NCBI GenBank assembly: GCA_964016885.1
Contig: OZ024743.1
Location: 199,206,001-199,270,000 of the forward strand
DNA length: 64,000 nt
Direction: 5' to 3'
DNA from: Eledone cirrhosa
Lineage: Eukaryota
Within the stretch, counting starts at the first letter, position 1; the number at the start of each line of letters is the position of its first letter. The notes under the pieces are model-generated. The model worked only from the letters and a program-made list of their open reading frames with translations, was not told where the DNA came from and did not search any database. Shown piece after piece: positions 1 through 64,000 of this stretch. The position numbers and the translations under genes are program-made.

Positions 1-59
1 TTATAACTTAAAGATGAAAAGCACACATCTCGAAGCAACGAAAGGTTTCTTTCCTTGCT

Positions 60-405
60 TGGATAATTTTTCTTCTTCTTTTGTTGTTGTTGGGCTTCTT
101 CTTTCTTTCTTTCTTTTTCATCTCCTTTTCTTGTCATTCTTTTCTCTCATTTCTCTTTTCTTTTATTCCCCTTTTTCTTTATTTTTCTTACTATCATTCT
201 TTCTGATTCCAATGCTTTCCTGCTTTCTTTTCTTTCTTCTTTCATTCTTTCTAAATTCATTTATTTATTTTATTATTTCCAATTTCATTACTTTCTTTCT
301 GTCTGTCTTTTTTATTACCTTTCTTTCTTGGTTTTCTTTTCATTTATTTATTTACATCTTTTATGTATTTTATCATTATTGTTGTTGTTGTTGTTGTTGT
401 TTTTT
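60..405. repeat. Pyrimidine-rich low-complexity tract ending in (TTG)n
   Basis: T/C-rich sequence followed by ttgttgttg repeats; the overlapping ORF is F/L/S-biased. Confidence 0.8.
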
Positions 406-779
406 AAACTACGTCTCCAGCATCAGTTCCTGCAACCTTTTGCTTGGCTCTCTGCCAAAGGTTAGGCAAAATTAATATAATCTTTTGTGCATTCTACAAA
501 TTTCCTGCAATTATCTGCAATTTATCAGACACCATTAGCCAGTTCTTTGCTTAATGCCTTTTACTTACGAAGAGTGATGAACAGTTTGTGCTTATGAAAA
601 TCAAAACTGCTAACATGCCACAAACAATAGCTTTTAGGCAGTCAAAAGAGATATGCTATTAACATGTTGCAGGCCACGCCCACAGCATTAACCACATACC
701 ACTGATTTACCTATTAACAACATCACTGCTTCCAGCCACTAACATCACTCCGCTCCGCCAAAAATCTATTTCTTAGATA

Positions 780-1180
780 ATGCTAACACCCACCAAACCC
801 TGCAACCAACCAGCCACCATCACCACCACCATCATCATATTCCTTACTGCTTTTTATGCTCATATCCTCTTTATCAACACTATCACTGCCAATATCAACA
901 TCATCATCAATAGCCAGCTTGATCACCCCCAACTCCAGCCTCTAGTAGCTACAGTTTATCACCACCACCACCACCGCTGTCACTGCCGCTGCCATCACCA
1001 TCACTGCCATCACCACCACTACCACCACCACCACCACCATCACCATAACCACCATCACCAGCACAACCACTACTGCCACCACTATGCCCCCGACAACAAC
1101 CACTGCCACCACAATTACCCTCACCATCATTCTATATCTACTGTCGGGCATCACCATCCCAGTTACCAATCACTAACCAC
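780..1180. repeat. Degenerate (CAC/CAT)n trinucleotide microsatellite
   Basis: Runs of accaccacc and catcac; the poly-His and poly-Val ORFs derive from it. Confidence 0.85.
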
Positions 1181-2344
1181 TACCTTAATATTCCCACTGT
1201 CACTGCTTCACCCCATCACTCACTCTTTTCTTTTTCTCTTTTCTTCCTTTACCCCCTTACCCCAACTCGCTAGTCAGTACACTATTCAACTATTGTGCTA
1301 TATTGATTCTGTCATTCACCAACACATTATACCGTCACTGCAACTCTCTTCTCTGGACGGGAGCAGCAATTTCAAATATTACCTTTGCTTTTGCGTTTCA
1401 TGCAAATACTTTAGAAAACTGTAAATGAACATAAATTTCCTGTAAGGGCAAATAACTATAGATATATTGAATGTAATATGCAAGTGGTTGTAGACGTTGG
1501 ATTTTAATGTTATGGCCTATTGTGTTTGGCTAAAAGGGAAACGAACTCAAAGCTACTTGTCAGTATTTATGTGTGTTCGGTGGATAGCAAGGAATATTAA
1601 GGGTTTGTTCTTAAGCACTTTAACTGAGCATTGAAGTCACTTTCCTGTTCAACCAGATGCTCTATTTAATTAGAGAACTGTATTGAAAAGACTTGCTTTA
1701 GATGTTCTCTCAGGAACATTATATTAGTCTGCTTAAACTCTCCATGCTTATACCCATCTTTGTTTCTTTTGCTCTTTCACTTTATCTAATTCTATCTCTA
1801 TCACACACACACACATACACCTAAGTATAGAAGAACACACATATATACATAAGTACGTCTCCGTCTCTTCGAAGCAACCATTCAAAAACATTTGATGTCG
1901 TTATTAATAAGCAAAACTATTACGGAGCTTGATTCAATATGCTCCAATCTTTTACGCCAGGTTTTTACAAATGGACCGACCTAGAAGTGATTGGTCAGAT
2001 TTGTCTTAAGACCCGATGATATCGACGTTAAATGTAAATCAATAACTCCTTCACTGACTCGATACACATGAAGAAATAAAAAGATTCCAGAAAATAATAA
2101 ATAACACTTCACACATCTTCTACTGAAATGTTGATCTAGACTTCATTTCAAATACATTGATCAACCTATCAATTGGTTCTGCTTTATTATATATAGTTTT
2201 ACCTCAGCAAAGATTAAAATTGAAGTAACCTAAAGTGGTTAGATATTCTATTAACATCTCACATATTGCTCACCGATTTCGATTTCTTTCACAAAACTTT
2301 TCCATCCTGAAGGTTATTTTTATTTCGACTTCATAGTCATTGTG

Positions 2345-2570
2345 AAGGTACATGGTTTAGTGGTTATGGTGTTGGACTTATGATCATAATGGGCTCAATT
2401 CCTGATCCAGGTTGTGTATTGTGTTCTTGAGCAAAACGCTTCATTTTTTTTTGCTCCAGCACACACAGCTGAAAATGAGTACCAGCAGAATCTAGATGAT
2501 ACTTATGCAATGGACTAAGGTCCTGTTCAGTAGAGAGAGAATCATGTAATCACTCACCTGATGAATCTGG
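2345..2570 (+). mobile_element. Degenerate tRNA-derived SINE, family 2 (CORE-like central domain)
   Basis: A-box-like tggtttagtgg, then ttgtgttcttgagcaaaacgcttcattt...gctccag...cagctgaaaatgagtacc; matches copies at 36740, 45110, 61985 and 63720. Confidence 0.7.
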
Positions 2571-2825
2571 GATATACACTAGACACATGGGCCTTAGGCC
2601 GAGGAAAAGAAATTCATATTTTTTAGATGCTCCATTGAAAGAGTCATTAGAATGTTGGACAAAACATGTTCTGATATTTTTTTCCAATACAAGGCACTTT
2701 GATAAAAACAAAGTAGCAGCCCATGCTGGTGCATTCAGCTCTTCCTGTCATTGTCACATTCTGGAGGTTCTGTTGGGTCAAAGGTGAAAGAAGTAAGAGG
2801 ATGTCTGTGTTTGCTTTTGACTACA

Positions 2826-4232
2826 ATAATTGGCACAAGGCCAGCAAATACCCCAGTGCATTACTGGTGCTTTATTTTATCGACCTCGTAAAGATGGAAG
2901 GAAAAGTGAACCTCAGCAGGATTTGAACTCAGAACATAAAGGGTCATAACTCTATGCTGCAAAGCATGGTGTCCAACCCTCTAATGATACTGCCAAACCA
3001 TCAAATACACTAATAATGGTTTCTACTTTGTGGCACAAGGCCAGCAATTATCCTAGTACATTACTGGTACTTTATTTTATCGACCCTGTAAGGATGAAAG
3101 GCAAAGTTAACCTCGACTACACTATTAATATATGATCACCACCACTAATATTGCCCTCATCATCAACATCGCCACCACCAGTGTTGCAATTATCATTATC
3201 AGCATCCTCATCATAATCATCATCATCATCGTCAACACTATTGTTATAATGCTGATAATCCCCTTCATCATCACCACCAAGCAATATTATCATTAACATC
3301 AACATCGTCAACAACATCATTATAATGATAATAATCATAATTGTTTCTACTTTAGGCACAAGGCCAGCAATTACCCAGTACATTACTGGTACTTTATTTT
3401 ATCGACCCTGTAAGGATGAAAGGCAAAGTTAACCTCGGCGGGATTTGAACTCAGATCATAAAGGGACGTAACTCTATGCTGAAAAGCATGGTGTCCGACT
3501 CTCTACCGATACTGCCAATCCACCGCCAATGATAATAATCATAATGATAATAATCATCACTTACATACATTATCACCATTGTTGTTATACTCATTGCTTT
3601 CATCATCATTATTACACGGCAGTATCGGTAGAGGGTCGGACGCCATGCTTTGATGCATAGAGTTATGGCTCTTTCCATTCTGAGTTCAAATCCTGCCGAG
3701 GTTAACTTTGCCTTTCATTGTTATGGAGTCGATAAAATAAAGTACCAGTAATGTACTGGGTAATTGCTGGCCTTGTGCCTAAAATAGAAACAATTACTAC
3801 ACATTAAAGGGTGGTGGATTGGCAGTCTCGGCAGAGGGTTGAACGCCATGCTTTGCTACATAGTATTATGACCCTTTACATTCTGAGTTCAAATCTCGCC
3901 GAGGTTAACTTTGCCTTTCATCCTTATGGGGGTCGATAAAATAAAATACCAGTAATGCACTGAGATAGTTGCTGGCCTTGTGCCAAAAGTAGAAACAATT
4001 ATCGCACACTAAAAAGGGCGGTGGATTGGCAGTACCAATAGTGCGTCAGACAACCTGCTTTTCTGCATAGAGTTACGGCCCTTTTCATTCTGAGTTCAAA
4101 TCGCGAGGTTAACTTTGTCTTTCACCCTTACTGGGTTGATAAAATAAAGTACCAATAAAACAATGGGGTTAATTTAATTGACTTTCCCCTTTCCCTAAAT
4201 TGCTGGTCTTGTGCTTATCATAGAAGCCATTA
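2826..4232. mobile_element. Cluster of six family-1 tRNA-derived SINEs: three on - (about 2826-3001, 3012-3116, 3339-3527), three on + (about 3617-3795, 3808-4001, 4015-4232)
   Basis: Full copies carry A box tggcagtatcgg, B box gagttcaaatcc, central gcctttcatccttacggggtcgataaaataaagtaccag and 3' ttgctggccttgtgcc..agtagaaacaatt(att)n. Confidence 0.9.
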
Positions 4233-4424
4233 TTTTAATGATGGTGATAGTGTTGATGGTGATGATGAGAATGCAGCAATGGCTATGCTGGTAAATGCTG
4301 ATAATGTTCATATTTGTAATAATTATGATGCTGATTGTAATGATTATGATGATAATGATGATGGGAGTAGTTGTAGTGTGTTATTCATTTTTACTTACAC
4401 ACTCATCAGATATGTAATAGCTCA

Positions 4425-4585
4425 CAACACTACTACCACCACCACAACTACTACTACTACTATCACCACCACTACTACCACCACTATTACTACTACAATT
4501 ACCACCACCACTAAAATTGCTACTACTACCACCACCACCACCACCAACACAACCACTAATACTACTTCCACCACACTATTATCAA
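4425..4585. repeat. (ACT/ACC)n microsatellite
   Basis: Direct reading; source of the poly-Thr ORF. Confidence 0.9.
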
Positions 4586-5329
4586 CCAAATAAGTGACCT
4601 AATAGAGGATTTCTTGTCAGCTTATTTTACTCTTTTGAAACCTATATGGTACTTAATTTTTTAAAAAATTATTTTCATTGATTTTCAGTCGTTGTTGCTG
4701 TTGTTGGTGTTGATTGCTTCCTACTTACTCTGGTAAAGTGAACATAAGCTTGGTAAAGTGCAATAAATTATTTTGTTGTGAGGTATATTAAAAGTTTCAC
4801 ATTTCCAACAGGGTCCTTCATCTCTCTCCAGCAAAGATGTTCTACCCAAAATGTTAGACTTTCTCCTCTTTCTTATGGCAAAATAATTTATTCCACTTTG
4901 CAAACTTTTTCTACTTGCTATTTGCTAACCCAGACCATCACCTCTCTCTTGAGTTTCTACTATTTCACTTTAACCTGTTGTCTACCACGTATATTTTACA
5001 CAGCTATAGTTGCTGAGCCGGTTTTGTTTTCAGTAAAATGACTATCTTTTTAAAAAACAACATTTATTAACAACATATATCTGAATGATTGACAAACATC
5101 ACATCAATAAACTAGTAACCCCATCTATCATTGGAATTATGAACTGTTGGAAACGATTTCATAACTTTGAAGTTATGAACTGTTAGGAAAGATTTCAAAC
5201 ATGTTAGGACAAGTTATCTCGTCAACGACACTGATGAGGTTACAGAGAATATATAGTATCAAAATTACAAAAACAAAATTTCATACAAAAAATATAATAG
5301 CTTTTTTCTTTTATTCCTTTTGTTAAGAC

Positions 5330-6172
5330 TCAGATTCCATGCTCGATATGTAGAAAAGGAGTTGGCATAAACTCTATAGAATGAACACAATGCAGATCTT
5401 GGGTACACAAGAGGTGTAGTGGGATAGCAGGCAAACTAAGAGGAAAGGAAAACTTTGTATGTAGTAGATGTTCAGGGAAAATTGATAGTAGAAGTGTCAG
5501 TGATAGGCACATTTTTCAAATGCACATAGGATTTCAAAGGTGGTTGATAGCTTCTGATATCTAGGTGATCAAATTAGCAAGGGAGAAGGATGCGCTGAAG
5601 CCATAATATCTAGAATAAAGACAGGATGAAAGAAGTTTAGGGAGCTGCTTCCTCTGATGACAATGAAGGGTTTCTCCCTGAGAACGAAAGATTGGTTGTA
5701 TGATGCCTGAGTGAGATGCCAGATGCTGCTTGGTAGTGTGACATGGGCAGCAACGGTGGAGGATATGTGAAGGCTGGAGAGAAATGAAGCCAGCAGGCTC
5801 CAATGGATGTGCAATGTCAATGTGTGTGAACGACCAAGCATGGATGAGTTCAGAGAGAAACTGTGCATAAGAGGAATAAACTGTAGTGTGCAGGAGAGAA
5901 AACTATGTTGGTATGGCCATGTGATGTGAATGGATGATGACAGCTGGGTGAAGAAGTCCTAGGTAATCCCAGTGGAATGAGGACGCAGTAGAGGAAGATC
6001 ATGGAAAACATGGGTGCAGGTGGTGAGAGCTGACCTCAGATCACTGAAGCTCACAGAGAAGATGATGAAGGACATGACAAATGGAGAGATGCTGTGCTGA
6101 AGAGAACCCATCCCACCCTTGCAAGCAGGGAAAAGCAGATGAAAAATGATGATTATGATGATGATGATGTTC
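5330..6172 (+). mobile_element. Decayed 5'-truncated RTE-clade LINE (C-terminal region and 3' end)
   Basis: Broken frames match the RTE at 37958-39035 ([33 protein letters not shown]); 3' end cccacccttgcaagcaggg followed by (ATG)n. Confidence 0.85.
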
Positions 6173-7138
6173 ATTTGTTATTTATTCAATAGAATTAACT
6201 CTTTCATTACCGTATTTCTAATGAAATACATTATGTATCCTGGCATTTCTGCACCTAGCATTCATCATGCATATGCATTACATGTCCATACCAATTCAGT
6301 CTTCTCTCATGCACACTACATATGATTCCTCTTAAACAGAGCTTTTCTCTCAGTTCATCCATGCCTTTTTATTCATGCACACCAACATTATACATCCAAT
6401 GAGGCATGTTCACTTTATTTCTCTCTAGCCTCTGTGTATCCTCTGCATTTACCAGTGAAAAAATAACAAGAAAAAATGATGCTTTAAGGGAGTGTCTTGA
6501 AATACACTAAGTTATAAACACTCCCTTATCATCCTTCCCATCAGAAATGCAATGAACCCAGGATTGATCCATTTAACAACTTTAACTAATGGTATTATTG
6601 TTCTCAACTTGAAACTTAAAATAAATGTATAAATAAGTAGACTTTGTCTGTTGATATTCAACAACAACTCTTTCATAGTTAAGTCACTGATATATTATGA
6701 ACAAAACATTTGCAAAAGTGTTTCTCAAAGCAACTACGCTATATGAAAATACCAGCTGTGATCATCCCTTATTTTTTAAATATAGAACCACTAGGAGTTC
6801 TTTGGAGCAGTTTATGTTTCTGTAGCACCACTGCAATCCTGACCAAAAATTACTGGCTGGAACGAGTAAAAGAGTAATATGTATGTACTTGGTGTTTCCA
6901 CTCAAAAGCACACTGATGCATTCACACACACACATACCATAAACATACATACAGAGATTGACACAGATACACATATATAAACATAGATACAGAGACATGC
7001 TTATAGACATTCAAATGTGCTTGCATACATGTGGATGGTTGTATATGCATGTATATATCTGTATATATTCATGTATTTATGAATATGGTATAATGGGATT
7101 TTAAGCTATTAATAAGTCAAGTGTGCAACCTAGTTTCT

Positions 7139-7201
7139 TATCTGTTTAAGACATTTCACCTGACTTAAACCTGATACCTTGGAGTCTGGTTGTCATCAGT
7201 A
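7139..7201 (-). ncRNA. Degenerate hammerhead ribozyme-like motif
   Basis: Minus strand: ta-CTGATGA-ca accagact...agtcaggt-GAAA-tgt cttaa aca-ga-ta. Stems II and III pair, but U16.1 is lost and stem I is only 2 bp. Confidence 0.35.
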
Positions 7202-7332
7202 CCATGCAGAAGGATCAGCTCTGTGTATCTTTTGACATTTAACACAAAGACAAAGTACTCAGTAATAGGAAAATTATATTTCTGACCCTGTAACTATTAT
7301 AGTACATAGTTTCTACACAACACACTGTTAAA

Positions 7333-7523
7333 TAATTGTTTCTACTTTTGGCACAAGACCAGCAATTATCCCAGTGCATTACTAGTACTTTATTTTATCG
7401 ACCCCGAAAGGATGAAAGGCAAAGTTAACCTCGGCGGGATTTGAACTCAGAATGGCAAGGGCCGTAACTCTATCCGTCAAAGCATGGTGTCCGACCCTCT
7501 ACCGATACTGCCAATCCACCACC
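7333..7523 (-). mobile_element. Family-1 tRNA-derived SINE
   Basis: Full-length reverse-complement match to the family consensus. Confidence 0.9.
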
Positions 7524-7589
7524 ATTAAATAATATTACCAAAACATTCATAAAACCCATCCTCAATTTCTATAATACAATAAACATAAA

Positions 7590-7765
7590 GTGAATGAACA
7601 AGCACACCAACTTAAAACTGATGACTACAGGGAGCACTACACCATGCAGAAACATTATATCACCCTCAATGATCACAAAACTAACCTTCTTAACCCACCT
7701 AAATGCAGATTAAACAATGAAAGTGAATCGAGAATAGTCACCAAATGTTTCCTTAAATTACCCAG
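7590..7765 (+). mobile_element. Decayed Penelope-like (Neptune-type) ORF fragment from the start of the RT region
   Basis: AHQLKTDD...YITLNDHKTNLLNPPKCRLNN resembles the recalled motif FITLKDHKxNFxNxPKCRLINP. Confidence 0.6.
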
Positions 7766-7944
7766 CAATATTTATTCCAGCAAAGCTACTCAGATATATC
7801 CCAGTTACGCTAACCATTGTAAATTCTGTCTGTGATTGACTCATTGGAAATTTATAACCATCTACACCAAAAGTTCTCAACTCGTGGCATATGCCCCCCC
7901 CCCCCATATATATACATACACACAAGTTTGTGTGTGTGTGTATG

Positions 7945-7981
<37 letters not shown>

Positions 7982-8446
7982 GCGTCTATGTGTGTATGTG
8001 TCTGTGTATCTATCTATGTATATATATATAAGGGATACAAATACTACTTTCTCACTGTCTCCAAGCTTCTCAATTCATTTGTTGCTAAGTATTTTATTTT
8101 GCTACGAGGTATTTTATTTTGCAAGGTACTATTTTTCCCCTGAGTTTGTGATTTCAGAGAAAGGTAAGAAATTCTTCATATTTTACATCTTTGTATTTTG
8201 ACACTACAGTTTGAATTGTAGAATTGTTTATCCAATCAAAATATTACAACAGCTAACAGTGAAATATAGAATTTAAAAAAAAAGCTCTTTCGACTGAAAT
8301 CAAGTCTTTGAGAACATTCACGTCTATTTTTCAAAAATATATAATTTGAAATAGTTTACTTTTGTTTTGGACTGAAAACTTTTTGTATTTAATTCGTACG
8401 GTTATTTTTTAAAGATCTTTTAAAGATCATTCTAACAAAACTTGAT

Positions 8447-9210
8447 TTGTCCCATTACGTGCACTGCGAAATTCATATTTCTCAACTTATTATAGCTAAG
8501 TCCGTACAACAAGCTTCACTTATCAAAAATGTTCTAGATTACGTGAATGAATTGCGGAAATTATATAGTACATCAGGGAAATTTAAGCACGCGTATTTAT
8601 CACAACATGATGAAGAAAATGAAGTATCGTCACCACGCTCCTTAAACCTGTGTGCCCTACTCGATGGCTAACACGACTTTCTGAAGTCAAAGCCCTTATT
8701 GACAATTATTCAGATGTCCCTATTTCTTTACAAGAGGCAACAAATGAGTTTGGCACCAACATTGCATCCAGAGCTAATGTTATTTTTACGTGTCACTCTC
8801 CGGGCCAATGTGTTCTTGGATTGAACGTTGTAGTTCCGTTACTTCAATTCCTTGAAGGATTGAACAAATCTTTACAAAGTACCACCTTCAATCTAGGTAG
8901 CATGTTGCATAGTGTCAAACTGGTGCAGGAGGAGCTAAAAATTCTACGCAGTGAAGAAAAGTTTCAGGAGCTGTTCAATACAGCAGAAAAAAATGATTTA
9001 TCAACTCGATATTTCTCCTTTGGAGCTACCCAGACAACGAAAAGTCCCTAAAAAATACCAGGAAGGAAATGCGCTGAAATATCAACACTGCACTGCTTTG
9101 GATCATTACAGAGTGCAGTATTTGCAGGTAGTGGATACTGCAATATCAAATTTGAAAGATTATTTTTTTCACAGGATTTAGCAGATTATGAAAAACTGAG
9201 CAATGTTTTC
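8447..9210 (+). pseudogene. Frameshifted hAT transposase fragment (ZMYM1/Tip-like group)
   Basis: HYVHC, LCPTRW, LEGLNKSLQS, LRSEEKF and ELPRQRK motifs spread over three frames. Confidence 0.8.
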
Positions 9211-11429
9211 CACCAAAACGAAATGCACTAGGAGCTTCTCTTCACTCTGAATCTAGCCGCAGATACTAAAGGTGCCACCATCTTTGAATCTGTCAAGGGA
9301 TACCTCGAAGAAAAAGAATACCTCTTAACAATATTGTATCATGTGCTACGGACGGCGCAAGGGCAATGGTCGGCCAACATAAGGGTTTCGTCTCTCTTCT
9401 GAAGAGGGAAAATCCATCTGTATTTGCTGTTCATTGTCATTCATCGACAACACTTGTCTGCGAAGAAACTCAGCGAGCCGCTGAACAAGTCTTTGCAGGT
9501 AGCCATTGATGTCGTCAATTATATCAAACGCCATGCCCTCAATGAACGAATTTTCCGGCAACTGTGCGAAGATAATGACGAAGAATTCGTCGAGTTGCTT
9601 CTTCATACTGAAGTGAGGTGGCTTTCAAAGGGCAAGTGCCTTACTCGCTTCTTTGAACTGTTCGACTCTATCATTGAGTTTCTTCGAGGACGCAACACAG
9701 AGCTATATAAAAAAAACCTCGATGTGAGGCAAGACTGTGCCTACCTCGCCGACATCTTCGACAAATGCAATAGCCTCATTATGGCTTTGCAGGGGAAGAG
9801 GATCATCTTGTTTAAAGCAAGGAATGCTGTGAAAATATTCCTGGCTAAATTGAAAGTCATCGAAAGGAATTTTTGTCGACGGGAATTTTATAATTTTCCT
9901 AGTGTCGCCAATGTTCAAAACATTGTGAGCGATGACCTACTCCAAATTTATACCGCGCACCTCCATGCACTAGAAGACAACATGAGAGAATGGTTTGTCG
10001 ACCTTTTGCAGATGGACATCCCAATGTGGATAGCAGATCCCTTCATAGCTAACGTCGACGATTTGGACGTTACATTTCAGGAAGAATTAATTGAACTTCA
10101 GACAGATGACATTATCAAAATTAAATTTTACAAAATAGGTGAACCCCTTTTCTGGATGCAAGAGGAAATTCAGCGTCGATTCCCCCTCCTACATGCAGAG
10201 GCTAAGAGATTTGCTTTGCCTTTTCCTAGCTCATACTTAGTCGAGAGGGGGTTTGGCGCTGTTTCCAGACTGCATAGTAAGGCTCGCAACCGCTACAATG
10301 TGATTGCACGTGGAGATCTCCGACTACATCTTACGAAAATCCAGTCTGACGTCAAAGAATTAGCTAAACTCGATGAAGCTCAAGGGTCCCATTGAAACGA
10401 GGTCAAAGTAAGTCGATTTTTTATTTGTAGTTGCAGTCTGACTGGACTGGAAACCATCTACCACAATTCACTTACTCATTTGTTGTATATATTTTACCAT
10501 GGCCATCTCACAAGAGATAATAGATAATTCTAAAAAGGTGAATGAAAAAGAGACAGAGGGAAGAAACCAAAACTGCTAGATTATTATTTATACTTCATTT
10601 ATGAACCTCTAAAAAGATGAAAGGTAAATTTCCCCAAAAGGGCTGAAACAATTACTGTGAAGCATTCTATTCAATGACAGTTAATTAAGAAACAAAGATA
10701 AACCATTTTTTATGTATTTACCTCAATTCTCTTAGTTTTTTGGGAAAAAATAGTTCTGGAATTTTCTCTGAGAATTTTCAGCAGGGCTCATCAGCCATTG
10801 ATTTCCTTTATTATTTTATTGGTTTCATTGATTAGGAAGAGCATCCAGCCATAGAAACCTTGCCAATATATTGAAACATATGAAACAATTCACTTACTCA
10901 TTTGTTGTATATATTTTACCGTTTACTAATGAATATACCCTCTTACGTGGTCATGAAAACCCTCTTCCGTGTTCTCTAAGCTCACAAAGTGGAGGGGGAC
11001 ATCAAGTTAGATATCAACATTTATTCTGTCCGTTTCATTAAAGGAAAAATTGGAAAGCTTTGAAATAATACAATTGCCACTTTCTTCCAGATAAGAGCAT
11101 TCTTTGGATAGACAGAGTTGCTCTTGTATAAATGTTCAAAATAGCTGGTATCGTCTGGTGGGAATATAACAAATTCAACTGGTCCTTATTCATAAAAAAG
11201 AACATTTATGTTCCTTTTTTTTTAAATTTATATACTTCCTTTCAAGGAATATATTTATACTTTCAACTGCCTGCAATGGTATCTTTGGAATATCGTTAAT
11301 CAATTTTTTAGTAATCTACTGATATCAAAATCAGTAGTATATTGAAGAATGGAAAAATATGGTAGGGGGGCGTTTTGTGATTTCGAGGGTAAAAGGGGGC
11401 GTTTGGCCGAAATGGGTTGAGAACCTTTG
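9210..11429 (+). mobile_element. 3' half of a Buster/Charlie-type hAT DNA transposon (transposase C-terminus 9230-10395, right TIR at about 11415-11429)
   Basis: ELLF..L...TKG.TIF, IHRQHL, LLLHTEVRWLSKG, PFPSSYLVERGF and RGDLRL motifs; terminal ggttgagaacctttg followed by atctacac (nnnTAnnn, Buster-type target). Confidence 0.88.
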
Positions 11430-11909
11430 ATCTACACTATTGTGCCTACAATGAGATCATCATCATCATCATCTAACCTCTAACTCTTGGAGTGTGTGTG
11501 GTTCTTTTGAGTTCTCTGAAGATTCAGTTATATCAGTAGGGTCACCTCTTCTTTCAAGTATCATAGATATTGTGAATGGTCTACCATGGCCATCTCACAA
11601 GAGATAGATAATTCTAAAAAGGTGAAGGAAAAAGAGACAGAGGGAAGAAACCAAAACTGCTAGATTATTATTTATACTTCATTTATGAACCTCTAAAAAG
11701 ATGAAAGGTAAATTTCCCCAAAAGGGCTGAAACAATTACTGTGAAGCATTCTATCCAATGACAGTTAATTATGAAACAAAAATAAACCATTTTTTATGTA
11801 TTTACCTCAATTCTCTTAGTTTTTTGGGAAAAAATATTTCTGGAATTTTCTCTGAGAATTTTCAGCAGGGCTCATCAGCCATTGATTTCCTTTATTATTT
11901 TATTGGTTT

Positions 11910-12095
11910 AAGGGCGTGGATTGGCAGTATCAGTAGAGGGTCGGACGCCATGCTTTCCAGCATAGTTACGTCCCTTTACGATCTGAGTTCAAATCCCGCC
12001 GAGGTTGACTTTGCCTTTCATCCTTACGGGGTCGATAAAACAAAGTACCAGTAATGCACTGGGTAATTGCTGGCCTTGTGCCTAAAGTAGAAACA
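11910..12095 (+). mobile_element. Young family-1 SINE with 16-bp TSD
   Basis: attattttattggttt at 11894-11909 and 12096-12111; an empty-site copy of the locus exists at 10495-10883. Confidence 0.93.
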
Positions 12096-12642
12096 ATTAT
12101 TTTATTGGTTTCATTGATTAGGAAAATCATCCTGCCACAGGAACCTTGCCAATATATTGAAACATATGAGCAAGATGTGTCTATCTGACCTGTCTTATAT
12201 CTGACCATGGTGATCTGTCCAGCACATGCTAGCATAGAAAGCAGGCATAAAATGATGATGATGACGATGTTGATGATGATAATGGCGACAATGATGGGGA
12301 TAACTTTGGGTCATAATTATGTAAAGTAAGTGCGGTAGTGCTTGTGGTATATGTTATAGTGTTATATCTCTGATGACGTTGATCTGCACAGCCCACGTTA
12401 GCATAGAAAGCAAACATAAAATGATGAGGATAATCATGATCATGGTAATGATGAGGATGATAATGGTGACAATGATGGTGATAACTTCGGGATATGATTA
12501 TGTAAAATAAGTGCTGTGGTGCTTGTGGTATGTAAGGTATTGTCTGCTGATTGTCTACAATACGATGTGCAGGTAGTATACGGTATGAGTTATAGTATCA
12601 GGTAGTATTAATATTACAAAAATTATTAGTATTATTATTATC

Positions 12643-13135
12643 AGGATGGTGGTTTGGCTACAATTTTAGAGTGTTGGACATACTAATTTGCAGTATTTAG
12701 TTACGGCCCTTTACAATCTGTGTTCAAATACCATGAAGGTTAAGTTTATTTTTCCTTCTTGAGGGGTCAATTAAATAAAGAAGCAGTAAAGAATTGAGGT
12801 CAATTTAATCAACTTTCCCCTCCCTCAAAATTGCTGGCCTTGTGCCTATATTAGGAACAATAATTATTATCATCATCATCATCATCATCATAATATTATT
12901 TGGGTAATTGCTGGCCTTGTGCTAAATGTAGAAACAATTATTATTATAGGCGCTGGATTGGCAGGATAGGTAGAGGGTCGGACGCCATGCTTTCCAGCAT
13001 AGTTACGTCCCTTTACGATCTGAGTTCAAATCTCGCCGAGGTTGACTTTGCCTTTCATCCTTAAGGGGTCGATAAAATAAAGTACCAGTAATGCACTGGG
13101 TAATTGCTGGCCTTGTGCCCAAAGTAGAAACAATT
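12643..13135 (+). mobile_element. Family-1 SINEs: old copy about 12643-12860, tail fragment, young copy 12948-13135
   Basis: A box, B box, central domain and (ATT)n tails. Confidence 0.85.
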
Positions 13136-13387
13136 ATTATTATTGTTGCCATTATTATTATTATTATTATTGAATGCTATGGTTGACGGAGGCTCGGCTC
13201 TGTAAGGTATTGTAAATTTTGACCGCTATAACAATTGTAAATTGTTTAAAACTTTAACCAACTTGTAGACAAAAACACCCTCCTCCTCGTGAGAGGGGTC
13301 TTTCTGCCCGTTATTTAGCCCTTCGGGGTTAAATAACGGCTTATTGGGGTTTTGTGCCCAATATTTATTTTAAACAAAAAAAAAAAC

Positions 13388-15369
13388 ATGGCTACGAAAA
13401 AGAATTTGCATAGGTCACTCCCACTCATTCCGTCTTCTTCTTCCTCAATCGTCACTACAGCAGAGAGAAGATTGTCTCTCTCCCTCCCTTCTCTAAATGT
13501 GTTTCTCTCCCTCCCTTCTCTTTCGCAAGCGACGCCAGAAAAGAAAGATCACGTGCAAAGCGTGCAAGATTTCTCCACGACGACGACGACAACGACGAAA
13601 AAGGTGTGCGGGAAATACAAAAACCCATTTCATTCGTCTGACGCCAGGAATAATAGCAGTAGCAGCCGTAATAACAGCAGCAACTTTGACAAGGAAAACA
13701 ACAGTAGCAGCCGCAACAGTGACAAGGAACACAGCAGTAGCAGCCGCAACAGCATCAGCAGCAGCAGCATATACAACAACAGCATTAGCAGCAACAACAA
13801 CAGCAGCAGCAGCAGCAAAAACAACAACAACCACAGCAACAGCGGCGGCGGCAGTAGTCGTAGTACCTGCAGCAACAACAAAATTAACAGCAGCTCTGAC
13901 GACAACAACAACAACAACAGCAGCAAAGAAAAACCAATCTCGTTTGCAGGTATCGCAAAGAACCTGGAAACCATCCTCATAACAAATGAGGAATTAGAGG
14001 AAGCGAAGAAGATAGTGACAAAGACTGGACACCGAGCAATCTGCAAGGCAGCCGAAAAATTTTTCGAAACCCAACAGCACTGTACGGTCACGTACCGTAC
14101 AGTAAGCACAAAATCCCGTAGGGTTGAAAGAGCCACAGAGGCTCAAATACAAAAAGCCTTAGGGTCTGTGTGGCAGCGGAAAACGCACATCACCCGAGGC
14201 AAGAAATATGCCACCGTAGTCGTGCTTTTTACAACACCCAAGGAGGCAAAGGCTCAATCCTTAGTGACCCTAAGGAGCGAGAAAATGGTCTGGTGCCCTC
14301 ATACTGCGGGCAAAAAATTGTGAGGGTCAAACTGACCCACGTCCCCCTCGGGATCGCCCCTTCTTGGCTGGCCGCGTCTGTCCTCGTCGGAATCGAGGAC
14401 AAAACAACTGTACTGCAAGTACAGAAAAAAGTAAGAGAAGATTGGGTCGGCACCTCCATTGAGATGTTAAACCAAACCAACCAGGAGTGCATCGAAGCTA
14501 TCCAGGATGTGATAGACTTCGATAACGGCACTCAAGTGCCCATAAGTGTTGAGGGCAAACGCCCGAAATGCTTTCGCTGTGGATCGAAGACTCACCTCAG
14601 GGCCTTCTGCAACGAGAAGACCCTGAGAAATGAGAAAACCCCCTTCCTTCCGAAACCGGCTCCACGGCTACCAACAACAGGACAAGCGGCAACCAGGAAC
14701 GATAGGTCCGTGGCACCCATACCCACGCCACGGAAATCAAAAACAGCAGCAGCAGTGGAAGTATTAACAACAACAACAGCAATACCAAATGCAGCTGCAA
14801 CAGAGACTCCAGTGCAAACATCACCAACAACAACAAGTGAAAGAGTGGAGCTGGTACCCCTCCCCGACCTCACAGAATCAGACATGGAGTGTGAGGTGGG
14901 AGAGGGATGACAAAATGTCGTAAGAAGGCACAAACGCAGAAGCAGCGCATCGTCGCCTTCGAAAAGGGAGGAAAGAAATGAAAAAAGGGTAAAGGCTACT
15001 GCAAAGAGACTCACAGCAGCAACACCACCAACACCATCACCACCCACACTAGCACCACCAACACCACCGGCGACAACCCCACCGCCAACAACAACAACAC
15101 CTTCAACACCACCACCACAAACACCAACATCGCAAACACAACAACAAAACACACACACCCAGCAACAACGACAAGAAAATAGCAGAATCACACCCCACCC
15201 CCAGAAAAACAAATGCACGGCAATAAATACACACAACAAGAAACTAATGACTTACATAATTGAACACACAGACATTTCACAACACGACTACATAATACCA
15301 GCACCAATCAAAACGCCAACTAACATAAGACTGCTAAAAAATATCACAGAAACAATACACAAACATTAA
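13388..15369 (+). pseudogene. Tx1-type ORF1 (gag-like, frameshifted and with a stop)
   Basis: S/N-rich N-terminus, CFRCGSKTHLRAFC zinc knuckle at about 14570, P/T-rich C-terminus; split among ORFs 13352-14323 and 14170-14910. Confidence 0.75.
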
Positions 15370-15591
15370 AACGAAATTCCCCAACGCAGTTGGTGATTTC
15401 AGATACCTAGGAGGGACTCTCAACCGAAGAGTATATTCGGACATACTCATAGAAGAGCCGACGACCAGCTGAAGGGATGATTCAACGGTCCCTTCACCAG
15501 ACGATCAAGTGAAAAGGGATGGAAAAACCATCCTTCCTCTACGAAAAGTACGGTAAGTGGTCTTTCCCATCTTTTCCACTCTATTTTAAAC

Positions 15592-18500
15592 ATGACCTCA
15601 CTCAGAATAGGCAGCTTAAATGCGCGTGGCTTGGGGTCGTCATGGAAGCAGGGTCACCTGCTCAATGTACTCAGGTCACTAAACATAGATGTAGTGGCCA
15701 TCAGCGAGACCAGAATCTCCGAAGCACGGGCCTTCGCACCGGTCTTCGGCGGCTACGATGTGTACGCATCTCCCAGCCGTCCTGGATCGGGGGGGGGGGG
15801 GACTTGCTGTGCTTTTTCGGAGAGGTTTGGATCTCGCCATACGGGCCATCTTCCTGGACCCAGAGGGTAAGTTGGTGGTGCTGGACGTGACCAGCGGAGA
15901 CGGGCAAGCTTTCAGGCTAGTGGCCGACTATGCTCCGACAGGAGCATAGACGGCCTGATTTCTTCCGGCGTCTGGAGACCTTTCTTGGAACGTTCCGCTC
16001 TTTAGTGTTAGTGGCCGACTGGAACAGGATCTTAGATGCACGCTGGGAATGTGTGGGATTAGCGGATAGGGGGTGGAGGGTACAAGAGCCTCACCAACCT
16101 GCTCAGGCGTTTTGAACTGTCTGACAGGTACCGATTGGATTTCCCGAATGTGCCAATGTGGACTTGGACAAATCGCGTAGGGTCATCCAGATCATATCTA
16201 GATAGAGTATTTTGTAGGGAAATAGATAGGTCTAGCATAGGCTGTCCACAATTCAAGAGAGTCAGCTACACGGACCACAAATTCGTGATCTGTGTGCTTG
16301 ACTTAGATAGGCTTCATAGACGAAGACCCGGCTACTGGAAGCTAAACGCGTCCTTACCAGCGCGCAAGGCCTACAGAGACCGGATTAGCGAACTAGTTAA
16401 GCGGGCGTTGACGGGGCCATCGTCAACAACAAGTGGTGGTTTGCTCTGAAAAGAGCGATTAGAATAGAATCGATTAGGTTTAGTAAGGCTTTAGCAATAG
16501 AGAAAAATAGAGCAGAGGGAGAACTTTTTAGAAAATTAGACGAGGCGCTTAGCAAAGGCATTGCGACCGACGTGCTTGCGGCGAAATTGGCCCTTGACCA
16601 ATTCTTCAATGCAAAGCACGAAGGCTGCGTTGTCAGAGCTAGGGTGCGTGCTCTCAGACACGAGGGGACGAAAGCCGTTCAATGGGCTCGACTGGCGGAG
16701 GGGCGTCGTGGCAACAAAGCCACGATCCGGTCTTTGGTGGACCACGACGGGCGCATGCTACTTGATCCCGGGCAAATGTGTGAAGCTTTTCAGCGACATT
16801 TCGCACAGCTGTTCGGGGGCAGTGGCGGGCCGGGTCGAGGGATGGACTTTAGTGTCTACCTCGACGGACTGCCGCGGCTCTCGGCTACTGAGGCGGAGTG
16901 TTGCGAAAAGCCGATAACAGCCGCTGAAGTAAGGGAGGCAATGACTGACTGAACAAGGGATAAATCGCCTGGTTTGGATGGTCTGCCCTATGAACTTTAC
17001 GTACAGATGCCAGACCTGTTCGGAGGCCTCTTGGCGGACGTCTACTGCAACTGGCAACAGAACGGGAGAATTCCCAGTTCTGTGAGCCGAGGAGCGGTGG
17101 CACTGCTGAGAAAGGATCCGAACAAGGGGGATAACATAGATAATTTCAGGCCCATATCTCTGCTAAACACAGAGTTCAAGATTTTGGCCAAGGTGCTAGC
17201 AAAGAGGTTGGCGCTTGTCGTTGGTGGTCTGGTGGGAGAGGCGCAGACAAGCGCCATTCCCGACAGATCCATCCACGACAACCTCCACCTCATGCGATAC
17301 ATCGTAGAGAGGGTAGCTAGGGAACCTGGCACGGGTGGGTCCTTGATCAATTTAGATCAGTCGAAAGCTTTCGATAGGGTCGACCATCGTTACCTAGCGG
17401 CAGTCCTGAGGGCGGCTGGCTTTAGGCCTGTCTTTAGAAGCTGGATCGCTGCCATTCACAGCGACATCTGCTCTGTGGTGAGAGTGAACGGTCACCTTTC
17501 GGAACCGTTCAACAGCATGCGCTCGGCCCGCCAAGGATGTCCCCTCTCGTCCCTCTTGTACTTATTGTCTCTCGAGCCATTACTGCGCAAACTGGAGACG
17601 TTGAGGGGCGTCCCGCACGAACTAGGATGCGGAATATCCGTGTCAGCATATGCGGACGATGTCACCGTAGTGGTGTCGAACGCCAAACACATCGAGGCGA
17701 TCGGCACTACACTACGAGAATACGAAGCGGTGACAGGAGCAATGATCAACCAGGAAAAGTCAGTGGGCCTGCAACTCGGCATCTGGAGAGGCAGGTCCAT
17801 GCCGTCCAACAGCGTCGTCGGACGCTGGACGGACGGACCAGTTAAATTGCTAGGGGTCTGGTTCTGTCCGGACCTCCAGACAGACAAAAACTGGGATGAG
17901 GTGACGAGCAGGGTGGCTTCTCTCACCCAGAAATGGGCGGAGAGGAAGCTATCCCTGAAAGGTCGAGCGGAGGTGGCTAACGCGTACATCGCGTCTGTCA
18001 TCTGCTAATGCCTGACCGTCGTACCTTGTCCTAAGCCCCACCTGACTGCGCTGGAGCGTTTGCTCTTTCTCTTTTTGTGGAAGGGTCACGCTCCGATGGT
18101 CAGGCGGTCCATCTGCTGTCAACACCCGCTACGTGGAGGGCTGGGCATGCCGTGGCTGATGATGTGCTGATGATGCCAGTTTGGGATAAACTCTACAGGC
18201 ATGGAGGTGCCGTCAGCCGGGCATGTTCGAGATGCGCGCAGGGCGACGAAACCGTCCTGCATGCACTCGTCCAGTGGCCGACAATTGCTGACTTGTGGGT
18301 TTATGTCGAACACCTGCTGTCGCATTTTAGGACGGATCCGGCTTATCATCTGAGTCCATCGTGAGCATTGCCCCGCCCTCTTCCTTTAGCCGGGAAGGGC
18401 AGGCAGTTTTTATCTGTCTGGTGGCCATGGCAAAAGAGATATTATGGTGGACACGTTTGAAAGGGCTGAAGACGAGCACTTACCACTTCGGTGATGCCCT

Positions 18501-18642
18501 GATTAACTTTTTCAAATTTCATTTGAAAAGGAAAATCAGGGTAGAGAGGTAAGTGCTCTCTTCCCAGCATTTTGTTGAAAGATGGGTGAGAGAAGCAAGA
18601 ATGGCCCGAGTGAATGGGCCTACTCTGAGTATGTGTCTGTAA
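15592..18642 (+). pseudogene. Tx1-type ORF2 (AP endonuclease plus reverse transcriptase), multiply frameshifted
   Basis: SLNARGL, ISET, SYLDRV, TDHK and YWKLN (APE); DGLPYELY, NFRPISLLN, DQSKAFDRV, RQGCPLS and YADD at 17649 (RT); CSRC..GDETVLH. Sequence appears missing near 18165. Confidence 0.92.
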
Positions 18643-18887
18643 ATTGACGGTGGAAAACTGGGAGAGGGCACTTGCCTTGGTGGTCAGGGTCACTGTGGCC
18701 TTTTACTGGGCTTTCTCCACAAATGTCCCTCGGAAGTCTCCCCCCTATTGGGGAATTTTTCTTTGTTATTTTATTACATCCTCTGTTTTTTTTTACATGC
18801 AGAAATGCCCATTTGTACCGTGCTGTATTGTCCTGTACTGTCCTTAATGTCTACTTTATGTAAACCCTTGTGATTAATAAAGAAAAC

Positions 18888-18899
18888 ATTATCATTGTT

Positions 18900-18949
<50 letters not shown>

Positions 18950-18955
18950 CATTAT
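18888..18955. repeat. (ATC)n microsatellite
   Basis: Direct reading; abuts the 3' end of the Tx1 element. Confidence 0.95.
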
Positions 18956-19644
18956 GGCTTTTAATCAGTATTATCAAAATACATTATTATTGTTGTTTTT
19001 AGTATTGCACTTTTTCATTTTTGTTGTTGTTGTGACTATCATTGTGATTATTCTCGTTGTTGCTTCCTGTTAGCAAAAAGCTTTCAATATATTTTCTAAT
19101 ATACCAGTATTTTCATGGCACTCCAAATCACAAAGAAACAAAAAGAAAAATCAAAACAAAAAAATGATAAATAAAGCCCATTGAATGCAAACAAAAAAAA
19201 AAGAACAAGAAAACACAAAAACAAAATAAAGAAGAAAAAACACAGTAATTTGTTCGACAAATAAACAAAATTTATTAAAATGTTATTATGTCATTTTTAA
19301 TATCATATATAGGCAAAGTTGAATAGAAACCTTTTGGTTTGTACCAGGATTCCATTCAGTGAGAGTTTTGATGAGATAATATTGACCGAAATGGGAGATG
19401 AGTTTTCTACTTCACTGAATAAACTTGGGTTACACATTTGTCTATTCAGAATAGCAATTTTGAAGACATTTCTGCTCCCCTCCTCTACAAATAGATATCA
19501 TAAGAAGAAAGACATCAGTGAAAATAAAATTGAATAAACATTAGAGATAAACAAGTAATCAAAAAGAAACAATGAAATAAATAAATGAATAAAGTCTTTA
19601 TTGAAATGTATTAAAGTTTTTTTATTTTAATTTTTTTGTTGTAT

Positions 19645-19718
19645 TATATATATATGTGTGTATATATATATATATGCATTCATATATATGTATATATATA
19701 TGCATGTATATATGTATA

Positions 19719-19767
<49 letters not shown>

Positions 19768-19912
19768 GTATATGCATGCATATATATTTGTATATTATTT
19801 TTTATTTTGTTGTAAACTACTTAACAGTGTGTCAGATTTGAGTATCAGCCATTAATCATATTTTCTCCAATCAGATTAATTTTAATGAGAGACAAAATAT
19901 AAAAAAAATCAC

Positions 19913-19958
<46 letters not shown>

Positions 19959-19961
19959 TTA

Positions 19962-20027
<66 letters not shown>

Positions 20028-20030
20028 TAA

Positions 20031-20088
<58 letters not shown>

Positions 20089-20113
20089 GTGATTTTTTAT
20101 ATATATATATTTA

Positions 20114-20144
<31 letters not shown>

Positions 20145-20195
20145 CTATATATTTATATATATACATACATATACACACACACACACACATATATG

Positions 20196-20227
<32 letters not shown>

Positions 20228-20245
20228 CATATATATGTATGTATG
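19645..20245. repeat. (TA)n and (CA)n microsatellite arrays
   Basis: Direct reading. Confidence 0.95.
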
Positions 20246-21364
20246 AATAAAATCATAAATAAATAAAATAGATGAATAAAAATAAAGGATGAAAGAAAGA
20301 AAGGAAGAGAGAAAAGAAAGAATGTGCAATGATAAAGAAATGGAGGACAATATGGAGTTGACAAATTTTTGAATGCTTCTGGATATTTTAAATGGATTAA
20401 AATGCTTCTTAAATGTTGATAATTGAATACTATTTATGAATTGGTGTAGAAATTACACATTTACTTGCGATTCGTTTAGCATACGACTGGAATGGCAGAA
20501 AATCTTTGAATGCTGTCTTTTTTTTTTGTTCCTTTGTTGTCATTTTCCTGTTTTGTTTTATTTTTTTGTTATTTTGTCACTCATTTTTGTTGTTTTCTGA
20601 GACAGGAGTTATATTTGTAGTATCATTAATTCTTTATTGATAGTGAGAGATAAATTTGGTATTATTTTTATTTTTATTTCTTTTGCTTTTGGTTTTTTTT
20701 TTTTACATTTTTTTTACATAGAACTAATTTTATCACAGTAACAAGACAAAATATATGACCTCTCAAGTAATGATTCTTGTGTTGAGTTTCAAATAGAAGT
20801 CTAGAGATTATAAAAGTCAATAAGTTAAAAGGTTTATCATGTCATCACGATACAGCTAGTTGGCTCCTTGTCTCTGGTTGCTTTACTAATAAAAAGATAA
20901 AGTAATTTTCAACCAGATAAAATATTGTGTATTTTTTTCCCCAAAGGTAAATTTGGTTCAATATATGACTACAAGAAACCTCAATATACAATTACTATTC
21001 CATATATTGAACACTTTCATTAGTTCTATGATACAAAGATATTTATCACCATCGTTTAGATGACTTTTCCATGTTGACATAGTTTAGAGGGAAATTTTTG
21101 AAGCAATGTTTTACAGCTAGATGCCCTTTCTGATACTTTTAGTCACTCCTTATGACAGGCAGGGATATGGTCACTCCTTATAACAAGCAGGGATATGGTG
21201 ATTTATTCTAAACAGAAAACCCTTTCATCACAGCTTTTTGTAAGAATCTTTGATAAGATGTAATCCAAACACCAGTTTAATAATGGGAAAGTTAGTTATA
21301 TTAAATCCCTCAAAATTCATGATTATTTTCAAAATGATAACCAGTGTCTTTCATTATAAATATA

Positions 21365-21755
21365 ATAATGGTTTCTACTATAAGCATATGGCCAACAATT
21401 TTAGGGGAGGGGAAAGTCGATTAAATAGACCCCAGTGCATTACTGGTGCTTTAGTTTATCAATCTTGTAAGGATGAAAGGCAAAGCTAAGCTCGGTGGCA
21501 TGTGAACTCAGAACATAAAGGACCATAACTCTGTGCTGCAAACCTTGATGTCTGACGCTCTACTGATTTTGTCAATTCACCACCCTTAGAAACATAATAA
21601 TCCATTATGAATATAATAATAGTTTCTACTTTTGGCACAAGGCCAGCAATTACCCAGTGTATTACTGGTACTTTATTTTATCGATCCTGTAAGGATGAAT
21701 ATAATAATTGTTTCTACTATTGGCACAAGGCCAGAAATTACCCAGTACATTACTG
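21365..21755 (-). mobile_element. Old family-1 SINE plus two tandem 3' fragments
   Basis: Reverse-complement consensus match; tttctac..tggcacaaggccagc repeated at about 21620 and 21710. Confidence 0.75.
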
Positions 21756-23561
21756 AGAAATATGTTAATCATAAACAGCATCAAGGAAAGGGATATAGAT
21801 AATTAGACTAAATTCCTTATTGTATATTTCACCTCACACCTCTCTCCCACACACATTACTTCAAGTCCTGCCAGATTTGACATTGCATTCATTTGTAGTT
21901 GTAGTGAATTAGAAGAAGCTTTTTATGCCTGTAGTGAATTAGAAGAAGCTTTTTATGCCTGCTTTATGCTGTCAAAGTCAAAGTCTATATGGGTTGGAGA
22001 ACCACATTTTACTCATTAATTCCATGTTTTGGCATGGTTTACATGGCTAAATGCCCTTCCTGATGCAAATCATTTTGCAAAGTGTTCTGGGTGCATAACA
22101 TTTTGGAACGAACACTACTACGTTACAGAACATTCTGGGTGCATTTTATAGGGAAACCAACACTACTACTATACAGAATATACTGGGTGCATTTTATTGT
22201 AGCATCAACACTATCATTTTACAGAGAGTACTGTAAGTATTTTATCATGGCACCACCACTGTATAATTATATATTATTTTTCATTATTTCCTATACACTA
22301 ACAGAAAATAGACCTCTACCAGTTTTGTTGGTTCTATAATTCAATAGCAAATACCACATGGATTGTGAGTAAAGGTTAAAAGATACAACACTAATAGAGT
22401 GAACATTAACAAATTTGCTACACAGTATTACTAAAAACTAAAATTTCTTTGAGGGTTTTTGAATACACAACTTTTGTGCATTCATCCCACACTTCCCAGG
22501 ACAGATCAAGAGGCCGATCACCATTCTTTTTGTAATTAGATGAAGACTACAATATATATTTTGAATAGTGCCCTCTACCAAGACCTGAATGCATCCCTTA
22601 TTATACCCTATACTACAGATTTTGGTAATCTTATTCACACCAATCTCCAATTTGGTAAATTTTTTTCAGATCTGTGAAGACTAGGTGAAATGTGCATTGG
22701 CAACATACATACATCAGGGCTGGCAATAGTCTGCCAAGATAACATCTAGTTGACTATCAGAATCATTATAGTGTTGGGTAGGATGTCTTGTGGTATTTGT
22801 TCTGACTCATTACATTGTAAGTTAAAATCTGGTCATGGCTTACTTGAATGATAGATGTAATCTGTGCCCTGGTTTACCCTGTTTGATACCAAACCACCTA
22901 AAACTGGCCTTGGTTTTATGATACAAAACTGCTTGTATTAAAATGGATATATTTATCTAAAAGCCTTCTACCATAATCTTATGCAAGAAATTTTGTTAAG
23001 TTATACACCACGCAGATTAATCATGAAATAATTAGTTATATTAATTAATACATCACTACATTTTCTTGATTATTTTCAAAATTATTTGAAAATCATAGAC
23101 AGGGTTTTTTGTGAGAAATATGGTAACACTTGTCAGCTCTTGAAAGACATTACTAGAGTTCATTTTGATGCAAGCATTTGGACCAGGCCTCCTATCTGAA
23201 CGTAATTTCATCTCTTCTTTCTTTTAAAATTAGAGGCTCTGAATAGAGTCATAGGCACTGCTCTTGCTCCAGACTAAGTGATAAAAATATCATACATTTA
23301 TTCGTTTTATAATCTTTAGTATTAGAAAATAATTGTTGATATTTTATTTTGCATGCTTTTGTAGTTATACTACTTATTTTTTTTATTTCTGTTATCTTAT
23401 ATTTTTCTTTCTTTTTTTATTATTTCATATTTACACCTTAGTTGTTTTGATTTTATATATCCCTTTAAACCCTTACATTACCATATTTCTAATGACAGAC
23501 ACTGTCTAAGATTTACAAAGAATCTTGGAAATAGTCATGAATTTGGAGGAATTTACTAATA

Positions 23562-23716
23562 TACTATATTTCCTGGCGCTATAGATGCACCCTAATTTTG
23601 ACAACCAAAAATTTGAAAAAAAATAATAAACAACCTTCAGCCTCCAGGATGCATAGTAGATTTTTGAGATGTAATTTAGGAAAAAGGTAGTGTCTTTGAT
23701 GCTGGGAAATACGGTA
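23562..23716. mobile_element. Pogo/Tigger-type MITE
   Basis: Imperfect TIRs tactatatttcctggc / gctgggaaatacggta with TA termini. Confidence 0.6.
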
Positions 23717-23734
23717 AGTAACAACTCCTGTAGA

Positions 23735-23970
23735 GTGGGCAAGTAATTAGAATGTCCAATGAAAGAAACGCTGGAGAGATTTTATGTGCAAAACCAACTG
23801 GCAGAAAGCCCAGGGGTAGACCCTGAGCAGGATGGTTGAATAACATCCGTAAGCTCAGCAGGTAACACTTGGGGATCCAGCTGGATCAGTTGGAAATGGT
23901 TGCTTCTGACAGGACCTGCTGGAAGGAGTGTTTCAGGGCTCTGCCCACATGACACTCTCAGGAATAAGTG
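23735..23970 (+). mobile_element. Old RTE-clade (Expander/Rex3-like) 3' ORF fragment
   Basis: Translates to RMSNER...PTGRKPRGRP*AGW...LGIQLDQLEMVASDRTCW, a typical RTE C-terminus. Confidence 0.65.
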
Positions 23971-24065
23971 AACAAAGGATGAGCAGGAGGAGGAGCAGGA
24001 GGAGAAGAAGTAACTTTCTTATTATTAAACTGTTTGTTTGATTACCTTTTATCAAAGTTTCTTAT

Positions 24066-24476
24066 AAGAAAATATAATTGTTTCTACTTTTGGCACAAGG
24101 CCAGCAATTACCACTGTATTACTGGTACTTTATTTTATTGACCCCGTAAGGATGAAAGGCAAAGTTAACCTCGGCGGGATTTGAACTCAGAACACAAAGC
24201 GTAACTCTATGCTGCAAAGCATGGTGTCCGACCCTCTACCGATACTGCCAATCCACCGCCCTACAAGAAATATAATTGTTTCTACTTTAGGCACAAGGCC
24301 AGCAATTCCCCAGTGTATTACTGGTACTTTATTTTATCGACACCGTAAGGATGAAAGGAAAAGTTAAGCTCGGCGGGATTTGAACTCAGATCGTAAAGGG
24401 ACGTAACTATGCTGGAAAGCATGCCGTTCGACCCTCTACCGATACTGCCAATCCACCGCCCTACAAGAAATATAAT
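24066..24476 (-). mobile_element. Two head-to-tail family-1 SINEs sharing a triplicated target site
   Basis: SINEs at 24079-24262 and 24277-24462; aagaaatataat-like sequence present before, between and after them. Confidence 0.9.
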
Positions 24477-25108
24477 GGAAGGAATTTACATAAATATAAA
24501 CACTATAAAATGAGCAGTTTTGTATTATAAAAACTTAGGAATTTCAGAGGATTTGATATGAAAGGGGTCAATTCGTATATGTTTAAAATTCTTATTTTTT
24601 GCATATTTTACAATTTTTTGGGGGGGTTATATTCTAATATTTTGTTAATCGATTTTGAAAAAAAATATATATCTATTTCATTCTTTAAATATTTTTTAGA
24701 CGATTAAAAAAATTATATTTGCATTATGTTTTCTTTAATTTAGTTTTTTATCATGTTCTTATTTTTTCTTTTAATTTTTCTGATTTCTGAATGAAACATG
24801 TATATTATATTATTTATAGTTATTTTTATTTATATTCATTTTTATTTAATTTTATTTTTATTTATTTTAATTTATATTTATATTTATTTATTTTTCATTA
24901 TTTCATTTATTCTGTTATTGCTTTTATGATATTTTTATTATACTTTTTTCTCCTTCATATATCTATTTACTTATTTCATCTTTTGTTAATTTTATTATTA
25001 ATCTACTTATTTATTACAATAATAACAATAACACCACCAATAATGATAACAACCAGGACCAGCACCAGCACCACCAGCACCAGCACCACCAGCACCACCA
25101 CCACAATC

Positions 25109-25140
<32 letters not shown>

Positions 25141-25184
25141 CATCATCATCCTCATCATCATCATCATCAGCAGCAGCAGCATCA

Positions 25185-26082
25185 TGAGTGGACTGACAGT
25201 ATTGGTAGAACGTAACCATTCTTCACAGCATAGAACTGAGGCCCTTTATGTTCTGAGTTCAACTTCAGGATATGATTATGTAAAATAAGTGCTGTGGTGC
25301 TTGTGGTATGTAAGGTATTGTCTGCTGATTGTCTACAATACGATGTGCAGGTAGTATACGGTATGAGTTATAGTATCAGGTAGTATTAATATTACAAAAA
25401 TTATTAGTATTATTATTATCAGGATGGTGGTTTGGCTACAATTTTAGAGTGTTGGACATACTAATTTGCAGTATTTAGTTACGGCCCTTTACAATCTGTG
25501 TTCAAATACCATGAAGGTTAACTTTACCTTTCATCCTTACGGGGGGTCAATAAAAGGAAGCACCAGTAATGTACTGGGGTTGATTTAATCGATTTTCACC
25601 TCCCCAAAATTTCTGGCCTTGTGCCTATATTAGAAACCATTATTATTATTACTAAGGGCGGTGAATTGGCAGTACTGGTAAAGGGTTGGACGCCATGCTT
25701 TCTAGCATAGTTACGTCCCTTTACGGTCTGAGTTCAAATCCCGTTGAGGTTAACTTTGCCTTTCATCCTTATGGGGTCGATAAAATAAAGTACCAGTAAT
25801 GTACTGGGTAATTGCTGGCCTTGTGCCAACAGTAGAAACAATTATTATTATTACTATTATTACTATCATCATCATCATTATTATCATTATTATTATTACA
25901 AAAAGGGCGGTGGATTGGCAGCATCGGTAGAGGGTCGGATGCCATGCTTTGCAGCATAGAGTTGCGTTCCTTTACAGTCTGAGTTCAAATCTTGCCCTTC
26001 ATCCTTACAGGGTCGATAAAATAAAGTAGCAGTTATGCATTGGGATAATTGCTGGCCTTGTGCTAAAAGTAGAAACAATTAT
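25185..26082 (+). mobile_element. Three tandem family-1 SINE units; the first is interrupted by a copied 261-bp segment
   Basis: Consensus motifs at about 25185-25645, 25654-25845 and 25904-26082. Confidence 0.85.
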
Positions 26083-26909
26083 TATTACAAAAAGCATATG
26101 CTCACAACAAAAAGCAACTAACTGTAAATGAGGTTGGCATTAGGAAGGGCATTCAGCTGTACAAATCAAGTCAAAATCAGTTCTGTATGAGCAAGATATA
26201 GTCACCTGATCCGGCACTGCTCACAATGGGACAACATGTCTAACCCATGCTAGCATATGAAAAATGGACGTAAAACGGTGATGATGATGATGATGATGTT
26301 TATTATCATTATCATACCAATGCCCTCCACCCTACCCTCACTAAATATATTTGAAGTTGTGATGGCTGAAATGAAACAAAATGTAAGTTTCTTTCCTAAA
26401 TCTTTCTTACTAATTTGTCTTTCTCTTCAATCGGTTAGAATCAACGGCTATTTCAGAATCGGAAGGAATGTTTCCTTCATTTAGAATTCTTTGTATGGAT
26501 GAAAATTCCATCTATTTTAACAAACCAAAGAATTTCTTTATTTGCGAAGCTGCAAAAGGAAAAAATAAAGAAACAAAAAAGCAAAAAAATAAACTTATTT
26601 AAATTTAAAAAAACAACAAAAAAAACCAGCTAAATACAAATAAACAAATGGAAAAAAAAATTCTAAAGAAGTCTGCTGTAGTAAAAATAAAGAGGGGAAT
26701 AGTAGTAGTAGAAGGGATTGAAATGGTAGGAGGTTTATAAAGAGAAATAGGAAAGGAGGGCGAGGAGGGAAGAGAGCAAAAGGCAGACAGAGCGAAAGTA
26801 TGTGAGGTATAGAGAGGGGGAAAAGAGAGTAACATTTGTGAAAGTGTGTAAGATATAGAGAAGAGATATTGAAGGGGAGGTGGAAATGAGCTTAAGTAGA
26901 AAAGTAATA

Positions 26910-27185
26910 TAGATGTGTGTAAATATGTGTGTGTTTGTGTGAGCTAGAGAGAGAAAGAGAGAGTGAGTGGGACTGAGAGAGAAAATAAGTCTGTGTTTGT
27001 GTGAGTATATGTATGGATATATGTGAGTGTGTGGGTTTGTGTGTAGATATGTATATGATTGTTTATCTGTGGGTATATGTGTCTATATGTGAATCTATGT
27101 GTGTGTGTGTATCGATTTATGTATGTATGCATGTACATATGTATCCCTATGTATGTATTAATGAATGTGTGTATATCTATTTATG

Positions 27186-27225
<40 letters not shown>

Positions 27226-27257
27226 CTTATGTATATATCTATGTGTGTCTGTGTGTG

Positions 27258-27292
<35 letters not shown>

Positions 27293-27373
27293 GTGTATGT
27301 ATATATATATATATATATGTATATACTTATATGTGTATATATATATGTATATATCTATGTGTGTCTGTGTGTG

Positions 27374-27405
<32 letters not shown>

Positions 27406-27957
27406 GGTGTGTGTATGCATATATATATATGTGTGTGTGTGTGTATGTATATATATATGTGTGTGTGTGGGGGGGAAAGAGAGAGGTGGTAGTGGAGAAT
27501 AAGAAGAAGAGAGAAAAGAGGCAGAGATTTTTAAAGATAATTGAGAGAATGCAATAGTTGGAGAAGGGTCAGAGACAAGATTGGGGTGATGAGAGGGAAG
27601 AGGATGAGGCAGACGAAGGGGTGGAGGAAGAGCAAGAGAATGAACAGGGGGGGGGGGGAAATGAGAGGAAAGGGTGAAGGACAGAGAAAGGAAGAGATGA
27701 AAGTGAAAGTACTAGGAACTTATAGAAAGTATGGTTAAGAGAGAGAGAGAGATAAATATAGGTATACAGAATGACTGGCTGAGGAGGAGGAGAGAGCAAG
27801 GGGGGTTAGTAAGGGAGAGGGAGAGAGAGTGAAGTAGAGGGGGGAGAGAGTGAGGGAGAGGGAAATAAAGGGAGGGAGAAGGAGAGAGAAAGTGAGGTAC
27901 AATTCATGAAATATGGGGCAGCAGAGAGAGGAGAAAAAGAGAGGAAGAGAGGAAATG

Positions 27958-28050
<93 letters not shown>

Positions 28051-28410
28051 GAAATAATAAAGAGAAATATAATGATTAGTGAGGTTGAGGTAGAAGAAGG
28101 AGAGCAATACATAAAGTCAAAGTGCATGTATATATGTATTCTTATATGTATATATAAATGTCTTTTCTGTATAGGTATGTGTGTGCACATGTGTGTGTAT
28201 GTATGTGTATGTGTTTGGAAGGGGTGTATATATGTTTGTGTGTGTATGTGTGTATGAGTGTATGTGTGTGCACATGTGTGTGTATGTATGTGTATATGTG
28301 TTTGGAAGGGTTGTATATATGTTTGTGTGTGTACATGAGTATGTATATGTATGTGTGATGGAAGGGTTGTATATATATATATATATATGTTTCTGTGTGT
28401 ATGTGTGTAA
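26910..28410. repeat. Compound (TG)n/(TA)n/(GA)n microsatellite and purine-rich region
   Basis: Direct reading. Confidence 0.95.
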
Positions 28411-28689
28411 TGGAAAATTGCTAAAGCTGGTACAATCAAGAATAGGATTCAGATAATATTTGTTTGATGAAAGAAACTCTCCTCACAAAATTAGCAATAT
28501 CTCTTTGAATATGGCTGTCGATGTCTAAATTTAACAATTAGCATATTCTCATATTTTTTCTTTCAGATTTATTTAACCCTTTTGTTACCAAACCTGCCAA
28601 AGCCATCCCTGGTTCTATAACATAAATCTTTTCATTTTAATGTATTCATATTTATCAAAGAAAAAAATATCCATCATAATCATATTTAA

Positions 28690-28910
28690 CCCTTTAGCAT
28701 TTAAACCGGCTGTATCTGGCCAGAATTCTCTAGTCTGTTTCTGTTCAAACCGGCTGTAACTAGCCACTCATATTGAAGTTAAGGTATTGTTCTCAAAATA
28801 AATAATATCAAAATCTCATAGATTTGATATTAAGAGGGATATAATGTGAGGTAAAAAATGTGACTGCAAGAATACAATAGTAAATAAAGAGTAATGTAAA
28901 TGCTAAAGGG
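28690..28910. mobile_element. piggyBac-type MITE, 221 bp
   Basis: Perfect 14-bp TIR ccctttagcattta / taaatgctaaaggg with TTAA on both sides (28686-28689, 28911-28914). Confidence 0.9.
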
Positions 28911-28959
28911 TTAAGAACATGTTATAATACGAACACCACTTTAAAAATTCTTTCTAACA

Positions 28960-29325
28960 TTGACATAAACCTAGCAATTATGGGTAGAGGAAGTTCAATT
29001 TTATTAACCCTTAGTATTTAACTAACACTTCATTTTAACAACCCTGGAAGAATGAAAGGTAAAGCTTACCTCAACAGGATTTGAACTCAGAATATAAAAA
29101 TCATAACTAAATGCCATACAGTACTATGTCTGATGCTCTTATAATGTTGCCAATCCTTCAGCTTAATAATGATTTCTAAATTTGGCTTTATATTGACTGG
29201 TACTTTATGTTATCTAGGTCGGAGGCATGAAAAGCAAATTTGACCTCAGTGAGATTTGAACTTATATGTAAAGAACCACAACTAAATACTGCATAGCATT
29301 TTGTCGAATGGTCTAATCGATCTGT
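28960..29325 (-). mobile_element. Two old family-1 SINE copies
   Basis: Degenerate atgaaagg.aaa...ggatttgaactcag motifs. Confidence 0.65.
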
Positions 29326-29784
29326 CATTTCAAACACTGAATTAATAACGAGAATGTTAATTTTCTTACTAAAGTTTCCCAAGTGGTTGAGTATTTTCAA
29401 AATTATTTGAAAAACTTAGGCAGTGTCTTTCCTTAGAAATATGGCAATGAAAGTGTTGACTTCTTCAAACCAGTCATTACCAATGTTAGAGGGCTTTTTT
29501 CATTAAAGTAAGAGAGGTCCCACAATAAATCTTTACTCTACATACGTACTGAGTTGCCTCTTTCTTAGAAGTAATAACATATACCACACCTGAATTAGTA
29601 TTCTTCATATATAACTTGATGATCGTTTTTATGTTTTTGATCATGACAAGGATTGGATGAGACTTTTTTAAAGGATGTTTTTCTATGATTCTTTCACATG
29701 ACAACTAATATTTTATTTCTAAATGTAGTATATACAATGTTAAAACAGGCTTATACTCCCCACCTCTCTGTCTCATATTTATAT

Positions 29785-30038
29785 ATCACCTTGACCGACC
29801 AGTCTATCGGGCGTCCATTCGGCGCCGCTGGTCACAGCACGTTGTGCTGTTTTAGCCATAAGACAACACCATCCCACTGGCTGGGCGGGCAGGCCAGTAC
29901 ATCTTCATCTCATTTCTACAGCTTAGTAAACTGGAGCATCGCGAAATAAAGTGTCTTGCTCAAGGGAACAACACATCACCCGGTTCGAGTATTGAACTTA
30001 CAACCTTCCGATTGCAAGCCCAATACTCTAACCACTAA

Positions 30039-30042
<4 letters not shown>
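29785..30042 (-). mobile_element. Family-2 tRNA-derived SINE
   Basis: Minus-strand head atggcttagtggttagag...gttcaatactc, central cttgagcaagacactttatttc. Confidence 0.8.
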
Positions 30043-30082
<40 letters not shown>

Positions 30083-30085
<3 letters not shown>

Positions 30086-30586
30086 TCATCATCATCATCA
30101 TCATCGTTTAACGTCCATCTTCCACGCTTGCATCGGTTTGGACGGAAATTTTCCCACTTGAGGCAAGATTGGTTGTCCTGCTTGTATAGGACTGCCTGGC
30201 GGGTTTTCTACGGCTGGATGCCCTTCCTAACACCAACCACGTTTACAGTGTGGACTGGGAAGTTTTTACCGTGTTACCTACGCGACCACATTACAGCGTG
30301 GACTGTGTGTTTTTTTTGTCGTGACACTAACATGACCTCATTTATTTCGGACTGGATGTTGTGGTACCAACATAACTTTACATCGAAAGGGGTGGTGTGG
30401 ATGGGGTGGGGATAGTGGGAGGGGGGTGTATTTTTGTTAAGAGGTGCCTACTGACTGTAGGTTTCGCTTTGTACTTAGGTAAGGCGGGTCTTCTGTATTA
30501 CTGTGTAGCGCCAAAGATCTCGGTCCAGTGACATTGTCTCTTGGAGAGGTGTAAGTGTGTGAGGTCGGAATTTATCAAGTCGTCCC

Positions 30587-30587
<1 letters not shown>
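30083..30587 (-). mobile_element. 5'-truncated RTE LINE (ORF end, 3' UTR and (ATG)n tail) between (TA)n arrays
   Basis: [15 protein letters not shown] and UTR shared with the copies at 37567 and 56638. Confidence 0.9.
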
Positions 30588-30626
<39 letters not shown>

Positions 30627-30628
30627 AT

Positions 30629-30685
<57 letters not shown>

Positions 30686-30812
30686 TGTATATATAGTGTA
30701 TTTTGCAATACACTGTATGCTTAATTAAAAGCATTTCGAAGACCTTACGCTATGGTTTTAGAGTAGTGACAGTCTCACTTACTTTAAATTTTCAGCAAAC
30801 AAGGGGAGATAA

Positions 30813-30857
30813 AGCTGACAGACCTCTGTTTCGTACTTTTTGGTACTTATCAAAGCT
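30813..30857 (-). ncRNA. Type I hammerhead ribozyme, U3-A8 core variant
   Basis: agct-TTGATAA-gtac caaaaa gtac-GAAA-caga gg tctg-TC-agct; all three stems pair, GUC cleavage triplet. Confidence 0.8.
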
Positions 30858-31162
30858 AAGTACTCCACCTGTTTGCTGAAAATCATGAATGTTTGATTCT
30901 TATAGAATTCTAGTAATAATCAGGAACTGATTATACAGAGCGGTTGCCAGTCAAGCAGAAATTGAAAATTTGAATTGGTGCTCTGAAATAGCAAAATATA
31001 CTATATATACATTCATATATATATATCGCTATTTCAGAGCACCAATTCTAATTTTCAATTTCTGCTTGACCGGCAACCACTCTGTATAATCAGTTCCTGA
31101 TTATTACTAGAATTCTATAAGAATCAAACATTCATGATTTTCAGCAAACAGGTGGAGTACTT

Positions 31163-31207
31163 AGCTTTGATAAGTACCAAAATGTACGAAACAGAGCTGA
31201 GTCAGCT
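31163..31207 (+). ncRNA. Second-arm copy of the U3-A8 hammerhead (stem III weakened)
   Basis: agct-TTGATAA-gtac caaaat gtac-GAAA-cagagctgag-TC-agct. Confidence 0.65.
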
Positions 31208-31366
31208 TTATCTCCCCTTGTTTGCTGAAAATGTTAAGTAAGTGAGACTGTCACTACTCTAAAATAATAGCGTATGGTCTTCGAAATGCTTTTAATTAAG
31301 CATACAGTGTATTGCAAAATACACTATATATACATCCATATATATATCGCTATTTCAGAGCACCAA

Positions 31367-31436
<70 letters not shown>

Positions 31437-31441
<5 letters not shown>

Positions 31442-32541
31442 CAAGAAAAAAGAGTAACATGGTTCGCTATATAATAATTATATCTCACATTAGCACTCAT
31501 GATCTATAACAGATGAACGTAATTCTAAGTACATTATCTTATTACTCCTACACTCCTTCAAATCTCACTTTCCTCTTATTTTTATTATGAACATCTCAAT
31601 GTATCCCTAATATTATTCATCATGTTTTCTATAACTATCATGCATATTTTACTATTTTATTACCTGTTTTGTTTCTACTATTATTGCTATTATTATTGTT
31701 TTATTTATACACGATTGGTTATTGATGTTGTGAAAACTAAACCCCCATGATTCGAACTAACAATCCCTACTTTTAGTATAGGCCACTTAAATAATGAATC
31801 TACAACTCCACTTAACACCACATAAAAACTATCAATATCATGAAAATCTTTATATGTCAGACAATAAGGAAATCCCCGGTTTATTGCCAGCACACCTACA
31901 GCAAAGTACACACCTCCTAAATCTTGACCCCAAGTACATTTTAGTTGTCACTGTTATATCTCCGCCACCTTAACACTATATCTAACGTACTCTATAGCAC
32001 TTTTCACATGTCAATTTCATAAATTCTGTATAATATCCGTTCGTTTAACATGCTAGATTCATCATTATACTCTATTTCTTACTTATATTGATGTTATTAT
32101 TTTAGCTATTCACTATCTAGTTATTTTATTTTATTATTGATATTATTGTTCTGGTTTAATACCACTCCTATATAAAAGCCATGCCTTGTGTATATTCTTC
32201 ACTTTCGCGTGCTCTGATGAAAACGACTGGTTATAAACAAAGTATTGGAAATCGATTGACGCAAAATCAGGCGAGTAGCGAGCTCTAGACCGACCAGATC
32301 AACGAAACAATTGTCAGCACTGTGAATAAAGCCCTTATTATACAGCCAGCCATGTTACTCTTATTTCTTGAATTATTATTACTCCAAGTATAAACTACAT
32401 AGAAATCACCGCGAACTCGCAGCATCACTATGGAAACGTCTTGTTGAGTCAAACTAAGCCACACGTTAATACTATCCACTACACAGAGTACTCTAACTGG
32501 ACTACATCTAAGTGGACTGTCTATAAAGATAACCTGTTATC

Positions 32542-32545
<4 letters not shown>
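31437..32545 (+). mobile_element. Penelope-like 3' remnant with 40-bp inverted repeat and degenerate HHR, in (TA)n
   Basis: 31437-31477 is inverted at 32335-32374; TATATAAA at about 32169 precedes CTGATGA (32214) ... GAAA tcga tt. Confidence 0.55.
32207..32262 (+). ncRNA. Degenerate hammerhead ribozyme motif
   Basis: gcgtgct-CTGATGA-...-GAAA-tcga-TT-gacgc; palindromic stem III, but stems I and II pair poorly. Confidence 0.45.
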
Positions 32546-32585
<40 letters not shown>

Positions 32586-32600
32586 GTGTGTGTGTGTATG

Positions 32601-32756
32601 TGTATAGCGGTATAGACATGGCTGTGTGGTGGTTGAGAATTTCACTTCAAAACTGAATAGGTTTGTATTTGGTCCTACTGTATGGCACCATTGGTAAGTG
32701 AAGTCTACTATAGTCTTCAGGCAACCATTGACTTGTGAGTGGTGAGTGAATCTCGT
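32601..32756 (+). mobile_element. Old tRNA-derived SINE, family 3 (inverted twin at 33491-33646)
   Basis: gacatggctgtgtggt...tggcacc.ttgg.aagtg...ctactatag...cttgtgagtgg; a related degenerate copy lies at about 49790-49950. Confidence 0.7.
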
Positions 32757-32784
32757 TATATATATATATATATATAAACGTTTG

Positions 32785-32842
<58 letters not shown>

Positions 32843-32844
<2 letters not shown>

Positions 32845-33432
32845 TATAAAATAACAGGAGGCTGGACTGGTGTAAATCCTTGAAATGTTTATTATACTAT
32901 GATCATTTCAATGACCGGGTTCAGTATGAATCCGGTGACATCATCAGGTATTCAAAATATAACAAAGGAATATAACAGATAAAATCCATGGGGCTGAAAA
33001 TCAGAGACAAGAGGACGACCGACTATTTAGCAGCTTCTACCTCAGTCGGTTGCCCTCGAGTAGAAGCTGCTAAATAGTCGGTCGCCCTCGAGTGAGGTAG
33101 AGGCTGCTAAATAGTCGGTCGTCCTCTTGTCTCTGATTTTCAGCCCCATGGATTTTATCTGTTATATTCCTTTGTTATATTTCGAATGATATCACCGGAT
33201 TCACACTGAACCCGGTCATTGAAAGGATCATAGTATAATAAACCTTTCAAGGATTTACACCAGTCCAGCCTCCTGTTATTTTATAATAATTAACTCCGTA
33301 CTCGCACCACCAATACACAAACGAAGACGGGTGAATTCATTACGTTGAGTACTCTCCTTAATATTACATCGAGATTGACCATACGGAATGATCAGTTCTA
33401 TCCAGTGGTGAACCAACTAACCTAAATAAAAA
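32843..33432. mobile_element. Fold-back HHR-bearing mini-element in (TA)n
   Basis: Arms of about 200 bp (32843-33045 and 33090-33287) are inverted; duplicated centre; about 145-bp unique tail. Confidence 0.85.
32894..32951 (-). ncRNA. Type I hammerhead ribozyme
   Basis: atac-CTGATGA-tgtc accgg a ttca tac tgaa c ccggt catt-GAAA-tgatca-TA-gtat; palindromic stem III. Confidence 0.82.
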
Positions 33433-33490
<58 letters not shown>

Positions 33491-33491
<1 letters not shown>

Positions 33492-33642
33492 GAGATTCAC
33501 TCACCACTCACAAGTCAATGGTTGCCTGAAGACTATAGTAGACTTAACTTACCAATGGTGCCACACAGTAGGATCAAACACAAACCTATGCAGTTTTGAA
33601 GTGAAATTCTCAACCACCACACAGCCATGTCTATACCTCTAT

Positions 33643-33646
<4 letters not shown>
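33491..33646 (-). mobile_element. Inverted duplicate of the family-3 SINE at 32601
   Basis: Reverse complement shares the same truncation point and private changes. Confidence 0.75.
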
Positions 33647-33700
<54 letters not shown>

Positions 33701-33704
<4 letters not shown>

Positions 33705-33745
33705 ATACTTAGGGAGGGTCATGTTGCCAAACAAATTCAGAAACG

Positions 33746-33748
<3 letters not shown>
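33701..33748. mobile_element. 48-bp internally deleted derivative of the 58958-59212 element
   Basis: tgttatactt.gggagggtcatgttgccaa joined to caaattcagaaacgaaa, i.e. both ends of the longer element; flanked by (TA)n. Confidence 0.8.
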
Positions 33749-33797
<49 letters not shown>

Positions 33798-34755
33798 GTA
33801 TGTAACCATATCAGAATTTGATATCAGTTTTATCAAATAGAAAACGAAAAAAACAAATTTTCTACAGTTAAGCTGGGTTTTTATCAAGCAAAAATATAAA
33901 ATAAAATTAAATGAAAAACATATATAACATACAAAAGCATATACTTATCTTTCTTGTTAATGTCAATAAACACACACATGAGTGCAAATGTTCATACATT
34001 ATTTTGATGTAAGGGTCAGGGATATAAAAACACAGTGGTATAGCATGGTTATATGGAATTTAATATTTCAAAGCCCACCCAATACTAGATACTGTGTTAG
34101 GATATAAGAGAACATTTCAATCAGGTATATCAAACAAGAATGTTCTCAATGTATTTCCAACTACACATTCTTAAAAGGGAAAGCTTTTACCTATGTACAC
34201 AGATAATTTTGTATGTTTTCATATTAACGTGTGTGTATGTATATATGTAAGTATGTATGTGCATATATGTATGTATATATGTATGACCATAATTTTGTAT
34301 GTATGTATGCACATATGTATGTATTTAAAAATTACCAGAAATCATTATAACATAAATTCAAACATCATTTTATCAAATAAATGTAAAAAATTTAAATGCT
34401 GTTTGTATATAGGGGGAAAAGATAGGAAACAGTGTACACAGATATATTAATATATAGCATTCTTCCTGTTCATAAATACACACACACACACATATATATA
34501 GATACATATAGATAGATAGATAGATAAATGATAGATAAGTAGTTAAATACATACATATTTACATACATATGTACATATATAGATGCCTACATACATACAT
34601 ATATGTATAAACATATATGTATAAATGTATTCTGAGTTTTTTGAATATTAATAATAACATTCGATTCGTTTGCAATTATGAGAAGAAGCCTCATTTTTAA
34701 AGACATGTCAGTAGAATGAACCCTTCATTCTTGCTCTTGTGTTGGCATGTAAACA

Positions 34756-34805
34756 GAACTGCAGAAACTAATGTTTCTGGGTATCACCCTTCGTCAGTAC
34801 AGCTC
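34756..34805 (-). ncRNA. Hammerhead ribozyme motif (stem III degenerate)
   Basis: gagctgta-CTGACGA-a gggt gat accc a-GAAA-cattagtt-TC-tgcagttc. Confidence 0.65.
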
Positions 34806-35016
34806 ACTGTTCACCTGCCAACTGTCAAAGCTCGTATACAGGAAACTGACTGGCCAGTCTGCTGATATGCAAATCTGGCTGATCAATGGATCTGCTATTA
34901 TGCAGATCTGACTGATCAGCCAGTCTGCTAATATACAAATCAAGCCAATCAGTCACAGTATATTTTAGAAAATAGCATATATTTTCACTAGCTCTGACAG
35001 TTGGCAGGTGAACAGT

Positions 35017-35066
35017 GAGCTGTACTGACGAAGGGTGATACCCAGAAACGTCCGAGCCTGCAGTTC
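35017..35066 (+). ncRNA. Second-arm hammerhead motif (cleavage triplet mutated)
   Basis: gagctgta-CTGACGA-agggtgataccca-GAAA-cgtccgag-cc-tgcagttc; 8-bp stem I. Confidence 0.55.
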
Positions 35067-35444
35067 TGTTCACATGCCAACACAAGAGTAAGAATGAAGG
35101 GTTCATTCTACTGACATGGCTTTAAAAATGAGGCTTGTTCGCATAATTGCAACGAATTGAATGTTATTATTAATATTCAAAAAAATCAGATTACATTTAA
35201 TGTATACAACCATGTAGAGCGAAAAAAATATATATATATATAGTAATAATAAATGTAAAGACTTTAATCTGTGAAGACTTATAATAAATATATATATTTA
35301 TATATTTATTGTCGAGCTAATTTAAATGTGTAAACCCGGCTGCTATTTTTAGCAGCATATGTTTATGAGACATTCTAGGTTCTGATGCCATGTGCATTAT
35401 TTCATATTTGCACACTATTCAGTCTTAGAAATGGAGGGATTACT

Positions 35445-35528
35445 AACGTTTACACCTGAAGAGCAGAAAATTGGTAATTTCCTTAGCTAAATAAATTGCG
35501 AAACAGCTACCAAAGCTGTCTGGATGTT
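35445..35528 (+). ncRNA. Hammerhead ribozyme motif
   Basis: aacgtttacac-CTGAAGA-gca...tgc-GAAA-cagct accaa agctg-TC-tggatgtt; strong stem III and GUC triplet; stem I appears to have lost 3 nt on its 3' side. Confidence 0.7.
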
Positions 35529-35783
35529 TCAGGCAGTTGCCCAATATAGGTTTGTTCTTCTTTTTCTTGATTTATTACTTTAAATTGAGTCTGACGAACC
35601 ATATTGTTATAGTTAGTATTTTTTGCACCCTAGTGAACATGGTCCTTTACAATTAGAACACATGTATGTTTATATTTGTGTTTATCTCTCTTGTATATTC
35701 AATTATATTAAACGGCTCAGAAAAAAACTTCTTTCTTTGAGCTATTTAATTGTAAGAGACTATTTTGAGTTTCTAACTCAATA

Positions 35784-35858
<75 letters not shown>

Positions 35859-36199
35859 TATATATATATACATACTTACATACATATACTATCCTTATTG
35901 TATGCCAATTTCACCATACATGCAATCATTGGGGAGATTATCTCCAGCATAGGCTCTCAGCACTTTTTTGTGGTCACTCATCAACTCCTTCATGTGGTTC
36001 AGTATCCTGCATCCAGCTTTCAATTATGTCTTCTGTCTTCTCCAAAAAGTACATCTTTACTTCAACTGTCATTCTCCATACACATCACATGTCTTAACTC
36101 AGTCTTTACTTGTACACACTTCAATTGATTCCTTTTATAATGTTGCAGTCACATTCTTTTGTACAGCTTCATTCACTCACACTAACTGTATATTTCCAG

Positions 36200-36930
36200 T
36201 GATAAAATAAAGTACTTGTCTGGTCGTTTATTTCGAACCCCAGAAGTTAATCCCATTGAAGTCAGTTTAGCCTTTCACACATCTAGTATCAACAAAATAA
36301 AGTACCAGTAAAGTAATGGGATCAATTGTTTTAACTTTACTGACTATCCATGTTAGCCTGGAAAATGGACTTTAAATGATGATAATGACGTCTCTCTAAA
36401 TTTCCTTGTCTTGTGCCTAACTTAGAAACCAAATAACAATCAAATAATAACATATATACAATGTCTGAGATTAATAAGTCTCAAAACTATATTTTCTAAA
36501 CATTATGTATGTAGGCAATGGATTAGTAGTATCGGTAGAGTGTTGGACATCAAGCTTTGCAGTATAGAGTTACGACCCTTTAATGTCTGAGTTCAAATAC
36601 CACCAAGGTTAGCATTGCCGTTCATCCTTACAGGGTCGATAAAATAAAGACCCCGTAATGTTCTGGGTTTGATTTAATCGAATTTCCCCTCCCCTAAAAT
36701 TGTTGACCTTGTACCGAAATCAGAAACCATTATGTATGTAGACATAGGGCCCAGTAGTTAAGATGTTGAACTTGCAATCATAATGTTGTGGGTTTGATTT
36801 CTAGATAAAGTGTACATTGTCCTCTTGGGCAAAACACTTCCTTTTATGTTCCTCCAGTACACAGTACACTCAACTGAAAATGAGTACCAGCTGTAATGAG
36901 CACCAGAGTTAAGCCAGCAATGGACAACCA
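36200..36930 (+). mobile_element. Old SINE cluster (family 1 at about 36230-36430 and 36514-36732; family 2 at about 36740-36930)
   Basis: Degenerate consensus motifs. Confidence 0.7.
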
Positions 36931-37180
36931 ATGAAAAATGAAACCAGGAGAAAAAACACCAGCCTGATCAGCCTGATGGCTTGGAACAAACTTCAACTTT
37001 TTAACTATGAATGTAAGATATATGAAAAATGACTGAGTTATGTAAAAAACAGGGAGCCGAAGGGTGGATCAAAGTTGAAGTTGTTTACTTTGGTCCCTAA
37101 AATATAACCAGAAATATGAATAAACAAAGGTGCAATGCAAAAGAAATAAAACACAAACAAACAAGAAATACTTTTTGTAG

Positions 37181-37308
37181 TTTGGTTGAAAATAGATGCA
37201 GACAGAATGAAAGTTAGAGGTATCCTGTTTTACAGTGAACTCCAACGGGGTTGGAGCAAAATCACAAACGTAGAATCAGAAAACCTTAAGGGGCCACAGG
37301 GAACAGCA
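37181..37308 (+). other. Candidate host coding exon (unidentified)
   Basis: ctttttgtag acceptor, open frame WLKIDADRMKVRGILFYSELQRGWSKITNVESENLKGPQGTA, gtaagt donor; non-repetitive sequence. Confidence 0.3.
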
Positions 37309-37458
37309 GTAAGTCTAATTCTGATTCATTTCTTACATTGTTTCTAGATTTTGTTACAATAAATAAGACACACACCATAAAGTATGTGTGTATATATGTA
37401 TGTCAATGTTTGTGCATACACACACATACACACATATATATATATATATATATACATA

Positions 37459-37508
<50 letters not shown>

Positions 37509-37566
37509 CATACATAGACATACATGTATATAGATATATAAATATACACACACACACACACATATA

Positions 37567-39035
37567 TCATCATCATCATCATCATCAGCGTTTAACGTCC
37601 GTGTTCCACGCTTGCATGGGTTTGGACGGGGGTAGTCCCACTTGAGGCAAGAGTGATTGTCTTGCTCGCATAGGACTGTCTGGCAGGTTTTCTACAGTTG
37701 GATGCCCTTCCTAACACCAACCACATTTACAGTGTGGGTCTGGGAGGTTTTTACCGTGTTGCCTACACGGCCACATTACAGCGTGGACTGTGTGTTTTTT
37801 TGTCGTGACACCTACACGATCTCATTTGTTTCGGCCTCGATGGCGCGGCACCAACATAACTTTACATAGAACGGGGTGGTGTGGATCGGGTGGGGGTGGT
37901 GGGACGGGGTGTATTTGTTAGAGATGCCTACTGGCTGGAGTAGGTTTTACTATATATTTAGGTAAGGCGGGTCTTCTCTGTTACTGAGTACCGCCAAAGG
38001 TCTCGGTCCAGTGACATTGTCTTGGAGAGGTGTAAGTGTGTGATGTCGGAGTTTATCGGCTCGTCCCAGGTTTTTCTAGGTCTGCCTATTCCGTGACTAC
38101 CGTCTATCTTTATTGCCCTGCACTTTGTTATACAGCTATCGACTTTCATGCGCATCACGTGTCCATACCAACGTAGCCTTCTCTCGAGTAAACAACATCT
38201 GATCCCTCTTATCTCTAATTTATTCCTTAGTTCGTTTATGCTTTGCCGTTCACGTATATTACTGTTACACATCCAGCGGAGCATGCAAGCTTCGTTCCTC
38301 TCTAGTCTGCGTATATCCTCTGCACACAATGCCCAGGTCTCACTGCCATGCAGCATTGCTGTTCGTATGCAGGCATCGTACAACCTGCCTTTCATTTTTA
38401 GTGAGAACCCTTTAGCAGCTAATAGTGGTATAAGCTCTCTGAACTTTTTCCAACCAGTTCTGACTCTAGCTACAGTACTTTCAGAGCACCCTCCCCCACT
38501 GCTGATTTTATCGCCCAGGTAACGGAAGCTGTCCACTATTTCTATAGAACCCTCTGCGCAATTGAAAGAGCTAGTAGTTTGTGGGCACTTGCTGCTACTT
38601 ATTGCACCAGAGCACCGGCCACATGTAAAATCTATGTTCTTAGTTAGCCTACCTGTGATCCCACTACATCTTTTATGCACCCATACTTTGCATTTAGGAC
38701 ATAAAATGGAGTTTCTACCTACGCCTTTCCTACACACCGAGCACGACCATTTCCCAGAAGGGACCGCCGCCTTGTTTTCTTTCCTACAAACTAGTACTTT
38801 GGTCTTAGCCAGGTTAATTTTAAGTCCTTTTGACTCTAGGCCGTGCTTCCATGTTTGGAATTTCTTCTCTAGCTCGGCCATTGATTCCGCTATGAGTGTC
38901 AGGTCGTCTGCGTATAGGAGTTCCCATGGGCAGCCTGTCTTGAACTCCTCTGTTATGGCCTGAAGGGCAATAATAAATAGTAGTGGACTGAGAACAGAGC
39001 CCTGATGGACGCCGACTTTTACGCTAAACTCTTCA
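37567..39035 (-). mobile_element. Young 5'-truncated RTE LINE; uninterrupted RT C-terminal ORF 37958-39035
   Basis: GVHQGSVLSPLLF, LLYADD, INLAKTK, Cys/His PHD-like insert, FRYLG, RLRWYGHV, GRPRKTW; 3' UTR and (ATG)n tail. Confidence 0.95.
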
Positions 39036-39079
39036 CATATACATATATACCTATATGCACACATATATATACACACATT

Positions 39080-39117
<38 letters not shown>

Positions 39118-39699
39118 CACACACACATACATATATATGGGGGGGGGGGGATGATATTGCAGTAGTGAGAGTAAGGAAAACCAAAACTTCCAATGTGTCT
39201 CACAGATAAAACAAATGACAAAAAAAGAAACTGTAGATTTGAGAACATTTTTTTCTTATTTCTTATAGAGATCAAAACACTGTCCAAGTTTCATCTAAGT
39301 CTCAGTTGTGTTCTCTTTTTGTATTATCGTTTTCTTTAGATTTCTTATATATTAAAATTGTTGGTTTATAGAATATCTTATAATATATATTATATTTTAT
39401 ATTCTATATTATAGTGTATTATAATATATATTATTTTATATTATGTATTATATTGTATTATAATATATCATATATATTATATCACAATATATATCATATT
39501 ATATTATAATATAGATTCTATTATATTTTAATATATATCCTATTATATTACAATATGTTATATTCTGCCAGGGGTTACGATCATTAAATAGTGTCAGCAT
39601 AAGAAAGACTAGTGTAAACATAGTTTCCTTCATCTGATTCAATGTTAAGCCTCTTTCCTTTCTAATATATTACGTTGCAGTATTTTGTATAGTATTATA

Positions 39700-40240
39700 T
39701 TCATCATCATTTTATGTAGATTTTCTATGCTGGCATGGGTTGGATGGGTGGTAAATGTCTGAGACAAAACATGGTCAGCTTACCATGTATTGATTATACA
39801 TTTCATATATTGGCATGATTTCTACACTTGTATGCCCATCCTAATTCGAACTACGTAATCAACTGCATTTTATCAGGGCACTTTACAGTGTGTACCAGAT
39901 GCATTTCATTGCTTTACTAACACTACCACTTTATAGTATGTCATTGGTCTGATTTCATTATCAGATCCTTTCCTTTCTTATATTATATTAAGGGTGCATT
40001 TTATTGTGGAGCCAGCACTATCACTTTACAATGTGTTCTGTGAGAATTTTATTGTGACACCAGGACAATCATTTTTCAGTATGAACTGTTAGCATTTTAT
40101 TGTGGCTCCAGGACAATCATTTTACAATGGCTCGTGTGAGCATTTTATTGTGGAGCCAGTACTACCACTTCACAGTATGTACTGGGTGCATTTTATCATG
40201 TCACCAGCACTACCAATATAGAGCATGTATGGAACACATT
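39700..40240 (-). mobile_element. Old RTE 3' UTR remnant with about 40-bp tandem units
   Basis: catcatcattttatgtag..gctggcatgggttggatgg tail; repeated cattttattgtgg..ccag.ac...cacttta units. Confidence 0.6.
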
Positions 40241-40254
40241 TTATTATAAGGATA

Positions 40255-40795
40255 GTTTGCCTCAAACACTAGAATGTCATAGAAAATGCTTTGCGGCCTT
40301 TAGTGATGGCTCTTTGTACTCCGATTTCAAATTCTCCCAAAGTAAACTTTGCCTTTCATCCTCTCGAGCTTAATAAAATAAAGTACCAGTTAACAGTGGG
40401 GTTGATTTTATCAACTTTTGTTCTCCTCAAAAGTTATTGGCCTTATATGAAAAATTATTATTTTATGTTATATCATATTGTATTATATTCGGTGGATTGG
40501 CAGTATCGGTAGAGGGTCGGAAACCATGCTTTCCAGCATAGTTACGTCCCTTTACGATCTGAGTTCAAATCCCGCCGAGGTTGACTTTGCCTTTCATCCT
40601 TACGGGGTCGATAAAATAAAGTACCAGTAATACACTGGATAATTGCTGGCCTTGTGCCAAAAAGTAGAAACAATTATATTATATTCCTGCCGAGGTTAAA
40701 TTTGCCTTTCATCCTTACGGGGTCGATAAAATAAAGTACCAGTAATGTACTGGGATAATTGCTGGCCTTGTGCCAAAAGTAGAAACAATTATATT
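40255..40795 (+). mobile_element. Family-1 SINEs: old copy about 40255-40460, young copy 40490-40676, 3' half 40688-40792
   Basis: Consensus motifs. Confidence 0.88.
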
Positions 40796-41038
40796 ATATT
40801 GTACTATATTATATTATGTTATATTATACTATATTGTATTATATTATATTATATTACATCCTGCTTGTTTATTAGTTGTCTACTAGTTTTCCTTGGAAAT
40901 ATTTTTTCGTTTATGCATTGAGGCAAGTTTTGTAGAAAACACAACAGTTATTTTTATTTTCTCTGCTTTACATGTTTTTCACAATTTTTTTTATTTATTC
41001 ATTCCTATATTATTTTCATATATATACATATATTAATA

Positions 41039-41081
<43 letters not shown>

Positions 41082-41829
41082 TACTACTTTTATTTTGTAT
41101 TATATACCAGAGTAAAACAGACGTTAAATGTTACTGATGATAATGATGATATATATACATATATATGTATATTTGTCTTTCAGAATCTTTTGAAATGAAA
41201 CATAAGAACTGGAATGGTCTTTATATTCTTTATTTATCTTGAATTTCCTGTAAAGTATATAATTATAGGGGTTCATGTGATTCTTTTTTCTGATATTATT
41301 TATTATTTCTTAACAGTGAATTTGGCACAGTTGTCAGATTGTTAGTCTGTGAGATTAGAAATAAGAAATATTACTATTACTTCCAGGGTGTGAGGGAGAG
41401 CTTTCTGGTCAGTTTGTTTATTTTTATATATTCCCCATTTCCTATTTTCCATCCCCCAATGATTAGAGGATTCAGTTCACCCACTGTACAAAAAATATAT
41501 ATTCATGATTCTTAGCTCTGTTTTGATTATTGTTTTTTTTTGTGTGCAATTGGTCATTTGCTAGAACCAAACCAAAAAGCAGTATGGGAATACTGAAGTA
41601 ATAATCCCACATAGTTTTCTATTTTCATACATTTATATACATTGATTGATGCATTGTGAAAAACATGGTCACAAACACATACTTACACTAACAGAAAATT
41701 ATTTAGAGATTAATATTCCTGCTATATACCCCCCCCCCCCACACACATTATATATATGTGTGTGTGTGTGTGTATGTATGTGTGTGTGTGTGTGTGTGTA
41801 TGTGTGTGTGTGTGTGTGTGTACAAACAC

Positions 41830-42245
41830 AGAGGAGATGTGTCAGAAACAAACAGGACTCGGGTCACAAAATAATATTTAATATTTCAAATTCAAACTAC
41901 AAACTTTGTAGTTTGGATTCGAAATAAGCCCCCTCATGTTAATGCACTTTATCACTCTTCTCTATCATGCCTCCATGCACTCCTACAAGGATTCTCTTGC
42001 AATTCTTCACAGCTCCATTGTCACAGGCTTCTTGATGGCTTCCACGTCAGGAAAACGAGTCCCCTTAATGACCCTCTTGAGATTGAGGAAAAGGAAAAAT
42101 CACATGGAGTTAGGTTGAGTGAATAACGAGGTTGCTCCAGCACAGCAATGTTCTTCTCGGCCAGGAACTGCTGGCTGCTCATGGCGTTGTGAGTCGGCGC
42201 TTTCTCAGGGTGAAGCAGCCCCTCACATCAAAGAACACGATCAAC
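41830..42245 (-). mobile_element. Mariner transposon 3' fragment (transposase C-terminus and TIR remnant)
   Basis: Minus strand: APTHNAMSSQQFLAEKNIAVLEQPRYSLNLTPCDF (degenerate PYSPDLAPxDF), then VIKGTRFPDVEAIK...KCINMRG..FE. Confidence 0.85.
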
Positions 42246-42334
42246 ATGATCCTCTAACCTGATCTCTCCAAAAGGATCCAATCCAATCTAGTATGGAAAT
42301 TGGACGTTAAACAATGATGATATATAAATACATA

Positions 42335-44903
42335 TCATCATCACCGTTTTACGTCTGTTCTTCCACACTAGCATGGGTTAGACGGGTTGTCCTGTTATGG
42401 GCAGTGTCCGGTCGGCTGACCTTGTCTTGCTCATACGGGAACCGATTCTGGCTTGATTTCTACAGCTAGATGCCCTTCCTAACACCAACCTCATTTACAG
42501 TGAGTGCTGGGTGCTTTTTTTCCATGGCTCCTACACATCCACTTTACAGTGTGGGCTGGGTACTTTTTGCCGTGGCACCTCCATGACCACTTTGCAGCGG
42601 AAGGGTGTGGAGGCATATTGTCTATATGCATATTGCTTATATGCATATTGTCTATATGTCTATATGCTTCAGCTTCAGCTTGTACCCCTGGGGGGTTGGG
42701 TCTCCTGTATTACTGCGTGACGCCAGAGGTCACGGTCACGTGTCATCGCCTTTGAGAGGTGTAAGGGTAAGGTCGGCTTTTATCACCTCATCCCAGGTCT
42801 TCTTGGGTCTCCTCACTCCGCGGTTTCCATCGACTTCTACTGCTTTGCACCTTTTTATGCAGCTGTTATCCTTCATACACATCACATGTCCATACCAATG
42901 CAACCGCCTTTCCTGCACACAGCATTTGATTCCTCTTATGCTCAGTCTATCTCTCAATTCATTTTTGCTTTGCCGTTCGCGTATATTACTATTACACATC
43001 CATCGGAGGATGCAGGCTTCTTTTCTTTCTAATCTACGCAAGTCTTCCACAGAGAGCGCCAGGTCACACTACCATGTAACATTGCTGTTCGTATACACGC
43101 ATCATACAGTCTGCCTTTCATTTTGAGGGAAAAGCCTTTTGCGGCTAGCAGTGGCTGTAGCTCCCTGAACTTCTTCCATCCCGTTCTTACCCTAGTTATT
43201 GTACTTTCCGAACACCCACCTCCGCTGCTACTTCGGTCACCTAGGTAGCAGAAGCTGTCTACTGTTTCTACAGAGCCCTCTCAGAGTTTGGTGGTACTTG
43301 TTTCCTGTGGCCGTTTGCTGCTTGCTGTCCCAGCGCAGCTGCTACATGTGAAGCCTACATTCTTAGTTAAGCTTCCTGAGATTCCACTACATCTCTTGTG
43401 TACCCAATTTTTGAATTTGGGGCAGAGGATAGAGTTCCTACCTACACCTTTCCTACATACTGAGCAAGGCCATTTCCCTGAGGGATTCTGGGTTCTGTTT
43501 TCTCGTCTACTTACGAGGACCTTAGTCTTTGTCAGGTTGACTTTGAGACACTTTCTTTCTAGTCCCTGCTTCAAAGTTTGGAATTTCTTCTCTAGTTCTA
43601 CCATAGATTCAGCTATAAGTGTGAGGTCATCAGCATACAGGAGTTCCCATGGGCATCCGGTCTTAAACTCCTCTGTTATTGCCTGCAGGACTATGATGAA
43701 CAGGAGGGGGCTAAGAACAGAGCCTTGGTGGACACCAACCTGTACGCTAAATTCCTCGCCATACTCATTGCTAATCCTAACTTTGCTGACTGCTCCCCCT
43801 ATACATGGCTTGTACAGCTTTCAGAAGCCATTTATCTACTCCTAGTTTTCTAAGAGCCCACCAAATTATAGCACTTGGAACTCTTTCAAAGGCTTTCTCG
43901 AGATCGACGAATGCCAGGTAGAGTGGCTTACTTTTAGCTAGGTACTTTTCCTATAACTGCCTCACAAGGAAGAGGGCATCAGTGGTGCCTCTTCCTGGCA
44001 CAAACCCAAATTGCATCTCATCTAGTTTCACCCGGTCCCTAATCAACTGTGCTATAACACTTTCTGTTACTTTCATGAGCTGGTCCATCTGCTTTATACC
44101 TTTATAGTTTCCTCTATCGAGTGCATCACCTTTACCTTTGTAGCACTTGACAATGATGCTACTGCACCAATCCTTTGGTATGACACCTTCTAGTATTACC
44201 TGGTTAACAATACGTGTGGTTATGGTGTGACCTACCGACCCAGATGTCTTCAGCATCTCGGCAGCTATACCTGATGGACCAGTTACCTTCCCCGTCTTCA
44301 TATCTTTGACTGCCTTATTTACTACGCTGCTTCTGACTTGTACTGGTGGTCCCTCTATAGGGTCTACTTGGGGTAGGGTCTCTTCTTCCCATGCATTCTC
44401 CTCATTTAGTAATCTATCATAATGGCTCTTCCATGCATCTTTCTTCTCAGCACTTGTGAGGGCAAGCACACCTTTATCATTCCAGATACACTTCTCTCCA
44501 ATGACATCACAATTCTCTCTGACACACTGCCACGCAATCTTGAACACCTCCTGTTTCTGGTCCTCACGTTGCAAAACATGCTTGAATTTTCTATCCTCTG
44601 CTTCCCTTCTAGCTAAGTATACTTGTCGCCTAGCTTCCCTCCTGGTCTTTATGTAATATACTCTCCTTCCCCCGTTCTTCCATTCTTTCCATGCCTGTCC
44701 CTTGGCCTTAACTGCCTCATCTACCTTATTGTTCCACCACTATGTCACTCTCCTCCTGCCTGTGGTCTTACTCCAGCCACAGATCTCATCCATCGCCTTT
44801 AGTAAGTTATTTGTTAGGAACTCTACATTGAATATCTCTATCTGTTCTTCTTTACTGTCATAGGCGTTGAGTAAAATATCTTTAAATCTGTTACTGCCTG
44901 AGG
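42335..44903 (-). mobile_element. 5'-truncated, decayed RTE LINE spanning the linker, RT and 3' UTR
   Basis: MKTGKVTGPSGI, YKGKGD, QFGFVPGRGTTDA, FVDLEKAF, GVHQGSVLSP and YADD (about 43627) across broken frames. Confidence 0.95.
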
Positions 44904-44909
44904 ATATAT

Positions 44910-45259
44910 ATCATTTCATCATTTCATTTCATTTTACGTCCGCTTTTTCCCTGCTTGCAAGGGTGGGATGGGAACTGAATCTGGCTTGATTTCTACAGCT
45001 GGATGCCCTTCCTAATACCAACCTCATTTACAGTGAGTGTGAGTGCTGGGTGCTTTTTTGCCGTGGCACCTCCATGACCTCTTTGCAGTGGAATGATATG
45101 GACTCCAGTCCCTATCATCTTATTTCTACAGCTGAGTAAACTGGAGCAATGTGAAATAAAGTGTCTTTCTCAAGGAAACAACACATCACCCGGTCTGAGA
45201 ATTGAACCCACAACCTTTCGATTGCAAGGCCAATGCTCTAACCACTAAGCCATGTGCCT

Positions 45260-45261
<2 letters not shown>
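44910..45261 (-). mobile_element. Full-length family-2 SINE: tRNA head, CORE-like domain, RTE-derived tail, (ATGAA)n end
   Basis: Head ggaggcacatggcttagtgg...ggttcaattc; tail matches the RTE 3' UTR (ttaggaagggcatccagctgtagaaatc; cccacccttgcaagcaggg). Confidence 0.85.
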
Positions 45262-45331
<70 letters not shown>

Positions 45332-45416
45332 TGCACACATATATATATGAATGAATACATATATATATATAAATATATATATACATATAAATATATATGC
45401 ATATACGAGGTGTATA

Positions 45417-45606
45417 TGCATCACATGTCCATACCAACATAACCACCTCTCCTGCACACAGCATTTGATTCCTCTTATGCTCAGTCTCTCTCTCAATTCA
45501 TTTATGCTTTGTTGTTCGGAGCATGCAGGCTTCGTTTCTCTCTAATCTACGTAAGTCTTCCACCTTCAGCGCCCAGGTCTCACTACCATGTAACATTGCT
45601 GTTCGA
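45417..45606 (-). mobile_element. Internal RTE fragment between (TA)n arrays
   Basis: [27 protein letters not shown] and WYGHVM. Confidence 0.85.
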
Positions 45607-45715
45607 TTATATATATATATATATATGCATATAAATATATACATATAAATATATATACATATATATATATATACATATAAATATATATACATATATATAT
45701 ATACATACATACATA

Positions 45716-45770
<55 letters not shown>

Positions 45771-46001
45771 ACATACATACTCATACATATATATATATAC
45801 ATACATACATACATATATATATATACATACATACATATATATATATATACATACATATATAAATATATATACATACATATATAAAAAAATATATATATAC
45901 ACATACATATATAAATATATATATACATATATATGCATATATATTTATATATATATAGAGAGAAACATATATATATTTATATATATATATATATATTTAT
46001 A

Positions 46002-46381
46002 CCAGTGGCGAAGGGTAACCTGTAAAGCAGAGCATGCAGTCCAATCACCATGGCGGAAAGTGGGGCTGTGAAGCCTTACCCCCTTCCCCCCAATTCCCTT
46101 GAAATGACTCTCCTGGTCAAAGCCGCATATCTTGTGTGTGTGTGTGTATGTGTTATCTTTTTATGTGTCTACGATTTAGTAAGCAGTCAAAATTCTGCTT
46201 GCCCCAAAGCTGTCGTGTGTTTATGTGTATGTGTTTGTGTGTATGTGTGTGTTATCTTGTTTGTGTCTATACGTTTTAGTAAGCAGCCAAAATTCTGCTT
46301 GCTTCAACCAACGCAATTGATCAACTCAAGATCTATAACGCATGCACTGCATCTGTTGCATGCACTGACCCTTTTCTCCTG
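46002..46381. mobile_element. Possible degenerate MITE in (TA)n
   Basis: Starts cagtggcgaagggt and ends acccttttctcctg (weak TIR); internal duplication of about 95 bp. Confidence 0.3.
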
Positions 46382-47689
46382 ATATATACATATATATATG
46401 CATACATACATAAGTGGGGTGTTTGGGTGCTATAGGGGAAGATGAAGTTTGATATTTCAAGCTGTAATCACTTTACAAAACCTTATATTAATATACATGC
46501 AATGGCATTAGTTACTGGAACATGTCTAAAATATGACTTATTTTTTTCCTTCCCATAACATAATTCTGAAGATTAACTCAAATTACATGTATTAATTATT
46601 TTTGGCAGTGCTAAATTATTTAAATGTTGTTGTTATTTTTTAGTCTTACAGTTTAATCTGCTTCAGTAGAAATATGGCAAATTGTTAGTCAATTAAAGAA
46701 TCACTAATCAACCATTCTATTTGTAGACTCAGGACTTAATATACGTGTTCTCTGTTTTAAAAATAGAAATTTGTTGGTTAACAAACACCTTAAGACTCAC
46801 AGTGCTATAGGTATGTGTTCCCTAATTTCAAAATAAAACATAAATGGTCAACAGGTATTTAAGATTCAAGGCATAACATATATGTTTCCTACTAAGACAT
46901 AGTTGGTTAACACAGCTTAAGATATGCGTTTTCTAGTTTAAAAATAAAAAGGAGTTGCTTTGGTTGACTGACATTTACTTCTAGTATTGAAAAATAAAAT
47001 CAGGGATCCACTGCCTCTATTGACAACAAAAAAGATTTTTCTCTACAGGCAAAGGACAGATTTTATGATTCCTGCATGGGAAGTACAATGATGCATGGCA
47101 TATATAATTACTGTGACCAATATGATCAACTTTAACATGGTGTCCCTGAATGGCTGTCATCTAATGACAGAAACCAATAACAGAATGAAATAAAATATGT
47201 TGTTATAGTTTAAGCCTCAGGTCAACTCTAGTTGCTAAAATAATCCCATCTTTTTGCATAGCCTCAGATTTGCCTTCATTGAGCAGATTTATGATCAATG
47301 ATATTTTAACCATGATTAATCTATCTTATAATTGTCATCTCTGATTGATCAAATCTATAACCATAGACAGTCTAATCAAAATTTTTATACATCTGGGGCT
47401 AGATGTTTTCATCTCTTTTAGAAATGTGGGTGAAGGGAATTCGGCTGTTATTTTTAACAGACTAAGCAACTGCAAAGAGTCTCATAATATAAAGTGATTT
47501 GGTTACACCTAGAAATTATTGTACACACTATTTTTTTCAAGTTTGTATTACAAGTTTGTATCAACAGCAACATAGAAATGATAAATGTGTCTGAACATGG
47601 AAGAGCTGAACTCCCACTGTCATTGCTTCCATCTCTCTTTCCCTCCCCATCTCTCTGTATTATGAGCAAATGGGGTCCCATATGCTGGC

Positions 47690-47925
47690 TGCTCCATGGC
47701 CCTGGCAAACAGAATGGAGAAGGCATTTCCCCAGAGGATGGTAAGGAGGATGCGCTGGAACAACCATTCCATCTTGCAGGGCTCACACCTGCAGCTAGCC
47801 AGCTCAGCACCTATGGTGGCAAGTAGGGAGGTAGCCCTAGGGCCAAGGTCACCAGAAGTCTTCATTGCTAGGGGCACAACTGCAAATCTGTTGGAGAGCG
47901 ACTGATACTTGGAGAGAAATTATAT
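47690..47925 (-). mobile_element. C-terminal restriction-like endonuclease fragment of a CRE/R2-group non-LTR element
   Basis: KYQSLSNRFAVVPLAMKTSGDLGPRA..LL..IG..LA...WLFQRILLTILWGNA matches the recalled KY..L...F.PLA.ET.G...QRLSIAIQRGNA motif. Confidence 0.75.
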
Positions 47926-50900
47926 CATTGTTACAGGTTTAATTTACCTTCAGTTTACATTCTTGTGCTTGGGACAATGACGCCTCAGCTTTCTATATAT
48001 TCACAGGAAATGCTAGAAATAGTAGTCAAATGTGACTTAAGACATCTCCTTAAAATAGTAATAAAACAAACAAACAAACAAAAATAATAGATTGCAGAAA
48101 TGAATGTATGTAAAAATGTAGGGCCCTAACCCATTTGTGAGGTCAGTAGCTCCGATTAGAGAAATTGGACAGTGAATGATGTTGATGATGCTGATGTCGA
48201 TTGCATGATGTGATTTATTGAGCATACAGAATTTTTGGAATTAAAGATGGATGGCAATGTCTGGAATATGTTTCATCATTGGTATACTTGATCAGAGTTG
48301 ATTTAAGGCCTAAACAACAACAATAACAATACTAGTACTCAGCTGTTGCTATAAGAATGATTTCTTACTTAGCTGCAAAACTGCCAATTTGTAGAGTAAT
48401 GGGATGAGATTATGTGATGTTCAAACATAAAGTTAGTGATAATGGAGTTCCTAACAATTGAAACCAGGTCTTGGATTCAGTTTCCCAACAATTTACATCA
48501 CTCTAACTATATATACCCATAACTTCACATAGGGTAGCTACAATTTCACTGGTACATTTCATTTTTACATATTTGGTATGATTTGTAATAATTCTTAATA
48601 CGCAAATAATTAAATAAATTAAGAAAGATAAAACAGGAAAATAAAAGCTTTGGTAGAAAGAAAATAAAAAAAAGAAATGAAAATATAATATGTGAACATA
48701 GAAGCAAACAATTCTTAATTGTAAACCCCACACCACCACAGCTTTAAAAAAAAAACTTTTCAGGTTTCTTCAGAAAGCCATTTCGTTGCTGTTTTAAATG
48801 CAACTAATCCCTAACTATTTCAGTTTCTGAAAACCTATTTTTTAACATTCTTTTTCCTTTCTTTTCTTTTTATTTTTGAGTTGACTAACTGCTTTAATTT
48901 CACCCACACCATAGAATCTGCTCTGTTTCTTTCTTTCTCTTGTTCATCTGAACATTTGCTTCTCAGTACAAAACTTATCACTTGAAATTAATCCTTGAAA
49001 GCAGAACAGTAAAAACAAACAACGCAAATTATGGGATTAAGTTGGACTAGTTGTGATTGAACAATGTTTTATACTAAATCATTAACACAAGAACCATAGC
49101 AGCACAATTAGTGTCATACAGTCCCTTTCTTGTTTGATGCATTTTCCCACGAGATTTAACTATATTTAAAAATCAACAACGCCAACAAAGAATCATTTGG
49201 GTACAGAGCAGCTCTGGCTCTACACCTCCTCTTTTCACTTAGTTATTTATTTTAATGTAAAACGGAAATGGATTCTGAGAGAAAGAACCAAGTACATAAT
49301 GACATGAGTTTTGGGGGTCATATAAGACAAGTAAAATAGTTTCTTTGTTGGGTCATCAAGAACACATGCAAGAACAAATGGAATCGATATGGATTTAGTG
49401 TGAAAGAGATTTGGTAATCAGGTCATTGTATTTCACGTAAAATAATTGCTTAATTAGGCAGGCTTACATTGAGTCGAGACAATTTCTTAAGTTATTTGTT
49501 TTGACAATGATCATTCATAAGAATTTCTTGACTTTGAAAGAACAAGCCAATTGCAGCTAGATTCTAAGTGCAGTTTCTCCATCTCTACTGGTACAAACGT
49601 GGTGGTCTTAAAACTTCATGACAAATTATTGCTATATATATATATATCACACTGCAAAAAAAAAAAAAAATAACAATAAATAAGCAAAATAAAACATTTT
49701 GGTAGAGCTTAAGTATTTGCATGAGATGGTGTATTTTAGTAAGTAGGTGATGTAAGTTAATATGTCAACAGTAATTTTTAATATGTTGGAATCAGTATTG
49801 CCAAGCAGTTAAGAGGTTCGCTTCAAAATCATGAGGTTCCACGTTTGATCCCCTACATGGCATCTGGCACAACTGTTTAATATATAACATCTGGGTCAAC
49901 TTAAATCATGTGAGTTAAGTTGGATAAATGGAAACTAATTAGAAACCTGCTAGGTGGACTGTACCTGAAATTCAAAGAGCTAACTTTGGCAGACACATTG
50001 TTTTGCTGAATCTCCCTAAGAATTATGTCAAGGATATACGAATCTATGGAATACCCAGGTATTTGCACCTTAATTTAAGGAGTAACCCATTCCATTCAAC
50101 AAAACAACTAGACTAAATTGGCTGTGTTCAAACTTGGATAGGAGATGGCCTCCACCAGATTGAAAATGCCAAACACCTGCTGTATGCCACTATGGTGACC
50201 CTATAAATCCATCATCAGTTATGGGTACACACATATGATGTTTATATTGTGTTAAGCCTACTGAGGAGACTATCAGAGCAAAGCATATATACTGAATGTG
50301 TCAATCATTTCATATTCCGGGGTTGTTGGCCAAATACAAAGTTGACCATTTTTAGATCCACACATATGTCCCATTTTTGGTCATCATATTTGAGTAAATT
50401 TAATACAATTTTTATGTTCTCATGCTTCTCTTTTCAGTGGTGCAGAGTGACTAATAGCAATTGCACCTAACAAGTTTCAATTATGGAGTAATACACATTT
50501 TACACTCTTTTTTTAACTATATATAAAGAGTCTCCATTCATGATCATACTATAAAGCACCCATAGCTTTTGAAAGTGCTATCATGTGACAACAGTAAAAC
50601 TTGATATAACAGAAAAAAGTATTGCCATTTTTAAACTCAGTGGTCCCAAATTACTCGGGAACAGTTCTCAAACTTAGGTCAGCAGAAAAAAGCAAAATAT
50701 TGTGGACCAGTATTGTAAGTTGTCACAGAGGTGAAGATCAGCCAAGAGGAGTTTGACTATATTCATAAGCAAACTAATCTGATGATAGATAAATCCACTG
50801 GCTAACTTACAACAATTTGCTCATAGTGAGAGAGGGACAGACGGAGGCGGTGACAATGGGAATTTGGTTCTTTTTTGTTCAGACCTAGTGTCTCATTATA

Positions 50901-52303
50901 TGTATATATATATGTATGTATATACTCATTAATACAACAACAGGACATTTGCTACTCATCAATAACTATATTGTTAGTATCATTATTAGTGGATGGATTA
51001 TTGTGAAGATTTGCAGTATTGGAGTGGGGACTTTGATTTTATTAACTCACAACTAATAAAAAAATAAAATCACATGACCAATCATAGCTCTAGTTCCAAA
51101 ACTACAGTACTGTGGGATGTAATTAGGTGTATCACAAAAGAGTAAACTCCTATTTTAAAATTATGAAAATTGCAAAGTAAAACTGTAATAAAGTTCATAT
51201 ATAACTGATAAAATGAGAAACAACTAAACTAGGAACGAAAATATTGTTAAAAATACAACCCACCAAGGACATGTTTCTCATTGATGTCTTTGCTCCATTG
51301 ATTAATTAAATAAGAAAGTACAAATAATTTTTCTATATTTAAATTACCCATGTTCTTACTTTATGCTATGCAAATATGTATAAATACTTATTTTGAAAAA
51401 ATTTTCAAAATTAGGTACAAAGTGCATACTTGTTCTAATAGACCCTGTGAATAATAAAAAGATTTGAGAACCAGATGATAAGTAATTTCACTGGCTTAAT
51501 TACTCCAATGACTAACCCACAGATGCAGTCAGTTTTTGTGCCTCTTCTATCCATGCTACAATAGAAATGTTATTTGTTGAAGGAAAATCCTAGTCCAAAT
51601 TGGTTTCAATCAAGCCATAAAGTGAGATGCTCTTCGTCCAGTGCTATCCTATGTTTGGCATTGTATGTTAAGGTCTGAACATATTAATACAATAAAGGAA
51701 CCCAAAGTATGAAACAAAAGCTCTCAATCAGAAACATTAAGAGCACAATTCTATTGCTGAAAACTCAAGGTCACTGAATTTCCTGATACCATTTTCATGA
51801 CAATGACATCAAATAATTTCTCTCCAGGACTTTCTTTATCTACAATTATACAGAATATGGTATAAAAAAAAATAAAACTACAGAAATCATTTCCTCCTTT
51901 TCTTTTGAATACTTTTTCCTGGAACCTGTATCTGACAAGATTGCAAATGAGTAGAGTAAGTATTCTCAAAGAAGAAAACTCTAAATCTGTATTCCAAATT
52001 GTTGATGATGCCATGAAAATTATCTCATATAAAGAACACATTCTACCCCAGGAGATGTTTATATCAAGAAAACTTAGGAGACAATGAAGACAAAGAAAGA
52101 AAAGACATTCCACGGAATTAAAACCTAATTCTTACCAAGAACGGTTTAACGAAGAAACAAACAACACCTTTTCTGTATCTTTTCTGTCTTTTATTCCTCT
52201 GTTATATTTTTATCTTAAAACAATGGGTGTTAACAATATTTTTCAATTATCTCTATAAAGTACGCTTAATAAATACATGTGTGTGAGTGTGTGTGTGTAT
52301 AAA

Positions 52304-52348
<45 letters not shown>

Positions 52349-52388
52349 ACATATATATATGTGTACGTATATATATATATATATATGC

Positions 52389-52425
<37 letters not shown>

Positions 52426-52435
52426 TGTGTGTGTG

Positions 52436-52501
<66 letters not shown>

Positions 52502-52911
52502 TATATATATAATATATATATAGGTGTGCACATGACAGGGAATTTGTTGGGATTCCTCCTATCTAAGCATGATCAACATGTATCTACCAGAGGGCGTATT
52601 AGTTCATATTGAGTTATCACCCTTCTAATGTTCTCACTAATCCTGATAACAATAATGAAATCAAATGAAATAAATTGAAATACAAAACTAAAACAAAACA
52701 ATATTACATGTTTTGTGGTACAAGATTACTGAAAACAAAAGTTTTTCTTAGGAATCGAGTTTAGAAATAAAACTATTGCGATAAGTATATGGATTTCTAG
52801 AACATTATATATTTATATGTGTATATATGTATGCTGATATATATATACACATACAGATATAGACATATGTGTGTATATATTAATATATATATATACGTAT
52901 ATATAGATATA

Positions 52912-53620
52912 AAAAATGAAATTTCATTTCTCACTCTTAGTACGGCTGATACTTAAATCTAAGTATGTATACATACATACATATATGTGTACAGATGTAC
53001 ACTAGTATGTATATACATACATATATGGACACATATATATATATGTACATATGTGGGTTTACCAAACATTTATTATAATACTCGGTACATACGTACATAT
53101 ATATATATATATGTGCATGTATGTATGTATATACATACTAGTGTACGTCTGTATACATATACGTATGTACGTATACATACTTATATTTAAGAATTAGCCA
53201 TACTACGAGTGAGAACTGAAATTCCATTTTTTACATTTATCGTTTTCGGTACGCCCAGACGACTAACTCACTTGATATGTAAATTAGGCTTCTCAGCCGT
53301 TAATATGCATAAGGAAAGTATATACTTTCAAACGTTTAATTGATTGACAGGAAGGTATACGATGCTGATGACAGCTAATAAGCTTGAAACTAGTTCATCG
53401 TTCCTTACTCAGTGTTGAACAAAAAGGTGAAGATGGTTGCCGAACACTGTACGGCGTAATTCGGGCTGTTTGTTTACAAACAAACCCAGCATTATAATAA
53501 ATGTTCAGTTAACCCATACGTACATATATATATATATATATGTGTGCATGTATGTATGTATATATACATACTAGTGTACGTCTGTATACATATATGTATA
53601 TACGTATACATACTTATACA
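52912..53620 (+). mobile_element. HHR-bearing mini-element: inverted 5' segment plus 427-bp unit plus partial second unit
   Basis: catacgtacat...actagtgtacgtctgtatac starts at 53088 and again at 53515; 52912-53085 is an inverted copy spanning the unit junction. Confidence 0.8.
53359..53401 (+). ncRNA. Minimal type I hammerhead ribozyme
   Basis: acgatg-CTGATGA-c agct aata agct t-GAAA-ctag-TT-catcgt; perfect 6-bp stem I and palindromic stem III. Confidence 0.85.
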
Positions 53621-53933
53621 TATATGTATATACGTATACATACTTATACATATATATATATGTACATATATATATACATAAATGTATATGTACATATATA
53701 TATATATATATATATATGTACATATATATATATATACATAAATATATATGTACATATATATATACATATATATATATACATAAATATATGTATATACATA
53801 TATATATATACATAAATATATATGTACATATATATATACATGTATATATATATATATATATGGACATATATATATACCTATATATATCTATATATATATA
53901 TGTATATATATATATACATATATATATATGTAC

Positions 53934-53966
<33 letters not shown>

Positions 53967-53972
53967 CATACA

Positions 53973-54006
<34 letters not shown>

Positions 54007-54107
54007 CATACATGTATATATATATATATATACATGTATATATATATATATGTACATATATATATATATATGTACATATATATATATATGTACATATATA
54101 TATATAT

Positions 54108-54597
54108 GCGTATGAAGGATGACAGCTGCATAAAAAGGTGCAGAGCACTAGAAGTTGATGGAAACCGCGGAGTGGGGAGACCCAAGATGACTTGGGATGA
54201 GGTGATAAAAGCCGACCTTACCCAACTACACCTCTCAAAGTCAATGACACACGACCGTGACTTCTGGCGTCACGCAGTAATACAGGGTACCCGACCTCCC
54301 ATGGGTACATGCTGAAGCATATAATCAATATGCCCCCCCCGTGGAGGTGCCACGGCAAAAAAGCACCCAGCCCACACTGTAAAGTGGACGTGTAGGCGCC
54401 ACGAAAAAGCACCCAGCACTCACTGTAAATGAGGTTGGTGTTAGGAAGGGCATCCAGATGTAGAAATCAAGCCAGATCAGTTCCTGTATGAGCAAGGCAT
54501 GGTCATCCGACCAGACACTGCCCACAACAGGACAACCCGTCTAACCCATGCTAGCGTGGAAGAACGGACGTAAAACGGTGATGATGATGATGATGAT
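54108..54597 (+). mobile_element. 5'-truncated RTE LINE 3' end
   Basis: [11 protein letters not shown]...[11 protein letters not shown]; UTR closely matches 42335-42870; (ATG)n tail. Confidence 0.92.
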
Positions 54598-54745
54598 GTA
54601 CATGTATATATGTGTGTGTCCGCATGTATCTGTGTGTTTCTAAATATATTGTTATATATATATATGTACATATATATATATACATATATATATATATACA
54701 TATATATATACATATATATATATACATGTATATATATATATATAT

Positions 54746-54786
<41 letters not shown>

Positions 54787-54817
54787 TATATATATACATA
54801 TATATATATATATGTAC

Positions 54818-54851
<34 letters not shown>

Positions 54852-54855
54852 GTAC

Positions 54856-54936
<81 letters not shown>

Positions 54937-54997
54937 TATATATATATACATATATATATATATATGTACATATATATATATACATATATATATGTAC

Positions 54998-55035
<38 letters not shown>

Positions 55036-55061
55036 GTACATATATATATATATATATGTAC

Positions 55062-55097
<36 letters not shown>

Positions 55098-55290
55098 GTA
55101 CATATATATATACATATATATATATATGTACATATATATATATACATACATATATATATAAGGGAGAGAATTGGGAGTGTGTAACACTCCACTTATCAAA
55201 TAGAGAGTATATGGTTAGCTCAATGTCAGAGGACAGAGCCGTAATACAATTAACAACAAAGAGCGCTTAGAACATAGGTATATCTTTAAT

Positions 55291-55336
55291 TGCTAACAGT
55301 GTTTCGTCCACACTAGAAGTGGGACTCTTCAGAGCA
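55291..55336 (-). ncRNA. Type I hammerhead ribozyme in a roughly 210-bp insert (55160-55370)
   Basis: tgct-CTGAAGA-gtcc cac ttcta gtg t ggac-GAAA-cactg-TT-agca; stem I is extended by tcttta/taaaga. Confidence 0.85.
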
Positions 55337-55393
55337 TAAAGAGTAAATACAAAGTGTACAAGCATTGACATATATATATATATATGTACATAA

Positions 55394-56100
55394 TATAGCT
55401 CTGATTTATCTGAATTATTGAGCCCTCTGCCACTCATGTCGAATTTTGTTTATCGTGAACTCGTGCGCCGATTTTTCGATACTCGATTATTCTACTATAT
55501 TTAGCTCTAGACTTAGCTATTGACCAGTTAATTTTATTGTTCATTTTTTGTCGATTCTATTAAATGATGAATAGCTCCTGTTTATTTTAACATGTCTATT
55601 GAGCACTCTTATTCGATATGTGATTTTCCACATTCCCGAATATTTTTCGCGGATATAGAGGTTATCTCCCTTGCTGGATTCCATGTGCGTTTTCAGCTAG
55701 GGTTGGCTTTTTTATTCGTCTGGACAAAGCTCGTTGATAAAGTATTTCCTATCCGCCGCTCTCTAGAAGTCTTATATATTTTTATGTGGGCTGATAGTGG
55801 GCGGTTTAAGGATTTACAGAAACCCAAGAAGCTAGATTTACCATCTTTCTAGTGGGTCCGGGTAAGCTTTTTACGTTCACATGATTTATTGATTTATTGA
55901 TATTTTATCTGAGTGACCCGAATCTTCCTGATCGTAATTTTTCGGTCGTATGGTTGATTTTAGACATAATCTATGTGTGTTGATATTTTAACGATAGTTA
56001 TAGCTCTGATTTATCTGAATTATTGAGCCCTCTGCCACTCATGTCGAATTTTGTTTATCGTGAACTCGTGCGCCGATTTTTCGATACTCGATTATTCTAC
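55394..56100. mobile_element. 707-bp unclassified element with identical 102-bp terminal direct repeats, in (TA)n
   Basis: 55394-55495 equals 55999-56100; CpG-rich relative to the flanks; no recognisable ORF. Confidence 0.75.
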
Positions 56101-56101
56101 C

Positions 56102-56133
<32 letters not shown>

Positions 56134-56229
56134 GTACATATATATATATATGTACATATATATATATATATATATATGTACATATATATATATATATGTA
56201 CATATATATGTACATATATATATATGTAC

Positions 56230-56272
<43 letters not shown>

Positions 56273-56637
56273 TGTACATATATATATATATGTACATATA
56301 TATATGTATATATATATATGTACATATATATATGTACATATATATATGTACATATATATATATACATATATATATATGTACGTACATATATATATATATG
56401 TACATATATATATATATGTACATATATATATATATATATGTACATATATATATACATATATATATACATATATATATATATGTACATATATATATATATA
56501 CATATATATATACATATATATATACATATATATATACATATATATATATACACATATATATATACATATATATATATACACACATATATATACATATATA
56601 TATATATACACATATATATATACATATATATATGTAT

Positions 56638-57332
56638 ATCATCATCATCATCATCAGGTTTAGCGTCCGTGTTCCACGCTTGCATGGGTTTGGACGGGGG
56701 TTTTCCCACTTGAGGCAAGAGTGGTTGTCTTGCTCGCATAGGACTGTCTGGCGGGTTTTCTACAGTTGGATGCCCATCCTAACACCAACCACATTTACAG
56801 TGTGGGGCTGGGAGGTTTTTACCGTGTTGCCTACACGGCCACATTACAGCGTGGACTGTCTGGCGGGTTTTCTACAGCTGTATGCCCTTCCTAACACCAA
56901 CCACATTTACAGTGTGGGGCTGGGAGGTTTTTACCGTGTTGCCTACACGGCCACATTTACAGCGTGGACTGTGTGTTTTTTTGTCGTGACAACTACACGA
57001 TCTCATTTCTTTCGGCCTGGATGTTGTGGGACCAACATAACTTTACATTGAAAGGGGCGGTGTGGATGGGGTAGAGGTGGTGGGACGGGGGGGTGCTTTG
57101 ATAGAGATGCCTACTGACTGTAGTAGGTTTTTACTTTGTATTTAGGTAAGGCGGGTCTTCTCTATTACTGAGTACCGCCAAAGATCTCGGTCCAGTGACA
57201 TTGTCTTGGAGAGGTGTAAGCGTGTGAGGTCGGAATTTATCAGCTCGTCCCATGTTTTTCTGGGTCTGCCTACTCCGTGGCTACCGTCTATCTTTATTGC
57301 CCTGTACTTTGTTATACAGCTGTCGTCTTTCA
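56638..57332 (-). mobile_element. 5'-truncated RTE LINE 3' end with a tandem duplication in the UTR
   Basis: MKDDSCITKYRA...GRPRKTWDEL...KTRLT*; a UTR block of about 110 bp is duplicated (56742 and 56853). Confidence 0.92.
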
Positions 57333-57443
57333 TGTATATATATATATGTATATATATATGTATATATATATGTATATATATATATGTATACATATATATA
57401 TACATATATATATACATATATATATATACATATATATATATAC

Positions 57444-58825
57444 AAACTTAAAAGAACCAACACGGCTCTCTCAGAACTCATATGGTCCTTGAAAGACAAA
57501 AACATTAAATATACCATCTTTTGGAAGAAGGTTTCTTCTGCATCCTCATACTTGAACAGCTCTCTATCTAAAATCTGTAATCTCTGCCTAAATGAAAAAT
57601 TTAGCATTATCTCTAACCTAGATTCTATAATAAATAGACGTACAGATTTGTTTTCTATCTGCCTGCATAAATTCCATAGGACTTTTCACAAAGTATACAG
57701 TTAATATTCAATTCTTTATCAATTTAGAATCTTTTCTCAAAGGCACATATACATACACCTCTTTAAAATATACCCATCTTCCTACCTTACTTTAAAGGGC
57801 ATTATACACTCTATAATACTTGTTTACCCTCTTTCTATCTTCACCTTGTAAAATCCTTCATAACATATACATTTGTTTTTTTGACGTTAGAATATTCATC
57901 CGCAATCATTATTATTTTTTCTCTCTATCATAAAACTTTTTAATCTCAATTTCATCCTTAATTTTTTTTTTTTTCTCCCCATCAACGAACTCATTCTTAA
58001 TACATATTAACTCTTTATTCGCATATATTATCAATTCCTTCAATATACAAACTTTAACTTCACATTATTTTTCTCAAATCCTTCTACACACAAACCTTAA
58101 TAATTTTTCTCTTCGTTAATTTTGAAATTGCCACAATACTTATCAACATACACTTTTTTTGACGTTAGAATATTCATCCACAATTATTATTTTTTCTCTC
58201 TATCTTCATACATAAATTCCCTTCGTTAATTTTCAAATTCCTTTAATTTATACATTATCTTCCAACGGTTCTCAACCTCTCTATGCAAAAACAATATATC
58301 TTTTTCTCAGTTATAAAAACTATCTCTTTCTCTCTATCACCCATCTCTCCCTCTCCACCTTCACTCTCATCTCCTCCCCCTTTTTTCATCCTTTCCACCC
58401 CCCCCTCCCTAAATAAAATATTTTTTCCTCGCACATATCCTCCCTTCGTTAATTTTCAAATTCTTTTAATTTATACATTATCTTCCAACGGTTTTCAACC
58501 TCTCTATGTAAAACAATATATCTCCTCTCAGTTATAAAAACTATCTCTTTCTCTCTATCACCCATCTCTCCCTCTCATCTCCTCCCCTTTTTCATCCTTC
58601 CCCCCCCTCTCTAAATAAAATATTTTTCCCAATATCACACATCAATCTAAAACCACTTTTCATATGTTGATTTAAAACTGCACTATCCACAAGTGTTTTT
58701 TAGCCTTCATATCATGTTCTCCTGTTTTATCTGATGAAAACACAAATATTATTGCATGATGATGTTTGTTTTTGAAATGCGCATAATAAAATACATGGAA
58801 CTCCTTTAACCATCTTTTGATCTTA
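57444..58825 (+). mobile_element. 5'-truncated Penelope-like (Neptune-type) element: GIY-YIG endonuclease C-terminus, long 3' UTR, terminal HHR
   Basis: TALSELIWSLKDKNIKYTIFWKKV...CNLCLNEKFSII...INRRTDLFSICLH* (stop at 57702-57704); UTR with internal duplications; flanked by (TA)n. Confidence 0.85.
58723..58793 (+). ncRNA. Type I hammerhead ribozyme of the Penelope-like element
   Basis: tgttttat-CTGATGA-aaac acaaatattatt gcat gatgatgtttgt tttt-GAAA-tgcgca-TA-ataaaata; 12-bp stem II with G-U pairs; palindromic stem III. Confidence 0.88.
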
Positions 58826-58847
58826 TATTATACATATATATATATAC

Positions 58848-58902
<55 letters not shown>

Positions 58903-58915
58903 TATATGTATATAC

Positions 58916-58946
<31 letters not shown>

Positions 58947-58957
58947 CATATATATAT

Positions 58958-59212
58958 TGTTATACTTTGGGAGGGTCATGTTGCCAATAAGAAACACACG
59001 CACCAGTTGCTTTCACTTCAATTTATTATAATAAATTTATAATAAATTTATATATTTCTGGTCGGTTGGTTGGTTCCACAACCAGATAGTTGTTTATATA
59101 TTGTCATAGTTCTTTCGTCACACACTCTGTGACCTCTTCAGTGACAGGGGATTCCTTTCTTTGTTTTTGTGCCTCTCCTTTGTTCTGTCCTACGCCAAAT
59201 TCAGAAACGAAA
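58958..59212 (-). mobile_element. 255-bp HHR-bearing mini-element in (TA)n
   Basis: Sharp (TA)n borders; same ends as the 33701-33748 derivative. Confidence 0.75.
59102..59146 (-). ncRNA. Minimal type I hammerhead ribozyme
   Basis: tgtca-CTGAAGA-g gtcaca gagtg tgtgac-GAAA-gaac-TA-tgaca; perfect stems I and II, minimal stem III. Confidence 0.82.
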
Positions 59213-59213
59213 T

Positions 59214-59266
<53 letters not shown>

Positions 59267-59267
59267 C

Positions 59268-59298
<31 letters not shown>

Positions 59299-59337
59299 CA
59301 TATATATACATATATATATATATATACATATATATAC

Positions 59338-59386
<49 letters not shown>

Positions 59387-59398
59387 CATATATACATT

Positions 59399-59450
<52 letters not shown>

Positions 59451-59452
59451 AA

Positions 59453-59500
<48 letters not shown>

Positions 59501-59576
59501 CATATGTACATATATATACATATATACATGTAATATATATATATATATATGTACATATATATATATATACATGTAA

Positions 59577-59630
<54 letters not shown>

Positions 59631-59643
59631 TATATATGTTTAC

Positions 59644-59674
<31 letters not shown>

Positions 59675-60454
59675 ACATATATATTTATATATAATTGTAT
59701 ATGTATATATATATATATATATAGAGAGAGAGACAAATAGTGAAATGATGATACATATATGTACCTGTATATATATAAATATGTATATACATTTATATAT
59801 AAACATACACGTTTATAAATTTGTATATTTTCATGTACATGTATACATAATGTATGTGTATGTGTGCGTGTGTGTAAAATAACACAAGACATTTCCTCCA
59901 AATTATTATTACAGTGGCATATGTAAGTATATATATAGATATGTATGTATATGTATGTATATATACACTTATATATATATACTTACATATCTACCTACCT
60001 ACACACATATACACATACACACATACATGCCACACTCATACATACATGCCTACAATCAAATAGACATTCATACAAATATACATACATACACATATACACA
60101 CACACATACAAAAATAAGTTCGTCCATGCCTATACTTAAACATATATACAGATATATTCTGAAATACAAGAAATGTATGTATAAAATTATAAATTTCTAT
60201 AGAAACAACAAATTTTGGCTTCGCACGGAAAACAATCGCTATTTCTTGAGTATTATGCATTGTTTTTGGACAACAGAGAGAAGAAACTTGCCTAAGGTCA
60301 GCAAATTAATAAGAAAAGATAGGCTGTCATTTTATGGTGCTATTGATAAACATTGACAAAGCCAACACAGGCAAATTCACTTAAGCCTCTAGATTAATAA
60401 AAGTATATAGATATATATCTGAAGTATAAGGATTTAGATGCTATGCTATGTGCA

Positions 60455-60517
<63 letters not shown>

Positions 60518-60695
60518 ATTTATTTATATATATTCCACACCAACGCAAAACACACACACATATAAAGACTCTTTTCCTACTTATCAAATGAAAACTAATA
60601 ATATATTTCTTCATTGTACTGTATTGTTTGCTTTGTTATTTCTGTTTGCCTTTTGCATACATACATTATATATACATATATACATATATATATAC

Positions 60696-60748
<53 letters not shown>

Positions 60749-60785
60749 CATATATATATACATACATATATACATACATACATAT

Positions 60786-60818
<33 letters not shown>

Positions 60819-60960
60819 CATACATTATATATATATATACATCATCATCATCGTTTAACGTCTATCTTCCACGCTAGCATGGGTTTAGAACATCCATATA
60901 TACATACATACATATATATATACATAGATTATCATGATGATGATGATATATATATATATA
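59213..60960. repeat. (TA)n, (CA)n and (TG)n microsatellite-dominated region
   Basis: Direct reading. Confidence 0.9.
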
Positions 60961-61074
60961 TATCATCATCCTCGTTTAAGTACCGTTTTTCCGCGCTAGC
61001 ATGGGTTAGCTCATCAGTTGTCCCGTTTTGAGACAAGTCAGATCTGATGACCATGTCTTGCTCAAACAGAACTC

Positions 61075-61332
61075 TTTCATTTCATTCATTTCATTTCATT
61101 TTACATCCGCTTTTTCCCTGCTAGCAAGGGTGGGACGGGAACTATATCTGGCTTGATTTCTACAGCTGGATGCCCTTCCTAACACCAACTTCATTTACAG
61201 TGAGTGCTGGATGCTTTTTTGCCATGGCACCTCCACGACCACTTTGCAATGGAATGATATGGACCCCAGTCCACAACTCACAACCTTTCGATTGCAAGGC
61301 CAATGCTCTAACCACTAAACCATGTGCCTCCA
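61075..61332 (-). mobile_element. Family-2 SINE with RTE tail, central domain deleted
   Basis: Head and tail match 44910-45261; the CORE-like block is absent. Confidence 0.8.
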
Positions 61333-61339
61333 TATGCCT

Positions 61340-61860
61340 TTTTCTGTCTTGATTTCTATTACTGGATACCCTTCCTAACAGCAACCATATTTACAGTATG
61401 GAGACTGGGCTCTTTTATCATTGCACCAACATAATCACTTTACAGTGTAGGCTTGGTGCTTTTGTCATGTCGCCATCGAAACCACTTTACAGCGTGGGCT
61501 AGGTATTGTTGTATCCCTAACAAGACCATCTTACAAGGCAGATTGGCTGCTCTTTCTCATGGCACCAGCCTGACCATTCCAAAGGGTGAACCAGGTACCT
61601 TCTCTCATACCACCACAAGAACACTTTACAGGACAGACTGTGTGTCATGCCACAAATATGACAATCATACAGGGTTAACTGGTTACTTTGTCATTTCACC
61701 AGCACAATTGCCTGCAATGAGGCCTAGGTGTTCTTTTGTCATGTTACTGTATGATGGGAGGCTAGGTGCTCTTTTCTCATGATAGACTAGAGCACCTTAC
61801 ATGATAGACTAGAAGCTTTTGTTGTGTCACCAGCATGACCACCTTACAGGGTGAACTGAG
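61340..61860 (-). repeat. Degenerate tandem units of about 38-40 bp derived from the RTE 3' UTR
   Basis: Repeated cactttacag.gtg.gct.ggtgct.tttt.tcat motif following ggatacccttcctaacagcaacc. Confidence 0.6.
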
Positions 61861-61977
61861 ATTTTTAGCCATTTTATATATATGTGTGTGTGTGTGCGTT
61901 CCAGCTCACACCTATGCAGGTTTAGCTGGCCTCCTCCAAGGTATATCTCGTTGGAGGTGTCTTGGGTAATTTTATGA

Positions 61978-62134
61978 TAGGGTCCCCAGTCCTATCATCT
62001 CATTTCTACAGCTGAGTAAACTGGAGCAATGTGAAATGAAGTGTCTTGCTCAAGGAAACAACACATCACCCGATCCGAGAATTGAACCTTTCGATTGCAA
62101 GTCCAATGCTCTAACCACTAAGCCATGCGCCTTC
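61978..62134 (-). mobile_element. Family-2 SINE 5' half
   Basis: Near-identical to 45100-45261. Confidence 0.85.
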
Positions 62135-62148
62135 ACATATGTATATGC

Positions 62149-62193
<45 letters not shown>

Positions 62194-62894
62194 TTTCTGT
62201 GTGTGTTTTGTTTTGGTAATGGTATGTCCTTGTACTGAATATGTCTTTATAAAATAGACTTTATAGATTATGCCATATACTATTGTCGTCTTGTTCTTCT
62301 TTTGATAAACATTGGTGCTTGTGAGTGCTCTGAATGTATTTGTGTCCTGTTTTGGTGCAGATATTAGGTACCTTTCAACAATAATCCATGTTGACTTAAC
62401 AATCCAAAATGTAGTTTACTATAGTTAATGTTTTGTGTTGTTCCAGATGTGTTCAATATTTTATTTATAGATGTTGTCTCGTCCTTCTTTTGACAACCTT
62501 TAATGAGTGAAAATGTTCTGGGTGTATTTGAATTGTGTCACATTTTAGTGTAGGTGTTAGGTACCTTTTAACAGTACTCTATATTGACTTAACCATACAA
62601 GATGCAGTTTACTAAAGCTAGTATTTTCTGTTCAATATTTTATTTCTGAGTGAAAAATTACCATGAAAAGATACAAAAAAAAAAAACGTAAAACAATATA
62701 CTTATAAAACAAGCAAATACTAGCAGTAGTAGCAGCAGCAGTAGCAGCATCAACAGCGGGAACAGCAACACTGAAATAAAGAAAATATAAACACAATAAA
62801 AAAACAAAACTTTGCTGCAAAAACAATATTATAAAGAGTTACTAGAAATATTCTAATCTGAAATATTTAAACAATGCATACTCTGGTGTGATAT

Positions 62895-63105
62895 AATGGT
62901 AGGAGGGGGTGATGTTTGGTAGTGGTGGTGGTGGTGGAGGTAGCAGTGGTGGCGGTGGTGAAGGTAGCAGGGGGGTAGCAGTGGTGATGGTGGCGGTGGT
63001 GGTGAAGGTAGCAGTGGTGATGGCGGGGTGGAGGTGGTGGCGGTGGTGTAGGTAGCAGTGGTGATGCTGGTGGTGGTATGGTGTTGGTGGTTCTGGGTAG
63101 CAGTA
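62895..63105. repeat. (GGT)n degenerate microsatellite
   Basis: Direct reading. Confidence 0.9.
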
Positions 63106-63717
63106 AGAAATGCACCTCATAGAGTGTATATCCTTTAATGCCTGTAAGCAGGGAATTCTTCAATGAGGGAATCTTTTTGTGGGAATTTGTGTCTGTTTGC
63201 TTTTGCTGTGTATATGTTTATTTGTATTTATCTGTGATCGTGTGTGTATTTGTGTGTGCGCGTGTATGTATGCATGCATATTGTATGTATATGTGGTTAC
63301 AGTTTGCTGCAGATGGAAATTCTGTTATTTTTTTCTTTTGATTATGTGAAACATGGCTTCAGTTTTCTTTATCATTGCCTATTCCTTTCTCATTCTTTTT
63401 ATCATTCTTTTGTTTTTGTCCTTTCCTTTTTCGTTCCTTTCTTTATCCTTTATCTTTTCCTAATATTTCTTTCTCACTTTTTCCTTGTTCTCTCACTTTT
63501 CTTCTTTACCCATTTTCCATCTCCAGCTTCGCCCCCTCTCTATAAATACATGTATAACTAAAGCGTACATATTTTCTCTTGTTGATACTTACATACATAG
63601 TTTTCCTTTCTCTTCCCTTAATCTATCACTATTTTTCTCATCATTTTAGTATTCCTTTTGTTTATATAATCTACCATTTTAAATCTCATTTGTTTAATGG
63701 TTAGTAAAGGAGGAAGT

Positions 63718-63985
63718 CTAAAGTTTGTCTTAGGCTCATTTGGCCAGTGCTCGTCCTGGTTTCATGGCGTGAAGTGACTGAGAGTACAAAACTTCACCCC
63801 TGGACAGGACGCCAATCCATCGCAGGGTTAAACTTCCAACTATTGCTGGTACTCATTTTCAGCTGAGTATATCGGAGCAACGTGAAATGAAGTGTTTTGC
63901 TCACGAACAAAACACGCAACCCAGGAATCGAACCCACGATGTTATGATCGTAAGTCTAACACCAAAGGAAGAAGAGCCGTGCCTA
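63718..63985 (-). mobile_element. Family-2-related SINE with a different 3' tail
   Basis: Minus-strand B box gggttcgattcc, CORE-like cacttcatttcacgttgctcc, then gcgatggattggcgtcctgtccagggg. Confidence 0.75.
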
Positions 63986-64000
63986 TATCCGTTTTCAGGG

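Follow-up and report, generated by a model that had tools for sequence, protein, structure and literature searches.

Hammerhead ribozyme islands in (TA)n tracts of Eledone cirrhosa: truncated Penelope-like elements and candidate retrozymes

Positions 30,629-59,212 of a 64-kb window from the Eledone cirrhosa genome (64,000 nucleotides of contig OZ024743.1) hold a series of hammerhead-bearing islands bordered by TA-rich microsatellite. What are these islands, and how did they reach the TA tracts? A sequence-only reading had taken them for solo pLTRs or non-autonomous ribozyme elements, mobilised by a Penelope-like element (PLE) and forming a dense reservoir of self-cleaving RNA. The reading that we favor, with a probability of about 80%, is that they are separate PLE retrotransposition products in (TA)n, families E, G, H and I being truncated autonomous elements and families A, B, C, D, F and X retrozymes copied in trans.

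Coding and non-coding families of the window

The segment contains 12 type I hammerheads in 10 families. The 11 motifs listed previously are each present at or adjacent to the positions given for them, which correspond to stem I ends. The earlier estimate of at least eight families is corrected to 10, and a 12th motif, X (55729..55863), is added, which was overlooked by both the first reading and Rfam.

Judged by sequence anatomy, E, G, H and I are the 3′ ends of 5′-truncated autonomous PLEs, three of Hydra type and one (I) of Neptune/Nematis type. Family H (57444..58832, plus strand) comprises a C-terminal endonuclease (57444-57701), a 3′ UTR and a pLTR with its hammerhead at 58723-58793 (plus). 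It is the sole coding island in the window by tblastn, as the first reading had noted; outside the window, E, G and I prove to be ends of coding elements, with upstream endonuclease ORFs present for all three. Intact H ORFs with hammerhead-bearing pLTRs were found in all eight loci fetched (821 aa in seven, 820 aa in one; period 3703-3864 nt), and the window endonuclease fragment matches the 821-aa ORF at 97.7%. The H translation carries RWT, DKT, CNCRIKNKC, CNLC and CLH; a Pfam search of this protein gave no significant match, and its Atlas neighbors carry the HTH_animal, GIY-YIG and RVT_1 families.

Family G (55161..55370, minus strand; hammerhead 55291-55336) is the pLTR of an autonomous Hydra-type PLE with a ~2.5-kb 3′ UTR. 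Its RT and endonuclease share one frame, interrupted by a stop in L173 and with a weak GIY-YIG match (E 0.01). Loci L173 and L163 have the layout inverted pLTR, ORF, UTR, pLTR; the element exceeds 5 kb and shows DKT, CNCRRASGC and CNLC. Family E (31439..32545, plus) is the 3′ UTR/pLTR of a 5′-truncated Hydra-type PLE. It includes a short stub in inverted orientation (31439-31477) and a degenerate hammerhead-like motif (32207..32262, plus), mostly GAGA in the family and weak in its stems. A Hydra-type endonuclease lies upstream in L154/L155, where the endonuclease part of the ORF is seen, with CNCHLPDKC, CRLC and CRH. The H, E and G motifs fit the Hydra-clade definition (RWK-like, DKT, CxCX5C linker, CxxC/CxH around E and N, no CCHH), an assignment made from motifs read in translations and by-eye comparison with proteins in the supplement of PMC8557442. 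Family I (58957..59212, minus; hammerhead 59102-59146, minus) is the pLTR of an autonomous Neptune/Nematis-type PLE with a 15-nt inverted distal end. It has a CIDKKCITC linker, C..C/H/H endonuclease residues and DKSG, which fit the CX2-5CxxC linker, CCHH endonuclease and DKG-like motif of the Neptune/Nematis type, an RVT_1 match (E 0.0004), and no significant BLASTP match to the H protein. A further family I insertion of ~50 nt (33701..33748) consists of just the two RT-start ends, without a ribozyme, and matches 58932-58987 and 59196-59265. Naiad/Chlamys PLEs, in which the endonuclease is N-terminal and a canonical hammerhead is lacking, were ruled out as a class, given C-terminal endonucleases and the presence of hammerheads.

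The other six families, by the same kind of anatomical evidence, are non-coding tandem units of 321-2077 nt, that is, non-LTR retrozymes. Each unit is arranged head-to-tail with one type I hammerhead. Periods are 321 nt in A, 2077 in B, 438 in C, about 510-516 in D, 429 in F and 605 in X, those of C, D and F deriving partly from partial tandems; GC content is 33-38% in A, C, D, F and X. Family A (30683..31372) is a head-to-head insertion whose left arm stops at the proximal RT start site and whose right arm stops at the distal one; its inverted self-match (30590-31438) is 91%, and its tandem period is 311-327 in six loci. Hammerhead A− (30813..30857, minus) has a U3-A8 core (UUGAUAA), a long extended stem I and predicted cleavage after 30817; in A+ (31163..31207, plus) stem III is damaged relative to the family palindrome. 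Family B (32845..33430) holds the ends of its tandem element, head-to-head, with hammerhead B− (32894..32951, minus) showing a palindromic stem III, U.U at the stem II base and predicted cleavage after 32898. Its unit has no tblastn match to six PLE protein pieces. Family C (34622..35228, head-to-head) has two damaged hammerheads (34759-34802, minus, and 35020-35063, plus). Family D (35318..35787, plus) has a hammerhead at ~35450-35527 with stem I damaged here, and family F (52870..53625, plus; approximate boundaries) has an inverted 5′ piece and a hammerhead with a palindromic stem III (53359-53401, plus). Family X (55391..56101, plus) comprises one unit and a ~105-nt repeat, its plus-strand hammerhead having a U3-A8 core and predicted cleavage after 55858; copies of this family are young (98-99%).

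The solo-pLTR or non-autonomous label therefore stands in part. Six families are non-autonomous retrozymes; as a blanket description it fails because four of the ten are 5′-truncated autonomous PLE copies.

TA junctions, two start sites and competing readings

The 3′ ends of 127 of 149 genomic copies (85%) run into (TA)n, compared to 8-12% background, including 23 of 24 in H, 11 of 13 in G and 12 of 13 in E. These loci are biased to young copies, since they were chosen as best matches to window copies, and a few are duplicates of a single insertion. Most families begin at two fixed sites, and alternating A/T at the modal start sites averages 4.0 nt versus 2.2 (14 sites). Among 63 head-to-head insertions examined, seven were unassignable; 54 of the remaining 56 had one proximal and one distal end (P = 2e-14 against 0.5), with site windows drawn after inspection of the data. 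The 25 retrozyme cases all belong to A, B, C or D. That the two-site rule holds for retrozymes too is a PLE footprint and points to mobilization in trans. The PLE link, the inverted and partial-tandem architecture, the non-autonomous ribozyme elements and the TA preference of the first reading are all supported.

Non-majority variants were shared more often by the inverted arms of one insertion than by copies of different loci: 8 versus 1% in A, 22 versus 5% in B, 21 versus 7% in C, 18 versus 3% in D, 14 versus 5% in F and 17 versus 11% in H. H tandem pairs shared fewer variants than between-locus pairs (6 versus 11%), and the arms of one insertion diverge almost as much as copies between loci.

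The direction of the TA association could be reversed if the PLE RT makes or lengthens the TA tract on priming, slipping on a short AU template in the manner of telomerase, such that elements seed (TA)n rather than just target it. The AU micro-templates at start sites fit this idea, as does the excess of TA at 3′ ends over the 5′ junctions of direct-only copies (14 of 34, 41%). TA runs also vary among four duplicated copies of one family I insertion (14, 70, 46 and 14 nt), which implies that short seeds can grow. However, the 5′ figure is still about three times background, and PMC8557442 gives (TA)n as the preferred insertion site of almost all Hydra families. RTE-type LINE tails also adjoin TA in 28 of 52 cases, so existing TA serves other elements as a target. 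We consider seeding unlikely.

RTE LINEs are abundant and have TA sites in common with the islands. The six non-coding families might be satellite-like or moved by RTE or other LINE proteins and amplified mainly by unequal crossing-over, their hammerheads being relics with no current role. A long head-to-tail X array of at least 13 units on C263 is in keeping with this, and two B units 99.9% alike (L156) are explicable by recombination too. Genomic 5′ ends show no pile-up at the predicted cleavage site, with 3 of 87 within ±3 nt, about chance. Yet in dispersed copies the 3′ end is fixed, the 5′ end falls at random and the inverted arms follow the PLE two-site rule, retrozyme copies lack the TCA/ATG tails of RTE, and X subfamilies keep the core and helices at 66% mean column identity. 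This makes a satellite or LINE origin improbable.

An account in which every island is a solo pLTR or truncated end of an autonomous PLE, with full-length forms unsampled, holds for E, G, H and I. It could draw on the sampling, since each non-coding family had 1,000-3,400 first-look candidates, 8-19 of which were read as loci, and on one C copy (L086) situated behind an I-like 3′ UTR. In the loci read, however, A, B, C, D, F and X have no shared upstream PLE ORF, and their units are closed head-to-tail, because each 3′ end runs on into the 5′ part of that same unit. For the six families we regard this account as very improbable.

Motif quality and the large hammerhead of family X

The window hammerheads are genuine motifs as far as their sequence can tell. 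The type I hammerhead is defined by the core C3(U3)UGAN G8(A8)A ... GAAA ... UH with three helices, open at stem I. A type I descriptor found 8 cores in the window compared to 0.36 ± 0.59 in 100 block-wise dinucleotide shuffles. A wider descriptor gave 9 matches versus 0.78 in 40 shuffles (maximum 2). Seven of the nine (A−, B−, F, G, X, H and I) are family motifs, 7 of the 12 in the window, and the remaining two look like chance. The core is kept in X and in the family majorities of A, B, C, D, F, G, H and I, and mostly not in E. Five of the 12 motifs (A+, C−, C+, D and E) are damaged or variant relative to the family majority: stem III is mismatched in A+ and C−, U16.1 is missing from C+, D has a deletion in stem I, and in E the canonical GAAA box is absent from 17 of 19 copies and stem I is weak. 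In the plus arm of B the first core box is gone.

The Rfam models RF00163, HH9 and HH10 had no match at gathering score in the window, and an E-value search matched 3 of the 12 motif regions to a hammerhead model, all sub-cut-off (HH9 24.5 and 19.1 bits, Hammerhead_1 18.4 bits), the best being A− at 24.5 of 52 bits. Genome-wide, RF00163 was above cut-off in 18 of 74 candidates scored. The stem covariation that had been called for is present in the X superfamily (20 sequences) and in sister families of A, F, G and H, which have altered stems and swaps between C3-G8 and U3-A8; young copies within families show none. Compared with shuffles, the monomers have more stable folds (z −4 to −9). In the six retrozyme families the MFE structure is 1-10 kcal/mol lower in energy than the hammerhead fold.

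Hammerhead X is large, with 78 nt in the stem II region and 34 nt in the stem III region, and is followed 40-60 nt downstream by a conserved competing helix. In the X alignment, 88.7% of cells are paired and four pairs changed on both sides; the pairing score was matched by 0 of 500 shuffles, and slid controls gave 26-49%. The X pattern has 1139 exact matches, versus 0 for the reversed-pattern control. That the motifs are chance matches in AT-rich sequence, as the empty Rfam result at gathering score and the two random-looking matches might suggest, is refuted by the shuffles, core conservation across family copies, covariation and the reversed-pattern control.

A 200-kb sample has a motif density similar to that of the window, which extrapolates to roughly 1.4-4.7 × 10^5 motifs genome-wide. 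Since its density is about the genome average, and TA also adjoins the RTE-type tails, the window is not the special local community first proposed. Rather, this animal genome carries a known kind of element in unusually large numbers; thousands per genome are given for PLE minimal hammerheads (PMC4209133).

Proposed mechanism and relation to known systems

PLE retrotransposition in (TA)n would proceed as follows. Each island would be its own product of a PLE protein (RT and GIY-YIG endonuclease) that cuts the target at or within (TA)n. This protein would prime reverse transcription internally on its RNA template, from either of two fixed positions lying 40-290 nt downstream of the point where the hammerhead cleaves and usually marked by 2-10 nt of alternating A/U in the RNA. 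Priming by a single target strand would leave a 5′-truncated or partial-tandem copy. If both strands prime, one at the proximal and the other at the distal site, a head-to-head insertion with TA on both sides would result. For A, C, D, F, X and long B, which would be copied in trans, the template would be RNA that has escaped cleavage, in multimeric or circular form. Counting against this step, none of the retrozyme units resembles any of the four autonomous pLTR/UTRs in sequence. The role of the hammerheads is probably to cut multimeric transcripts to monomers, which a host ligase would then circularize. Dimers would be the active form where stem III is short and palindromic (B, F, H and I); in A, D and X the stems are long enough for monomer action. 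Sequence anatomy, ORFs, tandem units, TA junctions, the two-site pattern and covariation are the basis within our analysis; nicking, priming chemistry, cleavage and circles are inferred from the literature. In published work, in vitro cleavage by PLE hammerheads is poor (PMC4209133), 8 of 9 Xenopus retrozyme dimers tested were without cleavage (bioRxiv 10.64898/2026.07.22.740005) and cleavage is dispensable for PAc insertion in vitro (PMC11167929).

The inverted arm of other families is absent from the eight dispersed X copies examined, and X may use another route. A more speculative extension, which we hold only tentatively, is that a dimeric PLE protein on one RNA, priming the two target strands from two fixed, mutually exclusive sites, acts in trans on at least six retrozyme families to yield ~10^5 hammerheads and may also extend TA tracts, as a microsatellite source. 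The X superfamily would be a new large U3-A8 type that can cleave only in a short co-transcriptional window before the downstream helix captures the stem I strand. If true, this helix would be a built-in off-switch and would account for retrozyme circles not cutting themselves open again.

The idea is largely in print already (PMC8557442, PMC4209133, PMC7229834, bioRxiv 10.64898/2026.07.22.740005): hammerhead-bearing Hydra PLEs in octopus (TA)n, as well as retrozymes and the retrozyme-PLE link, have been published, and the islands are new members of a known element kind that add testable mechanistic detail. Hydra-clade PLEs, including Hydra-1_Obim of Octopus bimaculoides (Craig et al. 2021, PMC8557442), have in common with those here a C-terminal GIY-YIG, DKT, RW(K/T), CxCX5C, CxxC and CxH, no CCHH, a 3′ hammerhead and (TA)n insertion. 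In B, C, F and X the stem II base is an unpaired pair, as in many Hydra hammerheads listed there. In contrast to the usual <3 kb of that clade, a tendency and not a strict criterion, H reaches 3.7-3.85 kb and G >5 kb, and this genome has several distinct, young, high-copy families with hammerhead sequences unlike that of Hydra-1_Obim.

Like metazoan non-LTR retrozymes (Cervera and de la Pena 2020, PMC7229834; Li et al. 2026, bioRxiv 10.64898/2026.07.22.740005), the six families are non-coding, low-GC (33-38%), strongly self-paired head-to-tail units with one type I hammerhead each and co-occurring PLEs. Published monomers are 150-450 bp with GC below 45-50%; A, C and F fall inside this length range, whereas D, X and B are longer (up to 516, 605 and 2077 nt). 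Most retrozyme copies here have 1-2 units and inverted 5′ arms in (TA)n. Neither microsatellite targeting nor RT start sites were seen reported in the available parts of these two papers, and unlike published retrozymes, no sister pLTR was found for the six families here.

PLE minimal hammerheads (Cervera and de la Pena 2014, PMC4209133) likewise have a palindromic short stem III, the U3-A8 core variant, an extra base between positions 9 and 10.1 (family I here) and opposite-orientation pairs 100-700 bp apart. X differs from them in joining U3-A8 to its large stem II and stem III regions and conserved downstream competitor. Two internal starts and the one-sided PLE 'tail' match the pattern found here (Frangieh et al. 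2024, PMC11167929; Arkhipova et al. 2013, PMC3846280), the tail lying on one of the inverted pLTRs. The PAc Poseidon PLE shares two-site internal initiation, cutting of both strands in AT-rich DNA and a predicted dimer. Its start sites are non-homologous and AC-rich, whereas those here are 30-170 nt apart with mostly short AU microhomology, and its strands behave alike in vitro, whereas the two ends of one insertion here use complementary sites. Beyond the PAc comparison, the non-coding families follow the same two-site rule.

Hammerhead motifs in the window and across the genome

The window is AT-rich (35% GC) and dense in microsatellites, and carries LINE fragments with reverse transcriptase (RT) domains together with SINE-like repeats; the genome is 3.0 Gb, and its size, its repeats and its Hydra-type elements point to an octopod mollusc. 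All 11 hammerhead motifs named by the sequence-only reading are present, and a type I descriptor found 8 cores in the window compared to 0.36 in shuffled sequence. That list was nevertheless incomplete, as a wider descriptor, with nine matches against 0.78 in shuffles (seven family motifs and two chance-like), added a twelfth motif, X, at 55729–55863. Relative to the family majority, damage is seen in four window copies (A+, C−, C+ and D) but not in A−, B−, F, G, H, I or X. Family E is degenerate throughout, and no more than 2 of its 19 copies keep the canonical second box. Rfam returned no match in the window at gathering score. The 150 matches listed, of 458 in a whole-window E-value scan, paired microsatellites with miRNA models, and the motif regions were therefore rescanned alone, yielding three sub-threshold hammerhead matches. 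Neither this region scan nor the wider descriptor gave a convincing hammerhead in the islands at 33840, 52520, 51300 and 59880.

The motifs had been described as a local community, but the condition is genome-wide. Twenty evenly spaced 10-kb stretches, from the four large contigs C1, C2, C5 and C6 only, contained 21 descriptor matches against 1.9 in shuffles, or about 96 per Mb, the window itself having 128 per Mb. Extrapolated to the genome, this small sample corresponds to 2.9 × 10^5 motifs (bootstrap 1.4–4.7 × 10^5). The proposed enrichment near (TA)n was also found, with (TA)6 lying at most 320 nt downstream of 15 of the 21 sampled matches (7.8 expected from the same loci). Descriptor matches across all loci read formed 21 clusters that each recur at a minimum of two loci, although a few clusters are false. 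In earlier reports, hammerhead counts are 126,247 for axolotl (PMC7229834) and about 9,000 for Xenopus tropicalis, and the giant squid has 235 Rfam matches (PMC6962438). Our estimate, although rough, exceeds the axolotl figure, the top count among the reports compared. Rfam detects almost none of these motifs, and a word search of a 2026 octopus repeat annotation (PMC13282606) did not find "ribozyme".

Other elements occupy the window. A GC-rich (47–56%) LINE-like element at 13337–18364 is broken by frameshifts and retains RT pieces (RVT_1, E 2e-30) beside others that are gag-like or endonuclease-like. Two transposase-like fragments lie at 8623–10395, which we take to resemble hAT/Buster proteins; Pfam gave no match at 9403–10392.

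Autonomous elements and non-coding retrozymes

The sequence-only reading placed the motifs in the correct superfamily, namely the Penelope-like elements (PLEs), but lumped truncated autonomous PLEs with true retrozymes. Families E, G, H and I are ends of autonomous PLEs. The coding piece of H at 57444–57701 corresponds to the last part of an ORF for an 821-aa RT-endonuclease. This ORF is open in all 8 loci, which were chosen for long reading frames, and both the direct and the inverted pseudo-LTR (pLTR) of H carry the hammerhead. The protein has RWT, DKT, CxCX5C, CxxC and CxH motifs and lacks CCHH. This is the set that defines the Hydra clade in PMC8557442, and a likeness to Hydra-1_Obim was judged by eye; Pfam did not recognize the protein. 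Families E and G are likewise of Hydra type, with one G locus (L173) ordered TA, inverted pLTR, ORF, 2.5-kb UTR, pLTR, TA. The supplement of PMC8557442 already contains hammerhead-bearing Hydra PLEs located in (TA)n of octopus. Family I is of Neptune/Nematis type, the endonuclease upstream of it having a CX4CxxC linker and CCHH. One family I insertion is present, flank included, as four copies near 212 Mb of contig C1 (L057, L058, L066 and L067); the neighboring TA run measures 14, 70, 46 and 14 nt, and core A6 is changed to U in all four.

Families A, B, C, D, F and X are non-LTR retrozymes as defined in PMC7229834. Their self-closing units measure 321 (A), 429 (F), 438 (C), 516 (D), 605 (X) and 2077 nt (B), three of which exceed the published length range. 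No PLE ORF was found in these units, and the five short ones (A, C, D, F and X) have 33–38% GC and folding z-scores of −4 to −9. For each family, the autonomous ones included, searching the genome with DNA queries returned 1,038–3,395 first-look candidates, of which 40 were scored; these are rough figures and not copy numbers. Per family, 8–27 loci were read, best matches throughout. Sequence similarity between the six retrozyme families and the four autonomous pLTR/UTRs was not detectable. Retrozymes and their PLE origin have been described (PMC7229834 and bioRxiv 10.64898/2026.07.22.740005). The literature searched, which left subscription papers, Repbase/Dfam and preprint supplements outside, held no octopod retrozymes, X-type ribozyme or complementary-site count.

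Several further structures were also seen. A 466-nt retrozyme-like tandem unit, 67% similar to F, lies on the minus strand of locus L003 (~2468–2934). Two copies (91%) of a SINE-like repeat of ~200 nt, at 32546–32821 and 33433–33700, are inverted around the B palindrome, so that the inverted duplication reaches into the flanks, perhaps as transduced flank or through a later foldback duplication. The flanks of L050, L064, L081, L017 and L018 contain further families as perfect head-to-head palindromes in TA, several with U3–A8 or palindromic-stem hammerheads.

TA junctions and the two start sites

Arguments over the mobilizer of animal retrozymes have so far drawn on co-occurrence and on trees. 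In the present case, non-coding families bear a PLE-specific insertion footprint, and the same genome offers young, intact 821-aa proteins, making the mobilizer question directly testable. Judged from insertion sequences, a complementary two-site rule appears to tie the retrozymes to PLE proteins. Beyond the known kinds of element, the contribution of this genome is scale, this rule and the X-type ribozyme, for which catalysis is predicted.

The association with TA that had been noted holds at 127 of 149 3′ ends; for positions drawn at random, the share is 12.3% within these loci and 8.4% within the window. A few insertions in the set of ends are duplicates, two B ends were mis-picked and score as misses, and 3 of 27 H loci are without an end. 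By family, (TA)n follows the 3′ end in 16/18 (A), 12/14 (B), 10/14 (C), 10/13 (D), 8/14 (F) and 7/7 (X) retrozymes, and in 23/24 (H), 18/19 (I), 11/13 (G) and 12/13 (E) autonomous elements, the E count covering direct ends only (13/14 with one inverted arm). The 5′ junction of direct-only copies is in TA at 14/34. RTE-type tails adjoin TA in 28/52 cases, compared to 3/36 for the ends of a SINE; TA is thus a landing site that more than one kind of element uses. An empty-site search matched none of 98 insertions to an empty counterpart in the DNA searched. RTE-type LINE fragments in the window (RT and a PHD-like finger; 37527–39199, 42334–44739, 30043–30586, 54106–54588 and 56640–57334) have TCA tails and truncation points located in (TA)n.

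The 3′ ends cluster at fixed distances downstream of the predicted hammerhead cleavage site, at ~144 and ~171 nt in A, ~56 and ~196 in B, ~143 and ~178 in C, ~187 and ~260 in D, 119 and 286 in E, 51 and 134 in G, ~45 and 134 in H, and 161 and ~214 in I; X has a single cluster at 247. Among 63 head-to-head insertions, in which two arms of one element are inverted, 54 pair a proximal with a distal site, one has two proximal sites, one has two distal sites and seven are unassignable, with site windows set post hoc on data already viewed. This count omits F, whose unit is TA-rich, and X, in which inverted arms are lacking; a B locus picked in error and a D locus present twice were also dropped. 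Proximal and distal sites occur in both orders in A, C, D, H and I, and therefore the rule is no artifact of the query. Within the window it is seen in A, B, C, E and I, and a 50-nt insertion at 33701–33748 consists of both family I ends and nothing else. Two internal RT starts with double-strand cutting were reported in vitro for a Poseidon element (PMC11167929), and a tail occurs on one inverted pLTR (PMC3846280). The qualitative pattern was therefore already known; the complementary-site count and its extension to the non-coding families were obtained here.

The one-site-per-end rule (54/56) limits how inverted PLE structures arise, and its strictness agrees with a coupled dimer. Inverted arms share non-majority variants 3–8 times more often than different loci do in A, B, C, D and F; for H the factor is 1.5. 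This sharing agrees with one template copied twice. Variant sharing was absent in H tandems, and the test, run outside E and G, yielded nothing for I. Alternating A/T at 14 start sites averages 4.0 nt compared to 2.2, a weak sign of microhomology priming. The 5′ ends show no accumulation at the cleavage site (3/87), and the visible template is therefore not a cleaved linear monomer; multimers that stay uncleaved and circles are each compatible with this.

The family X ribozyme

Motif X has a U3–A8 core, already known in PLE hammerheads (PMC4209133), a 78-nt stem II region mismatched at its base and a 34-nt stem III region. The first descriptor missed it because its length limits were too short, and X as a ribozyme-free element was ruled out once the wider descriptor found the hammerhead. 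A second, type II hammerhead at a CUGAUGA hairpin was rejected, as it has no GAAA box and C3–G8 is broken in a relative. The exact pattern occurs at 1139 places (604 + 535) in many subfamilies, with none in a reversed control. In 20 diverse X sequences with a mean column identity of 66%, pairing holds in 88.7% of cells and 4 of 16 pairs show two-sided changes; stem covariation among genomic copies, as had been anticipated, is therefore present in the X superfamily. None of 500 shuffles, which take no account of sequence relatedness, matched the observed pairing fraction or the score for covariation; pairing in slid controls was 26–49%.

Computed folding places the hammerhead within 1 kcal/mol of the minimum in the unextended transcript. 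In the extended transcript, stem I loses its 3′ strand to a conserved segment 40–60 nt downstream, a pairing favored by 2.8 kcal/mol. RNAalifold selects this competing helix, and both partners co-change in one subfamily. The helix may act as an off-switch after co-transcriptional cleavage, which would make X a compact candidate self-inactivating hammerhead. How retrozyme circles escape re-cleavage is left open in PMC7229834.

Family X is present in contigs from three runs of unknown kind, which has no bearing on expression; contigs of two of the runs have TA loose ends at an identical 3′ junction. At G000:C263:20874–28811, a genomic array of ~13 X units lies head-to-tail with TA on either side; its 3′ end is normal and its 5′ end truncated, as though one long reverse-transcription event had produced it. 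Just beyond the RT start site, the X unit contains a long hairpin with a 3 × 3 internal loop (~55495–55575). It is near letter-identical across X relatives that are only 67–80% identical overall, and is a candidate protein-binding element.

Follow-up and report, generated by a model that had tools for sequence, protein, structure and literature searches.

Penelope-like elements (PLEs) leave insertions that, as described in PMC8557442 and PMC8969392, are partial tandems with a tail of 30–40 bp at one end, often with an adjacent, inverted and 5′-truncated copy at the 5′ end. A preference for (TA)n is stated in PMC8557442 for Naiads, which have no canonical hammerheads, and the same source names the way in which the PLE inversion arises as unresolved. 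In Pen2a of Adineta, for which self-priming was proposed by its authors, the inverted pLTR is 37 bp shorter than the direct one, the tail measures 31 bp and a TATATATA box is present (PMC3846280). Purified PLE protein of the anole cuts and extends both strands of AT-rich DNA; in vitro, uncleaved RNA was used, reverse transcription began at two internal sites delimiting the tail, and hammerhead cleavage was dispensable for insertion (PMC11167929). Pairs of hammerheads on opposite strands, 100–700 bp apart, are described from Schistosoma, where the U3-A8 covariation of the hammerhead core occurs in the Cercyon PLE (PMC4209133). The consensus of the core is given in PMC7151607; according to PMC3088659, its U3-A8 form occurs naturally and shows activity in vitro. 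Penelope-like families are also reported to be active in Octopus vulgaris (PMC13282606).

Retrozymes, in turn, are low-GC tandem units of 150–450 bp with type I hammerheads (PMC7229834). Their expression in circular form is documented for coral, mussel and axolotl, and PLEs are considered a strong candidate for mobilising them (PMC7229834; Cervera and de la Pena 2020), a role argued from co-occurrence and from pLTR phylogeny (PMC7229834; 10.64898/2026.07.22.740005). The latter preprint (Li, Clavereau and Pollet) links retrozymes to pLTRs by distribution and phylogeny, and reports cleavage in vitro for one of nine predicted Xenopus retrozyme dimers and none for the other eight.

Retrozyme-sized hammerhead units, the U3-A8 core, and inverted, partial-tandem PLE insertions with tails have therefore already been described. 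The value of the locus reported here is their combination, a retrozyme-sized unit with a PLE insertion footprint, which lends further support to the mobilisation of retrozymes by PLEs. It is best explained as the decayed insertion of a non-autonomous, hammerhead-bearing, PLE-derived and retrozyme-like mini-element into (TA)n (probability roughly 0.8).

Two head-to-head copies of a 321-nt unit within a TA microsatellite

The element occupies positions 30673–31373 of a 64-kb window (the whole stretch of Eledone cirrhosa DNA that was analysed) and consists of two unit copies placed head-to-head within an AT microsatellite. Its features are the following.

30588–30682, no strand: left (TA)n target array with one interruption, the last ~10 nt of which are perhaps the unit's own TA run
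30673–30992, minus strand: inverted arm of one period (310–320 of 321 nt)
30788–30883, minus strand: the inverted arm's type I hammerhead, including a long closing stem (core start 30853, cleavage base C17 at 30817)
30991–30992, no strand: GC microhomology at the inversion junction, common to both copies
30993–31027, plus strand: 35-nt loop between the arms, which is the upstream part of the terminal redundancy
30991–31052, plus strand: 5′ terminal direct repeat of 62 nt, resembling a pLTR
30991–31372, plus strand: forward 1.19-mer of 382 nt, non-coding as far as tested
31137–31232, plus strand: type I hammerhead of the forward piece with its closing stem (core start 31167, C17 at 31203)
31314–31373, plus strand: 3′ terminal direct repeat of 60 nt
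31348–31372, plus strand: one-sided 3′ tail past the mirror point
31373–31438, no strand: right (TA)n target array

Alignment of the direct repeats (30991–31051 with 31314–31372) revealed two substitutions and one 2-nt difference in TA length, and the homology extends by one further base, to 31052/31373. The period is 323 nt when measured between GCAAAATA starts and 321 nt between GCTATTTCAGAG starts. These results bear out the first-pass annotation of this DNA, which had proposed terminal direct repeats of about 60 bp at 30991–31372, a unit of about 322 nt and a short TA run belonging to the unit itself. It had also described an inverted copy of the whole unit; an inverted arm is indeed present, its extent now being refined to just under or short of a full period and its ends being shifted. 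Specifically, the arm (oriented from the strand of its hammerhead) aligns 30682–30992 with 31028–31338 at 13 differences over 311 positions and without gaps, and is a circular permutation of the unit, starting 37 nt downstream of the start of the forward piece. Its inner end is at 30992, and its outer end is ambiguous over 30673–30683 because the unit's TA run merges with the left (TA)n of the host. The forward piece ends at 31371–31373, inside the right (TA)n array, so the tail beyond the mirror point measures 24–36 nt, an exact value being blurred by TA ambiguity at both ends.

The footprint of a PLE insertion is thus recognisable in the partial tandem (direct repeats of 60–62 nt), in the adjacent, head-to-head and 5′-truncated inverted copy, and in the (TA)n on both sides as an AT-rich microsatellite target. 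The earlier proposal that the inverted arm matches the 5′ inversions published for PLEs holds in this respect. Terminal inverted repeats (TIRs), which the first-pass annotation named among the marks of a DNA transposon, were absent from this locus: the outer ends proved unrelated beyond a few bases in alignment, and any target site duplication (TSD) is unreadable inside (TA)n. The loop between the arms (30993–31027) contains two TA runs, is TATA-like, and could form a weak fold-back as DNA.

With 33% GC and 321–323 nt, and non-coding as tested, the unit lies within the retrozyme range (150–450 nt, GC below 50%). No long ORF, including any for reverse transcriptase (RT) or GIY-YIG, is present in the element, and six peptides of the unit gave no meaningful Pfam match. 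A stop-free frame of 46 codons does span the hammerhead in both arms; it had no Pfam match and no match at E ≤ 0.001 among 1.84 billion proteins. Further copies of the unit were not found elsewhere in the 64-kb window. The exact degenerate hammerhead pattern had no match in GTDB genomes, and blastn with 297 nt of the unit had none in plasmids or phages, all of these being prokaryotic sets that are silent on eukaryotes. No paper on a cephalopod retrozyme was among the best matches of our literature search; the supplements of retrozyme papers may list such sequences.

Opposite-strand type I hammerheads, one per arm

The single hammerhead per unit noted in the first-pass annotation was recovered in each arm as a type I hammerhead, both with our own descriptor and as sub-threshold Rfam matches to Hammerhead_HH9 (24.5 bits and E 0.0014 in the inverted arm, 19.1 bits and E 0.077 in the forward arm, with a gathering score of 52). 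Across the 64-kb window, all Rfam matches stayed below the gathering score of their family, and the many low-threshold miRNA matches were dropped because they are produced merely by the long hairpin. The descriptor gave four matches in the real window versus a mean of 0.017 in 60 block-shuffled windows, and a match as good as the inverted-arm hammerhead occurred in none of these 60.

In both arms, a helix I of 4 bp is extended by the long closing stem and followed by the core, a helix II of 4 bp with a 6-nt loop, GAAA, helix III and GUC. Both cores have U3 and A8 in place of C3 and G8, corresponding to the known U3-A8 covariation. Helix III of the inverted-arm hammerhead is 4 bp long, and the catalytic fold is predicted to be the minimum free energy structure (MFE) of the 103-nt region (ddG 0.0; ensemble probability 0.14). 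The forward hammerhead is predicted to be misfolded, its catalytic fold lying at +12.3 kcal/mol with a probability of ~1e-9; three clustered changes at 31197–31200 in this arm break helix III and create a competing hairpin.

The two hammerheads lie one per strand with 314 nt between their core starts, and the descriptor found no same-strand tandem of at least two hammerheads at this locus. Because its hammerheads sit on opposite strands, the locus cannot release unit-length RNA by double cleavage, and it is a dead end for ribozyme-made circles. A read-through transcript is predicted to be 91% paired in a 311-bp hairpin. Since inverted Penelope copies are a known source of siRNA (PMC3681739), the hairpin at 30673–31373 may, by analogy, help to silence its family. 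Splice-acceptor-like and donor-like motifs (31138–31144 and 31238–31243) flank the hammerhead stem in both arms, possibly by chance.

Comparison with PLEs and retrozymes

The locus resembles endonuclease-bearing (EN+) PLEs such as Pen2a_Av and anole Poseidon PAc, and the scheme in the Fig. 2 legend of PMC8557442, in its partial tandem, inverted copy, one-sided tail and AT-rich target, as well as in its hammerhead and in the TATA-like run beside the inversion junction. With Adineta Pen2a_Av it further shares an offset of 37 nt, and TATATATA occurs within the loop at 30993–31027. In contrast to EN+ PLEs, the element here is without an RT or GIY-YIG ORF and without a readable TSD, its hammerhead is situated mid-unit, outside the 60-nt redundancy, and its tail is 24–36 rather than 30–40 nt long. 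The Cercyon PLE of Schistosoma, as presented in PMC4209133, has the same U3-A8 core, and opposite-strand pairs are known from that genome; however, the hammerheads there are minimal ones with a long helix II, whereas helix II here has 4 bp and a 6-nt loop, and the inverted arm has a helix III of 4 bp.

Likewise, the non-coding, low-GC, structured unit of ~320 nt with one type I hammerhead is similar to metazoan non-LTR retrozymes, which have been proposed to be mobilised by PLEs, as we propose for the element here. These retrozymes differ from the present element in that a same-strand hammerhead tandem is lacking here, the core is of the U3-A8 type, and the evidence consists of sequence. The head-to-head inversion and the tail set it apart as well, and the word 'inverted' is absent from the main text of PMC7229834. 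The locus fits retrozymes solely as a 'monomer derivative', a category of 10.64898/2026.07.22.740005. It is accordingly a retrozyme-like dispersed monomer derivative and not a proven retrozyme; we keep to 'retrozyme-like' because the hammerheads are not in tandem here and circular RNA is hypothetical at this locus.

A possible route of insertion

For the insertion favoured here, the (TA)n would have been nicked by the GIY-YIG endonuclease of an autonomous PLE acting in trans; we infer this supply in trans because the element is without an ORF. Starting internally on the RNA, at what is now the right end (31372), RT would then have made a first cDNA of 1.19 periods that passed the hammerhead cleavage site intact. 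The template would have been longer than one period or have been re-entered, as a circle, a tandem transcript, or a linear RNA on which RT jumped strands by way of the terminal repeat, and one locus cannot choose among these three.

The inverted arm might have arisen by fold-back of the cDNA, which would have primed itself at the GC microhomology. The self-complementary TA loop would have helped in this, and the new strand would have left at the TA run that follows and joined the left (TA)n. Alternatively, a second cDNA could have been primed on the other nick. We lean slightly towards fold-back, because both ends of the arm would then be set by the same TA feature, explaining its one-period length. 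The computed probability that the 3′-terminal GC pairs in the observed register is only 0.17–0.39, and the observed stop ranks 41st of 299 positions for 3′-end pairing. The 5′ inversions made by twin priming of L1 are similarly head-to-head, with microhomology at the junction and an outer end at an internal target-like run. The pieces here, however, overlap over a whole period, so that a multimeric or re-used template, or else fold-back, would be needed. Later change of ~2% in each arm would have left the forward ribozyme misfolded.

Where the inverted arm has its inner end, a post hoc scan revealed a TATA motif at 31002 and an initiator (Inr) A at 31031. Transcription starting immediately behind the TA run is no more than a weak lead, because a TATA lies within range of three of the unit's seven Inr-like sites, the scan was post hoc, and the two neighbouring elements had no TATA/Inr pair in the same scan. 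Primer collision on a circle, a transcription start after the TA run, and stalling of RT at a TA hairpin all predict the observed inner end, and the locus therefore cannot separate them. Because the unit is short, family-wide mapping of ends could separate the circle, linear-jump and fold-back models of PLE inversion.

Divergence of the arms and alternative explanations

Divergence is alike in the arms (13/311) and in the direct repeats (two substitutions in 59), and the segment of ~60 nt that is present three times has one private substitution in each copy. This pattern fits a single event followed by decay of ~2% per copy. Two of the 13 arm differences are CpG-type transitions, one per arm (31071/30949 and 31079/30941). 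The substitutions are clustered (four gaps of at most 2 nt among the 13; P ~0.009), more so than simple point decay would predict; possible sources are hairpin-templated multi-base changes or two variant RNA templates. Four of the 13 fall within the 37 of 311 nt that make up the hammerhead, an enrichment that is not significant (P 0.059). No compensatory covariation between the arms was seen, different pairs being broken in each.

Long palindromes beside microsatellites are difficult to assemble, and the hairpin might in principle be a fold-back artefact of the assembly or library. The first-pass annotation had argued that it is not a simple one, and rightly so: the number of arm differences, without indels and with CpG-type transitions in both arms, and a symmetry that ends at the element together make an artefact highly improbable. 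The flanks past the TA arrays are unrelated in either orientation, the best mirror-orientation local match in the 300 nt outside each array being only 9 nt. Scarcely more plausible is an origin at the DNA level, as a MITE or foldback element, a non-autonomous Helitron or a repair inversion of a tandem repeat. Such an origin would suit a long inverted repeat in a TA target, and DNA-level inversions between TA arrays may occur here, given that 147 bp of flank of the neighbouring element at 32.8 kb is itself inverted. The right end of the element, CTAA before T, also fits a Helitron-type end. However, neither outer end is an inverted copy of the other, the tail makes the structure asymmetric, no GC-rich subterminal hairpin is present, and the conserved hammerhead with its covariation would be left unexplained. 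More weight, while still unlikely, can be given to the idea that the locus is only the terminal (pLTR) part of an autonomous PLE, that is, a heavily 5′-truncated partial tandem with an inverted pLTR. Hammerheads reside in pLTRs, most dispersed ones being ascribed to truncated PLEs in PMC4209133, Xenopus retrozymes are homologous to pLTRs according to 10.64898/2026.07.22.740005, and the 46-codon frame stays open across the hammerhead in both arms. That frame nevertheless lacks any Pfam match or homologue in the searches above, and a period of 321 nt would be unexpected unless the template had one.

A different question is whether the RNA template was circular. The first-pass annotation had read the terminal redundancy and the single hammerhead per unit as what reverse transcription of a circle or concatemer of about 320 nt would leave, as in retrozymes. 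The part concerning a non-coding hammerhead unit of retrozyme size stands; a circle, however, is not required, as the 1.2-mer could just as well stem from linear or multimeric RNA, given the uncleaved RNA and internal starts used by a PLE in vitro (PMC11167929). We regard it as possible, at somewhat less than even odds, that a 321-nt circular retrozyme RNA served as template, on which one cDNA would have run for 1.19 rounds and a second, primed from the TA run, would have stopped after one round at its own primer. Size, 33% GC and the type I hammerhead fit the metazoan retrozymes of PMC7229834, the length of the inverted arm does not exceed 320 of the 321 nt, and the cleavage site, at 175 nt within the unit, is not an end point of either copy. 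The circular fold is also structured (z −5.4 and −7.6 versus 100 shuffles each), yet much of this score comes from the hammerhead stem and local hairpins and not from circle-specific pairing. Against a circle, moreover, the locus has one hammerhead per strand and no tandem pair, the same geometry is found in ordinary PLEs (PMC8557442, PMC3846280), PLE insertion in vitro does not need hammerhead cleavage (PMC11167929), and eight of the nine predicted Xenopus retrozyme dimers stayed uncleaved in vitro (10.64898/2026.07.22.740005); the circular reading is itself drawn from the DNA sequence. More tentative still is the notion of a cephalopod family of U3-A8 retrozymes, in which PLE enzymes would turn circular RNA of 321 nt into dispersed copies bearing the full PLE signature of inversion and tail. 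If this were true, the one-period inverted arm would record RT meeting its own primer on a circle, the hitherto hypothetical mobilisation of retrozyme circles by PLEs would gain direct footprint evidence, and the unit would offer a compact system in which to study the formation of PLE inverted repeats.

Neighbouring elements in the window

The 64-kb window is repeat-rich animal DNA with many TA arrays and RT-bearing LINE remnants, three of its 27 ORFs matching RVT_1. Two more TA-flanked head-to-head elements of unrelated sequence (32837–33432 and 34622–35240) lie within 4 kb of the element at 30673–31373, and the head-to-head architecture is therefore common locally. In the first of these, the arms of ~210 nt differ by seven substitutions and two gaps, the right arm is ~140 nt longer, and a 30-nt direct repeat lies at the centre. 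Its left arm has the start of a hammerhead-like core, which a deletion has removed from the right arm and which fails the descriptor. Outside its TA arrays, 147 bp (32609–32755 and 33491–33637) form an inverted repeat of 96.6% identity, making up a nested palindrome of ~1.1 kb. The second element has arms of 213 nt, 33-nt tandem repeats in a spacer of 150 nt, and a tail of ~29 nt on the right; a core resembling a minimal hammerhead is found at ~35026–35052, and a perfect hairpin replaces the cleavage region in the left arm. In all three inverted elements, one arm has a clustered change at the hammerhead or hammerhead-like core (31197–31200, ~33175–33180 and ~34765–34775). With n=3, this could reflect hairpin-templated mutation or selection against cleavage.

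Further along, a TA-flanked unit at 55160–56108 (minus strand) has a near-identical terminal repeat of 103 nt and a period of 605 nt; a short TA run separates it from a following segment that carries a type I hammerhead (55332–55295). Judged from its sequence, it looks like another PLE-type partial tandem. The part at 55394–56108 is at most a putative remnant of a PLE endonuclease, seven peptides having no relevant Pfam match and one 51-aa piece no homologue. A minimal hammerhead with a helix II of 6 bp and an extra base after A9 is located at 59107–59141 (minus strand), in a 260-nt segment between two TA arrays. The five hammerhead or hammerhead-like motifs of the window aligned at a mean identity of 52%, which is uninformative and corresponds to different families.

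LINE copies in which RT is followed by a PHD finger occur at 30106–30586, 37590–39199, 42698–43820 and 56658–57334, and at least two of them adjoin (TA)n arrays, including the left flank of the element at 30673–31373. A broken LINE at ~15481–18008 combines a weak exonuclease/endonuclease match with an RT (16953–18005). Most of the at least 120 matches listed for this RT are unnamed; the named ones include proteins with 50% identity from a cuttlefish and with 63% identity (over 48% of the query) from an argonaut, as against 36% for two fish proteins, which fits a host that is probably a cephalopod. Finally, a 331-bp direct repeat with 97.6% identity is present at 10495–10825 and 11582–11909, the two copies being ~1.1 kb apart.
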